Below the pieces are notes generated by a model. It did no database searches. It saw only the letters and a program-made list of their open reading frames with translations, and had not been told where the DNA came from. Positions 1-64,000 of a stretch of DNA of 64,000 nt are shown here, piece by piece. This stretch comes from Felis catus. Its lineage: Eukaryota. The stretch spans positions 92,382,001-92,446,000 of the forward strand of contig NC_058368.1 in the NCBI RefSeq assembly GCF_018350175.1, written 5' to 3'. The stretch's first letter is position 1; each line of letters opens with the position of its first letter. Made by a program: the position numbers and the translations under genes.

Positions 1-774
1 TGGCTCAGAGCCTGGAGCCTGTTTCCGATTCTGTGTCTCCCTCTCTCTCTGCCCCTCCCCTGTTCATGCTCTGTCTCTCTCTGTCCCAAAAATAAATAAA
101 CGTTGAAAAAAGAAAAAAAAAATTAAAAAAAAATATATATAGAATGAGGGGGCACCAGGGTGGGTCAGTTGGTTGAGCATCCGACTTCAGCTCAGGTCAC
201 AATCTCCTACTCCGTGAGTTCGAGCCCCACGTCGGGCTCTGTGCTGACAGCTCAGAGCCTGGCGCCTGCTTTGAATTCTGTGTCTTCCTCTCTCTCTGCC
301 CTTCCCCCGCTCATGCTCTGTCTCACTCTCTCAAAAATAAATCTAGAAAAAAAATTAAAAAAAATACAGAATGAGGAGCACCTGGGTGGCTCCATTGGTT
401 GTGTGTCTGCCTCTTGATTTCGACTCAGGTCATGATCCCGGGGTTGTGGGATCAAGCCCTGCGCTCAGCGTGGAGCCTGCTTAAGATTCTTTCTCTCCAG
501 GGGCGCCTGGGTGGCGCAGTCGGTTAAGCGTCCGACTTCAGCCAGGTCACGATCTCGCGGTCTGTGAGTTCAAGCCCTGCGTCAGGCTCTGGGCTGATGG
601 CTCAGAGCCTGGAGCCTGCTTCGGATTCTGTGTCTCCTTCTCTCTCTGCCCCTCCCCCATTCATGCTCTGTCTCTCTCTGTCTCAAAAATAAATAAATGT
701 TAAAAAAAAAAAAAAAAAAAAAGATTCTTTCTCTCCCTATGCCCCTCTCCCCCACTCGCACTCTCTCTGTCTAA

Positions 775-818
<44 letters not shown>

Positions 819-860
819 TAAAAAATAAATAAAAATAAATATAATAAAAATATAGAATCA
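1..860 (+). mobile_element. Cluster of four CAN-SINEs (1-130 partial, 148-365, 375-860 with nested young copy 500-722)
   Basis: tRNA-like heads, (CT)n, A-rich tails; nested copy has TSD aagattctttctctcc. Confidence 0.92.
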
Positions 861-895
861 ACATTTTATTTCCTTCATACATTTTTTTCTTTCAG

Positions 896-920
896 GTTAT
901 TTCAATTAAACGTGTAGTAA
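896..920 (+). pseudogene. Candidate micro-exon, phase 0->1 (VISIKRVV)
   Basis: atttttttctttcag| acceptor, |gtaagt donor at 921 (alternative gtaagt at 917). Confidence 0.4.
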
Positions 921-1183
921 GTAAGTGCATACTCACTGTTCAAAATTCTAACAATAGAGATGAGGTGAGATTTCCCCTTGACCCCTCTTCCCTGCTCACC
1001 TCCTCAGTCTGTTTCTTTTCAGGCACAATCACTGTCATCAGTGTAGTAAACATCCTTTCTGATCCATTTCTCTGAATATACATACACATATGCACACAGA
1101 GAAATACGTAATTTTGTTTTATATGTATTCTTACATGACTTAGGCCATTATCTGTGCTCTGGTCTGAAACTTACATTCTTCTT

Positions 1184-1392
1184 CTTTTTTTTTTTAAGTT
1201 TACTTATTTATTTTGAGAGGGACAGAGGTAGTGTGAGTGGGGGAGGGGCAGAGAGAGGGAGAATCCCAAGCAGGCTCTGGATGGTCAGTACGGAGCCCCA
1301 TGTGGGGCTGAAACTCATGTAACCTTGAGATTGCGACCTGAGCCAAAATCCAGAGTCAGTTGCGTAACTGACTGAGCCACCCAGGGACCCCC
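1184..1392 (-). mobile_element. CAN-SINE
   Basis: Reverse SINE; TSD acttacattctt/acttgcattctt. Confidence 0.9.
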
Positions 1393-1783
1393 TGACACTT
1401 GCATTCTTTACTTAAAAATATGCTCTAGACATCTATCCATGTCGGTCAGGGTTGATCAAACTGGGTAATTGGAGGGGAGTTTGATACACAGAACTTGATG
1501 GCCAGGGTATAGGTAAAGCATAGGGCCTGAGATCATTGGTTGTGAGGGTACTGTTACTACTGCTAGATGAGGCGGGGGTATGGTGGGGAGGAGTTGTGGG
1601 GGTAGGAAGGATGGAAGCAGGAGGGCAGAAGGGAAAGAGAGAGAGAGGGACAGAGAGAAGTGTAGAATGGGCTGCTGGCAGGGCTGAGATGGTCAGTGGA
1701 GGGAGGCAGCCATTGTGTCTACACCAATCCCATAGAGAGGGACCAAGGGGAATAAAAATCCTTCCCTCCTGCTCCTCCCTCTC

Positions 1784-2405
1784 TGTGATGGATTAAATAT
1801 TTGTGTTGCTCCCAAATTCATGTTTGAAGCTCTCACCCCCTACCTAATGGTATTTGCAGGTGGGGCCTTTGGGAGGCAATTAGGTTTAATTGAGGGCATG
1901 AGGGTGGGACCCCCATGATGGGGTCAGGCCCACCTAAGAGGAGACATGAGGGGGGTTGCTCACTCTCTCTCCACACGCATGCACTGAGGGACAGGCCACA
2001 GGAACAGTGGGAAAGGGGCCATGTGCAAGCTAGGAAAAGAACCCTCACCCCAAACCTAGCCTTGCCAAGCCTGGTTTTTCAACGTTCCAGGTTCCAGATC
2101 CAGGAGAATTAAACACCTCTTGGGGCGCCTGGGTGGCTCAGTCAGTTAAGCGTTCCACGTTGGCTCAGGTCATGATCTCACAGTTGGTGTGTTCAAGTCC
2201 CACGTCCGGCTCTGTGCTGGTAGCTCAGAGCCTGAAGCCTGATTTGGATTCTGTGTCTCCCCCTCTGTCTGCCCCTCCCTCCCTCATGCTCTGTCTGTCT
2301 CTCTCAAGAACAAACAAACATTAAAAAAGAAAAAGAAATAAATGCCTGTTGTTTAATCCCCCAAGCCTGTGGTATTTCGTTATGCAGCTCCAGCTGACTA
2401 ATACA
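1784..2405 (+). mobile_element. ERVL-MaLR solo LTR (MLT1A-like), split by a CAN-SINE at 2122-2340
   Basis: tgtgatggattaaat... start, ggtggggcctttgggagg motif, ...gtggtatttcgttatgcagc...gactaataca end. Confidence 0.8.
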
Positions 2406-2885
2406 TTCCCTCTGATCTTGGAAGAAGATTCTCATTGGCTGAACCTGATGGGAAGCTGGAGAATAAGAGAGTGTGTGTTGATGCAGTCCATACACATCAG
2501 CATCCCAGGGAACGGGCACATTCATATAGATTTTAATTCGTACAGTAAATTTTAGTACCTCCATATGATAGCTATTGTTCTAGGAGCAAGAGAATAAGGT
2601 AAAAAAAAAAAAAAAAAAAAAGCCACTGTCCATCAGAAGCTCACAGTTACCCTACTGCACAGAATGCAGAGTATTTCCTGGCTCCTGTGTACCAGGATTT
2701 GCTAATGATCTGTTTGTTATTGGTGGGAATTTATGCTACTTTGATTTTCTTCATCTAAACGGTGCTGTGTGACTATCCTTGTCCCTGCATCTTTCTGCAC
2801 GTGTCATAGTATTTCTCTCTGGCAGAGACTAAGATTGGTAGATGGAAGAAAATATGGGTATCTAATGTTAAATAGGCTGATCTAA

Positions 2886-3100
2886 GGGGCGCCTGGCTGG
2901 CTCAGTCGGTTGAGCATCTGACTCTTAATCTCAGCTCAGGTCATGATCCCAGGGTCGTGGGATCGAGCCCCATGTCGGGCTCCACGTTGAGCATGGAGCC
3001 TGCTTAAGATTCTCTTTCCTTGTCTCTTTGCTCCTCCCCTGCTTGTGTGCATACACTCTTTCCCCCCATCCCTCTCTCTTTCTATCTCTTTCAAAAAAAG
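2886..3100 (+). mobile_element. CAN-SINE
   Basis: ggggcgcctggctggctcagtc head, CT tail. Confidence 0.9.
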
Positions 3101-3329
3101 CTTAATCTAAAGTATGCTTCCTTCCTCAGACACAGTTGCTTTCATTCTCTCAGAGTTTTACCAGTCCAATAGGGGCAGGGGGGAGGGATAGTAGGTTAAC
3201 TGTTGTTTGAATCTGAAGCCTCCTGTCACTTGAGTTAGAACCTTTAAATGTATGTACAGCTGTCGGTGTTTATCTTTTGTGAATTGCCTTGCCTGTTCAT
3301 AACCTTTGGCTATTTTTTTTAACTCAATT

Positions 3330-3577
3330 TTTTAAAAATGTTTTTATTTATTTATTTTTGACAGAGAGAGAGACAGAGAGAGAGAGACAGAGAGAGAGAG
3401 CGCACACATGCGCACACAAGTGGGGGAGGGGCAGACAGAAAGGGAGACACAGAATCCGAAGCAGGCTGAGCTGTCAGCACAGAGCTGGATGTGAGGCTCG
3501 AACCCACGAACTGCATGCAAGATCATGACCTGAGCCGAAGTCAGCCGCTCAACCGACTGAGCCAGCCAGGCGCCTCT
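3330..3577 (-). mobile_element. CAN-SINE
   Basis: Reverse SINE with (GA)n. Confidence 0.9.
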
Positions 3578-4392
3578 GGCTATTTTATTTTTTAGATTCA
3601 TTGTCTTTTTTTTATTTATTTCTAAGACATCTTTATGTATTTTAGGTTATTATTCTCAAGTCTTGTCCTGTTTGCTTCAGTAACACTGTCTCCCAGGCAT
3701 TCTGTTGTGTTTGTACTTGGGGCCTCTTAGCCAGGGCGCTGATTTTCTTCTAACGTTAGGCCACACGTGCTCACCCTGTAATTAAGATTCCCTCTTTGCT
3801 CCCCTGTGAATGTATCATCTCTTCGTGACACCCATTCTCCAAGGACTATGGGGGGGGACTATGCCGGTAGGTAGAACATACCAGTAGTTCTTCTCCTGGG
3901 AATGCAATCCTCCTTTTTCTGGGGGCGAGTGGGGGATTGCCAGTCACTAGGGGGCACTGTCCTAATGCACCAGCTCATGTAATGCCCTCATCACTCCAGT
4001 CTGGGGCCGAAGCCTATCTTGCTGAAGCTGGGCATGGAGAGCTTGGTCAAGGGTAGGCCACTGGTTGCTTCTGCTGTGGGGTTCTAACCGGCCACACTGC
4101 CAGCCTCACAGGGACCCCCTCCTCTGTGTCCTCCTCCTCTGAGCTAGGTGTTCCCTGGGATCATTCCCACCTTCCGTGGCTGACCCTTTCTCGTGGATGC
4201 TATGGGCCACGGTTTCCCATTTCTCTCAGATCCCATTTGCCTTCTGTTTTTTATGGGGTCCTTGGAGATTATGTGCCGGAGAATACCCCTCCTTGTTTTT
4301 CATGGTGATTACAGAATTCACATCTATTTTTTATATTCTGCTGTGACCAGAGATTTGCAGCCAGAGGGAGAAGCCTGGAGCATGATCTAGCC

Positions 4393-4608
4393 CAGGGGTT
4401 GCCAAACTTTTTCTGTAAGGGCCAGGTAGTAAATATTTGAGTCTTTGCAGGCCACATGGTTTCTGTCACAACTGTGCAGCTTCGCCTTTGTGCGAAAGCA
4501 GCTGTCAGTGATAATTGATGCATGGATGGGGCCGTGCTCCAATCAACCCTATTTATAAAACAGGCGTCAGACGGGATTTGACCCACAGGCCCTTGTTGCA
4601 CACATCTG
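4393..4608 (+). mobile_element. hAT-Charlie MITE, MER58A-like
   Basis: caggggttgccaaactttttctgtaagggccaggtagtaaatattt start. Confidence 0.8.
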
Positions 4609-5809
4609 ACCTAGACACCCCCCTTTTTTTTTTTTGTAACGGATGAGCAGTCGGACGCCAAGAGAAGAGATTTGCCCCAAGCTGCTCAACGAGTGAGAGG
4701 AAGAGCTAGATTAGCCGCCTCTTCTGTATACTTATCTGTGAATCTGTGAGCTCTGTGCTGTTTGTTAGAGAGATACCTCAACATGTCTTCCTTGGAAACA
4801 AGGACATTACTTTCAACTTCCTACTTTGTGTTCTGTGACTGGAAGGCAAATAAAGCTCAGGCCAGGTGACCTGGGGAGCTTCTGGAAAGTCAGACACCAG
4901 GCGGGGGAGGGGTTGTGCGTGGTTGGGTTATCGGCATTAGGACCGACAGGGCGCTTTCGTCCACATTTTGGGTTTCCCTTTTATGAGCTGTGGAGACATT
5001 TGGCAAGATTCATGAAGCTTCAAGTATCCGAGCTCTTCTGAGACAAGACTTTAATATGACCATAAATGTTATTTACTCTGTTTTAGTCTGTGGCCCCATG
5101 AGGGATGGGACTTGGTACCATGGTGGAAGCCGCCTTTTTGTCCAGCTTTGGGCAATTGGAAAGGGCTCATATGTGAAGTTTGGGTTGAGGGTTGAGTCTG
5201 TATTCTGCTGCTTATGAGCTGTGTGCTCTTGAAAACATTTCTTAAACTCCTTGCTTGTCATTCGAGGCACCCTAAAATGAAGATTATAATGCTGGCCTGC
5301 TAGGGTTGTTTTGAAGATTGAGCGAGATGATGTGTAAGAAGGTAATTGATACGTTGAAAAGCATTGTAAAAACCGAAGTTATTAGTATATGGATTGAGAA
5401 TAGAAGCCCCGATACAAACAGCGAATTAGTGCCAATGTCTGTGATTGGGTGTTTGAAATGCAGGGAGTGGGGCATATAAATGAAACAGTACCGGCTGAAC
5501 ATGTTAACGAGTGAGCCCGTATGACATTTAGTAGAAACTAAATGTTAATTTATTTCTGTTTACATTTTATTGTTCCCAGGAGCTTTATGTCAAGTTAGTG
5601 CATCTACTTTTAATCTTCTCACAATTATCTAGGCGAATAAATTAAACTTTCCTTCCACTGGGGGTGTTTAAATGAAGTGTCCCACTTAAAAACTCAACCG
5701 TACAAAATGCAATCCTGCTTTGATCTGAGGAATGCCACGGTGAAGTGAATTTCACTTGTTTGTTTTATGAAATCATTCTTCATGAGACTTCTGTTTAAAA
5801 TAAGGTGGT

Positions 5810-6265
5810 AGGACATCACGGTCAGAGGGTAGACTCCGGATCTAGAGTCCACCTGCCTTGAATTCCAGCTTCCACATTTACCACCTGTATCACTTGGGAC
5901 AAGATACTTACTCGCTGTTTCTCACTTCCTTCATCCATAAAATGGGGATAATAATAGTTCATGCCATTTTTTAATGGCTTTTTTTGGTAATGTTTGTTTA
6001 TTTTTTTAGAGCGAGAGAGCACAAGTAGGGAAGGGGCAGGGAAGAGTGGGGGACAGAGGATCTGAAGCAGGCTCTGTGCTGACAGCAGAACCCGATGTGG
6101 GGCTTGAACTCACAAACCACGAGATCATGACCTGAGCCAAAGTCCAATGCTCAACCAACTGAGCCACACAGGCACCCCTTTAATGGATTGTTTTAAGAAT
6201 TAGATGTGTCAGTGCATGTAAAACTATTCAGAACAGTACTTGGCATATAGTAAGAGCTCACTAAG
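5810..6265. mobile_element. MIR relic split by a reverse CAN-SINE (5980-6178)
   Basis: MIR core ccttcatccataaaatggggataataatag and tggcatatagtaagagctca. Confidence 0.7.
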
Positions 6266-6267
6266 TA

Positions 6268-7188
6268 CAGGCATACCTTAGAGATACTGAAGGTTCGGTT
6301 CCAGACCACCGCAAATAAAATGAATATTGCAAGAAAGTGAGTCAAATGAACTTTTTCGTTTCCCAGGGCACGTGAAAGTTGGTTTTACAGTAAGTATACT
6401 GTATTCTATTAAATGTGAAATAATGTTCTGTCTAAAAAAACTCATAATGTATATACTTTAATTTTTTTTCAATGTTTATTTATTTTTGAGAGACAGAGAG
6501 AGACAGAGCACGAGCAGGGAAGGGGCAGAGAGAGAGGGAGACACAGAATCCGAAGCAGGCTCCAGGCTCCAAGCTGTCAACACAGAGCCTGATGCAGGGC
6601 TTGAACTCACAAACTGTGAGATCATAACCTGAGCCAAAGTCAGATGCTTAACCGACTGAGCCACCCAGGTGCCCCAATAATGTATATACTTTCATTTAAA
6701 AATACCTTATAGGGCTCCTGGTTGGCTTAGTTGGTTAAATGTCTGACTCTTGATTTCAGCCCAGGTCATGGTCTCACAGTCATGAGATCGAGCCCTGAAT
6801 TGGGCTCTGTGCTGGCAGCGTGTATTCTCTCTCTCCCTTTCTCTGCCCCTCCCCGGCTTGTGCACACTTGTGCTTTCTCTCTCTCTCTCTCTCTCTCAAA
6901 AACACAACCCTTTATGGCTAAAAAAAATGCTAACCATCACCCGAGCTTTCAGTGAGTCATTATCACTAATCACAGATTGCCGTACCAAAGAGGGTAATAA
7001 TGAAAAAGCCTGAAATAATTGCAAAATTTACCAAAACACGACACAGAGACATGAAGTGGGAACACACTGTTGGAAAAATAGCACTGACAGTCTTGCTCTA
7101 TGCAGGGTTGCCACAAACTATTAATTTGTTAAAAGAATGCAAAATCTGCAAAGTGCAAGAAAACAAAATGTAATGAAATGAGGCCTGC
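6268..7188 (-). mobile_element. Internally deleted Tigger1 (TcMar) element with two inserted CAN-SINEs (6463-6675 -, 6711-6905 +)
   Basis: Terminus caggcataccttagagatactgaaggttcggttccagaccaccgc; opposite end gcagggttgccacaaac...tgaggcctgc. Confidence 0.82.
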
Positions 7189-7306
7189 CATATTAGTGCT
7201 TATGACCAACACTGTGCTACGCGTGGGGCTAAGACTCTAAGAGACCTGATGCATCTGTTAAGAGAGCAAAATGAGCAGATCTGGGATTTGAAAAGTGTTG
7301 TGTCCA

Positions 7307-7505
7307 GGGGCTCCTGGGTGGCTCAGTCGGTTAAGTGTCTAACTTCAGTTCAGGTCATGATCTCAAGGTTTATGAGTTTGAGCCCCGCATCGGGCTCTCT
7401 GCTATCAGCACAGAGCCCGCTTCAGGTATTCTGTCCCCCACTTCCTCTGCCCCTTCCCCACTGGTACTCTCTCTCTATCTCAAAATAATTAAATAAACTT
7501 AAAAG
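7307..7505 (+). mobile_element. CAN-SINE
   Basis: SINE head and tail. Confidence 0.9.
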
Positions 7506-7878
7506 AGAAGTATTCTGTCCTGAGTGACGTGGGGAGAAAGTGTTGGAGACACCCAGAGGCAAAACGGGGAAATGCTGAAGGATTGAAACTGATGCTTAAT
7601 TTTAAGAAAATGTTCAACAGGCCCTCAAGACCAGGGTTATGCTCTGCCTTTCCTTTTACGTCTGTGCAACCCTAAACTGCACAAGTGATGAGCGGCGAGG
7701 CCTGGTTTTGACCCCCTCCCCCAAATCTGTCTTTTTCTGTGGTAGGCCATCACCAGGCCTGTTCTCTTGGCAACATCTGGCAGCCCAATGGCATAGCAAG
7801 GAAGAGAGCACGGCAATAGCCCCGTTTCAGAAAGTGTTCTGTCTCTGCTAACAGCTGTGTTATGTTACTGTCACGCAG

Positions 7879-7928
7879 TGATACGTTTTGAACCTGAACT
7901 CGGGTATCGGCTCCCTTGACGCATGGTG
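7879..7928 (+). pseudogene. Candidate exon, phase 1->0 (xIRFEPELGYRLP*RMV)
   Basis: tcacgcag| and |gtgagt; 4 CpG in 50 nt; one TGA at 7917. Confidence 0.5.
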
Positions 7929-8101
7929 GTGAGTGGTATCCTTGGGTATGATGCTGATGTATCCTGGCTCCTCACATGCAAACTCCCAGGTCTAAAATAA
8001 GACAAGAGTTGGTGGGTCTGCAGTTGTTGGCTCCTCTGGATTGCAGGAGAGGACCCCTCCGTTCATGTAGGCTGCTGAAAATACTAAAACTCAGATGTAC
8101 C

Positions 8102-8556
8102 TTTTTTTTTTTTTTTAAATTTTTTTTCAACGTTTATTTTTTATTTTTGGGACAGAGAGAGACAGAGCATGAACGGGGGAGGGCAGAGAGAGAGGGAGGC
8201 ACAGAATCGGAAACAGGCTCCAGGCTCGGAGCCATCAGCCCAGAGCCCGACGCGGGGCTCGAACTCACGGACCGCGAGATCGTGACCTGGCTGAAGTCGG
8301 ACGCTTAACCGACTGCGCCACCCAGGCGCCCCATCAGATGTACCTTTTTTAAAAAAAATGTATGTATGTATGTATGTATTTTGAGAGAGAGAGAAAGAGT
8401 AGGGGAGGGACAGACAGAGCGAGGGAGGCAGAGGATTCAAAGTGGGCTCTGTGCTGACAGCAGAGAGCCCCATGCGGGGCTCGAACCCACGAACTGTGAG
8501 GTCATGACCTGAGCTGAAGTCGGACGCTTAACCGATTGAGCCACCCAGGCATCCCT
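8102..8556 (-). mobile_element. Two tandem reverse CAN-SINEs (young 8102-8332; 8345-8556)
   Basis: Target tcagatgtacctttt seen three times. Confidence 0.92.
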
Positions 8557-8774
8557 CAGATACACCTTCTTGAGGAGTGAGGGAGGTGGAGCAGATTGGC
8601 ATCCATACATGATCCTGAAATCCCTGGGTCTTGTACGTATTTTTGCATCACTTGTTTGCTTGTTCAGTGGGAAAAGAAAAAGTAATGTAACTCCAAGCAT
8701 CGTTCTCACCAATCTTTGTGCCCTGAACCATCTTTGGGCTGGCCTTTCTCTTACTGTCCTGCCTGAAATTCCAG

Positions 8775-8916
8775 GCTCAGACCCTCCTAAGACTCACGGG
8801 GTGGAGATTTCACTACCCTGAAGTTGTGGTTTTCACCACCAGCAAAGAGTCCGGAAGGATCACCTCACTGCGGGGAACTGGAATTAACTATATACGAAAC
8901 CTGACACTTTCCACAG
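8775..8916 (+). pseudogene. Candidate exon, phase 0->1 (AQTLLRLTGWRFHYPEVVVFTTSKESGRITSLRGTGINYIRNLTLST)
   Basis: Pyrimidine tract plus ccag|, cag|gtaacc donor, 47 codons with no stop. Confidence 0.65.
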
Positions 8917-9149
8917 GTAACCTTATCTTTGGAGTTTCTCTGTGGACCTTTTCTTAAAGATCTGAGAATGACGTCCTGCCTGCTTCAGATTCTTTGTCCC
9001 CAGCTCTCTCTGCCCCTCCCTGTGCACACATGCGTTCTTTCTCTCTCAAAAATAATAAACAAACAAACAAACAAAAGAAAATGAGAGAATTTTAGGCAAG
9101 AACAGCAGGCTTATGTGGCCCTCTTGTCTGAGGCTCCCCCCAGACCCCT

Positions 9150-9546
9150 AAGGTTGCTGGATAAAATTCAGGATGCCAAGTTTGATTTCAGATAAACAGC
9201 AAATACTTTTTAAGTATAAGCATGTCCAAAATACTGCATGAGACATATACTAAAAAATTACTCATTACTTACTTGGATTTCAAATTTAACTGGACATCCT
9301 GTATTGTTATTTTTTAAAGTTTATTTATTTGAGAGAGAGAGAGAGCGGGGGGAGGGGCAGAGAGAGAGGGAGAGAGAAAGAATCCCAAGCAGGCTCCACA
9401 CTGTCAGTATGGAGACCGACGTGGGCTTGAATTCACACACCATGAGGTCATGACCTGAGCTGAAATCAAGAGTCGGATGCTCAACTGACTGAGGCATTAG
9501 GTGTTCCTCCTGTATTGTTATTTTCTTTTGCTAAGTCAGGCAACCT
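9150..9546. mobile_element. MER53 palindromic hAT MITE split by a reverse CAN-SINE (9310-9508)
   Basis: aggttgctggataaaattcaggatgcc...aaatttaactggacatcctgtatt...ggcaacct. Confidence 0.78.
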
Positions 9547-9699
9547 CTCCCTTCTGTCCAGATCATCCCCTGCCCCGACAGCAGAATCGAGAATGCAGGG
9601 CTGGACAGGAAAACCAGTAACTTTACTGCCAGAGAGGGTGGACTTGATTTGAGGTGGGAGGTGGGGGTGAAAACCTGTGGATTTGTCGGCTGACAGTGA

Positions 9700-12310
9700 T
9701 GAACTTGGTGGGGAATGGGAAAAATCATCTGTTTTACTAATGTGACATTGCAGTTTTCAGGGTGAGTGTTAAGCCAGCCAGACACTTAATGGAGAAGCTG
9801 CAGAAATGAGATCAGCCCTCCAGACATCCCTGGCTGAATGGAAAACCACACAGATGCATGCAGGATTGCTGAGAGAGCTGAGGGGAAAATAAATCCCAAG
9901 GAAGACCTAACTGATTGAAAATTTGAATATATTCCCAGACTTATCAATCAGCAGAGGTGGGAAGCTTTTGGGGCATAAGATGTTTGAGTCCAACCTCTCC
10001 TCAATGTCTTGACTGACCCAGGAAGCTACGTAGACACAGGGGAATCCACTAAAAGGCCATAGTAAAAAATACAAATAAAAATTTTAAAAATCTGTCCAGA
10101 AATATCAGTGACTGCACACCACAGGGGAGACAGATTTTACAGTGTAAGTCCAGGCAAGTTACAAAGAAAAGGGAAAAAACAATCCTCAGGAAAATGAAAC
10201 AGAATTAAAGTCGTTACAACATATTATGTAGCATGTCTGGTTTTCAACCCCAAATTATGAGACATACAAGGAAGCAGGGAAGTGTGATCAATATTCAGAA
10301 AGAAAGCAATCAAGAGAAACTAATTCTAAATGGGCCCAAAGTCCTCTAAGCATCCATTATAAATATGTTCAAAAAAGTTAAAGGAAATTAGGTTTAATTA
10401 TCTTAAAAAACTGAATGAAAACAAGAAATTGCAAAAGAGAAATGGAAACTATAAAGTATACAAAAACAAAATGCTATCTAGCAGTGAAAAGTAAAATAAC
10501 CCAATGAAGAATTCAGCGGATAGGTTCAACAGCAGATTTGAGATGGCAGAGAAAAGAATAACTGATCCTGGAGACAGTAGTTATCCAATTTGGAGAACAG
10601 AGAGATGAAATGAGATTGAAGGACAGAGGCTCAGAGGCCTGGGGAATAATATCAAGATAAGTCACTAATATTTGTGATAAGAATCAGAGAGGGAGAGAAG
10701 AGAGAGAAGGCGGGGGGGGGGGAAGGAAGCATCAGTGACCCCCAAACTCCCCAAATTTGATGAAAACCTCTAACCTTCAGATTCAAGAAGCTCAAAAAAT
10801 TCCATTAAGGCTAAACACAAAGAGAAACACACCTAGTCACGTCATAGTGTAACTGTGGAAAGATGTAAAGAGCAAGTCTTGAAAGCAGCAAGGGAGAAAT
10901 GACGCATCATTAAAGAGAAACAACGATGTGGATAGTGCCTGACTTATCAGAATATAAAGGAGCCTAGGAGGCAGTGGAATAGAGTTAAAATGCAGAGAGG
11001 AAAGAGAGCGTCATTCCAAGAACTCCCCACCCAATAAAACTATTATTCAGAGAATGAGAGTGAAGCAGACTTCCCAAATTAACGAACACTGGGAGTATAC
11101 CTGCCCTATAAGAAGTACTGAGGGACGTCCTTCAGGATGAAAGGAAATGACAGTAGATAGTAACTCAGCTCCTCCAGAAGGAATGAAGAGCTCAGGAAGT
11201 GATAAAGATGTGGGTCAGTAGAAAAGACTGTGTATATAAAGTTGTTTCTCTTCTTATTTCTTTAAAAAGCATACCCTTGTTGAAAATAATAAATGTAAGA
11301 CTGATTTGGGCTTATAAAATAAGTAGATTTAATACTTACGATGATAATAGTATGGAATATGGGGGAGGGAATGGAGCTTACTGGATCAAATTTGCTATAT
11401 TTTACCAAAATTAAGTCACTGTTGGGGCACCTTGCTGGCTCAGTCCGTAGATCACATGACTCTTCATCTACAGGTTGTGAATTCAAGCCCCACATTGGAT
11501 GTAGAGATGAGTTAAAAAAAATAACATCATAAACAAAATTAAGTCAGTATTAACCTGAAGTAGATGGTGATGAATTAATGGTAAATTGTAATTCTAAGAT
11601 AACTAACTAAACACACGCACACACACACATGCACACACACACACACCACAAACCAAAACTAAGCTTAAAAATTAGTAAAGGAATTAAAATAGTATACTAG
11701 AAAAAAATATATTTAACAGAAAGGAAGGCAGTAAAAAATACAATAAATAGGACAAGACATGTATGGAAAACAAATGGCAAAATGTCAGACATCAGTTCAG
11801 CTACCTCAATAGTTACATTAACAGGCAGAGATGATCAGACTGGATAAAGAGCAAGATCCTACTGTGTGCTGTGTATAAGAGATTCAGGTTTGTTTAAAGA
11901 CACAAAATTGGTTGAAAATAAAGGGATGGGAAAGGCACAGCTTGCAAGAGTAGCCATAAGAGAGCTGGAGTGACTATATAAGTTTCAGACAAAATAGACT
12001 TTTTGACAAAGAATATTACTAGAATGAATGAGGAATATTTCTTAATCATAAAGGGCCAATACATCAGGAAGCTCTGACATTTATAAATGATTATATATTT
12101 AACAACATCTTGAAAGTACATGATATAACAGGACAGAATAGAAAGGAGAAGTTGACAGTTCAGCAATTACGGTTGGAGATTTCAGTAGTCCTCTCTAATT
12201 AATAGAATTACTAGATAGAAAATCGGTAAGAATGTAAAAGAAAATCACCGTCAACTTGACCTATCTGACGTGTATAGAATACATCCAACCACAGCATGAT
12301 ATGCCGTCTT
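9700..12310 (+). mobile_element. Old L1 5' portion (decayed ORF1 and start of ORF2 endonuclease), with a short SINE at 11424-11530
   Basis: ORF1 motifs ccccaaatttgatgaaa/cagattcaagaagctca/ttgaaagcagcaag; ORF2 motif tcagacaaaatagacttt. Confidence 0.75.
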
Positions 12311-13906
12311 GTTATTGTTGTGTGTCTTGTCATTTTTGATTTAATATTGGACATTTTGTATAAAAGAATAGTAGAGCCTGAGGTAGATAGGATTTATGTC
12401 TAGAAGTGGGCATGGCTCTTCTCAGTGTTTCATGAGAGAAGACTGAGGCAATGCAGCTTCAGTTTAAGCTGATTGTAGGTTTCGTTGTTGCTATAATTGC
12501 CATTAATGTATCATAATATTTTAATTGCTTCCGGGGTGGACTACTGCCACTGCCTTGTACTTAATGTGGATTCTAGGGTGCTGGTGGATTTTTCTGTGTT
12601 CCCAATTCACCTGCAGCTTTAAGTAGTCCTGACTGCTTAAAAAGGGTCTTTCTCTGTGGCTCTTGTCCTTTCCATGTTGTATCCTGCCAGTTGTTGGTTA
12701 TTTGGTGGGATGCTTAAGCTTGGGGTGAGGTGGGAACTCTTCATTCTCTTGGTCAGTCTCACTGAGCCATATCCTGGGTACCTGGATTTGAAGAGTGGGC
12801 CCATTTTCAACATTCTTGTTCCCTCCTATGGCAGTCACACTCTGACTAGTTTATATGGAGAATTTGGGGCAGTAGAGAATTCCATTCTCTGCCCTGAATG
12901 GAAGCTGACCTCTGCTTTGTGTCAACACAGAAGCAGCAGTGGACTTTGCTTGAGATGAGTGACAGGCAAGTTGGCTCGTTCCTCCACAGCCCAACCCCGG
13001 TGTAGATTGCTGGCTTTTATTGCCAGTGCAAGGTTGGTGGTAGATTTGAGGTGGGTTGCCTGACTATGTCCTCAGAAGTTTACCTTTGCCTGGGACTGGG
13101 GGAGAGAGGGAGGGTTTTCTGCACCTTCACAAGTGATGTTGGCTTCTATCCCTGCCCAGAGGCAATGAATCTCTGCCTGGGCTTGGGGGTTGGGGGGTGG
13201 TGGGTGGGAGCACTTCCCACCCCTTCCCTGGGACCCACAGTCCTTGGCGCCCAGTTCCCTTCACAAAGGGCAAGTGGGTGGGGCTTTGTGTGCTTGTGCA
13301 CAGGGGTGGGGCGGTAGGGAGGTGGGGTGAGGGAGTGCAGACTTCCTGCATCAGGAGCAACTAGGGGTGTGACCCTCACTTTAGCCCACACTTGGCCTTG
13401 AAGAATTCCTTAAACATGCATCCATTTTCTGTTTACCCTCTAAGGCAGTTGTCTCTTTGGTCTGCGCTTTGCCACAGGTGAAGCAGTTCAAGAGTCTGGC
13501 CCCTCCTCAGGGCCTATCATCTGAAATTTAGTTCACCTGTCTGTCTGCCTTGCTGTTTCAGTGCTCTGGTGGGCTCAAGGCAAATCATGATTTTATTAAT
13601 GATCCAGCTTTCTGTTGCCTTCAGTCTGGGTTCAAGGACAGTTCTGTGACTTTCTGGGTTCAATCTGGGTTCAGGGACAGTTCTGTGACTTTCTGCATCT
13701 AAGGATCTATCCTGTTTCTAATTCTCTCTGTGAGTCTCCTGTCTCAGAAATAGGTAACAACTCCTCGCTCTTTTTGGGGAAGAAGATGATCATTAACTCT
13801 CAATGCACCTGAAAAGAAATGGAAGCCATCAAGACACCTCATCCTTCCTTCTTTAAGAGTTGAATGAAGAACTAAATGTTCTATAGTTCATAGTCCCAAG
13901 TCTACA

Positions 13907-14433
13907 ATTTTTTTTTTAATTTTTTTTTTTAACATTTATTTATTTTTGAGACAGAGAGAGACAGAGCATGAACAGGGGAGGGGCAGAGAGAGAGGGAGAC
14001 ACAGAATCCGAAACAGGCTGCAGGCTCTGAGCAGTCAGCACAGAGCCCGACGTGGGGCTCGAACTCACAGACCATGAGATCATGACCTGAGCCGAAGTCG
14101 GATGCTTAACCGACCAAGCCACCCAGGTGCCCCATCAAGTATACAATTTTTGTATCTCAATATTTACATAAACAGTTGTTCTTATTTATTTATGTATTTA
14201 TGTATTTATTTATTTTAGAGAGAGGGAACATGTGAGCAGAGAGAGGGGCAGTGGGAGAGGAAGAGGGAAAGGGAGAGAGAGAGAGAGGCAGAGGGAGAAA
14301 GAGAGAGAATCCTAAGCAGGCTCTATGCACAGAGTGGAGCCCAACACGGGGCTTGATCCCATGACCCTGGGATCATGACCTGAGCTGAAATCAAGAGTCA
14401 GATGCTCAACGATTGAGCCACCCAAGTGCCCCT
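13907..14433 (-). mobile_element. Two reverse CAN-SINEs (13907-14133; 14183-14433)
   Basis: Reverse SINE motifs. Confidence 0.9.
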
Positions 14434-15119
14434 GAACAGGTATTTTTTATAAAGGGGGGTCATGAAAAAAATGGGGGACTTGGTTGCAGATTTTGAGTGA
14501 CTTTTGCTTGGAATAATTTCAGATTCTTAATGGTTGTTTAAATTATACCACCTTGTATTATATAGAACATATGGTTTGTTTAAAATGTTACAACTCTGTG
14601 TATGACTTAGGTATGTGTACAGTTAAGCATTTGGAAGAGACGGACTTTGGCCAGTAGAATTTTATTTGATCTTCTCATCACATGACTTTAAAAATGAAAT
14701 GAAGAGTTTCAGCTTTCACTTTTTAATTCTTTTGGCAAGATACGATGAAAAGAAATCCAAGGAGAGTAGGAAGATGTCATGTGAAATGCCAAGAAAATGG
14801 ATTAACGAGGAAAAAAATAATCTGCTTTAAGGTGGAGTGATTCAAATATTAAGAAAATGATCTCATTCGTTTTGGTGACAGAGATGTTTTGGTGGTTTTC
14901 TTTCTCTTGATAAAGAACAGGTACTCTGGGAGCACAGGCCACAAACCTCTGACCCACGGGTGAAGCTTTAAATGTCTAGAGAAGGAATGGTAAACAAGCA
15001 AGGATGCAAAAAAAAACTCACAAAATTCATCCTTAGAAAGAAATATTTGGTTTAAATGCCTGCAAGAACTTTGTGGCACAGTGAGGCAACTGTGTTTGCA
15101 ATTAAGAAAATATGAAACT

Positions 15120-15366
15120 TGCGTGCCTGGGTGGCTTGTCAGTTGAGCAGCTGACTCTTGATTCAGCTCTGATCACGATCCCAGGGTCATGGGATGAAAC
15201 CCAGCGTCAGGCTCCCTGCTGAGCATGGAAGCCAAGTTATATCCACATAGGACCCTGCCCTTGTGATGACTATTTAATGTTGAACTTCGCAGCTTTATTT
15301 AGATGTAGAATAAACAGAATCTTCACACAGGATTTTATTTTTAAAGTTTATTTATTTTGAGAGGGA

Positions 15367-15418
<52 letters not shown>

Positions 15419-15545
15419 CCCAAGCAGGCTCCACACTGTCAGCACAGAGCCTGAAATGGGGCTTGATCTCACAAACTGTGAGATTATGGCCTGAGCCGAA
15501 ATCAAGAGTCAGAGGCTTAAACGACTGAACCATGCAGGTGCCCCA
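15120..15545. mobile_element. CAN-SINE 5' fragment (+, 15120-15230) and reverse CAN-SINE (15334-15545)
   Basis: SINE motifs, long (GA)n. Confidence 0.85.
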
Positions 15546-15586
15546 GGATCCTATGTTTAAAATTATGTGTCTCTTTTACTCCCTAG

Positions 15587-15656
15587 GTTTTATGATATCA
15601 TCTAATACTCCTGCCTACAAAATTCTAAGATCCTCCTAGAATAGAATTACTTTTTG
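15587..15656 (+). pseudogene. Candidate exon, phase 1->2 (GFMISSNTPAYKILRSS*NRITF)
   Basis: ctcttttactccctag| and ttg|gtgact; one TAG. Confidence 0.45.
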
Positions 15657-16369
15657 GTGACTGTAAAAATTATATGAAATTCAAATTTTGGTGTCCATAA
15701 ATAAACTTTAATGGAGCGCAGCCACCTCATTTGTCACATGTCGTCAGTGTCTGCTTTTGCTATACAGTGGCTCTGCTGAGCAGGTGTCCCAGCATGGGCC
15801 CACAAAACCTAAAATGTTTACTCCGGTTCTTTACAAAGTTTGCTGACCCATATTACACATCAGGATGCCTCAAACTGTAACATACATACCAATCACCCAG
15901 GGATCTTACTAACATGTAGATTCTGATAATCTGAGAAGCGGTTAGTGAGAAGGAGCTCCGAAAGAGATATAGCCCTCACCACCTTCTCTCCTGGTGGCTT
16001 CAGGCTTCTCCCTTCTCACTTCTTGAGGCTTCTATTCCCTTCTTGGTTACCTGGACCCAGAGGAATGTGGGCCACAAGAAATAGAAGGGCAGCCAGCAAG
16101 ATCCCCTTGAGAGCCTGGGCAGGATGGAAGAGGGGTGGTGGGAGGGGGCAGAGTATGGAGGAAGCCGTATCCCACCCTGAAATATGCCCCACTGGCTCCA
16201 CATGGCATCTTCTCCCCTCCCCTACTTGGCCTGAAATTCCCATGATTAAGTGTAGGTAGGTACAGAATAGACTTCCTTTTGTTTTGTTTCAGTAACACAG
16301 GCTGATACGGCCACCTGTTTCCATGGCTTCACCTACTATTTTTATATTGATAACTTCCAAACTATTTCT

Positions 16370-17370
16370 TGTCTGGGCTTTCTTCTAAGTATTGGCTCGC
16401 CTGCTTGGAATTTCCACTTGGACGTAGCACATTCAACTTAGATTTAATATTTCTTCTAAAGGAACTCGTGGTCGTCAACTCCAGACTGCTTGTTCTCCAG
16501 CGTTTTCTGTCATAGTAAATGATTAGCACCTTCCCCATCTTGAGACATGGGAATCGGCTTTGCCTCTCCTCCTTAATCCCCCATGAGCTATTATTATGAC
16601 CAAATCCTAAATATGTCTGGGATCCATCCACTTCTTTCTTGTGGTCCCATTCTTTTTTTCTTTTTTGTTTGTTTTTTTGTTTGTTTAAAGAATCCCAAGC
16701 TAACAGTTCAGAGCCTGACATGGGGCTCGAACTCATGAACCAGTAGATTGTGACCTGAGCCGAAATCAAGAGTCTGATGCTTGACAGACTGAGCCACCCA
16801 GGTGCCCCTTGTGGTCCCCATTCTAAGTCACGACCATTTGTCACCTGTTCACCTACAATAGCTTTATGTAGAATCTCTGTATTTAATGTTGCCATGCTAA
16901 AATTGGTTGTCCTCGCTGTGGCCAGAGTAATCTGCTTAAAACAAAAAGGTGATCATATCCCACTTCCTCAGAATAAGGTCCAAGCTCCTCATTATGGTCT
17001 CCATGCCCTGCATACCTGTCCCCTTCCTGTGTCTTTGGCCTCTCTTTGTGGGTTTACTCCCTCGCTTCCTGCGTTCCAGCCATTTTCAATTTTCCCCGTG
17101 TTGTTTTTCAGCAAGTCGTTTAACGATGATGCCTATCATTCTCCTTCTACCTGTCATAAAATGCCTTTTATTTCTAGTCTTAAAATTCGCTTCCCCTGGG
17201 AAGCCTTTCCTGAGCCACCAGATGAAGTCAGATATCCCGGGTATTTGTCCTCATAGCATCCAGCTCCTGTTCAGTGTCCCCTAAAAGTCTGCAAGCCCTG
17301 TGAGGTCGCAGACTGCAGCTTTTCCACCACTGCGTCCTAAGCACCTAGTAGAATGCCTGCCGTCAATAAC
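16370..17370. mobile_element. L2 relic with a reverse CAN-SINE (~16650-16808)
   Basis: L2-like motifs ggccagagtaatctgcttaaaac and cttcccctgggaagcctttcctga. Confidence 0.6.
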
Positions 17371-17405
17371 TATCCATGAACAAACATCAAGAATAGAGAC
17401 AACCA

Positions 17406-17620
17406 GGGGCACTTTGGTGGCTCAGTCGGCTAGGCGTCTGACTTCGGCCCAGGTCGCGATCTCACAGTTCATGGGCTCGAGCCCCGCATCAGGCTCTGTG
17501 CTGACAGCTCAGAGCCTGGAGCCTGCTTTGGATTCTGTGTCTTCCTCTCTCTCTCTGCCCTCCCCGGCTCACACTCTGTGTCTCTCTCAAAAATAAATAA
17601 ATATTAAAAAAAAAAAAGAA
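17406..17620 (+). mobile_element. CAN-SINE
   Basis: TSD aagaatagagacaacca/aagaatatagacaacca. Confidence 0.92.
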
Positions 17621-17745
17621 TATAGACAACCAATTTGATTTGGATGCAAATCATGTGAATGTTTAGGAATCACAGAGTAGTTTCTAGTATCTGTATCTTG
17701 TAGAGAATCCATTTGAAAGCCTACTATTACTGTGGCCCCCTGTAG

Positions 17746-17852
17746 GGTTTCAGTGTTTCCCGCGTAACCCGGGGTGGTTGTCCAAAATTTTCCAACAGGA
17801 TATCAACTTCCTGCTTAGAGGCGTGATGTGCTGGATCCGAGGGAACAACAAT
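17746..17852 (+). pseudogene. Candidate exon; reading frame ambiguous (phase 2->1 with 2 stops, or phase 1->0 fully open)
   Basis: ccccctgtag| and aat|gtaaaa (weak donor); 5 CpG in 107 nt. Confidence 0.45.
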
Positions 17853-18169
17853 GTAAAAGAATTTCCAGATCCACGTGCCCCTCACATTGTCGAGGGACTG
17901 AGTCCTCAGCTCTAGCTATCCTTCTGAATGAGGTTTTGAGACAACCTTCATTCTCAGACACAATTCCATGACATGGACTTTCCCTTTAAGGGTCTTTGGG
18001 ATTTAGTTTTACTTCCCAGGGATTAGAGACCTTGTCTCGGGTGTCTCAGCTTCAGTAACACTTGTGGTTCCATTCTGATGGAACATGATGGCAACTTCAT
18101 ACCCACTTCATAAAGTGGGAGGTGGCACTTTACTGAAAATATACTGTGTCAGTCAATATTAATAATCCT

Positions 18170-18575
18170 AGGTGTTAGTAACATCTAAGATTTATTGGAT
18201 GACTACTATGTTCCAGGAACTGTTCTAATCGCTTTACACTTATTTTTTTTAATGTCTATTTTGAGAGAGAGAGGGAGGGAAAGAGGGCAGAGAGGGAGAG
18301 AGAGAATCCCAAGCGGGCTCCAAGCTGTCAGCACAGAGCCTGACATGGGGTTCGATTCCACAACCATGAGATCATGACCTGAGCCGAAATCAAGAGTTGG
18401 ACTCTCAACCAACTAAGCCACCCATGTGCCCCCTAATCGCTTTACACTTCCTAATTCCTGCAATTCTCCTCCAACTATATAAAATACGGACCATGGTTAA
18501 TCCCATTTTCGGGTGAGGAAATTGAGGTTAACTTGCCCACAGACATATGGCTGTTATGTAGAGGAGCCTGGATTT
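18170..18575 (-). mobile_element. MIR relic split by a reverse CAN-SINE (18243-18432)
   Basis: tcccattttcgggtgaggaaattgagg MIR core; TSD ctaatcgctttacactt. Confidence 0.75.
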
Positions 18576-19248
18576 GAAAGATTTGGGAATAACTTACTTT
18601 CCTGAGAGCAGGCTTGCACTAGGGAGCAATGAGAAGATCTATCATGCTCTTTCTCTCATGCCACCCCTGGCTCAGCTCTCCGTTTCTTGCACTATGAGCT
18701 CCTCAACACCCCACGTCCTGCAGTTCACAACCTGTGCGTTGTGCCCCAGGGTGAAAGTTGACACTCTGGCCCCAAGGCAGTACAGGTGGGCTGAGCATGG
18801 GTTTGTTTTATCCCATTTCGAAGATGAACAGGGCTTCACTGGGGGGAGGAGGCAGTGGGGGGTTGGAAGTTTAGTGCCTGAGGGTTGAAGGAAGAAACAT
18901 CTATCCTGCGGGCTGTGAGGTTCTCCCAAGTGGAATGGAGAGAGGTCTGGGGTTGGGGGAGGGGCTTGGAGTGCTCACTACCACCAAGATGAGAGGAATG
19001 ATGGCATGACGAACCCACCAAGAGTGGAGGCAAAGGTCCCCAAGGTCCAAGTTGGCCTGGAGGAAGTGGAGCTGCTGGAAGAGGCCCCCTCTCCCCACTT
19101 TTGTCATGGATCCTGGAGTGGGTAGGTCACTACCTAGGCTCAGAATGTGCCCTTCCCTGTGACTCAACATCCCACATAACCGGGTGGTTGAATGATACAA
19201 AGTGTGTGGAAGGAGACCTGAAAATGAACTGATTTATTCATCTTCCAG

Positions 19249-19911
19249 CCCGTCATGGTGGGTTAGACCTGGAGGATGATACAATTTAGTTGTATCTACA
19301 CATTTACAGTAAAGAAATGGGATATTATTTGCATCTCAAGTGCCCAGGGGTAGTTTAGCCTTGTTGCCGTAGACTTTGGTGACTCCCTGTCCTGTAGCTT
19401 AGCCCAGATGAAAAAAACCTCAGCTTTGATAGAGAACATGGCTGGCTGGCAATTGCTGAATAATCTTATATAATGAGAGAAGCAGGTCTTGTAAAATCAT
19501 TCTGGGAAAGCATTCTCTGAAGGATGAGACTTTTGGGATGGCAGTTATATGTCTAGACTCTGGAGTTATTGCTGAAGGTAACACTATTTTCTTCCAGAGG
19601 CAGTAGTTACTAAATTTAGTTCAAAACATTTCTTGTCAGTTCTACATAAAGTGGGAAAATACAACCTTTGAATTCACCTGTAACACAACAGGATGTGATA
19701 CGAACAACTGTGAGATCTTTGTATTCTTATGTAGCTTTATCTGGTCCGCATGTCATTTCCGTCAGACTGAGAATACTTCCATCGTAATTTCCTGGTGTTG
19801 AATTATCTTAGATCAGTGATAACTGTACCTTTTAAAAGATAGCTAGAGGACAGTCAAACATTCTTCAGTTTAGCACAGAAAAAAAAAAAGACATCTTTTT
19901 TTTTTCACAAG
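19249..19911 (+). pseudogene. Candidate large exon, phase 1->1
   Basis: ttcatcttccag| acceptor, caag|gcaaga GC-type donor; 663 nt; 13 stops (near random density, so weak). Confidence 0.35.
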
Positions 19912-20021
19912 GCAAGATTAAATAATAGATGGATTTTTGAAAGATTACTTGAGGTCTTTGTGTTTTATCAGTTGAAACTCTTCCTAGAGACATGAAATCT
20001 TTAACATATTTACAAAGTATT

Positions 20022-20235
20022 ATTTTTATTTTTTTAAGTGTTTAATTTTTATTTATTTTGAGAGAGAGAGCAGGGGTGAGTGGCAGAGAGAGATGGAGAG
20101 AGAGAGAATCCCAAGCAGGCTCCACACTGTTGGTGCAGAGCCTGATGTGGGGCTCAAACTCATGAACCATGAGATAATGACCTGAGCCGAAATCAAGAGT
20201 TGGATGCTTAGCTGATTGACCCACCTAGGAGCCCC
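20022..20235 (-). mobile_element. CAN-SINE
   Basis: Reverse SINE motifs. Confidence 0.9.
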
Positions 20236-20492
20236 ACCAAAGTGTGATTTTTAAAGAGGTAAAATCATGATTCCTCAGGCAAAAATAACATGTGTTATTG
20301 ATTTTACTTAGTTTATTAATTAATCGGGGAACCCGTTAGATGTTAATACTGGTTGAAAGAACGTTTAAGATGCTAGGACATTTATAGGCAACTTAATAAA
20401 GAAATATTAGGGTAAGATTGCTGAGTTAGTTATAAGACTGCTTAATGTATAGCCGCCATTAATCTTGGGGAGCTATTTGTTCTGTTGAACAG

Positions 20493-20938
20493 TTAACAAG
20501 TTCAAGAATTCTTGCACCTTTTTATCAGTGGTAAACAGTATATTCCTGTATATAGTTCTTCGGTGTCCAATGCCCCATCTGATTCTGAAAGTATGTGCCA
20601 TGCACACTTTTTGCCTTTTTTCCAACTTTCGAACAAATTTCCTGATGTGTTGTTTTGAAAGGACTGTTGGCCCAGTTCATTTCTGTGACTACAGAGCCTT
20701 TCTGTGACCTGACAAGGTGGCCCATCCTTGTACACTTTCCTGGTCTCCCCAGCTTAGGTTATTGTCTATTTAGCTGCACAGGATAACGGTGCTTTCCTAA
20801 CTACAAAACAGGGCAAATCTGATGGCAGACAGCCTCATTAACAGGACACCTTGTTGAAGCTTCCCAAGGAATTCTAGAATCTCATTTTAGTGACTAGATG
20901 GATAATAGAAGCACAAAGCCTCTAGCTCTTACTTTTGA
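20493..20938 (+). pseudogene. Candidate large exon, phase 1->0
   Basis: tttgttctgttgaacag| and tga|gtgagt; first ~70 codons open, then 9 stops. Confidence 0.4.
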
Positions 20939-21443
20939 GTGAGTTTCCACTCATTTCAGAGTAAGGAGCTAATGGGGTCTTTACCAGAAGGCTTATGAAA
21001 TAAACATTGATCATATAGCTTAGGAGTCAGGAACCTAGGCACTAGATTCAGAGAGGTCAGGATTCCAGCATTGGTCTATGCCTTGTTAACTCTGTCATCT
21101 TGGTCATCTATCGAACCTCTCAGAGCCTCAGTCTTATGTGGCTTATTGTGAAGGTGATAGCAGAGAGTGAAGGTAAGTGCTCACTATGATGCCTTGGACA
21201 CAGTTAATTGTTCAGCAATAAAAAAAAGTAATAAGTTATATTACTGATTGTAGGTCAGATGCTATACTAGGTGAGTCTTGAGCATTTCTGATGGAAAATA
21301 TTGCTGTTATAGACGCATCCATAAATGGCTCTGGACAGAATGGTGACAAAACCATTAGCTCCACCTAGCGGGAGGTGGTATATTGGAGAATGTTCCAGAT
21401 GACCTTCAAGTTGGCCTTTGAAGGAGTGGGAACAGGGGCCTCA

Positions 21444-21660
21444 TCAGGGGTCAGCAAACTTTTTCTGTAAAGTGTGCATATTTTAGACTTTGTGGGCCAT
21501 ACACGGGTCCATCACAACTACTTACCTCTGCCATTGAAGCGCAAAAACAGCTATAGATGATATGTAAACAAATGGGTGTTGCTGTGTTCCACCTAAACTT
21601 TATTTACAAAATCAGTGGCTGGATGTGACCTGTGGGCTTTTGTTTGCCAATTCTGGCCTA
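21444..21660 (+). mobile_element. MER58A-like hAT MITE
   Basis: caggggtcagcaaactttttctgtaaag start. Confidence 0.8.
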
Positions 21661-22411
21661 GAGGATGAACTAAACAATACAGAGGATGAACTGTAGGTTG
21701 GGAGATGGGGTGGGATGAAGTTGTTTCTGGATGTGATGGTGAAGTTCTCCTAAAGGAAATTGACAGAAGGTGGGAGTGGTTTTCATGAACTTCCTTGAAT
21801 TTCAGCTGAAGCAGGTCCTGGCAATCCTCTTCCTGCCTCACATATTCTTGGATTGTCCATTGTAGAGCACAGCTAGGGACACACTGAGCTGTCCACAGGC
21901 ATGGAAGGGCGGGACTCAGGAAGAAGTATCCGGGGGCTGATGGAAGAAGGTCTTGTTATCCATGGATCTGCTGGAGGGGCTGGCTGTTATTCAAGAGAGG
22001 GGAAATGGATCAGAGGCCAGGAATGAGGAAGAAATAATTGACCATCAGAGCTAGGGTGGCTCTTAGGAGGCGACAAGAGTGTGCTGGAAGCAGCAGCCAG
22101 AGGGCGGTGGGGCAGCTGAAGGCATGGTCCAGATGCTGAGCATCTGCTCAGCATGAGCCTGCTCTTTAGGTGTCTGTGGTGCAGTTTGCCTGGGTTAAGG
22201 GTTAGGAGGATGTGCTAATTTCAATGGTTCTAAGAGTTTACCAATTTAGATCCATATTTTGTGTTCCAGAGGGACAGGATCATCACTTGATTTTATAAAA
22301 CATATAAGCAATGTTTGCTAAGCATGGGTAATTTATGATAGAAGGCTGCAGAGTTCCAATATAATAGGAGGGAATGCATGGCTGGAAGAAAATACAAAAG
22401 GGAGGAATAAT

Positions 22412-23090
22412 ATTTTTGTAGCCAACATTCTTATTTTAGCCTTCAAAGAACAAACTTTTCTCCTTTTCCCAAGATACAAAAATGGACATTTACAACACAT
22501 CTTCAGGGGTGCCTGGGTGGCTCAGTCAGTTAAGCATCTGACTCTTGGTTTTGGCTCACGTCATGATCTCATGGTTTGTGAGTTTGAGCCCTCTGTCAGG
22601 CTCTGTGCTGGCAGCGTGGAGCCTACTTGGGATTCTCTCTCTGCCCCTCCCTTGCTTGTGCTCTCTCTTTCTTTCAAAATAAATGAATTAATTAAAAAAA
22701 AAACCAACAATGCATCTTCAAAACATTTCCCTTTACTGGGAAACTTAACTTTATAGAATCCAAACATTAAAAGTTTAAAAAGAAATTTCTATTTTGTGTC
22801 ATTATAAGACAAAAGAGAGTAAGCCAAGGAAATCTATTTATATTTCAGGTCCTTTTCCTCCAGGAACCAGCATTGTTAAATTATTTCTATATAATGAAAT
22901 CTGATCTAATTTGGTGATCCTTCTTCCTTCTGATGTGATTTCCAAATTCATCAGATCTCAAAAGTGTGCCAACAATTTCTTTATCACTCTTCATCACACT
23001 GTGAATTCTTGATCCTATACATTTGTCCACAAGCTCTGGAGGTGGCTGCTGTGACAGGTTAGTGGTACCATCAGCCGCCATGGCTACAAA
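22412..23090 (-). pseudogene. LSM5: Processed LSM5 (U6 snRNA-associated Sm-like protein) pseudogene
   Basis: ATG at 23081: MAADGTTNLSQQPPPELVDKCIGSRIHSVMKSDKEIVGTLL; after a frameshifting deletion, EITSEGRRITKLDQISLYRNNLTMLVPGGKGPEI* ending 22838; intronless; 3'UTR-like tail with decayed polyA signal and A remnant near 22412; UTR split by a SINE. Confidence 0.93.
22506..22705 (+). mobile_element. CAN-SINE inserted in the LSM5 retrocopy 3'UTR
   Basis: TSD acaacacatcttca/acaatgcatcttca. Confidence 0.9.
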
Positions 23091-23629
23091 GTCAAGAGAA
23101 GAACAGTTTTTATGTGTCAGGAGGAGTAAAATCAGCATTTTGAAAAATATATTTAACAAAGGAGCATTCTAGGTAAAGAAGACTGAGGGTTTCAGTTGCT
23201 TAACATAAGTCAGTGATACCATGTGGCTATTAACGTGATCTTTGTTCATTTCATGTGTAGTGCTGAGATAGTGTTGAGATTATGGGAGGTCCGAATTATT
23301 CTGTAGCCTGCATGGTTCAAGGCATATGTGGAGTTTTTTATTTTTTGGTTCTGGGTGCTACATCCTAAAGGATAAACCTTGGCCAGGAAGGTGAGGAATA
23401 TGTCAATGAGGTGCTGTAAGTTTGGCTGCCATATAATTTATTGTACAAACTGGGATGCGTTGGGAGAATGAAAGAGGTCTATCAAGAAAAATTATCCAAC
23501 CCTTGGAAACAAAGCAAGAGAATAATTTAATGTTCTTTTCACATCATCCTGGGGCATTATTTTTCAGACCTGCCCAGGGATTATTTGAACCCCTAGAAGG
23601 GTATACCTTTTGACTTTGCTCTCTATTAT

Positions 23630-23868
23630 TTTTTTAAAAATTAATTTATTAAATTTATTTATTTTTAATGTTTATTCATTTTTGAGAGAGAGACAGAGCA
23701 TGAATGGGGGGAAGGGCAGAGAAACAGAGGGAGACCCAGAATCTGAAGCACGCTCCAGGCTCTGAGCTGTCAGCACAGATCCCAATGCGGGGCTTGAACT
23801 CACAAACTACAAGATCATGACCTGAGCCAAAATCGGACACTTATCCAACTGAGCCACCTAGGCACCCC
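23630..23868 (-). mobile_element. CAN-SINE
   Basis: Reverse SINE; TSD tgctctctattatt/tgctctctgttatt. Confidence 0.9.
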
Positions 23869-24717
23869 TGCTCTCTGTTATTTGATGAGATCCTGGACAC
23901 TGTGAAGTCTACAAAGGATACTTGTAGAAAAAAACAACCCCAAAGTTTATTATTCAGTTCCAGGTAGGATTAACCAGTTTTAGATCTCAACTAGCAAACT
24001 TATTCTAACACCTTTTTTCTAGTTCCTCTATCATGTTATTTGTTCCCTCCTTAATGAATAATTTGAATAAGATATTTAACGCACATCCATTCTGTATTAG
24101 TTTGAATGTCATATTTTAACTTAGTGAACTTCGTATTTTGAGAGGCGTAGTTATTGTTCTAAAAAAACAAAGTTAAGCCTGGACTATCCTGGGAAAACCA
24201 GACTGTATAAAGAAATGTTTGAAGGAATTCAGAATATTTATTCTGGAGAAGATAGGGTGTAGGATGCTAGGCAGGGGATTTGAATGATAAAGTGTCATGT
24301 TGTGTGTATATTTTGAAAACTTTAAGGGATGAAGATAGCTTCTGGAAGGGGCAGGAAGGTGACGGTAGGCTTCAGGAAGGTCGTTCTTTGGGTGCTGAAG
24401 CAGCCCATGAACGGGGCCCCAGTGCAGGTCTTTGGTGAGCTGGTCTGTGGGGGCCCTTTTCTATGAATCAGTCACCTGTCACTAGTAGAAGCTGACACCT
24501 GATGGATGGAAACCAGCTCTGCCAAAGAGGCTCAAGAGAATTAGGCCTTTTACACATAGTTGCGGATGTTGGAATTCAGACCTTGGTTTCTAGATTTCCA
24601 AGCTAGGAAAGGCACCAGAGGTCCTTTCATCACACCCCAGCTGGATTCCCATTTTAATTTTATGCGGTTGAGTTTGGGTTAGTATGTCTGTACTCTGTTA
24701 TGTATTGAGTTTTCCAG

Positions 24718-24850
24718 TTTTCACCAAATTGTCTAAACATATTTCCAAGCATTGATGCAGTCTATATGGTTGGTATTCTCAATGATGAAGTCGAGTGATA
24801 CCTCGTAATGTATGTGAGTCGATACCTTGTAATGTATATGGTTCTTACAA
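24718..24850 (+). pseudogene. Candidate exon, phase 0->1 (FSPNCLNIFPSIDAVYMVGILNDEVE*YLVMYVSRYLVMYMVLT)
   Basis: ttttccag| and caa|gtaagg; one TGA; internal 24-nt in-frame duplication; alternative gtgagt donor at 24814. Confidence 0.5.
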
Positions 24851-24906
24851 GTAAGGACCAGTTTTAGCTTTGTAAAAGAAATTGCTCATAAGAATATGAA
24901 ATATCA

Positions 24907-25125
24907 GGGCACCTGGGTGGCTCAGTTGGTTAAGTGTCCACCTCTTGGTTTTGGCTCAGATCATGATCTCATGGTTTGGTGAGTTTGTGCCCTGAGTCAG
25001 GCTCTGCACTGGCAGTGTGAGCCTGCTTGGGATTTTCTCTCTCTCTCTCTCTCTCTCTCTGCCCCTCCCCTGCTTGCGCTGACTCTGTCTTTCTCAAAAG
25101 AAATAAACCAAAAAAAATTTTTTAA
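24907..25125 (+). mobile_element. CAN-SINE
   Basis: TSD aatatgaaatatca. Confidence 0.92.
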
Positions 25126-25354
25126 AATATGAAATATCATTGTCACCATAATACCAGGATATCTACCAGAATATTCACATGTATATATGTACATGTATAT
25201 GTAATATGTGTGTGCATATATTTAATTTAGAAATGTAAGTCCAATTTTAAATGGATGGGAAACCTAAAACAAGTCTTTCAGCTAAAGGTGCTGTATTTTG
25301 GTTATAAACCACTGAGACATACCCAGGGAAATATATTATCACTTCTTATAGCAG

Positions 25355-25492
25355 TCTTCAGTTTGACTTTAAGGAAAAACAATTAAAAATGGCTCAGTAA
25401 ACTCTGAAAGGACTCTATTTTATGGATGATTGCACCACTAAATCAGAAACCATTACCTGTGAAATAGTCTAATTGAATTCCTGATGGCACGG
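25355..25492 (+). pseudogene. Candidate exon, phase 1->1
   Basis: cttcttatagcag| (NAGNAG) and acgg|gtcagc; 4 stops. Confidence 0.35.
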
Positions 25493-25661
25493 GTCAGCTT
25501 TATTGTTTTTCAAAAGAAATCTACATTGAAGATAGATTGGAGCTTCAAAATAGTTCTTAAGCTCCTAAATATTTTTGCTTTTTTGGATAGTGCACATAAA
25601 ACATTTGGAAAACTTACATAATGTTTGGGAACTCAGACTAATAGTAAAATACATTAAAATC

Positions 25662-26245
25662 TTTTTTAAAAAATGTTTATTCATTTTTGAGAGTAAGATT
25701 GAGAGAGAGAGAGAGAGAGAGGGGGAGAGAGGGAGGGAGAGAGAGAGAGGGAGAGAGAATGAGAGGGTGAGGGGTAGGGAGAGAGGGAGACAGAGGATCC
25801 AAAGCAGACTCCTCGCTGACAGCACAGAGCCTGATGCTGGGCTTGAACTCCTGAGTCATGAGATCATGACCTGAGCTGAAGTTGGGAGCTCAACGGACTG
25901 AGCCATCCATGCCCTACATTAAAATCTTTGAAATGATTGATTCGTGGAGTCTTTAATTAACTTGCTGTATGACCAACCAGCAATTCCATTCTTACCCTTT
26001 TTCCTTATGTTCACTACCACCTGCTTTTAAAATTGTTACCAGTCTACTTCCACTGCCATTGTGCTTCCAGTCTGTCCTTGGTTACTATGAGACATAAAAG
26101 ATATGAATGGCTTATAGTATCAATTCTCAAACTTTTTTAAAAAAGATTTTATTTTAAGTAATCTCTACACCCAACGTGGGGCTCAAATTCACAGCCCCAA
26201 GATCAAGAGCCACATGCTCTACCAACTGAGCCATCCAGGCACCCC
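25662..26245 (-). mobile_element. Reverse CAN-SINE (25662-25915) and short SINE (26132-26245)
   Basis: SINE motifs; TSD tacattaaaatcttt. Confidence 0.88.
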
Positions 26246-26391
26246 TCAAACTTTTTAAAAAAACTATTACCACCTTCCAGGGGCAAGGGATCTTATTGAT
26301 AATAGGGGATTGATTGGAAATGAACAAAATAATGCAAATGGTAGAAAAATTCATGCATAATGGACTTATTAAAGGGTTTGTTCTTTGTTAG

Positions 26392-26944
26392 GATTTGTGC
26401 TACATAAAATGAAAGTGTCCAGAATTGTAGAGGATTCTCCTTATAGAGATAAAGATCTTGCACTTCTGGGTCTGTTTTCAGTTTAGAAGAAAGACCCTTA
26501 TCTTCCATTTCCTCAGTCCTTTATCAGCAGGGATTGTGCTTTTTTGAGCCCTGGGTTTGTTTGTTCGTTTGTTTTTAAGTTTATGTATTTTGAGAGAAGC
26601 AGAGAAAGCACAAGTGGGGGAGGGACAGAGAGAGAAGGCGAGAGGGAGAATTCCAAGCAAGCTCTACACTGTCAGCACAGAGCCTGATGCTATGAGATCC
26701 TGACCTGAGCTGAAACCAAGAGTTGGCTGCTTAACCAACTGAGCCACCTAGGGCACCCCTGAGTCCTTGTTTTAAGGCAACAAAGTGATCCCAGTGTCAG
26801 ATCTGTTCAGTCAGAAAAGAAATGATGGAAATGAAATGGAAAGGCCATTTGCTGTCCCAGGACAATTCCAGGGATGCTGATGGAAAGCTTAGGAGACAAG
26901 TCTGCATTGACCTTAGTGTTAACGATTTGGCTTTTATGTATTTG
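26392..26944 (+). pseudogene. Candidate exon, phase 1->0, split by a SINE (GFVLHKMKVSRIVEDSPYRDKDLALL...KWKGHLLSQDNSRDADGKLRRQVCIDLSVNDLAFMYL)
   Basis: ttctttgttag| and ttg|gtgggc; removing the 215-nt SINE plus one TSD copy restores one frame of 338 nt with 2 stops. Confidence 0.55.
26559..26759 (-). mobile_element. CAN-SINE inserted within a candidate exon
   Basis: Reverse SINE; degenerate TSD tgagccctgggttt/tgagtccttgtttt. Confidence 0.9.
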
Positions 26945-27534
26945 GTGGGCCTGAATGGTTTGCTTTCTGTTCTCTGATGACTCACCTATCCATGTGTATT
27001 TGTGGGATGAGGGGGGCAGGCATCCAGGGAAGAAGGCGGAAGAGATGGGGGGATAAGGAATGTCCAGGGAGGCAATCAGATCACTTGTTGGAAATAATTA
27101 TTTTGTACTTTCTTTTTTTTTTTTTTTCCCCCTTTAAAAAAAAATTTAGTATTTATGCCTTCTGGTTCTTTTTTTTTTTTTTTTTTTTTTTAAACTTATC
27201 CTATTTCAGAGGTAAATAACAGTAGAGGGAGCATTTTTCCTCCTAGTTTTGCCTCTGAGTTTTCACCATTATTAATGTCAATAAAAAATTGCTTTTGCTT
27301 TAAAGCAAATTTTTTAAATTTGCTTTACATTTTTTTAAATTCTTTCAAATGAAGGAATCAGGGTTTATGCAATAATTTGATAGTTATTTATTGAATGCTT
27401 CCAACATCATAGGCACTCTGTTAGGTGCTTGAAATATCCTATTGGGTCTAGTTTATGAAGAGGTTTTTTAGTGTATATATTATATATACATATATATATT
27501 ATGTAAATATTTATTCGTACAAATATATATTCCT

Positions 27535-27611
27535 TCAGGTTGTGGGATCTCACTATTGTGGGATCAAACCCTGTGTCAGGCTCTGTCCTGGGCATGAAGC
27601 CTGCTTGGGAT

Positions 27612-27643
<32 letters not shown>

Positions 27644-28007
27644 CCTCTCTCCCTCTCTCCCTCCCTCCCTCCCTCTGCCCCCCCCACTTGTGTGCTCTCT
27701 CTTTCTCTCTTTCAAATAAAAAAAATTACATTAATACATCTCCTCACATTAAATCACGTTTACATTCTTGCAATGAAATTGATTTGGCCAATTAAAAAAA
27801 TTTTTTTAATGTTTATTTATTTTTGAGAGAGAGACAGAGTGTAAGCAGGGGAGGGACAGAGAGAGAGAGGGAGGCACAGAAGCTGAAACAGGCTCCAGTC
27901 TCTGAGCTGTCAGCACAGAGCCCAACACAGGGCTCGAACCCATGAACTGTGAGATCATGACCCGAGCTGAAGTTGGACGCTTAACTGACTGAGCCACCCA
28001 GGCACCC
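27535..28007. mobile_element. Inverted CAN-SINE pair (27535-27725 +; 27800-28007 -)
   Basis: SINE motifs. Confidence 0.88.
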
Positions 28008-29227
28008 AAGACTCTCAATTTTATATGTTGAATTTTTCCCTCGGCTTGTTCTTTGCCTTTTATCCTCATTTATTGAATTTATTTTTGCATAGTTTTAATT
28101 TTATGTGGTCAAATTGATAAGCCAGTTCTTAATTACTTCCCTGCCATGTTCCGACCCTGAGATGATTAAAGATTTACTCATTTTCTTCTCATACTTTTCT
28201 GTTTTTATTATGTGCATTTACATCTTTGGTCTCGCTGGAATTTATGCGCCAAGTTGTTACATAGACATAAGCTTAATGTTTTTCCTCAAGTGGTTTCCCT
28301 GTTGGTCCGTAGCACTTACCTGATGGCCTGTCCCTTTTATTTAGAATGTCATCTTTGTCATATCTTAAATCCCAGCTACCTCTTCTCTTCCATTTGCTTA
28401 TCCATTTCAAATACTGTTCTGTTTTAATTACTAAATCTTCACGGTAAGTTTTGATATTTGGTAGGAAATCTCTCTCTCGTTCCTCTTCAAAACGGACAAG
28501 GGTATTCTTGCAACATTGATGTTTCTATGAAGTTTGGAGTCCTTTGTGTACGTGTTCCATGGAAAATCTTGTTGGGTTTTTATTTGAAGTACACTGGTGT
28601 CATATATTATTTGGCAGAGAGACCAAAGGTTTACAGGGTTCCCTTCCCTTCTGTGAGCATGGCTTAGATCTCCATTTATTCAGGTCTTCTTTTAAGGCCT
28701 CCAGTAAAATTTTTCTTCAGTAGCTTTGTTCAGTTGGTTACACCTCTCTCAGGCTACTGACTTTCTTCAAATGATTGGTTCTCCTTAGCTGTACATTTGT
28801 TTTTATGCTGATTGGAATGGGCAACCAGTGTTTGTGTGTTCACCCCAAGTATTGATTCCTTGCATGGGCCTGTGGATTCTTGGCTTTGTGGTTGTTGCTA
28901 AGTCCTGTTTCAAAGGTGGACTTACCTTTGGTGTGTGTGGAAGGTCCCCTGTGACTGCCAAGATGAGTTGACAGGCATATGCCTCAGTGTATTGTATTCT
29001 TTGGAAGAACTGGTTCAGGCTCTAACACCCATCATAAACTGGTAAGCACACCTTTCCCTCTGTTTAGATTTAACATGTAACTGTTAGAGTGCTGGCCAGG
29101 GGCGCATGCTGTAGACCATTGTTCTGTCTACACCTGGTAGAGGATAGGCTAGTTGGCCCAACTGTCAAAGGTGATCATTACCTTAAATGCTGCCCCACAG
29201 CTCCTCTGGCTTCTGTTCCTGCCAATT

Positions 29228-29457
29228 CTTTTTTTTTTTTCTTTTTGTTTGTTTATTTACTTATTTTGAGAGAGAGAAAGAGAGGGAGCATGTGAGCAGG
29301 GGAGGAGCAGAGAGAGAGGGAGAGAAAGAATACCAAGCAGGCTCCATGCTGTCAGTGTGGAACCTGATTGGGGGGCTTGATCTCACAAATGTGAGATCAA
29401 TGACCTGAGCCAAAATCCAGAGTCAGGTGCTCAACTGACCCAGCCACCCAGGAGTTC
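29228..29457 (-). mobile_element. CAN-SINE
   Basis: TSD ttcctgccaattc/ttcttgccaattc. Confidence 0.88.
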
Positions 29458-30104
29458 TTGCCAATTCCAAGCCTAGAGCTTTCTTGGTTAGGAATGACCT
29501 GTGCTTCTGTGAAAGCCTTGTCCTGTACCTGTTTTGCCTTTTGGTTTTCTCTGCCCTGGTTTATCTGTCATTATGATCCATTCTTCTTTTAGTCTTCCAG
29601 AAAACCTTCAACATTTCTGGAAACAACAACAACAACAACAACAATAACAACAACAACCAGTTCTTACTCTTACTATGGCTATGCTATATCTTTATTAGCC
29701 TGGATTTACTGTCATGTTAATGACATTTTTATGTATCTGTGCGTATATGTGACTGCAGAAGGAACATCTCCATAGAAATTTCCATTTTCTAATGTGCTAC
29801 CTTTCTTATATAAGGGAGTCACTGAGTTTTGTATATTATATATGCTATGAGCCACATTTCTGAACTTTCTTTTAATTTCTGATGACTTTCTCAGTTCATT
29901 TCTTTGTAGTTCAAGAGCTGCTTTCCATCGGTTTATTCAGTGTGATTTGTGGACTCAAGACCTTCTTCTTCTCGGGAACATTTCTTCTAAATTGCTTTTG
30001 CTTCATCTATTCTGTTGCCTCTTGATAGAACAAAACTATGTGTATCTATAAGTTTGCATATAAGTACGTGCCTGTGCTTTATATCTTTCTAGTCTTTCAT
30101 TATT

Positions 30105-30311
30105 ATTTTTTTAATGTTTATTTATTTTTGAGACAGAGACAGAGCATGAACAGGGGAGGGGCAGAGAGAGAGGGAGACACAGAATCCAAAACAGGCTCCA
30201 GGCTCTGAGCTGTCAGCACAGAGCCCGACGCGGGGCTCGAACCCATGAACTGTGAGATCATGACCTGAGCCGAAGTCGGACGCTTAACTGACTGAGCCAC
30301 CCAGGTGCCCC
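30105..30311 (-). mobile_element. CAN-SINE
   Basis: Near-consensus reverse SINE. Confidence 0.92.
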
Positions 30312-30621
30312 AATTTTTTCATTATTTTTTAAAATCTCTTTTCATATTTGGAGTTTTGGGTATTCAGCAGACCCTGAAAACAATGTATATGTAGTAGTTA
30401 CCACAGCAGTTTTTCCAAATAGCAATTCATGCAAGGTCTTGAGTGTTTTTCATCATGAATAAAATCCTAAACGTGTAGATAATTGATTGCTAGGGACTTT
30501 GAGGTGTCAAGGTAGTAATGTTTTTCTCATTCTGTCATTTCCCATCTCAGTCATATTCATTTAAAAATAATTTGTTTTTCAGTTATCCAGTCTTCTCAGT
30601 TTTCTCCAAAAGAAGCCAAGA

Positions 30622-31153
30622 GGGGGGCGTCTGGCTGCCTCAGTGGGTGGAGCATGGGACTCTTGGTCTTGGGGTTGTACATTCATGCCTCATGTTGGGT
30701 GTAGAGATTACTTAAAAATAAAATCTTAGGAATGCTTGGGTGGCTCAGTTGGTTAAATGTTTGATTCTTGATATTGGCTCAGGTCCTGATCTCATGGCCC
30801 GATGTCGGGCTCTGTGCTGACAGCATGGAGCCTGCTTGGGATTCTCTCTCTGCTCCTCCCTTGCTCACATGCACTCTTTATCTCTCTCTAAAAATAAATA
30901 AATAAACATTAAAACAATCTTTTTTTTTTATTTAAAATTTGTTTTTTTTTAATGTTTATTTATTTTTGAGACAGAGAGAGACAGAGCATGAACAGGGGAG
31001 GGTCAGAGACAGAGAGAGACACAGAATCTGAAACAGGCTCCAGGCTCTGAGCTGTCAGCACAGAGCCCGACGCGGGGCTCGAACTCACGGACCGTGAGAT
31101 CATGACCTGAGCCGAAGTCGGACGTTTAACCGACTGAGCCACCCAGGTGCCCC
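30622..31153. mobile_element. SINE cluster (30622-30727 +, 30728-30915 +, 30940-31153 -)
   Basis: Outer TSD aaaagaagccaagagg; inner TSD taaaacaatcttt. Confidence 0.9.
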
Positions 31154-31329
31154 TAAAACAATCTTTAAAAAAAGAAGCCAAGAGGATTTTTATTAAATAG
31201 TCACTTATAAAATTTTTCAGAGGAGGAAAAACGGGTTAGAGTAGACCCATCTCTCCTTCTATCCCACCATTAAAGGGGTTAGAAGTGAAGTAGGAAGATG
31301 TGCAGAGGTAAATGTTTATATTTATCAGA

Positions 31330-31661
31330 CACACAAGTTAATCTCATTTCATGGATGTAATACTTTGATGCAAGGATGGACACATAGACCAATAGGAGAG
31401 ATAGAGTCCCAAGAAATACATACATGTATGGTGGCTTGATCTACAATAAAGTTGACAGTGCAATTCAATGGAGAAAAGATTACTTTTCAATAAATGGTGC
31501 TGGAGAAAGTAGTACCTAGTTGGGAAAAAAAAAAAATCTTGAACTTGACCTTACACGAGATTAATGCAAGATGGGTCATAGCTCTGAATGTGAATGGTAA
31601 ACCAATAAAGCTTCTAAAATATAACAAAGGAAGATGACCATGGAGTAGGTGAGATTTCCTT

Positions 31662-31692
<31 letters not shown>

Positions 31693-31990
31693 GGAAAGAG
31701 AGAGAGAGTGGGGGAAGGAGAGAGGGAGAGAGAATCTTAAGCAGGTTCTATGTCCAGCACGGAGCTGGATGCAGGGCTTGATTTCATAACCATGAGATCA
31801 TAACCTGAGCCGAAATCAAGAGTTGTACACTCAAATTGCCTGAGCCACCTAGGTGCCCCTAGGCAAGATTTCTTAAACTGGACATAAAAAGCGCTGAAAC
31901 ATCAAGGAAAAGAGATAAAGATAAATTGAGCTTCATTTAAATTAAGAACCTCCGCTCATTCAAAAGACGTAATTAAGAGAGTGGGTATGT
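31330..31990 (+). mobile_element. Old L1 ORF2 3' fragment with a reverse SINE (31663-31859)
   Basis: tttcaataaatggtgctgg and aaagcttctaaaatataac motifs. Confidence 0.7.
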
Positions 31991-32894
31991 TGGGGCGCCT
32001 GGGTGGCTGTCGGTTAAGGGTCTGACATCAGCTCAGGTCATGATCTCACCACTCTGTGGGGTGTTTGTTCACCACACCTGGGCACAACAGGAAGAAGAAA
32101 AAGGCTCATTCACAAAGATCTCATGGCAGGTGAGGGACGAAGATGCCCAGAGCCTTTGGAAGCGGGAAGGAGAAGCAACAAAGTGGTACATGCAGCAGGG
32201 TGAAATGGCAATGGTGTATAGTCAAATCACCTGCACACAGCGCTTAGTAAGTAGTAGCTACTTGTCAAATCTTAGAACTTTTGATGAAGCCAATAGCATC
32301 TCTGAGCAACTGGTGAAGAATTGTCTGGCCTTATCTTAATGTTTGGGCAAGTGTGTGTGTATGGTGGTATATATGTGTGAATGTCTGCATGGTGTGTGTG
32401 CCTATGTGTGTGGGCACCACAAGAAAAGTACTATCTTTGTATTAACCTGATGATCCTTTTCTATGAGACGTCACTTCTACTGGATTTCCAGGGGGTGATG
32501 AATAGCCTGTTTGCATCCCCTAATACATCCCAGCAAGGAGCCCAGCAGAGAGTCAAGCCCTTTGGTTGGAGAAATCGTGGGTGTTCTGGCAGAGAAAGTT
32601 GGGCGCTCTAGGGGAAAGCTGATTCTAACTGAAGTGTAATTAAAGAAGCAACAAGACTGGAATGGCCATCGTTTGGAAGTGAGGCGGGAAAGACTAATGA
32701 GAGGGAATGAAGATTGATAGTATAATGCTGACCCAAAGCTAAGTTTCTAGCATTGCCTGAATAATACATAAACTTGTAATTAAGATTTAAGATGATGCCC
32801 TGTGGGAAATGTTCTTTTGGGCCAGAAGAATTCAATATTTCTTGTGGTCATTAAAGGAAAGATGATAAATCATCTTTTCCTTCTCTTTTGGAAG

Positions 32895-32991
32895 TCAGAG
32901 AGTGGTAAACGTGAAACGCCAAGAAGGTGCAGAGGTATTTAGAAGGACGAGCTGAGGCTGCTGGAGAAATTCCAGACTCGTAGGAGTCTTG
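32895..32991 (+). pseudogene. Candidate exon, phase 0->1 (SESGKRETPRRCRGI*KDELRLLEKFQTRRSL)
   Basis: Long pyrimidine tract plus gaag|, ttg|gtgagt donor; 4 CpG; one TAG. Confidence 0.55.
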
Positions 32992-33106
32992 GTGAGTCTC
33001 CTCAGCTGAAATGTGTGTCAAGACCCAGAAAAGTTGTGATTCTCTGGTATGGGTGTGGGGTGGAGGGTGGGGGAGAGAACGGATTTGGAGTTTTGAACGT
33101 TTAGGA

Positions 33107-33329
33107 GTTTTTTTTTTTTTAATGTTTATTTATTTTTGAGAGAGAGAAAGAGACAGAGCATGAGTGGGGGAAGGGCAGGGAGAGAGAGAGGAAGACACAG
33201 AATTCGAAGCAGGCTCTAGGCCCGGAGCTGTCAGCACAGAGACTGATGTGGGACTCGAACTCCTGAACAATGAGATCATGACCTCAGCTGAAGTCGGACG
33301 CTTAACTGACTGAACCACCCAGGCACCCC
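33107..33329 (-). mobile_element. CAN-SINE
   Basis: Reverse SINE motifs. Confidence 0.9.
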
Positions 33330-33869
33330 AGGAGTTTATTTTTTTTAATGAGAATTTGGTCTAAACACTTTCTGGTCTGCCAATCTATTTGTTGAGCTTA
33401 GATTTTAGGTTTGAGATCTTTGCAGTGAAAATGAGACTATTCCAACTACCTCGACTGTGTGTGGCTCTGGGTGGATACCAATTCCCAACCTTCAGGAAGG
33501 TGCAGGGCAAACTGCAGAGGAATGGAGATTGGAGATGTGAAAATAGTCAGCCCACTTACCTCCATCTATACACAAGAAACCAGAGTGGATGGTCCAAAGT
33601 TGCATAGCCCCTTGGTGGTTGGGCTACAATTTGAATGCAGATTTGCTGTCTCAGCATCAAGGGTCCACAAGGAGACAATTTCAATCAGAGACACTGCCCA
33701 GTGCAGGAATCACCATTTTGTCTTCAAAAGTCATTTCCTGATGCCTTGTGGCTTCTCATAGACGGTGATACTGGGCATGGATGGAGAGAATCATAAACAC
33801 CTTTTTTGGGGGGTGGTGCTATAGGTTTAAAGAATAGAATTTTGTTGATTTCACTAAGCTGTGAGAGGT

Positions 33870-34900
33870 AGTTTTATTGTATAGTTAATAAGGAAGAACA
33901 TGGAGAGCTTTCTTCCAGTTTTATTTGTCTGAAGATGTCTTCTTTTTAAAATTTATTTATTTATTTTGAGAATGAGAGAGAGAGAGAGAAGGGGAGAGGC
34001 AAAGAGAGAGGGAGAGAGAGAATCCCAAGCAGGTTCTGCACTGTCAGCACAGAGCCCGACATGGGGCTCGATCTCACAAACCATGAGATTATGACCTGAG
34101 TCAAACTCATGAGTTGACACTTAACTGACTGAGCCACCCAGATGCCCGAAAAATGTCTTTGTATTACTCCCATTCTTTAATGATGGTTTGGCTGCATTTA
34201 ACATTATAGAATGATGGCTCTCTTCCCTCAGCACTTTGAAGATATTATTGAATTACTTTCTCCTGTCACTACTATCAAGAAGCCTGTCATCAGTATGATT
34301 AGTGTTGCTTGTAAATAGAAGTGACTGACCTTGTCACTTTTTGTCCTTGGTTTCTTGTCATTTCACCATGAGGATTGATATATAGATTTAGCAGTATTCT
34401 ACTTGGGACTCATTGTGGTTCCTGAAACTAAGTTTGTGGCTTTTACCAGTTGTGAAAAATTCACAGCCGTTATCTTTGTCAATATTGCCTCTCTCCCATT
34501 TCCTCTGTTCTTTCCTCCTAGTTTCTTAAAAGGTGCACGTTGGACCTTCTCATTCTCTCTTCCACTCCTGTTTACCTCATGTTTATGGTTTGCATCTCTC
34601 CACCTATTCTGGTTTGTCCTCTGTCATTTCCCCCCCTCTGTCTTCCTCTTTTTTTTTTAAATTTTTTTAATGTTTATTTATTTTTGAGAGAGAAAGAGAG
34701 ACAGAGAGCAAGTGGGGGAGGGGCAGGGAGAGAGGGAGACACAGAATCTGAAGAGTCTCCAGGCTCTGAGCTGTCAGCACAGAGCCTGACAAGGGGCTCC
34801 AACTGAACAACTGCAAGATCAGGACTGAGCCACCCAGGTGCCACCTTCATCTGTCTTCCTTTTAACTGGTTTTCTCTTTAGATTTCAAAGATGCTGTTCA
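33870..34900 (-). mobile_element. Old L1 fragment with reverse SINEs (33945-34148; 34648-34845)
   Basis: cagcactttgaagatatt and gaaaaattcacagccgttatctt reverse-L1 motifs. Confidence 0.65.
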
Positions 34901-35344
34901 GACTGTGTGTTATGGGATCCATTTCCCAAAATTCTGTGTGTTACTTCAACCAATACGTTTGTTCTTTTGTTCTGATGGTACTGATGGTTGGGAGGATCTC
35001 TTTCTAATCCAGTCCTTGCTGAGAGTGGATCCCTTTGAGGATCCCAGCTTAGTGTGGAGTCTGTTCCACCAACCTACCTTGCCTGGGGCCAAAGCTCATC
35101 TCTTTATGGCTGTTAATACGCAAATCCTTAGGTTACTGCCCTTCTTCCTTTGTTTCCTGGTGTCATTGAAGATTCAGCTCCCACTTACCATTCAGCTTTG
35201 ATGAAATTTCAGTTTTTTAGTGTTCCTCTTCATTTTTGGCATTTTCTCTCACTTTTGTGTCCTTGGTCATGCATTTAAGTGGAATTTTGCTGTCAACCTC
35301 CTTTAGATGCTTTGCATGGGAGAGTTTTAAAATTATTCAGATGA

Positions 35345-35500
35345 GGTTTCTTAAATTTAATGTATGTGTGCATCACCTGGCAATTTTGTTAAAATGTTGA
35401 TTCTGTTTCAGTAAGTCTGGGGTGGAGGCTGCTTTTCTGCATTTCTCACAAGCTCTCACTTGATGCTGATGCTTCTGGTCCACAGAGCACTCTCTGAATA
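35345..35500. mobile_element. MER5A hAT MITE
   Basis: gattctgtttcagtaagtctggggtggaggc...tgatgctgatgcttctggtcc. Confidence 0.75.
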
Positions 35501-35729
35501 CTAGCATATTAGATCACATATTATTGCAAACAGAAATCCATGGAAATTTACCTCTTTTCCAAAGAATCAAAAGGACAAGGGGATAGAGAAAAGATTCCAG
35601 TAGTTTCTATTAGTTAGACTCATTTGGCTGCAAGTTAGTTTGTACAAAAACCGGAGAACCTCTTGGAATCCTAGAGAACTTTTTTTTTTTTCCTCTGCAG
35701 AATGGCTGGAAACAGGACTTTGAATGTGA

Positions 35730-37273
35730 TCAACCAAAACACTGTTAGAACTAATAGATAAATTCAGTAAAGTTGTAGGATACAAAATCAATATACAAAA
35801 GTCTGTTTCATCTTTATATACTAACAACAAAGTATCTGAAAGAAAAATTAAGAAAACAATCCCATTTACAATTGCATCCAAAAGGATAAAAGAGCTAGGA
35901 AGAAATTTACCAAGGAGGTGAAACACCTGTATTCTGAAAACTGTAAGACATTGATGAAAGGAAATTGAAGACACAAATAAAGGGAAAGATACTCTGTGTT
36001 CAAGGATTGGAAGAATTAATATTGTTTAAATGTCCACATTACCCAAATCAATCTACAGAGTCATTGCAATCGCCATCAAAATTCCAATGGCATTTTTTTC
36101 ACAGATAGGACAAACAATTCTACAATTTGCAAGGCACCGCAAAAATCCTTAGTAGCCATTCTTTATAAAGAACAAAGCTACAGGCTTCGTGTTCCCTGAT
36201 CCCAAACTCTACTCCAAAACCATAGTAGTTAAAACAATATGGTATTGGCATAAAAGCAGAGATGTAGATCAATGGAACAGAACAGAGAGCCCAGAGATAA
36301 ACCCACGCCTATATGGTCAGCTAATTTACAACAAAGGAGTCAAGAATACACAAATGAGAAGAAATGGTGTCTTCAGTAAAAGGTGTTGGGGCAACTGGAT
36401 AGCAACATGCAAAAGAATAAAACTGGACCACTTTCTTGCACTACATACAATAATAAACTCAAAATGGATTAAAGACTTGAATGTAACTTTTGAAACCATA
36501 AAACTTCTAGAAGAAAACATAGGCAGTAGGGGTCTTTGCATTGGTCTTCGTGTTGGTTTTTTGGACCTGACTCCAGATGCAAGGGCAACAAAGGCAAAAA
36601 TAAACAGCTGGGACTACATCAAACTAAAATGCTTCTGTACAGTGAAGGAAACCATTGACAAAATTAAAAGCCTACCTACTGAGTAAGAGATGTTTGTGAA
36701 TCATATATCTGATAAAGGGTTCATTTCTAAAATATATCAAGAACTCATACAACTCAGCCCCCTGAAAAACAAATAATCTAATTTAAAATGGGCAGTAGAC
36801 CTGAATGAACATTTTTCCAAAGAAATCCTACAGGTGGCCAATAGATACCTGAAAAGATGCTTGACCTCACTAAACATGAGGGAAATGCAAATCAAAACAC
36901 AATGAAATACCACCTCATACCTGTCAGAATGGCTAGTATCAAAAAAAAAAACACCCCAAAAACAAGAAATAACAAGTGTTGGCAAGGATGTGAAGAAAGA
37001 GGAACTCTCATGCATTGTTGGTGGGAATGTAAATCGGTGCAGCTGCTGTGGAAAATAGTATGGAGATTCCTCAAAAAATTAAAGATAGAATTACCATATG
37101 ATCCAATAATTCCACTTGTGGGTATTTATCTGAAGAAAATGCAAACACTCATTTGTAAAGATATATGGACTGCTGTGTTCATTGAAGCATTATTTACAGT
37201 AGTTGCGATATGGAAACAACCTAAGTGTCCAATGATGGGTGAGTGGATAAAGAAGATGTGGTATGTGGTATGT

Positions 37274-37318
<45 letters not shown>

Positions 37319-37876
37319 ATGGAATATTACTTTTTATGCCTATAAAAATGAATGCAATTTTGCCATTTGCAACAACATGGATGGACCTAGATGGACTTAC
37401 GCTAAATCAGACAGAGAAGTCAGACAGAGAAAGACAAATACCATATGATTTTACTTATATGTGGAATCTAAAAAACAAAACAAATGGACAAACAAAACAA
37501 AACTCCTAGATGTAGACAACAGATTGGTGGTTGACAGAGGAGAGGGGGGTTGGGGATGAAGAAATACAAATATCCAGTTATAAAATAAATAAATCATAGG
37601 GATGTAATGTACAGTATGGTTACTATAGTCAATAATATTATATTGCATATTTGAAAGAGTTGATCTTGAAAGTCTCATCATAAGAAAAACTTTAGGGGCA
37701 CCTGGGTGGCTCAGTAAGTTGAGAATCTGACTCCTGATTTCAGCTCAGGTCATGATCTCAGGGTCATGAGATCAAGCCCTGTGTTGGGCTCTGTGCTGGG
37801 TGTTGAGATTCCTCAAGATTCTCTCCCTCTCCCTCTGCCCTTCCCCTGCTCTTGCACATGTGTGAGTGCACGCTTA

Positions 37877-37907
<31 letters not shown>

Positions 37908-38060
37908 AAAAAAAAGGAAAAACTTTATAACTCTACATGGTGACAGATGGTAACTAGACTTACTGTGGTGATCATTTTGCAATGTATACAAATGTCAAAT
38001 CATTATGTTGTAACCCGAAACAAATAAAATGTTACATTCAGTTATGCTTTAATAAAAAAA
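35730..38060 (+). mobile_element. 5'-truncated L1 (decayed ORF2 C-terminal part and 3'UTR) with a SINE at 37695-37915
   Basis: ORF fragments [42 protein letters not shown]; aataaa plus A tail near 38050. Confidence 0.92.
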
Positions 38061-38269
38061 GGATAGTACAAAAATTATTAGATCTGAAAGATGTGAAAAT
38101 AATTGTAACAATAATGATAGTTAAAAAAAAACCCATCAACTAACAAAGCAAAACAAAATGATAGGTGATAATTGGGCACTGGAGTTCTTTTGTGGCTCAT
38201 CATGAGTGGTGGCATGTCACTCTTATTTATTGGGGCAGTCACAGTTGTTACCACACAGCGCTGCAGCAG

Positions 38270-38458
38270 GAGACGGGGGTTCTCAAAGTATAGTCCCTGC
38301 CAGCAGCGTCTGCAACATCTGGGAATGTGTGAAAAATGTAGATTATCAAGCCCTACTCAGAGCTACTGAATCAGAAACTTAGAGTCTGGGTCCAGGAATC
38401 TGGTTTTAAAAGACTCTCTTAGTAATTCTGATGCATGCTAAAATTTCAGAACCCACTG
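38270..38458. mobile_element. MER5A hAT MITE
   Basis: ttctcaaagtatagtccc...actgaatcagaaact...gaacccactg. Confidence 0.75.
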
Positions 38459-38521
38459 GATAGAGGTTGTATAGTACATGCTAGAAGGCTGGTTTGTGCA
38501 AGCACGCCCTGAATGTCCTTG

Positions 38522-38580
38522 TTTTTTTATTTTTTATTTGAGAGAGAGAGTGAGCACACGAGTTGGGGGGGGGGGTGCAA

Positions 38581-38620
<40 letters not shown>

Positions 38621-39083
38621 TGAATCCTAAGCAGGCTCTACGCTTAGTGCAGAGACCAATTTAGGGCTTGGTCCCACAACCCTGGGATCACGAACCTAAA
38701 CCAAGAGTTGGACTCTTGGTTAACCGAGTCACCCAGGCACCCTCATGCCCTTGTTAATCACCATCTTGAGAATGTAGAGATCCTGTCCTCCTTCTATATT
38801 CCCATCAAGCAGAATGTGTAGAAGAACGTGTTGTTTAGCATTCAAAGTCAGGCTCCAGGGTGGCCAACCAGAGTGTCTCCTTTGTTTTTATTTTTTTAAA
38901 GTTTTTATTTATTTTGAGAGAGAGAGAGAGAAAGAGAGAACGAGTGGGGGAGGCACAGAGAGGGAGGGAGAGAGAGAAAATCCCAAGCAGGTTTTGTACT
39001 GTCAGTGCACGAATGGTGAGATCATGACCTGAGCTGAAATCAAGAGTGGGATGCTTAACTGAATGAACCACCCAGGCGCCCCT
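38522..39083 (-). mobile_element. Two reverse CAN-SINEs (38522-38742; 38885-39083)
   Basis: SINE motifs; TSD agagtgtctcctttgt. Confidence 0.88.
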
Positions 39084-39633
39084 AGAGTGTCTCCTTTGTA
39101 ACAAACAATGTCCAGATGGCAGGCCTTGATCTCCTTGGAACACTGCGTGCAAGGAGGGGAGGGGCTAGAGATAGTAGCTAGGCTAGCTGCTACACTATAA
39201 AAGCTTGCTGCACATAGATTCTAGCAGCAGGTGCTTTGTTCAGTCTGCCAGTGCAGGACTCCCAGGACATAAGTTCCCACCATAAACCCAGTCTTGTTCA
39301 CTGTCTCTGTGTCTTTGGTCATGGACCATCACCCACCCTTGGCTTAGAGTCTGCCATGGTGTGGCAACAGAGAGGTTACATTTCTCAGCTTTGGCGCTAA
39401 ACAGCTCCATCTTGAATCTTGCCTCTCCCATTACAACTATGTAACTTTGGACTAAGTCACGATCTCAGTCTTTTTGCTGATCTGGAAAATGAAAATAATT
39501 TTACATTGCTCATTGGATTAGTGTCAGTATCAAAGGAGACTTTAAATAATCGAAAAGCTCACTAGTACAGGCTCTAGGAAATAGAGACTTATTGAACCCT
39601 CACCTAAGTGCCTTATGGATTGTTACTTCTTTG

Positions 39634-39828
39634 TAGGGTCGCCAGAAATAGCAAATAAAAATAGAGGACACCCAATTAAATTTGCATTTCATATGCACAA
39701 TTGTATGATACTGCATTTCCATGTTCTTTGCCAGGAGTGCACAGAACATATTTATACTAAAAAATTATTTATTGATTAACTGGAATTCAGATTTGTCTAG
39801 GTGTTCTGTATTTTATCTGGTAACCCTG
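39634..39828. mobile_element. MER53 palindromic MITE
   Basis: agggtcgccag...tattttatctggtaaccctg terminal inverted repeats. Confidence 0.75.
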
Positions 39829-39964
39829 TTCCGAGGTTTCAGATGAGTAATGCAGCTAAGAGAGACTGAGTAATTTGTCCAAAGTCACTCTATTAGTATT
39901 TGGATAACTCGATGCAATTGGGATGAGGGCCCAGGTCATTGGTATCCATTTCAACATCACCTTT

Positions 39965-40150
39965 ATTATTATTTTTTTTGAGAGATAGAGTGATCATGAC
40001 CAAGTGTGAGGGAGAGGGAGAGAGAATCTTAAGCAGTCTCCATGCTCAATGCAGAGACTGAGGTGGGGCTTGATCTCATAACCATGAGATCATGACCTAA
40101 GCCAAACTCAGGAGTTGGACACTCAACTGAATGAGCCACCCAGGCACCCC
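39965..40150 (-). mobile_element. CAN-SINE
   Basis: Reverse SINE motifs. Confidence 0.85.
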
Positions 40151-40319
40151 TAAATGAATTTTGCTAGTGACCAGAATGCCAACAATTCTTTTACCTTCCT
40201 CAGGTAAACATGGGGGAAACCCAGAGATTACTGTCTGGAGTTTATATCAGTATTTAGCACATGTAGTATTTATTAATCAGTATTCTCTTTCTGTCTCTTT
40301 CTCTTGGCTATGTCCTTAG

Positions 40320-40376
40320 ATCCTACAGTTTTTAAAGACATAGATCTTGAATTACGACCCAAGCATTGATCTGTTG
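40320..40376 (+). pseudogene. Candidate exon, phase 1->1 (DPTVFKDIDLELRPKH*SV)
   Basis: Pyrimidine tract plus ccttag|, ttg|gtaagt; one TGA. Confidence 0.6.
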
Positions 40377-41257
40377 GTAAGTTGAGAAAGTACTGATAAA
40401 TGAAAAAAAAAAATTGTATTCCTGTTAACACAATGTCTTACACTGAATGTGATTTATTTTGCCGAGTCGCAGAAGTCAAATGGTTTTATTTTAACTTTAA
40501 AACATTCTTTGATCTTTTGCTTACAATTGGGAAAAAAAAAACAACCCAAAACTTGCTGAGTCACTGTTGAAAATATTAATTTCTTTCCTCCTTTTGGCCT
40601 CCTTTTAAGAGAAAATTACTCAGGAGGGTGACCCTTTGAAACCAATGAAACAGAGTAAAATAAATCTGAGAAAAGAGAAGATAGAAGAGATGGATAATGA
40701 GGATGATAAAAACGCATGCCACTGTGGCATTTTCAAATTACTTGGCAGTCAATTTGACTACTGACTTTGAAATTTATTCATTATCTCAAATGGCTGCTGT
40801 TGTGACATTGCCAGTAGCAACTCCTGCAAATGCCTCAGAAATATTAATAGAATAGGGCTTGCTTGGCACCCAGGACCGTGCCAAGGCCCCTGGGGTAAAA
40901 AGATAATTGAACTAGATCAATCCTGCCCATTGACTCCTGCCCATTCACAGCCATTCCGGGAGGCAGGACATTGCAATCTGAAGGGAAGGGGGGGGTGGGG
41001 AGGGCATAAATCTGGATGGCATGCAGTCAATACTAGGCTGTGTGGTTCAGAATTCAAACTCATCTTACAACTTCTTTACTCAGGTGAATTTCAGCGGATG
41101 AGAACATGCTGAGGTCCATAGCGCTGCTTCCTTAAATCAGTGTGTTAGAATTCTCCCTCGTAGTCTCTTTCATCTACTTTATAAACTGTAGAAGCACAAA
41201 TTTAGGGCAATATTCATCATTTTCTAGTGAGAGGAATTTAAAAAGGGTTTGAAGGCA

Positions 41258-41480
41258 GGGGCACCTGGGTGGTTCAGTCGGTTGAGCACTTAACTCTTGA
41301 TTTTGGCTCAGGTCATGATCTCTCAGTTGGTGAGTTTGAGCCCCCACATCAGGCTCTTTGCACTTACCTCGTGGAGACTGTTTGATTCTCCCTCTCTCCC
41401 TGTCTCTCTGCCCCTCCTCTGCTTGCAATCTCTCTGACTCTCTCAAAATAAATAAGTAAACTTTAAAAAAATAAAAACGA
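41258..41480 (+). mobile_element. CAN-SINE
   Basis: TSD aaaaagggtttgaaggc/aaaaacgatttgaaggc. Confidence 0.9.
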
Positions 41481-41623
41481 TTTGAAGGCCAAGCTGAGCA
41501 TATGAAGTTTAAGGTATTAAATGGTCAGCTCTGTAGCTATAATATTTAATATTAATTTGCTTATGCTATAAATTTAACAATATATCTGTAAAAGGAGATT
41601 ATTTTAAAGACGTTTTTTTCTAG

Positions 41624-41826
41624 GCTCATCTTTTTCCAGAGGACACTTTGTCATCTGCCTACATTAATCTGCCTCATCCGATTACTGAAGATATCACCTT
41701 TCTAAATGCTTATATGATGCCATCAGTGGTTGGGTCACAAGTACCCATTTGCTTACCATTGAAAAAGTTATGAAAAAAATGTATTCTCAGTGTGTTGTTG
41801 AGATCTGTACAACATAACCACTCAGT
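41624..41826 (+). pseudogene. Candidate exon, phase 1->0 (...RYHLSKCLYDAISGWVTSTHLLTIEKVMKKMYSQCVVEICTT*PLS)
   Basis: tttttttctag| and agt|gtgagt; 3 stops. Confidence 0.55.
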
Positions 41827-41923
41827 GTGAGTCTTTCAAAGCTTTCAAATGCTGGTTTACCAAAACATCCTATTGAATTTGTGTTAAATTTATTACTCTC
41901 TAGTATTTTCAGCTGAGTATTCT

Positions 41924-42110
41924 TTTTTAAAAATGTTTATTTTTGAGAGATAGAGTGAGCAGGGGAGGTGCAGAGAGAGAGAGAGAGGGACAGAAGATCT
42001 GAAGCGGGCTCCAAGCTAACAGCAGAGAGCCTGATGCAGGGCTTTAACTCACAAACTGAGATCATGACCTAAACTGGAGTCAGACACCAGACTGAGCCAC
42101 CGGTTGAACC
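41924..42110 (-). mobile_element. CAN-SINE
   Basis: Reverse SINE; TSD tcagctgagtattctt/tcagctaagtactctt. Confidence 0.88.
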
Positions 42111-42154
42111 TCAGCTAAGTACTCTTATACATCCCAAACTAACACTGACTTCGG

Positions 42155-42550
42155 TCATGTCAGGCTATAGTGGCGGAGACTATAATGCTCGCCAAATACG
42201 ACATATCTTTTCCTACATTTCCTAGCCCTCTTGCAATGAGATGAGATTCGGTGAGAGTCCTGGCCAATGCAACGTGAGGGGCAAGTGATTATGTCTCTTT
42301 CTGGCATGGGATAGAGCAAAGTCCTTGGGCAAACTTCTAGTACTGTTGTTGGCAAGCCTCACATTCCACGTGGTGCCCTAACAAGATAGCAGAGGCTGTG
42401 TTGTCCTGGATTCCAGAGTGACCATATGGAATTGAGGTCTGTCAACCCGTGGGGGCCATGTAGTATGAGCAAGAAATAAACAAGTTGTGTTAAGCCAAGA
42501 AGACTCTGATGCTAATTTGTTACCACAGCACGACCTTGTCTACTCTCACT
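42155..42550 (+). mobile_element. Old MLT1-family LTR
   Basis: catttcctagccctcttgca...tggccaatg; gagcaagaaataaac...tgtgttaagcca...tttgttaccacagca. Confidence 0.7.
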
Positions 42551-42866
42551 ATTTGTATAAAACAATAGCTGGGGTGCCTGGTGGGCTCAGTTGATAAAGC
42601 GTGGGACTCTTGATCTTGACGTCATGAATTCGAGCCCCACATTGGGTGTAGAGATTACTTAAAATCTTAAAAAACAAAACAACAACAACTGAGAGAATGC
42701 CCTATCATGTGACATACAATGGTTTAGACTTGAATAAAAAGTCACTCACAATTTAGTAAGAAATAGTTTGAGACCATACTTTACCTTATATGCAAGGCAT
42801 ATAGTATGCCTTTTGCAGAAACAGGAAGCCTGTTAAAGGTCATGTCTTTAAAGAGCCCCTTTTAGA

Positions 42867-43631
42867 AATACAAATCAAAACCACACTCAGGTATCACCTC
42901 ACGCCAGTCAGAGTGGCCAAAATGAACAAATCAGGAGACTATAGATGCTGGAGAGGATGTGGAGAAACGGGAACCCTCTTGCACTGTTGGTGGGAATGCA
43001 AATTGGTGCAGCCGCTCTGGAAAGCAGTGTGGAGGTTCCTCAGAAAAAAATAGACCTACCCTATGACCTACCCTATGACCCAGCAATAGCACTGCTAGGA
43101 ATTTATTCAAGGGATACAGGAGTACTGATGCATAGGGGCACTTGTACCCCAATGTTCATAGCAGCACTCTCAACAATAGCCAAATTATGGAAAGAGCCTA
43201 AATGTCCATCAACTGATGAATGGATAAAGAAATTGTGGTTTATATACACAATGGAATACTGCGTGGCAATGAGAAAAAATGAAATATGGCCTTTTGTAGC
43301 AACGTGGATGGAACTGGAGAGTGTGATGCTAAGTGAAATAAGCCATACAGAGAAAGACAGATACCATATGGTTTCACTCTTATGTGGATCCTGAGAAACT
43401 TAACAGGAACCCATGGGGGAGGGGAAGGAAAAAAAAAAAAAGAGGTTAGAGTGGGAGAGAGCCAAAGCATAAGAGACTGTTAAAAACTGAGAACAAACTG
43501 AGGGTTGATGGGGGGTGGGAGGGAGGAGAGGGTGGGTGATGGGTATTGAGGAGGGCACCTTTTGGGATGAGCACTGGGTGTTGTATGGAAACCAATTTGA
43601 CAATAAATTTCATATATAAAATAAAAAAAAT
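42867..43631 (+). mobile_element. Young 5'-truncated felid L1 (ORF2 C-terminus plus 3'UTR and polyA)
   Basis: Perfect TSD aaagagccccttttaga (42850-42866 / 43632-43648); open frame TPMFIAALSTIAKLWKEPKCPSTDEWIKK. Confidence 0.95.
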
Positions 43632-43770
43632 AAAGAGCCCCTTTTAGATTTGTAAGTAATTATTCATCACACACTAATAAATTATGTTCACCCTAATACC
43701 ATTTCCATCAGGTCTCCTATTTTCCATGTAACCAATAACATCAACAGCTGGTCACTGTATTGTCATTTAG

Positions 43771-43915
43771 AGCAGATTTAGTACAGGACTCTGAAAAATA
43801 ATGGTCTTTAGATTGCTGGCATGGGGACCCACAATTTTCTCAGAAGGTCTGTGTAAACATTTACCCGGATTCATACGCAGGCTCAGAATTGGATGGTTAA
43901 GTGCCAGAATTGTGG
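43771..43915 (+). pseudogene. Candidate exon, phase 0->1 (SRFSTGL*KIMVFRLLAWGPTIFSEGLCKHLPGFIRRLRIGWLSARIV)
   Basis: tgtcatttag| and gtgg|gtaaag; one TGA in 48 codons. Confidence 0.55.
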
Positions 43916-44829
43916 GTAAAGTGGATCCGGAGGCACTTCTATTTGTACCGAAGACAATGTAATATCAGATAATAGACCCTGTCTGTGATAGCAGAATCCC
44001 ATTTCTCCTCAAGGTATTTACCAGTAATTTCCCCAAAGATGCCTCCATGTGTCCACCCAGCAGTTTGTCACCTGTGGGCACCATGCCACGTCTGCCCTTT
44101 CTCGGGCTCTTACTCTAGCTGTCTCTGGCCCACAAAGCTGCTAGATGATGGGAGAACCCCTGCCATTTCCCATCAGGAGGACAGCCCTGTCTGTGCTTGG
44201 GAATTGTCTTCAGAGTCTTCAAAATCCATAAAGTTGTGTATTTTCAGAAGCGTGAGAGCCTTCCCAGCTGTGAGGCACACTGTGTCATTTGGGTCATGGA
44301 GCAATTGTGCTTTGTCTTGAAAATCTCACAGAAGAAAAAAATCTCTAAACAGTATTCTTCTACATTATAATTCTCAGTCTCTTAATAACAGGGTTGGTCA
44401 AACTCAGGAAGCTGGGAGAGAAACAGATAACACCTTTCACACTTTGCAGCTTTTTTCTGGTGTCACACCCCAGCGGAAAACGATTTCCTTCTTCAATGAT
44501 AAAACAAAGTCTGACAGCCTTTCCCTGGACATTGCGCGCATGTGCGTGCACGCATGTGCGTGTGTGTGTCTGGAAGGTGGGAGAATCAGCACCAGCAGAA
44601 GAAGATGTCCCTGTTAAAACTGAAGCCCCCCCCCCCCCCCCAGCATGTGGTTTTACTCTTTTGTGACGGTGACTTGCTTTATATTCTAGAGAGTGTCATA
44701 ATCATATCAGAGAAACCGAGGGCACATGAAAAAGATCAATCTGAGTCTTTCAAATGAAACGAAACATAGGGTTTGTAGAAATCTGAAAAAAGAAAGATTT
44801 ACTTAATGGAAAATCTCCAGGCGGAAGGT

Positions 44830-45270
44830 AAACCACGTGTCCATCAACAGATGAATGGATAAACAAAACATGGTGTATTTAGACAATGGAATATTGTTTG
44901 GCCTCAAGAAGGAAGGAAATTATGACACCGTGCTACCACATGGATAAACCTTGAAAACATTATGCTAAATGAAGGAAGCCAGATGGAAAAGGACAAATAC
45001 TGTCTGATCCCACTTACATGAGGTACTTAAAACAGATAAATTCATGGAGACAGAGGTGGAATGGAGGTTAGGAGGGGCTAAGACGTGGGGGCGGGGAAGG
45101 CAAGCGTTTGTTTAACGGCCACAGAGCGTCTGTTTGGAATGATTGAAAAGTTCTGTAAATGGATGGTGGTGATGGTTTACACAGCATGGCGAAGGTCCTT
45201 CATGCCCCTGAATTGTACACCTAAAAATAGTTAAAATGGGAAATCTTATGCATGTTTAATCGCACACACA
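44830..45270 (+). mobile_element. Old L1 (L1MB-like) 3' end
   Basis: tgtccatcaacagatgaatggataaacaaaa; ggatggtggtgatggtt. Confidence 0.85.
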
Positions 45271-46019
45271 AAATCTCCAAAGGTCCCAATCCTCTGAGTA
45301 TGCAGATCATTCTCATGGAGGAGAAACCAGGGGGTTGAAAGATGCTGATTTGCCTTTGCTAGATGGTCAACTGCTTGAGGACAGGAGTGTTCTCTTGTCA
45401 TTGTAAATGCCACAGTATCTAGGAGAGTGTCTTCACTATACCAAGACTCAATGAATCCCGGCTGAATTGAATTAGATGGTTGCCTACAGGATTTCTCAAT
45501 TTAATTTGCCCTTGGAGGAGAGGAGTAAGTAGGTTTCCTGATCAAATACAGGGAAGTGCTTTTAAAGGCTTGTTTTCTTGGAACAGTTTGTATAGGCTTG
45601 CCAGTGTTTGACTGAGGGCTGCGTGCTTGGAAACTTGGATGGAAGCCAGGCAAAGCAATGAGAGAGAAGCCATAGGTTGAGGAGTGAGTGGTCAGAATTC
45701 AATCTGATGTGGGGCCCTGGCAAAGGGATGTTCAAAGGTTAATAGCACAAAGATATTGGCTTTGAAAAAGAACATTCTTTGAAAGAATCCAAAAGGAACA
45801 AACTTGATTGGAATTGATTGTACAGGATCTCTACTGTGTAAAAAGAGAAGACAAGTGGAAAGCACTTACGTTGGATAATATTCCTCTTTCGCTGCCAGAA
45901 AACACAAGTGACGAAAGCAGCTGATGTTTATAGCAGCTGAACTTTTCCAAAAATTTGTTTAGAAAGACTCTTTTCTTGGATTTTTCCCTTGGACACCAAT
46001 GATATCTCTACCTGCAAAG

Positions 46020-46097
46020 ATAAAATAAAGTAAAATAAAATAAAATAAAATAAAATAAAATAAAATAAAATAAAATAAAATAAAATAAAATAAAATA
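46020..46097 (+). repeat. (TAAAA)n microsatellite
   Basis: About 15 units. Confidence 0.95.
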
Positions 46098-46349
46098 GCT
46101 TTCTGGGAGGTTGCACTTTTAGGGGTCTATAATGTAGCATCCAGATTTTGCAGCATAGCTTGAAACTTTATTTTATAGCAAATTTAATCAAATAATTTTT
46201 CCTTTAGAGAATTCCTTACAGGTAACACATGAATATATTCTCACTGTATTAAAAATTCAGATAGTGGCTGAGTACAAAGAGTTAACATGAAAAGTATACC
46301 CCTTCTAATTCTCCTGCCTGTCTGTCTATCTATCTATCATCTATCTTTA

Positions 46350-46535
46350 TCTGAGGGGGCGGGGAGAGGGGCGGAGGGAGAAAGAGAGAGAGAGAGAGAG
46401 AGACAGGGAGAGAGAGAAAGAGAGAGAGAGAATCTCAAGCAGGCTCCACACTCAATGCAGAGCCTGATGTGGGGCTTGATCCCATGACCTGAGCCAAAAT
46501 CAAGAGTCAGATGTTCAATCCACTGAGCCACCTGG
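46350..46535 (-). mobile_element. CAN-SINE
   Basis: Reverse SINE motifs. Confidence 0.85.
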
Positions 46536-46707
46536 GGAAGGTGCTCCTCTCCTGTCTCTTTTTAACAGTAAGGTTCAGACTGTGTTCTTGCAGATGGCTC
46601 CCTTAGATTTGCACACATGTGTAAATATATACTGAGCTTTTATTTTTATCAATGTTTTTACGTACATGGGATCGAAATTCTTTTTCTAAAATCTGCTTTT
46701 GCTGCAG

Positions 46708-46837
46708 GTTTTGAAAGCAGTGGAATGACTGAAAGAGATAACAGACTTTATGTAATCTACACACCTAAAAACCAGTGTTTGTATCTTGAGGAATTACCTA
46801 CGTTACTTAGATATTTAAAGGAACAAAGCTCGACAAG
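46708..46837 (+). pseudogene. Candidate exon, phase 1->2 (GFESSGMTERDNRLYVIYTPKNQCLYLEELPTLLRYLKEQSST)
   Basis: ctgcttttgctgcag| and aag|gtgatt; no stop. Confidence 0.65.
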
Positions 46838-47308
46838 GTGATTTTCAAGCTATTCGTGTGAAAGGTGTGGAAGTTTATGGGACCAGAAGGTAATAGGAAA
46901 ACTTCCACACAACACAGACATGACGTCTCCTCACTGTGAAGTCACATCTTGAGGCTTACATATGAAAAGTACAGGCAACTTGTTTTTCTCGGACTGGTTG
47001 ATACCTTAAGAAATTAACACCTTTTGTCTCTGTGTGAAGTTCTGCATTTTCCTTCCTCCTCTGTTCATTAAAGTGAGGAATCACAGCAAACTGAATTAAT
47101 TTTCCAAACTAGAACATGCATAATAATTAAAGCCAGGTATTTTGGAGATCTTGAGCCTGGAGAAAATTAGATTAGCTGCAGAATTCCCGTCGAAGTCATA
47201 ACCCTCAATTTAGAGCCTGATTGTATCTAGAAGAGAGAAGGGGTGTTACCTTCAGAATTATTTTCCAATTATTGTGTTACATCTTAAAATATTTTGTTTG
47301 TTTTTTAG

Positions 47309-47336
47309 ATATTTGGGTTTCAACTGGAAAAATCAG
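47309..47336 (+). pseudogene. Candidate small exon, phase 2->0 (RYLGFNWKNQ)
   Basis: ttttgtttgttttttag| and cag|gtgctt; alternative donor tag|gttggt at 47346 is the same phase but adds VL*. Confidence 0.5.
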
Positions 47337-47614
47337 GTGCTTTAGGTTGGTTGCTACGTTGGCACAAGGCAGTCCCTGTCTTTGAGCATTTGATCTACAG
47401 ACAGATGCACAGAGGTTGCATTTTATATCAATATGGTTGGGATGTCTTCCCCCACCTCAAAACATGGAGAATCTCTCCAACTTCTCTGCTTCTCTGCATG
47501 TCAATCTTCCCCAGAGTTCAAAAGGGCTTACAGGGTGGGATGGAGACTCAGCGGGTTTGGGGCCTCAGCTCCTACTTAGAACCACGTCAGCTGCATTTTA
47601 GGATAAGAATCTTG

Positions 47615-47835
47615 TGTCTGGGTGGCTTAGTTGGATAAGCATTCAGCTTCAGCTCAGGTCAATGTCTCGCGGGTCATGAGTTCGAGCCCCGCATCGGGCT
47701 CTGTGCTGACAGCTCAGAGCCTGGAGCCTGCTTCGGATTCTGTGTCTCCCTCTCTCTCTCTGCTCCTCCCCGACTTGTGCCCCCTCTCTCTCTCTCTTTC
47801 AGAAATAATAAATGAATAAAACTTAAAAAGAAAAG
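47615..47835 (+). mobile_element. CAN-SINE
   Basis: TSD aagaatcttgtgtctgg/aagattcttgagtctgg. Confidence 0.9.
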
Positions 47836-48638
47836 ATTCTTGAGTCTGGTGAACCATAGACAGTCAGTAGTCAACACATGTGCATTCCCTCACCTTCCTT
47901 TTTCCTGTGTCAAATGATTCCCAAACAGGTGTGTGCCAACTGACAGTGCTTCGTTTAAAAAAAAAAAATGTTGGTCACTAATAATGCTGTGTACATTTAT
48001 TTTTAATTGCTTTAAACACCTTATCACCCAGCATTTACTAAGTGCCTATTTTGTGTAAAATACTCAGCATTTATTTCCACCTTTTTTTGGCGAGGGAGAA
48101 ATACATACTTTATTACCGTTAGCTTTGGACTTAAGCAGGACCATATAAGCAAAGATATTTGGATGTCATAGGAGATTAGGTGTTTTATGGCTTTTTTTTT
48201 TGTCCTTTGGCCAAACTACCTGTCATCAAGGGGGTTGATTCTTGATGAGCTGGTTTAAAGCAATCAAGGTTTAGGAGGCCAGACTGAGGCAGATCAAGCA
48301 AATAAGTCTGTTAATGATCTGTGCATATGGAGTTTTACAGCTTCCAAAGTGTACCTACTGGTTTTAATTTCTGGGAGCTACAGTTTAAGGAAAACCAACT
48401 TGGATGGCAAAAGATGGAGACGGTATTAAACTGAGGAGGTTCTTAAATGTCTGAAAATGCAAATGACTACGGCATTTCTTAATGAGGTTGCTATTTTTAA
48501 AGACACATACACGAATGCAGCCAATCTGTTTCATAGCACAAGGTGACTTTTATGTTATTGCTCCTTCTTTGCTTTATTTTCTCCTTTTTCTCACCTTCCA
48601 CTTAAGCATTTCTTTTCCCCCTCTTTTTCTTCCAGTAG

Positions 48639-48783
48639 GATCTACTCAGCTATGGCAACTGGGTTAGGAAGCACAGATTAGGAAATGCTCTTGGTTTGCC
48701 TATGCTGGTCAAGAGGTTTCAGGGGTCTTCCATTGGATTCCTGGAGGTCAGCAATGGCCACCTTCATATTTGGAAAGATTCAG
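48639..48783 (+). pseudogene. Candidate exon, phase 0->1 (DLLSYGNWVRKHRLGNALGLPMLVKRFQGSSIGFLEVSNGHLHIWKDS)
   Basis: Strong pyrimidine tract, cagtag| NAGNAG acceptor, cag|gtgaat donor; 48 codons with no stop. Confidence 0.65.
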
Positions 48784-48959
48784 GTGAATAGGAACACTGC
48801 TGGGGTTTAGAAGATGTAGGTGTGAGAGCCATACATGCATTAACAGTTGGGTGAACTAAGCAGGTGATTTGATCTCTCTGGGCTGCCATCTTCTTAGTCT
48901 ATAAAGTGGGGGGGGGGGGGGTAGAAGACAAAATTGACACTGACCCTGTGGAGGTCAGG

Positions 48960-49990
48960 TCACAATAGCTATCGAAATTATAAACGCACACACCTTTTGA
49001 TCAATCTCACTTCTGAGAATTCATCCTTCAGATTGTGAAATCAGAGCCGTAACAAGATATTCACTGCTGCGTTGTTTGTATTATTAGAAGTCTAGGAGCA
49101 GCACAGTAGAGGATTGTTAAATGTAGTACATCTGTGCTACAGAATATTACACAGCTGTATTAAAGAGAGAAGAAACTCTTCAGTGCTGACGTGGATGTTC
49201 AGGATACATTGTTAAATGAGAAAATCAAGATTCAGAAGAGTGTGTGTGATGTATAATCTTTTGTTGAAAAGAAGGGAAGAGGGACAAGAATATACATTAA
49301 TGCTTGATCTTACTTGTACGGAGAAACTCTGGAGACCATTTACTTCCTTATTGAGCCTGATCACTGAGGATGGAAACCCCACCGCAGGTCTCCATCGATA
49401 TGACTTTGTTTTTCCACTCTCTCCAGTACCATTTCTTTCCTCTTCTGGGACTGTCATTCCCAAGCAAATGGCTTGATGGCTCATTACAGGAACTTCTCAA
49501 AAGACCCAAGTCCTCATTGGAAAACATCAACCATTTGTGCATTAGGGTTCTGAATCTCTTAGTCTCAAAATCCTCACCTGGATTGTTTCATCAATCCCTG
49601 ACTGTTGTATTGTGATTCTTTACCCAGTCTCGGTCAAGTCTGAGCCTTAAGAGACAAGCCTTAAACCAAACTTCCAATTCTCAATACATTTTTACCTTAC
49701 CTTCCCCTCTCCGAGGAGGCACCACAAAGCTTTGGGCTGTGGTGTCCTCTCTCTCACTGATGCAATGAACTCAGCTTCATCTCATCAACAAACTGTGTTG
49801 GTGATTTAGGCAGAACCAGCTTTTGTTAGGACAAAAAGGGGTTGCCTGGTAGGGTGGCTATATGGGTGTAAGGGAGCTATCGATGATGGAAAGGAGGGGG
49901 GCACGACACTTCAGTGAGTATTTTTGCACTATTTAATCATGTGAATGCATTATTTATTCAAACGTGAAATGCAATAAAAGGAAATCTTAT
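48960..49990 (+). mobile_element. Ancient L1 3' relic interrupted by an ERV1-like LTR (~49320-49805)
   Basis: atattcactgctgcgttgtttgta and ttcaggatacattgttaaatgagaaaa L1 motifs; LTR end aactcagcttcatctcatcaacaaactgtgttggtg. Confidence 0.55.
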
Positions 49991-50056
49991 TTTGAATACA
50001 TAAAAATATAAAATAAAATCAGGGGTTAGTTATTAAGTCACTAAATTTCCTTTCAG

Positions 50057-50549
50057 TGCTGTGGTTCCATTACAATTTAATATTGTCCACGAAGAAGATG
50101 ATTTCCAAAATTGCAATATTGAAGACAGCTGCTCAGTTGCTGTCCTGTTGTAATGGGATAGCTTTCAAATCCCCAGTTTATCGATCCACCCGCATTGCTA
50201 ACACTGATTTCAATTAACATTTGTCAGAGCTAAAAATAAAATTTTATCTACAGCCCAGGACACTTTTGACAGGATGATTTTCAACATTGTGACTTTTTAG
50301 CATAGGAGACTGTGGTTTTAATTGGAAAACCAATTACTTGAACAACTACTCTGCTCCTGCCCTTTAACATGATTTATATTAAAAGAGACCTGTATTTTTG
50401 GAAGGTTATAATGATTATTATGCTTAGTGACTTGTAGGAATCCAGGTGTCCCAGGGAGCATCACAGCTAACCTCAAAGGACTCTGAAAGTACTCTCAGAG
50501 CCTCAGGAGACTGGAGTTCACAGGCTGTTGTTGAAGTTGAGGAGTTGAA
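50057..50549 (+). pseudogene. Candidate large exon, phase 1->2
   Basis: atttcctttcag| acceptor; first 52 codons open; 7 stops later; gaa|gtaatg donor. Confidence 0.5.
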
Positions 50550-50559
50550 GTAATGTAAA

Positions 50560-50615
50560 AGGAGGAAGGGAGGAAGGAAGGAAGACAAGGAAAGAAAGAA
50601 GGAAGGAAAGAAGGA

Positions 50616-50654
<39 letters not shown>

Positions 50655-50730
50655 GAAGAGAAAAAGAAAGAGAGAAAGAGAAAAAGAAAAAGAAAGAAAG
50701 AAAAAAGAAATTGGCAAAAAAGAAAAGAAA
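50560..50730 (+). repeat. Purine-rich (GAAA)/(GGAA)n tract
   Basis: Visible simple repeat. Confidence 0.95.
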
Positions 50731-51286
50731 TAGAAATTTGTAAATCAGTGAGAATGAGTAGCAAAACTGACTTTGGCATTTTTTTGTGGGACCATAGTTT
50801 GTTTTGCCTTTTTTTTTTTAAACAAGGTAGGGAGAGAAGGAGCTGGATTAAAACAAAGAAGAAAAGGAAGAGAAGTGACGTTGTGTGGTTAAGCATTATG
50901 GAAAAGTAAATCCTTCTTTTTATAATCTATGAGCTAAATGGCAGAAAAATTAGGCATACATAAGTGAAAATGAACCCTGATCACTTACATTTTATTCCTC
51001 AGTATCCACATTTGTTAGGTATCTTTTACTTTATTAAATCTGAGTGGAGAGAAATGATTAATTTTCAAAGTATTGTAACATAGATCTTGCATTTGCATAA
51101 TAATATATTTTGTTTGAATGGCATTTACAATTTGCCAAGGGCTCTCAAATCCATTCTCATTCCTGATATTATTCACTGTTGTCTATGTATGGCACATGGA
51201 ACAAAGAATATGTTCTTTCTTTTCTCTCAATGGTGTTCTTTTTCCTGTCATCCAATTAATAGTTAACATTTCCTCTCATCTTTCAG

Positions 51287-51711
51287 ACATAAGTACTTAT
51301 CATACTTCTTATCACTCAACACTAAGCCCAATTACATATTTATTCCAGAGAGTTTTTTTGCAACTTGTGCCCTGTTAAGCGTGACCTCAGTTGGCTGCAT
51401 CAATTCAATGCTTTGCTTATGAACCGCTCTCTTCACTCATAATCATTGTATTTTTTCTTCTGTAAATTGACAAAGGCTGACATTTGCATATTGGCATATG
51501 GGATTGAAGTTTCTAAAACTCTGGTATTCATGTTTCCTTTGTGGCTGCAGAAGCGGTTGGATTGAAATCCTCTTTATCCTGCCATGGATTCTGATGAAAA
51601 CTTGGAGCCCTGGGGCCTGGGTTTAGACAAAAGAGCACCCACTGCCAGTTGTGTCTGTGTTGGTCTGAGCACAGGGGAGGCGGCCTGGAGGGCATCTGCA
51701 TGAAGACTGAG
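51287..51711 (+). pseudogene. Candidate exon starting in phase 2 (HKYLSYFLSLNTKPNYIFIPESFFATCALLSV...); 3' end uncertain
   Basis: tttcctctcatctttcag| acceptor; first 44 codons open. Confidence 0.4.
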
Positions 51712-52569
51712 GTGACTTCTGGGAGAGAGCTCATCCTAAGGGTGAATTTGAATACTGTCTGCAGTCTGTCCCTAGCTGTGTTTCCTCCCCAGTTCCATGG
51801 ATATATATCTGTCTCTTTGATGATGGGAGAGTGGTTGGTAAGAGCAAGAAATAACTGTGTGATATCGCTCACCATGGAGCTCTGTACCTTGGTATACCTG
51901 TGGGAAGGGTGGAAGTGTCTTGTAGATGCCACAGGTTTTGCATAATTCAATGGCACTGCTTGATGGTAGCCGTGGTGGTAGGGACTAAAAGCTGAAGTAG
52001 TGTTTATGGGGTGGTTAAGAGGACTGAATCTTGAGCCTCATGATAAGTCTCCCTGGTGTCTCCCGGGATTGACAGTTGAGAGCTTAGAGAAAACACTAGT
52101 TAAGAAAGATTTATTGTCACGAGAAGACAATTCTGTAGATGACACCTGTTTCTTAGTATGGGATGTAGGTTGGGCCGCTTTATGTTGGTCTGAAAATAAG
52201 AAAGATTTCTTAATAGGAATCTCAGTAATTACTCATTGGAGTTGGTAAGGAGATAACCTAATTAGCACTAGCTTTAGAGCCAGGCCACCAAAATTTTAAC
52301 TGTTTGTCAGTCATTCCCAACAAAGAGTTGGAGCTCATTGTGAGAATGATTTCAGTGAAAATAGCAGTGAAATCCTGAGTAGTTAGAGAAGAGTAACATG
52401 GTTCCTTATGGGAACATTTACAAGTAAATTGAATTCGCCAGACCTTGAGCAGACTCTTGTATCCACAACGCACAGGGGTACAGAACTTCAGTGAGGAATC
52501 ACTAAGGGTCTTTAGCAAGAGACACTGGTTAATTTTAGCAAGTATATACTGCAAAAACATTAAAAAATG

Positions 52570-52779
52570 TTTTAAAGTATTTATTTATTTGAGTAATCTT
52601 TATGCCCAATGTGGGGTTTGAACTCACAACCCCAAGATCAAGACTTGCCTGTTCTACAGACTGAACTAGTCAGGCACCTCAAAATGACTTCTGAATTTTT
52701 TATTTTTTATTCAAAAAAAATTTTTTTTAAAGTTTGTTTATTTTTGAGAAAGAGAAAGACAGAGTGTGAGCGGGGGAGG

Positions 52780-52816
<37 letters not shown>

Positions 52817-53178
52817 ACACACACAGAATCCGATGTAGGCTCCAGGCTCCGAGCTGTCAGCACAGAGCCCGACGTGGGGCTGAAACTCACGAACGGTGAG
52901 ATCATGACCTGAGCCAAAGTTGGATGCTTAACCGACAGGTGCCCTATGACTTCTAAATTTAAAAACAATTTTTTTTTTAATCTGTATTTATTTTTGAGAG
53001 AGAGACAGAGTGTGAGCAGGGGAGGAGCAGAGAGAGAAGGAGACACAGAATCCGAAGCAGGCTCCAGGCCCTGAGCTGTCAGCACCAGAGCTCGACGCAG
53101 GGCTCGAACTCATGAACTATGAGATCATGACCTGAGCCAAAGTCGGACGCTCAACCGACTGAGCCACCCAGGTGCCCC
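52570..53178 (-). mobile_element. Three reverse SINEs (52570-52680; 52720-52945; 52968-53178)
   Basis: SINE motifs. Confidence 0.9.
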
Positions 53179-53758
53179 TGATGTCTAAAGTTTTTAAAGG
53201 TTGAAAGAACACAGCATCTCTATCACAGACCTTTCTTGTTTCACAATTGAAGTTCACAGTTATTTTTAAAAAAGGGGGGATCTTTTATATCTATGGGAAA
53301 AAGTAATCAGAGTTTCAAATATTCCATGAATTAATGAATGACTACTGATCCCTGAAGGTCTCTTCTAACTTTGTGAGAAGTGGAATTGTAATAAGAGTAC
53401 CTTTGCTTTGTGTTTATAAAGTCTCTCTTTTCTAGAATCAAGGTTTTGTATTGGCTGATTTAAGTGTTTCTGTGCTTGAAGCTGGGATGCGGACCAGATG
53501 ACAATGAGAATTTATTCTGGTGCTGAAACTCTAATATTTTCCTCATAAAACCCAATTTCTATGCATTCTTGATCCCCAGGGTCCGCAGGCTCCTTCCTCT
53601 CTGGTAGGGGGAGGGATTTCAAATTTTGGTCAGTTTTTGGTTCTTTTATTCATATTCTACTATGGCTGGGAAAGAACAAGTCTATTATAACTTTATGTAT
53701 TTCTTAGTAAGTGATTGAAATATGGAAGTTTTTTTTTTGTCAAAAATACAAAATACAA

Positions 53759-54170
53759 GGGGTACCTGGGTGGCTTAGTCACTTAACCATCCAACCCTTG
53801 GTTTCAGTTCATACCAGGAACCCAGGGCCATGAGATCGAGGCCCACATCAATTCTCTTTCCCTGTCTATCTGCCCCTCCCTTGCTTATAGTCCCTCCCCC
53901 CAAATAAATAAATAAACAAAACAAAATACAAAATATAAGGTTGCCTGGGTGGCTCAGTCAGTTAAGCGTCTGACTCTTGGTTTCACCTCAGGTCATGATC
54001 TCACAGCTTCATGGTCTGAGCCCTGCATCGGGCTCTGTGCTGGCAGTGTGGAGCCTGCTTGGGATTCTCTCTCTCTTCCCTCTCTCTCTCTGCCCCTTCC
54101 CCACTTGCACTGTCTCTGTCTCTCTCAAAATAAATAAATAAACATAAAAAAATAAAATAATGAAAAAAAA
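53759..54170 (+). mobile_element. Two tandem CAN-SINEs
   Basis: Shared aaaatacaaaata target. Confidence 0.88.
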
Positions 54171-54239
54171 TACAAAATATAAAATAAGTTGGCCAAATAT
54201 TGATGTACTTATGATATCTTAGTTTTTCTACTCTTTTGT

Positions 54240-57200
54240 AAAATTAAATTAAATTAAAAATTTTAATTAATTAATTACTTAATTAATGTTTACATCCAAG
54301 TTAGTTAGCATATAGTGCAACAATGATTTCAGGAGTAGATTCCTTAATGCCCCTTACACATTTAGCCCATCGCCCCACCCACTGCCCCTCCAGCAACCCT
54401 GTTTGTTCTCTATATTTAAGAGTCTCTTCGTGTTTTGTCTCCCTCCCTGTGTTTAAAAAAAAATTTTTTTTAATGTTTATTTATTTTTGAGAGAGAGAGA
54501 GCACAGGCAGGGACAGGGCAGAGAGAGAGAGGGAGACACAGAATCCAAAGCAGGCTCCAGGCTCTGAGCTGTCAGCACAGAACCCAACATGGGGCTTGAA
54601 CCCACGAACCATGAGATCATGACCTGAGCCAAAGTTGGATGCTTAACTGACTGAGCAGTCTAGGCGCCCCACCCCCTTCCTGTTTTTATACTATTTTTGC
54701 TTCCCTTCCCTTATGTTCATCTGCTTTGTCTCTTAAATTCCTTGTATGAGTGAAATCATATGATATTTGTCTTTCTCTGACTGACTGATTTCACTTAGCA
54801 TAATACCCTCTACATACATCCATGTAGTGGCAAGATTTCATTCTTTTTGATTGCTGAGTAATACTCCATTCTATATATATACCACATCTTTATCCATTCG
54901 TCTGTCAGTGGACATCTGGGCTCTTTCCATACTTTGGCTATTGTTGATAGTGCTACTATAAACATTGGGGTGCGTGTGCCCCTTTGAAACAGCACACTTG
55001 TATCCCTTGTATAAATACCTAATAGTTCAATTGCTGGGTTGTAGGGTAGTCCTATTTTTAAGTTTTTGAGGAACCTCCATACTGTTTTCCAGAGTGGCTG
55101 CACCAGTTTGCATTTCCACCAGCAGTGCAAAAGAGATCCTCTTTCTCTGCATCCTTGCCAGCATCTGTTGTTGCCTGAGTTGTTAATGTTAGCAATTGTG
55201 ACTGCTGTGAAGTGGTATCTTATTGTAGTTTTAATTTGTGTTTCCCTGATGATGAGTGATATTGTGCATTTTTTCATGTGTCTGTTGGTCATCTGGATGT
55301 CTTTTTTTAAAAAAAATTTTTTTTTCAACATTTATTTATTTTTGGGACAGAGAGAGACAGAGCATGAATGGGGGAGGGGCAGAGAGAGAGGGAGACTCAG
55401 AATCGGAAACAGGCTCCAGGCTCTGAGCCATCAGCCCAGAGCCCGACGCGGGGCTCAAACTCACGGACCGTGAGATCGTGACCTGGCTGAAGTCGGACAT
55501 TTAACCGACTGCGCCACCCAGGCGCCCCAAGGATGTCTTCTTTAGAGAAGTGTCTATTCATGTCTTTTACCCATTTCTTCACTGGATTATTTGTGTTTTG
55601 GGTGTTGAGTTTGATAAGTCTTTATAGGTTTTGGATACTAACCCTTTATCTGATATGTCTTTTTGCAAATATCTTCTCCCATTCTGTCAGTTGCCTTTTA
55701 GTTTTGCTGATTGTTTCCTTTGCTGTGCAGAAGGTTTTTATCTTGATGAGGTCCCAGTAGTTCATTTTTGCTTTTGTTTCTCTTGCCTCAGGAGGTGTGT
55801 TGAGTAAGAAATTGCTGCAGCTGAGGTCAAAGAGGTTTTTGCCTGCTTTCTCCTCCATTTGATGGCTTCCTGTCTTACATTAAGTTCTTTCATCCATTTT
55901 GAGTTTATTTTTGTGTATGAAGTAAGAAAGTGGTCCAGGTTCATTCTTCTGCGGGTCGCTGTCCAGTTTTCCCAGCACCACTTGCTGAAGAGACTGTCTT
56001 TATTCCATTGGAAATTCTTTCCTGCTTTGTCAAAGATTAGTTGGCCCTACGTTTGTGAGTTCATTTCTGGGTTCTCTATTCTGTTCCATTGATCTGAGTG
56101 TCTGTTGTTGTGCCAGTACCATACTATCTTGATAATTACAGCTTTGTAATACAGCTTGAAGTCCAGGATTGTAATGCCTCCAGCTTTGGTTTTCTTTTTC
56201 AGGATTGCTTTGGCTACTCAGGGTCTTTTCTGGTTCCATAAAAAATTTAAGATTGTTTGTTCTAGCTCTGTGAAGAATGCTGGTGTTATTTTGATAGAGA
56301 TTACATTGAATATGTAGATTGTTTTGGGTAGTATCAACACTTTAACAATATTTGTTTTTCCAATCCAGAAGCTTGGAATAGTTTCTCAGTTTTTTTGTCT
56401 TCTTCAATTTCTTTCATAAGCTTTCTATAGTTTCCAGTGTATAGATTTTTCACCTCTTTGGTTAGGTTTATTCCTAGGCATTTTATGGGTTTTGGTGCAA
56501 TTGTAAATGGGATCAATTCCTTGATTTCTCTTTCTGTTGCTTCATTATTGGTGTATAGGAATGCAACCAATTTCTATGCATTGCTTTTATATCCTGGTAC
56601 TTTGCTGAATTCATGATCAGTTCTAGCAGTTTTTTGGTGGAACCTTTTGGGTTTTCCATATAGAGTATCATGTCATTTGTAAAGAGTGAAAGTTTGACTT
56701 CCTCCTTGCCAATTTGGATGCCTTTTCTTCCTTTGTGTTGTCTGATTGCTGAGGCTAGGACTTCGAATACTATGATGAATAACAGTGGTGAGAGTAGACA
56801 TCCCTGTTGTGCTCCTGACCTTAGGGGGAAAGCTCTCAGTGTTTCCCCATTGAGGATGATATTAGCATTGGGTATTTCATATATACTTTTATGATTTCAA
56901 GGTGTAATCCTATCCCTACTTTCTTGAGGGTTTTTATCAAGAAAGGATGCTGTATTTTGTCAAATGTTTCCTCTGCATCTATTGAGAGGATTGTGTGGTT
57001 CTTGTCCTTTCTTTTATTGATATTATGTGTCACATTGATTGTTTTGCAGATATTGAACCAGCTCTGCATCCCAGGTATAAATACCACTTGGTCGTGGTGA
57101 ATAATTCTTTTAAAGTACTGTTGGATCTTGTTGAAGATTTTTGCATCCATGTTCATTAGGGAAATTGGTCTGTAGTTCTCCTTTTTAGTGGGGTCTTTGT

Positions 57201-58565
57201 CTGGTTTTGGAATCCAGGTAATGCTGGCCTCATAGACTGAGTTTGAAAGTTTTCCTTCCGTTTCTATTTTTTGGAAGAGCTTCAAAAGAATAGATGTTAA
57301 CTCTTCTTTAAATGTTTGGTAGAATTCCCCTGGAGAGCCATCTGGCCCCGGACTCTTGTTTTTTAGGGAGACTTTTGATTACTAATTTGATTTCCTTACT
57401 GGTTATGGGTCTGTTCAAATTATCTATTTCTTCTTGTTTCAGTTTTGGTAGTTTATATGTTTCTAGGAATTTGTATACTTCTTCCAGATTGCCCATTTTT
57501 TTGGCATATAATTGCTCATAATATTCTCTTATTGTTTTTATTTCTGCTGTGTTCATTGTGATCTCTCCTCTTTCATCCTTGATTTTATTTATTGGGTCCT
57601 TTCCTTTTTCTTTTTGATCAAACTGGCTAGAGGTTTATCAATTTTGTTAACTCTTTCAAAGAACCAGCTTCTGGTTTCATTGATCTGTTCTCCTGTTTTT
57701 TTTCTGCTCTAATCTTTATTATTTCCTGTCTTCTGCTGGTTTTGGTTTTATTTGCTGTTCTTTTTCCAGCTCTTTAAGGTGTAAGTTAAGGTTGTGTGTC
57801 TGAGACCTTTCTTTCTTCTTTAGGAAGGCCTGGCTTGCTATATACTTTCCTCTTATGACGGCCTTTGCTGTGTCCCAGAGGTTTTGGGTTGTGGTGTTAC
57901 CATTGTCATTGGCTTCCATGTACTTTTTAATTTCCTCTTTAACTTCTTGGTTAGCCCATTCATTCTTTAATAGGATGTCCTTTAGTCTCCAAGTATTTGT
58001 TATGTTTCCACATTTTTTCTTATGGTTAATTTCGAGTTTCATAGTGTTGTGGTCTGAAAATATGCATAGTATGATCTCGATCTTTTTGTACTAGTTGAGG
58101 GCTGATTTATGTCCCAGTATGTGATCTATTCTGGAGAATGTTCCATGTGCACTCAAGAATAATGTGTAGTCTGCTGCTTTAGAATGAAATGTTCTGTATA
58201 TATTTGGTAAGTCCATCCAGTCCAGTGTGTCATTCAAAACCATTGTTTCCTTGTTGATTTTCTGTTTAGATGATCTGTCCATTGCTGTAAGTGGAGTGTT
58301 GAAGTCCCTTACTATTATGGTATTATTATTAGTGAGTTTCTTTATGTGTGATTAATTGATTTATATATTTGGGTGCTACCATATTTGGAGCATAAATGTT
58401 TACAGTTGTTAGATCTTCTTAGTGGATAGACCCCTTAATGATGATATAATGCCCCTCTTCATCTCCCGATACAGTCTTTATTTTAAAATCTAGATTGTCT
58501 GATATAAGTATGGCTACTCCGGCTTTGTTTTGGCAACCATTAGCATGATAGATGGTTCTCCATCT
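54240..58565 (-). mobile_element. Carnivore L1, ~4.3 kb (most of ORF2, disrupted, plus 3'UTR), with SINEs at 54463-54670 and 55302-55529
   Basis: Minus-strand ORF2 fragments [57 protein letters not shown]. Confidence 0.95.
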
Positions 58566-58628
58566 GGTTTTTCTAGTCTTGAGACAACCCTTTTCCACTC
58601 ATTTGTTTATTCGTTCCTTCATCAAATA

Positions 58629-58654
58629 CTTTTTTTAAAAGCTTATTTATTTAT

Positions 58655-58685
<31 letters not shown>

Positions 58686-58857
58686 CAGCACAAGTGGGGG
58701 AGGGGCAGAGAGAGAGGAGAGAGAATCCCCAGCAGGCTGTACACTGCCAGTGCAGAGCCCAATGTGGGACTCATACACATGAAGCTGTGAGATCATGACC
58801 TGAGGCGAAACCAAGAGTTGGATGCTTTGCGGACTGACTGAGCCACCCAGGAGCCCC
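58629..58857 (-). mobile_element. CAN-SINE
   Basis: TSD cgttccttcatcaaata/cgttccttcaacaaata. Confidence 0.9.
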
Positions 58858-59507
58858 ACGTTCCTTCAACAAATATTAATTAAACATCTGCTATGCTCCA
58901 GGAACTATGGTGTTTGCTCATGAGTGTTTACAGCTGGAAACAATGGAGACACCATCTCTACTTTCCTGGAGCTACCTGCCTAGCAAGTAGTGCAATTAAG
59001 AACTTCCAACCCATTTACTAGTCATGTGATCTCAGACAAGGTGCCTAACGTCATTTGCCTCAATTTCCTCTAGTGAACGACATGAAAAAAGTGCCCATTT
59101 CCAGGAGCTGGTGATTGTATTACATGAGATAAATTATGTAGAGTACTTAGCAAAGTGTCTACCACAGAGAAAGCTCAATAAATAGACACAGATATGTGTA
59201 TTATCCCTTTTCTAACTATTGAACCAAAACAATCTATAAGACAATAACATCATGAGGAAGCCTAAAAGATAAATCACTCTGGAAATATTACTAAGGCCAA
59301 CCCATTCTCCATCCTTCCTCCTGCAGAAGATTGCCCCTTTGCGTTGGCTGAAAAATGATTATAGTCGGGATGAGGGAGTGAGGAATGGCCTTACACTCAA
59401 GTCTTCTCTTCTATTTTATTTCTTCAGAGACTGCCTCTTTCCTCCCTTGGCAGGGCTAAGGAATGGAGTCCTGCTCACCTAAAAAACCCTGCTTCTCTGG
59501 GATAGCC

Positions 59508-59529
59508 AGCTGACTCAGCTGACTCATCC
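59508..59529. promoter_or_regulatory. Tandem AP-1 / ARE-like motifs (tgactcagctgactca)
   Basis: Two TGACTCA heptamers two bases apart. Confidence 0.3.
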
Positions 59530-60359
59530 AGGTTTGTGGCTGCCATGTTCCTCTCCAGAGCCACGTGGTGGGCAAAGTCCAAAAGTCCATCTATGCACTG
59601 CGGCATTGGAGTTAAGAAATTCTTCCCACTTACTGGGCCACAGGGTGGGGGGTGGGGTGGTGGAGGTGGGTGGTAAGAATGTGGCAGAAATCAGACACAA
59701 CTGCGGGAGACACTCAGACTCTTGCCCAAGAACCTGAGGTATAAAATATGCACCTGACAATTCCCCCTGACTTCTCACTCCACCTCCCCGTCCTATACCC
59801 CAATAATTGTAGGACACTGAGAAAATAAAGGGGCTTGAAATCAAGGAGCTGGAAATCTGCTTGGGAGTCAGAATGCATATACCCATGAAAAATGAATCAG
59901 TTAAACAGGCAAACTTTATATAACAATACTCTGTTTATTTACCAAGTATTATTGTTCATTGGGCCCTGTGTTAGGTGTTAGGAGGCAGACATAAAAATAT
60001 TGTCCATTCTCAAGGAGCTTAGAGTCTAGAGAGGAAGACAGGTATAAAGCAGCAACACAAATAGCAAGGTCAAGTCTTACAGTGCAGTGATGTAGGTATG
60101 TTGCTGATGATAATATCTGAGGGGTCACAGGGGAGTACAGAGGAAGAGCTAAATATGAATGAGAGAAATAATAGCAATTATTAATGTAGTGAGCTATGAT
60201 AGGCCAGAGGCTTAAGATATGCCGAGGGACGTCTCTCTGCTGGTCCCTGTAGCTCGGTGAGGGAGGCAGGGCAAGCAGAGTAGGAGGAAGTAACACCATT
60301 TCCAGAGGAAGCCTGAATTGGTACTGCGGAGCTCTTGGCTTAGAAGTCTACAGTTCTAG

Positions 60360-60565
60360 AAGCGCCTGGGTGGCTCAGTCAGTGGGGGCATCTGATTCCT
60401 GAGTTTGGCTCCGGTCATGATCTCGTGGTTTTTGAGATCGAGCCCCACATTGGGCCCTGGGCTGATGGCACAGAACCTGCTTGTGATTCTGTCTCTCTCT
60501 CTCTCTCTCTCCTTCCCTCCCTCTCTCAAAATAAATAAATTAATTAACACGAAAAAAAAGAAAAA
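60360..60565 (+). mobile_element. CAN-SINE
   Basis: SINE motifs; flanking agttctag. Confidence 0.88.
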
Positions 60566-60870
60566 GACCAGAGTTCTAGCATTGGGCTTGATGTTTATTC
60601 CTCCGATGATTTGTGTTAATTACTTCCCTTCTCTGGGCTTTTCTTCCTTATAGGGTAAATGAGGGGGTTGGGCTGGGTAATCTGCAAACGTCTTCTCATG
60701 GTTGTACCTTTGCCCAGTTTCCTCACCTGGAACACATGGATAATTCAGATGATGAGAATTTGAACGAGGCTCCTCAAGATTTGGAAAATAGGGTTTCTTT
60801 TCGTGCCAGAGCAGGCAATGTGGGAGGATATGCAGTATCCTCTTCCTGTTATCTCAAAAATTTTTTTTAT

Positions 60871-61508
60871 GGGGGCACCTGGGTGGCTCAGTTGGTTAAG
60901 CGGCTGACTTCGGCTCAGGTCATGATCTCGCGGTCCGTGAGTTCGAGCCCCGCGTCGGGCTCTGTGCTCACAGCTCAGAGCCTGGAGCCTGTTTCAGATT
61001 CTGTGTCTCCCTCTCTCTCTCTGCCCCTCCCCTGTTCATGCTCTGTCTCTCTCTGTCTCAAAAATAAATAAACGTTAAAAAAAATTTTTTTTATGTTTTT
61101 ATTTATTTTTGAGAGAGAGAGAGATAGAGCACGAGTGGGGGAGGGGCAGAGAGAGAGGGAGACACAGAATCCGAAGCAGGCTCCAGGCTCTGAGCTATCA
61201 GCACAGAGCCTGACATGAGGCTTGAACTTGTGAACCTTGAGATCATGACCTGAGCTGAAGTCGGACGCTTAACCGACTGAGCCACCCAGGTGCCCCCTTG
61301 TTATCTTTTTAAAAAAATGTTTGTTTATTTTGAGAGAGGGCATGAGTGGGGAAGGGGCAGAGAGGGAGGAAGAGAGAGAATCCCAAGCAAGCTCCATGCT
61401 GCCAGCCCAGAGCCCGATGCAGGGTTTGAACTCATGAACTGTGAAATCATGACCTGCGAGAAATCAAGAGCCAGATGCTTAACCGACTGAGCCATACCCT
61501 GGCACCCC
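60871..61508. mobile_element. SINE cluster (60871-61082 +; 61086-61296 -; 61306-61508 -)
   Basis: The + copy is flanked by a duplicated A/T-run target ending in atg, inside the T-tail of the - copy. Confidence 0.92.
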
Positions 61509-62146
61509 TCTTCCTGTTATTAGGTATTTCTTTGCACTGGGAAATTGCTTCCCAATCTCCTGCAAATGTTTCACTGCTGTGTCCTCCTACTCATTACATA
61601 TTCCAGAAAGGACATTCTTCTCCCTCAGCTTCTGGCTCTTTGTTGTTTTTATGTCCTAGGGAACCAGTCATCAGTTATGCTGGGAGAGAAGACCCAGACT
61701 GGAGTTCTTTTGGATCTGTCATTTCGGGGGAATTTTCTCAATTTGGTCCACACTGTGACAGTAGCACTGTTCTTTTTTTCCCCCTCACTTTTCAAATTTT
61801 TACTTAAATTCTAGTTAGTTAACATACAGTTCAGTGCAACACTGATTTCAGGAGTAGAATTCAGTGATTCATATATACAACACCTACAGAAACACTGTTC
61901 TTTGGACTTCTCCACCCAGACTTTGATTTCAGTTTGCAAAAGTAATATGCCATACACTAAAGAGCACTATGGGCTGGGGACTGGCTTAGCTACTTCTACA
62001 AAAATATCCTGTCCTGGCCATGATGGAACTGACATTATAATTTTTGTAAAAGAATGAATTCTGTTCTTTTCTCAGAGCACTTTCCTTGAGTAGCCTAAAA
62101 GGCTGCTGTTTCCACAGAGTTGAATAAAAAGATCTGTTCATTATAT

Positions 62147-62897
62147 AGGCATTCCTTGGAGATCCTGCACGTTAAGTTCCAGAATGCCACGATAAAGCAA
62201 ATAAAGCAAGTATCACAATAAAGGGAGTCACTTGAATTTTTTGGTTGCCCAGGGCATATAAAAGTTGCATTTATGCTAAACTGTCATCTGTTAAGTGTGC
62301 GATAGCATTATGTGTTAAAACACAGTGTACATCCCTTAATTTAAAAATACTTTATGGTTGGGGTGCCTGGGTGGCTTAGTCGGTTGAGCGTCTGACTTTG
62401 GCTCAGGTCGTGATTTCACAGTTCTTGGGTTCGAGCCCCACATTGGGCTCTGTGCTGACAGCTCAGGGCCTGGAGCCTGCTTCGGATTCTGTGTCGCCCT
62501 CTCTATCTCTCTGCTCCTCCCCTGCTTGTGCTCTGTCTCTCTCTCTCAAAGATGAATAATAAACATTAAACAAAAATTAAAAAAAATCCTTTATGGCTAA
62601 AAAATGCTAATTGTGAGCTTTCAGGGAGTTGTAACCACGGATCATAGATCACCATGAGAAATGAAATAATAATGAACAAATAATAATGAAAAGCAATTAA
62701 CAATGAAAAATAATGAAATACTGCAAGGATGACCAAAATGCGACACAGAGACATAAAGTGGGAAAATGCTGTTGCTGTTGGACAAAGGGTGCGGATAGAC
62801 TTCTTTGATGCAGGGCTTGCGCAGAACTTCACTTTGTAAGAAATGTAAGTCTCTGCGAAGGGCAATAAAGCTAAATGCAACAAAACAAGGTGTGCCT
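62147..62897 (-). mobile_element. Second internally deleted Tigger1 element with a SINE at 62360-62590
   Basis: taggcattccttggagat... start, ...aacaaggtgtgcctg end; colinear with 6268-7188. Confidence 0.82.
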
Positions 62898-62967
62898 GCA
62901 CAACTCTTCTGATCTCTGTAGATAATCAAGAAACTGAAAACCAAAAAGGTGAAAATCTTTCCCGTAG

Positions 62968-63299
62968 TTTTATTATCGGCATATCCAGACTGGATACGGA
63001 TTGGTTACCTTCTATGGGTAATGAATAAAACTCCCCCTTTCTTGTTTTGTGTGATAGTTACAACGTGAGCCACATGACTTCTTCCTGTAGTTCAGACGGC
63101 AGTGGACGCACTAATGAAAGCACCATCTTCATGCGTCCAGGTTTTCTTTCATGTTCTCTCCTGCAGTTCTGCAAGTTTGAGAACGGTGGTGCTGCTGCCC
63201 TATTCTTGTTTCCCTGTTGCAAATAACAGCTCCCCGCTTTCCCCTCCCGGGGTCATCAACGTGTGCAGAGAGGTAGAGGAAGAAGAGAGCACTGTCTGA
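62968..63299 (+). pseudogene. Two further candidate exons (62968-63017 and 63091-~63299) separated by a 73-nt GT-AG intron
   Basis: tctttcccgtag|...tgg|gtaatg and cttcttcctgtag|; CpG-rich; two frames stay open across the junction. Confidence 0.35.
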
Positions 63300-64000
63300 C
63301 ACCATGACACAAGCCCATGACTTGCAAAGGTCAGGGGAGGACTTGCTGGCGTCTTCCTGGCTCCCGTGCCTGGCGCCCCACAAGACGAACTGGCTGGGTT
63401 GGTGTCACTTTTACTGGGAGGGATCAGATACCAGCAACTGATTGATAGTCTGATCTGTGGAGGCAGCCCCGGGGCTTAGTTCATTCATTTCCGAAAGCCC
63501 TCCAACAGTCCCCAAAGCACAGAACAGGTCAGGGAAAAACATGAATAACTCTTGAAGAAAAGTCCAAGGAGAGCAGAGCTTACAAAGGGGTGGAGTGGTT
63601 AGATTTGTGCATTCCCAAAGGCTAGGCGTGGAGAAGCTTCTAGGCATTTTGTGCAGATGTGGTCCAAAGACAAGACTAGAGCTGCATACACCTGCCTCCC
63701 GGGCAAGACTCAGTGTGCCTTGGGGGCCCCAAGCAGAGAACCATTGCCGTTTCTCTCTGTTCTCAGGGCTCCCCATTGAAACTACTGGGTGCACAGGGTT
63801 CTTAGCCTGGCATCTCCCTCCTCTTCCCTTCTGGGACCAGAGGGAGAAGTCATTCCTGCGTCCAGGGCTCAGACTGTCATTTCGCCCCGGTTCAGAGAAA
63901 CCTGGCTATCAGACGGACACGTGGCGGTGGCAGCAGCCCCCATCCTCCCTGGGGACCCTGCTTGTGGTCTGATCCTATCTGTGATCTCTGGAGGGTCTCT

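Follow-up and report, generated by a model that had tools for sequence, protein, structure and literature searches.

Selenoprotein P is a mammalian mRNA with many decoded in-frame stops, all of them UGA and all requiring a SECIS element. Mammalian unitary pseudogenes have several exons in which premature stops of each of the three types occur, accompanied by frameshifts and splice losses; their definition rests on aligning them with an intact ortholog. False-positive ab initio gene models, which occur in intergenic DNA, have AG/GT boundaries and phase imposed by the method, without homology or codon signal. In the mammalian readthrough genes OPRL1, OPRK1, MAPK10 and AQP4, as excerpts of PMC4132726 present them, a single in-frame UGA followed by CUAG lies within a longer frame, is conserved among vertebrates and is read through at up to about 31%. 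Stop-removing U-to-C editing exists in the organelles of hornworts, lycophytes and ferns; according to excerpts of PMC12548569, it turns many genomic stops into Gln or Arg codons in the RNA of conserved, recognizable genes, with PPR proteins sought as factors, and it is the only system of this kind that we found.

The DNA analyzed here (the window, 64 kb of felid DNA) had been read in an earlier note as containing an 18-exon model of about 1,136 codons and 46 stops on the plus strand, whose span is taken here as 7917..50553. In this model there are in-frame stops within a longer frame, as in the readthrough genes, but dozens of them, of three types and outside any such context; stops are numerous, as in selenoprotein P, but TAA and TAG occur at background frequency, and no SECIS was found. 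Where organellar editing acts on recognizable genes, this is mammalian nuclear DNA without one. The multi-exon layout and the mixture of stops recall unitary pseudogenes; here, however, no ortholog was found, and a stop frequency of 4% without frameshifts is, unlike the state of unitary pseudogenes, beyond the reach of neutral decay. The likeness to false-positive gene models extends to the imposed AG/GT boundaries and phases and to the missing homology and codon signal. Ab initio gene finders forbid internal stops, whereas here stops were tolerated; long chains thereby become easy to build, and hence the apparent paradox.

We consider it very probable that no frame-preserved gene exists here and that the span is intergenic felid DNA carrying a chance exon chain. 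Such a chain would form when exon-like segments are picked by eye between AG and GT dinucleotides and boundaries and frames are then selected so that phases agree; stops would follow at the random-DNA rate in large segments and, in small ones, at the rate left by choosing the lowest-stop of three random frames. The paradox of many stops in an intact frame arises because model-building itself imposes it.

The genomic setting is felid intergenic DNA flanked by a YTHDC2-like gene, about 110 kb 3' of which the span sits, and a KCNN2-like gene, whose SK-channel exons start about 560 kb beyond the span. By self-comparison, about 28% of the span is repeat-masked, and the whole behaves as intergenic DNA. 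The YTHDC2-KCNN2 interval is termed intergenic in excerpts of a human study (PMC12295717), and titles and abstract openings of the papers listed for this interval describe no gene there. MCC was considered as host or neighbor of the window and ruled out, as the MCC family maps to C1 172 Mb.

The exon totals of the earlier model came without exon coordinates, and a reconstruction of 15 segments was used, with four of the 15 frames anchored on the earlier note, the other 11 taken as the lowest-stop frame, and one segment lacking a GT end; it comprises 911 codons and 21 stops, the final stop included. The three reads that had been quoted as fitting Gln or Arg at their stops were all located on the plus strand, each in an AG/GT-bounded segment running from phase 1 to phase 1. 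GI*KDELRLL starts at 32934 (segment 32899..32991; TAG at 32940, then AAGG), RPKH*SVG at 40355 (segment 40320..40376; TGA at 40367, then TCTG, with the last G of the read at the donor junction) and TGL*KIMV at 43783 (segment 43712..43915; TGA at 43792, next base A). The last of these segments has three stops in every frame and splice scores of 2.3 and 0.6 bits, which are weak on the crude weight matrices from which all splice scores here derive. The end of the model also holds, a TAA-terminated frame being present at 50551-50553. Other plus-strand candidates include an early "exon" at 8775..8916 with one open frame of 47 codons and no Pfam match, and a large segment at 17746..18121 whose frames hold 5, 6 and 6 stops, so that none is favored, and which is single-copy by genome search. 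The proposed last "exon" (50057..50553) has seven internal stops in its best frame, two of which, a TAG and a TGA, stand side by side at 50425-50430.

Stop densities match chance expectations throughout. In the unique DNA of the span, 5.43% of 30,521 triplets are stops, and the large exons, for which the earlier note had suspected a near-random density, do carry 29 stops in 530 codons by its counts (5.47%; probability of that few, 0.57). Its suggestion of wrong frames and near-random stops thus stands and extends to the small exons. Their 17 stops in 600 codons, again by the earlier counts, fall short of the 32.6 expected if one random frame is fixed in advance (P = 0.002), but match what comes of picking the best among three frames in each of 15 random pieces of 40 codons (14.9 ± 3.4 stops). 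In non-coding DNA of such composition, stop densities of 2-5% are to be expected. The dinucleotides are likewise abundant: the 30,605 unique bases of the span contain 2,165 AG and 1,759 GT, one per 14-17 bases. Fitting exon lengths and "surviving" splice sites had been offered as possible marks of a preserved frame, but both follow from choosing boundaries among dinucleotides this frequent. Phase fit and intact AG/GT are uninformative when the boundaries come from the same sequence.

Every control yields like chains. A program linking phase-consistent AG..GT segments was run on both strands of five flanking stretches, two of which overlap; all ten control chains comprised 17-25 phase-consistent exons and 1,191-1,757 codons with 1.17-2.18% stops, and all were cleaner than the earlier model (4.05%). 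Chain scores were 71.5 for the plus strand of the span, 74.6 for its minus strand and 120.5 for the YTHDC2 region, the positive control, in which chaining recovers the real exons. The plus-strand score exceeds the control median, with 2/18 controls higher in one run and 2/10 in another, and 71.5 was reached by two of ten controls and four of 20 Markov simulations.

Codon structure gives the same picture. Over 890 codons of the reconstruction, the codon-position chi-square was 15.9 against a null of 19.4 ± 7.6, and 323 of 500 null sets reached it; YTHDC2 exons gave 73.5 (0/500 null sets) and kept a value of about 44 when substitutions were simulated until some 4% of codons were stops. The excess of G at the first over the second codon position (G1 minus G2) was 0.7 in the reconstruction versus 10.7 in the YTHDC2 exons. 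A sliding codon-periodicity scan found no outlier, with a plus-strand maximum of 7.4 bits in the span versus 7.8-10.6 in ten controls, although the scan has low power, real YTHDC2 exons scoring only -3.5 to 12.7 per 50 codons. With control chains of this kind, no codon signature and no homolog found, the premise of a preserved-frame gene is not supported. The exact 18-exon model presumably behaves as the reconstruction does, and probably no diverged fossil lies beneath any part of it.

Homology searches were negative within their reach. None of 66 plus-strand translations, covering all three plus frames of the candidate regions, matched Pfam at cut-off, although one YTHDC2 exon used as positive control returned HA2_C (E 7e-15); chaining and codon scans extended to the minus strand as well, the Pfam search being of the plus strand. 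Two sub-threshold matches, RhoGAP-FF1 (14.4 bits, cut-off 30.1) and TIG_2 (14.7, cut-off 23.4), were set aside. The other searches covered four segments in one frame each, a mammalian positive control being part of the Pfam search only. Word-index searches gave 11 candidates for segment 48639-48782 (proteins of 85-2,000 aa; none at E 0.01), two for 47309-47551 (550-1,750 aa; none at E 0.1) and two for 46707-46889 (1,751-5,000 aa; none confirmed). The last segment, with stops as X, had no phmmer hit at E 0.001 among 1.84 billion representatives, and segment 48639..48783 had none in PDB at E 1. For segment 47309..47554, 273 pattern matches in metagenome contigs yielded no confirmed one, and the ESM Atlas gave no usable hit (recognition 1161), a result that shows neither absence nor novelty.

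The best-surviving alternative, though an unlikely one, is that real exons are among the segments, derived either from an ancient decayed gene or from a spliced non-coding RNA, with many hidden frameshifts and mostly wrong frames read; the DNA would then be neutral sequence or a non-coding transcript, and the stops would carry no meaning. Several observations lean this way: the chain score above the control median, a slightly raised CpG observed/expected ratio (0.30 in reconstruction segments, 0.21 in unique background, 0.41 in YTHDC2 exons), good splice-site scores at 46708, 47309, 48639 and 48783, and a low-stop sub-chain at 46708-50215 whose phases fit and which has a single stop over some 240 codons. 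This most gene-like sub-chain opens with segment 46708..46889 (one stop in its best frame), and includes 47309..47554 (open for 82 codons, but with a poor donor at -2.0 bits) and 48639..48783 (open for 48 codons, with strong scores of 8.8 and 5.0 bits), all on the plus strand and all without a homolog. Its rank is not exceptional: its 4.5-kb window, chosen post hoc, is equaled or exceeded by 12 and 18 of 214 windows, which places it within the top 6-8%.

Divergence cuts both ways for a decayed gene. In simulations, a stop frequency of 4% takes about 0.4-0.5 substitutions per site. Local repeats show one frameshifting indel per 14 substitutions, and on that calibration 3,408 bases would have gained 97-121 of them; so many would wipe out any signal tied to the frame and could let a homolog escape searches confined to one frame. 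At the same divergence, survival of all 68 splice bases has a probability of 1e-12 to 1e-15, and the model as described therefore cannot be a neutrally decayed gene. The residual codon structure in an ancestral frame that a unitary pseudogene would keep is absent from the reconstruction (15.9 versus about 44 expected at 4% stops), Pfam scans of the candidate regions in three plus frames gave nothing at cut-off, neither these scans nor the searches of four segments elsewhere revealed an intact homologous protein, and the one segment searched against its own genome (47309..47554) has no paralog. That an unannotated, very old unitary pseudogene lies here, best kept at 46708-50553, seems improbable.

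It is extremely improbable that a functional gene keeps its frame under constraint here, with some 46 stops overcome by readthrough or editing. Were it true, a mammalian nuclear mRNA with all three stops recoded en masse would represent a novel form of gene expression. What speaks for it is the look of three reads where Gln, Arg or Trp fit, although, as the earlier note adds, a single change separates every stop from one of these, and the existence of stop-removing U-to-C editing in plant organelles. A-to-I editing can turn a stop into nothing but Trp, and an mRNA with such stops would be degraded by nonsense-mediated decay. A constrained frame should retain codon structure, of which the reconstruction has none, and the stop types follow the background (9 TGA, 6 TAG and 6 TAA against 638:416:604) where a selenoprotein would use UGA only; Rfam found three tRNA-like matches in the 64 kb and no SECIS. 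Nor is the context leaky (UGA then CUAG or similar): the stops within the quoted reads are TAG-A, TGA-T and TGA-A, TGA-CTAG occurs at 0/20 internal stops of the reconstruction and TGA-C at 2/20, and two stops are adjacent. Even at the efficiency of the best mammalian case in excerpts of PMC4132726, about 31% at one UGA-CUAG, readthrough of 46 stops would come to 0.31^46 = 4e-24. We see no reason in this evidence to believe in mass stop recoding, and a YTHDC2-KCNN2 nuclear transcript whose dozens of recoded stops yield a homolog-less protein of about 1,100 residues is extremely improbable. That the gene is intact and its stops are assembly errors is equally improbable, as nothing was found in its favor, an intact gene of about 1,100 codons should show codon structure and homologs as its YTHDC2-like neighbor does, and 13/13 chosen exons of that neighbor are open in the same assembly, so that base errors cannot account for stops at 4% of codons.

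Sampled words of 47842-50600 were all present in six sequencing runs of unrecorded kind, and a fraction of 0.22-0.77 was present in 14 runs recorded or guessed as RNA; both describe the presence of words only and are silent on transcription, splicing and editing. In strand skew (T/A 3.8%, G/C 7.1%) the span resembles both flanks, and the skew is thus regional rather than specific to the span.

The many stops within an apparently preserved frame across the 18-exon model proposed at 7917-50553 (+) are most probably an artefact of how the model was built from intergenic DNA. The window occupies C1 92,382,001-92,446,000 in the genome examined (2.43 Gb, 71 contigs), and its flanking genes are YTHDC2, with YTH-domain exons at C1 92.277 Mb (+ strand) and, upstream of them, exons encoding an HA2-containing DEAH helicase, and KCNN2, with SK-channel exons at C1 92.99-93.04 Mb; both are named by domain content and by human gene order. 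The interval between them is termed intergenic in a human GWAS paper (PMC12295717).

Stop triplets make up 5.43% of the unique + strand DNA of the span, and the model's three large exons, at 5.47%, stand at chance level (P = 0.57), as the earlier note had suspected of them; with 29 stops against a best-of-three-frames expectation of 21.7 ± 4.4, their chosen frame is no better than an unselected one. The 15 small exons fall below the fixed-frame expectation (2.83% stops, P = 0.002), and 15 random 40-codon pieces read in the best of three frames carry 14.9 ± 3.4 stops versus the model's 17. Splice dinucleotides are abundant, with 2,165 AG and 1,759 GT in the 30,605 unique bases of the span. A dynamic program seeking the best phase-consistent AG..GT chain, with splice-site score rewarded and stops penalised, found chains of 17-25 exons and 1,191-1,757 codons, with 1.17-2.18% stops, in all ten control runs (five 42.7-kb flanking stretches, two of them overlapping, on both strands). 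Every stretch tested thus offers an in-frame, splice-intact chain with fewer stops than the proposed model, and the lack of a net frameshift together with intact splice dinucleotides, put forward as signs of a preserved frame, loses its force. The span itself scores 71.5 (+) and 74.6 (-), in the upper half of controls and not an outlier: control chains score 44.6-89.9, with two of ten above the + strand, and Markov simulations 58.2 ± 12.6, with 4 of 20 reaching 71.5. With a longer minimum intron the span scores 65.3 (+) and 72.5 (-) against 40.5-80.8 in 18 partly overlapping controls, two of which are higher. The YTHDC2 region reaches 120.5, its true exons being recovered in a mixture with false ones.

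The puzzle of decay without frameshifts holds arithmetically. Simulation on YTHDC2 exons indicates that about 4% stops requires about 0.4-0.5 substitutions per site; in the region, each frame-shifting indel is accompanied by 14 substitutions (2,567 mismatches and 183 non-3n indels in 16 repeat-copy pairs, a rough calibration, some pairs being SINE clusters). At that divergence a stretch of 3,408 bases should carry 97-121 frameshifts, and the chance that none of the 68 splice bases is lost is 1e-12 to 1e-15, so the model as described cannot come from a neutrally decayed gene. The resolution is most probably that frame and splice sites were chosen during model building rather than preserved.

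The three reads quoted for recoding do exist (stops TAG 32940, TGA 40367 and TGA 43792), each in an AG..GT-bounded segment running from phase 1 to phase 1. The model's exon totals were taken as stated, the note itself giving no exon coordinates, and 15 segments were reassembled by hand (one without a GT end), with four frames fixed by the note's three reads and its end coordinate, the other 11 being set to the lowest-stop frame; the result comprises 911 codons, with 21 stops counting the terminator. Base composition by codon position shows no signal in this reconstruction (chi-square 15.9 over 890 sense codons), compared with 19.4 ± 7.6 for random segments matched in length and read in their best frame; of 500 such sets, 323 reach the reconstruction's value. 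Thirteen YTHDC2 exons give 73.5 over 702 codons (0 of 500 null sets reach it) and still about 44 when substitution-mutated to about 4% stops (0.4-0.5 substitutions per site). The signal is therefore to be expected of any gene whose frame was preserved, whether it decayed or is recoded, and its absence from the reconstruction counts against the proposed constrained frame.

There is a small chance that some segments are remnants of an ancient, frameshifted gene or exons of a spliced non-coding RNA, in which case the stops would call for no special mechanism. The most gene-like part consists of phase-consistent AG..GT segments (46708-46889, 47309-47554, 48639-48783 and the start of 50057-50553) that hold a single stop across about 240 codons; three acceptors are good and one donor is poor. 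Its 4.5-kb window was picked after looking, and 12 of 214 control windows reach it under one setting and 18 under another. CpG observed/expected in the reconstruction's segments (0.30) lies between the values for background (0.21) and for YTHDC2 exons (0.41). None of 66 + strand translations (22 candidate regions, three frames each, stops as X) reached a curated Pfam cut-off, and two weak matches far under it were dropped; one YTHDC2 exon was recognised (E 7e-15). For four of the most gene-like segments, searched in one frame each, no homolog came from word-index searches, from phmmer against 1.84 billion representatives, from PDB, the ESM Atlas or metagenome contigs, and the cat genome gave only self (next best E 0.40 and 0.48). 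As the non-Pfam searches had length limits and lacked a mammalian positive control, these negatives make a young pseudogene or a conserved gene less likely but carry no weight against a very old fossil with frameshifts.

A-to-I editing of stops gives Trp only, and a transcript with such stops would be a target of nonsense-mediated decay. Recoding or editing of many stops in a preserved frame is highly improbable: the reconstruction's stops (9 TGA, 6 TAG, 6 TAA) resemble background, none of its 20 internal stops lies in a TGA-CTAG context, two lie in TGA-C, two stand next to each other, and no SECIS element is among the Rfam matches in the window. Efficient mammalian readthrough is described as needing UGA-CUAG, at up to about 31% (PMC4132726), which compounds to 4e-24 across 46 stops, and U-to-C stop removal is described from hornwort, lycophyte and fern organelles (PMC12548569).

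The window is dense in tRNA-derived SINEs, presumably of carnivore type, in keeping with the note's word 'felid'; three Rfam tRNA matches barely over the gathering score (2891-2981, 52603-52675 and 62365-62449) sit in SINE heads and were rejected as tRNA genes on inspection. ORF2-like fragments at 35700-37450 (+), 42866-43620 (+) and about 54700-58500 (-), which we take to be LINE-1, share 70-96% similarity with copies in the flanks. An old interspersed repeat at 49350-49830 has 23 matches elsewhere in the genome (67-89% identity); the chaining program took it as an exon, so false exons arise easily. ORFs of at least 90 aa in the window are repeat-derived or featureless by inspection, except for an LSM-family processed pseudogene at 22860-23110 (- strand; Pfam LSM match weak, E 0.012, under cut-off), whose parent is presumably LSM5. 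Its two adjoining parts correspond, at 94% and 90% identity, to a pair of exons at C2 123.66 Mb separated by 1.3 kb, and its frame shifts where they join, possibly through a skipped small exon.

A Fez1-family gene, presumably N4BP3, lies about 190 kb from the YTHDC2 YTH exons (C1 92.08-92.28 Mb), and an MCC-like gene, MCC being YTHDC2's human neighbour, is at C1 172 Mb; this would place a synteny breakpoint directly upstream of YTHDC2 in cat. Across about 250 kb of intergenic DNA (C1 92.29-92.55 Mb) the + strand has a consistent excess of T over A and of G over C, about 8-11% when the two are summed, which may be replication-related or due to read-through transcription. A unique stretch richer in GC and CpG (about 51% GC), in which no gene was identified, runs from 62900 to 64000 and on beyond the window end (L012 1-700), and could be a regulatory element.
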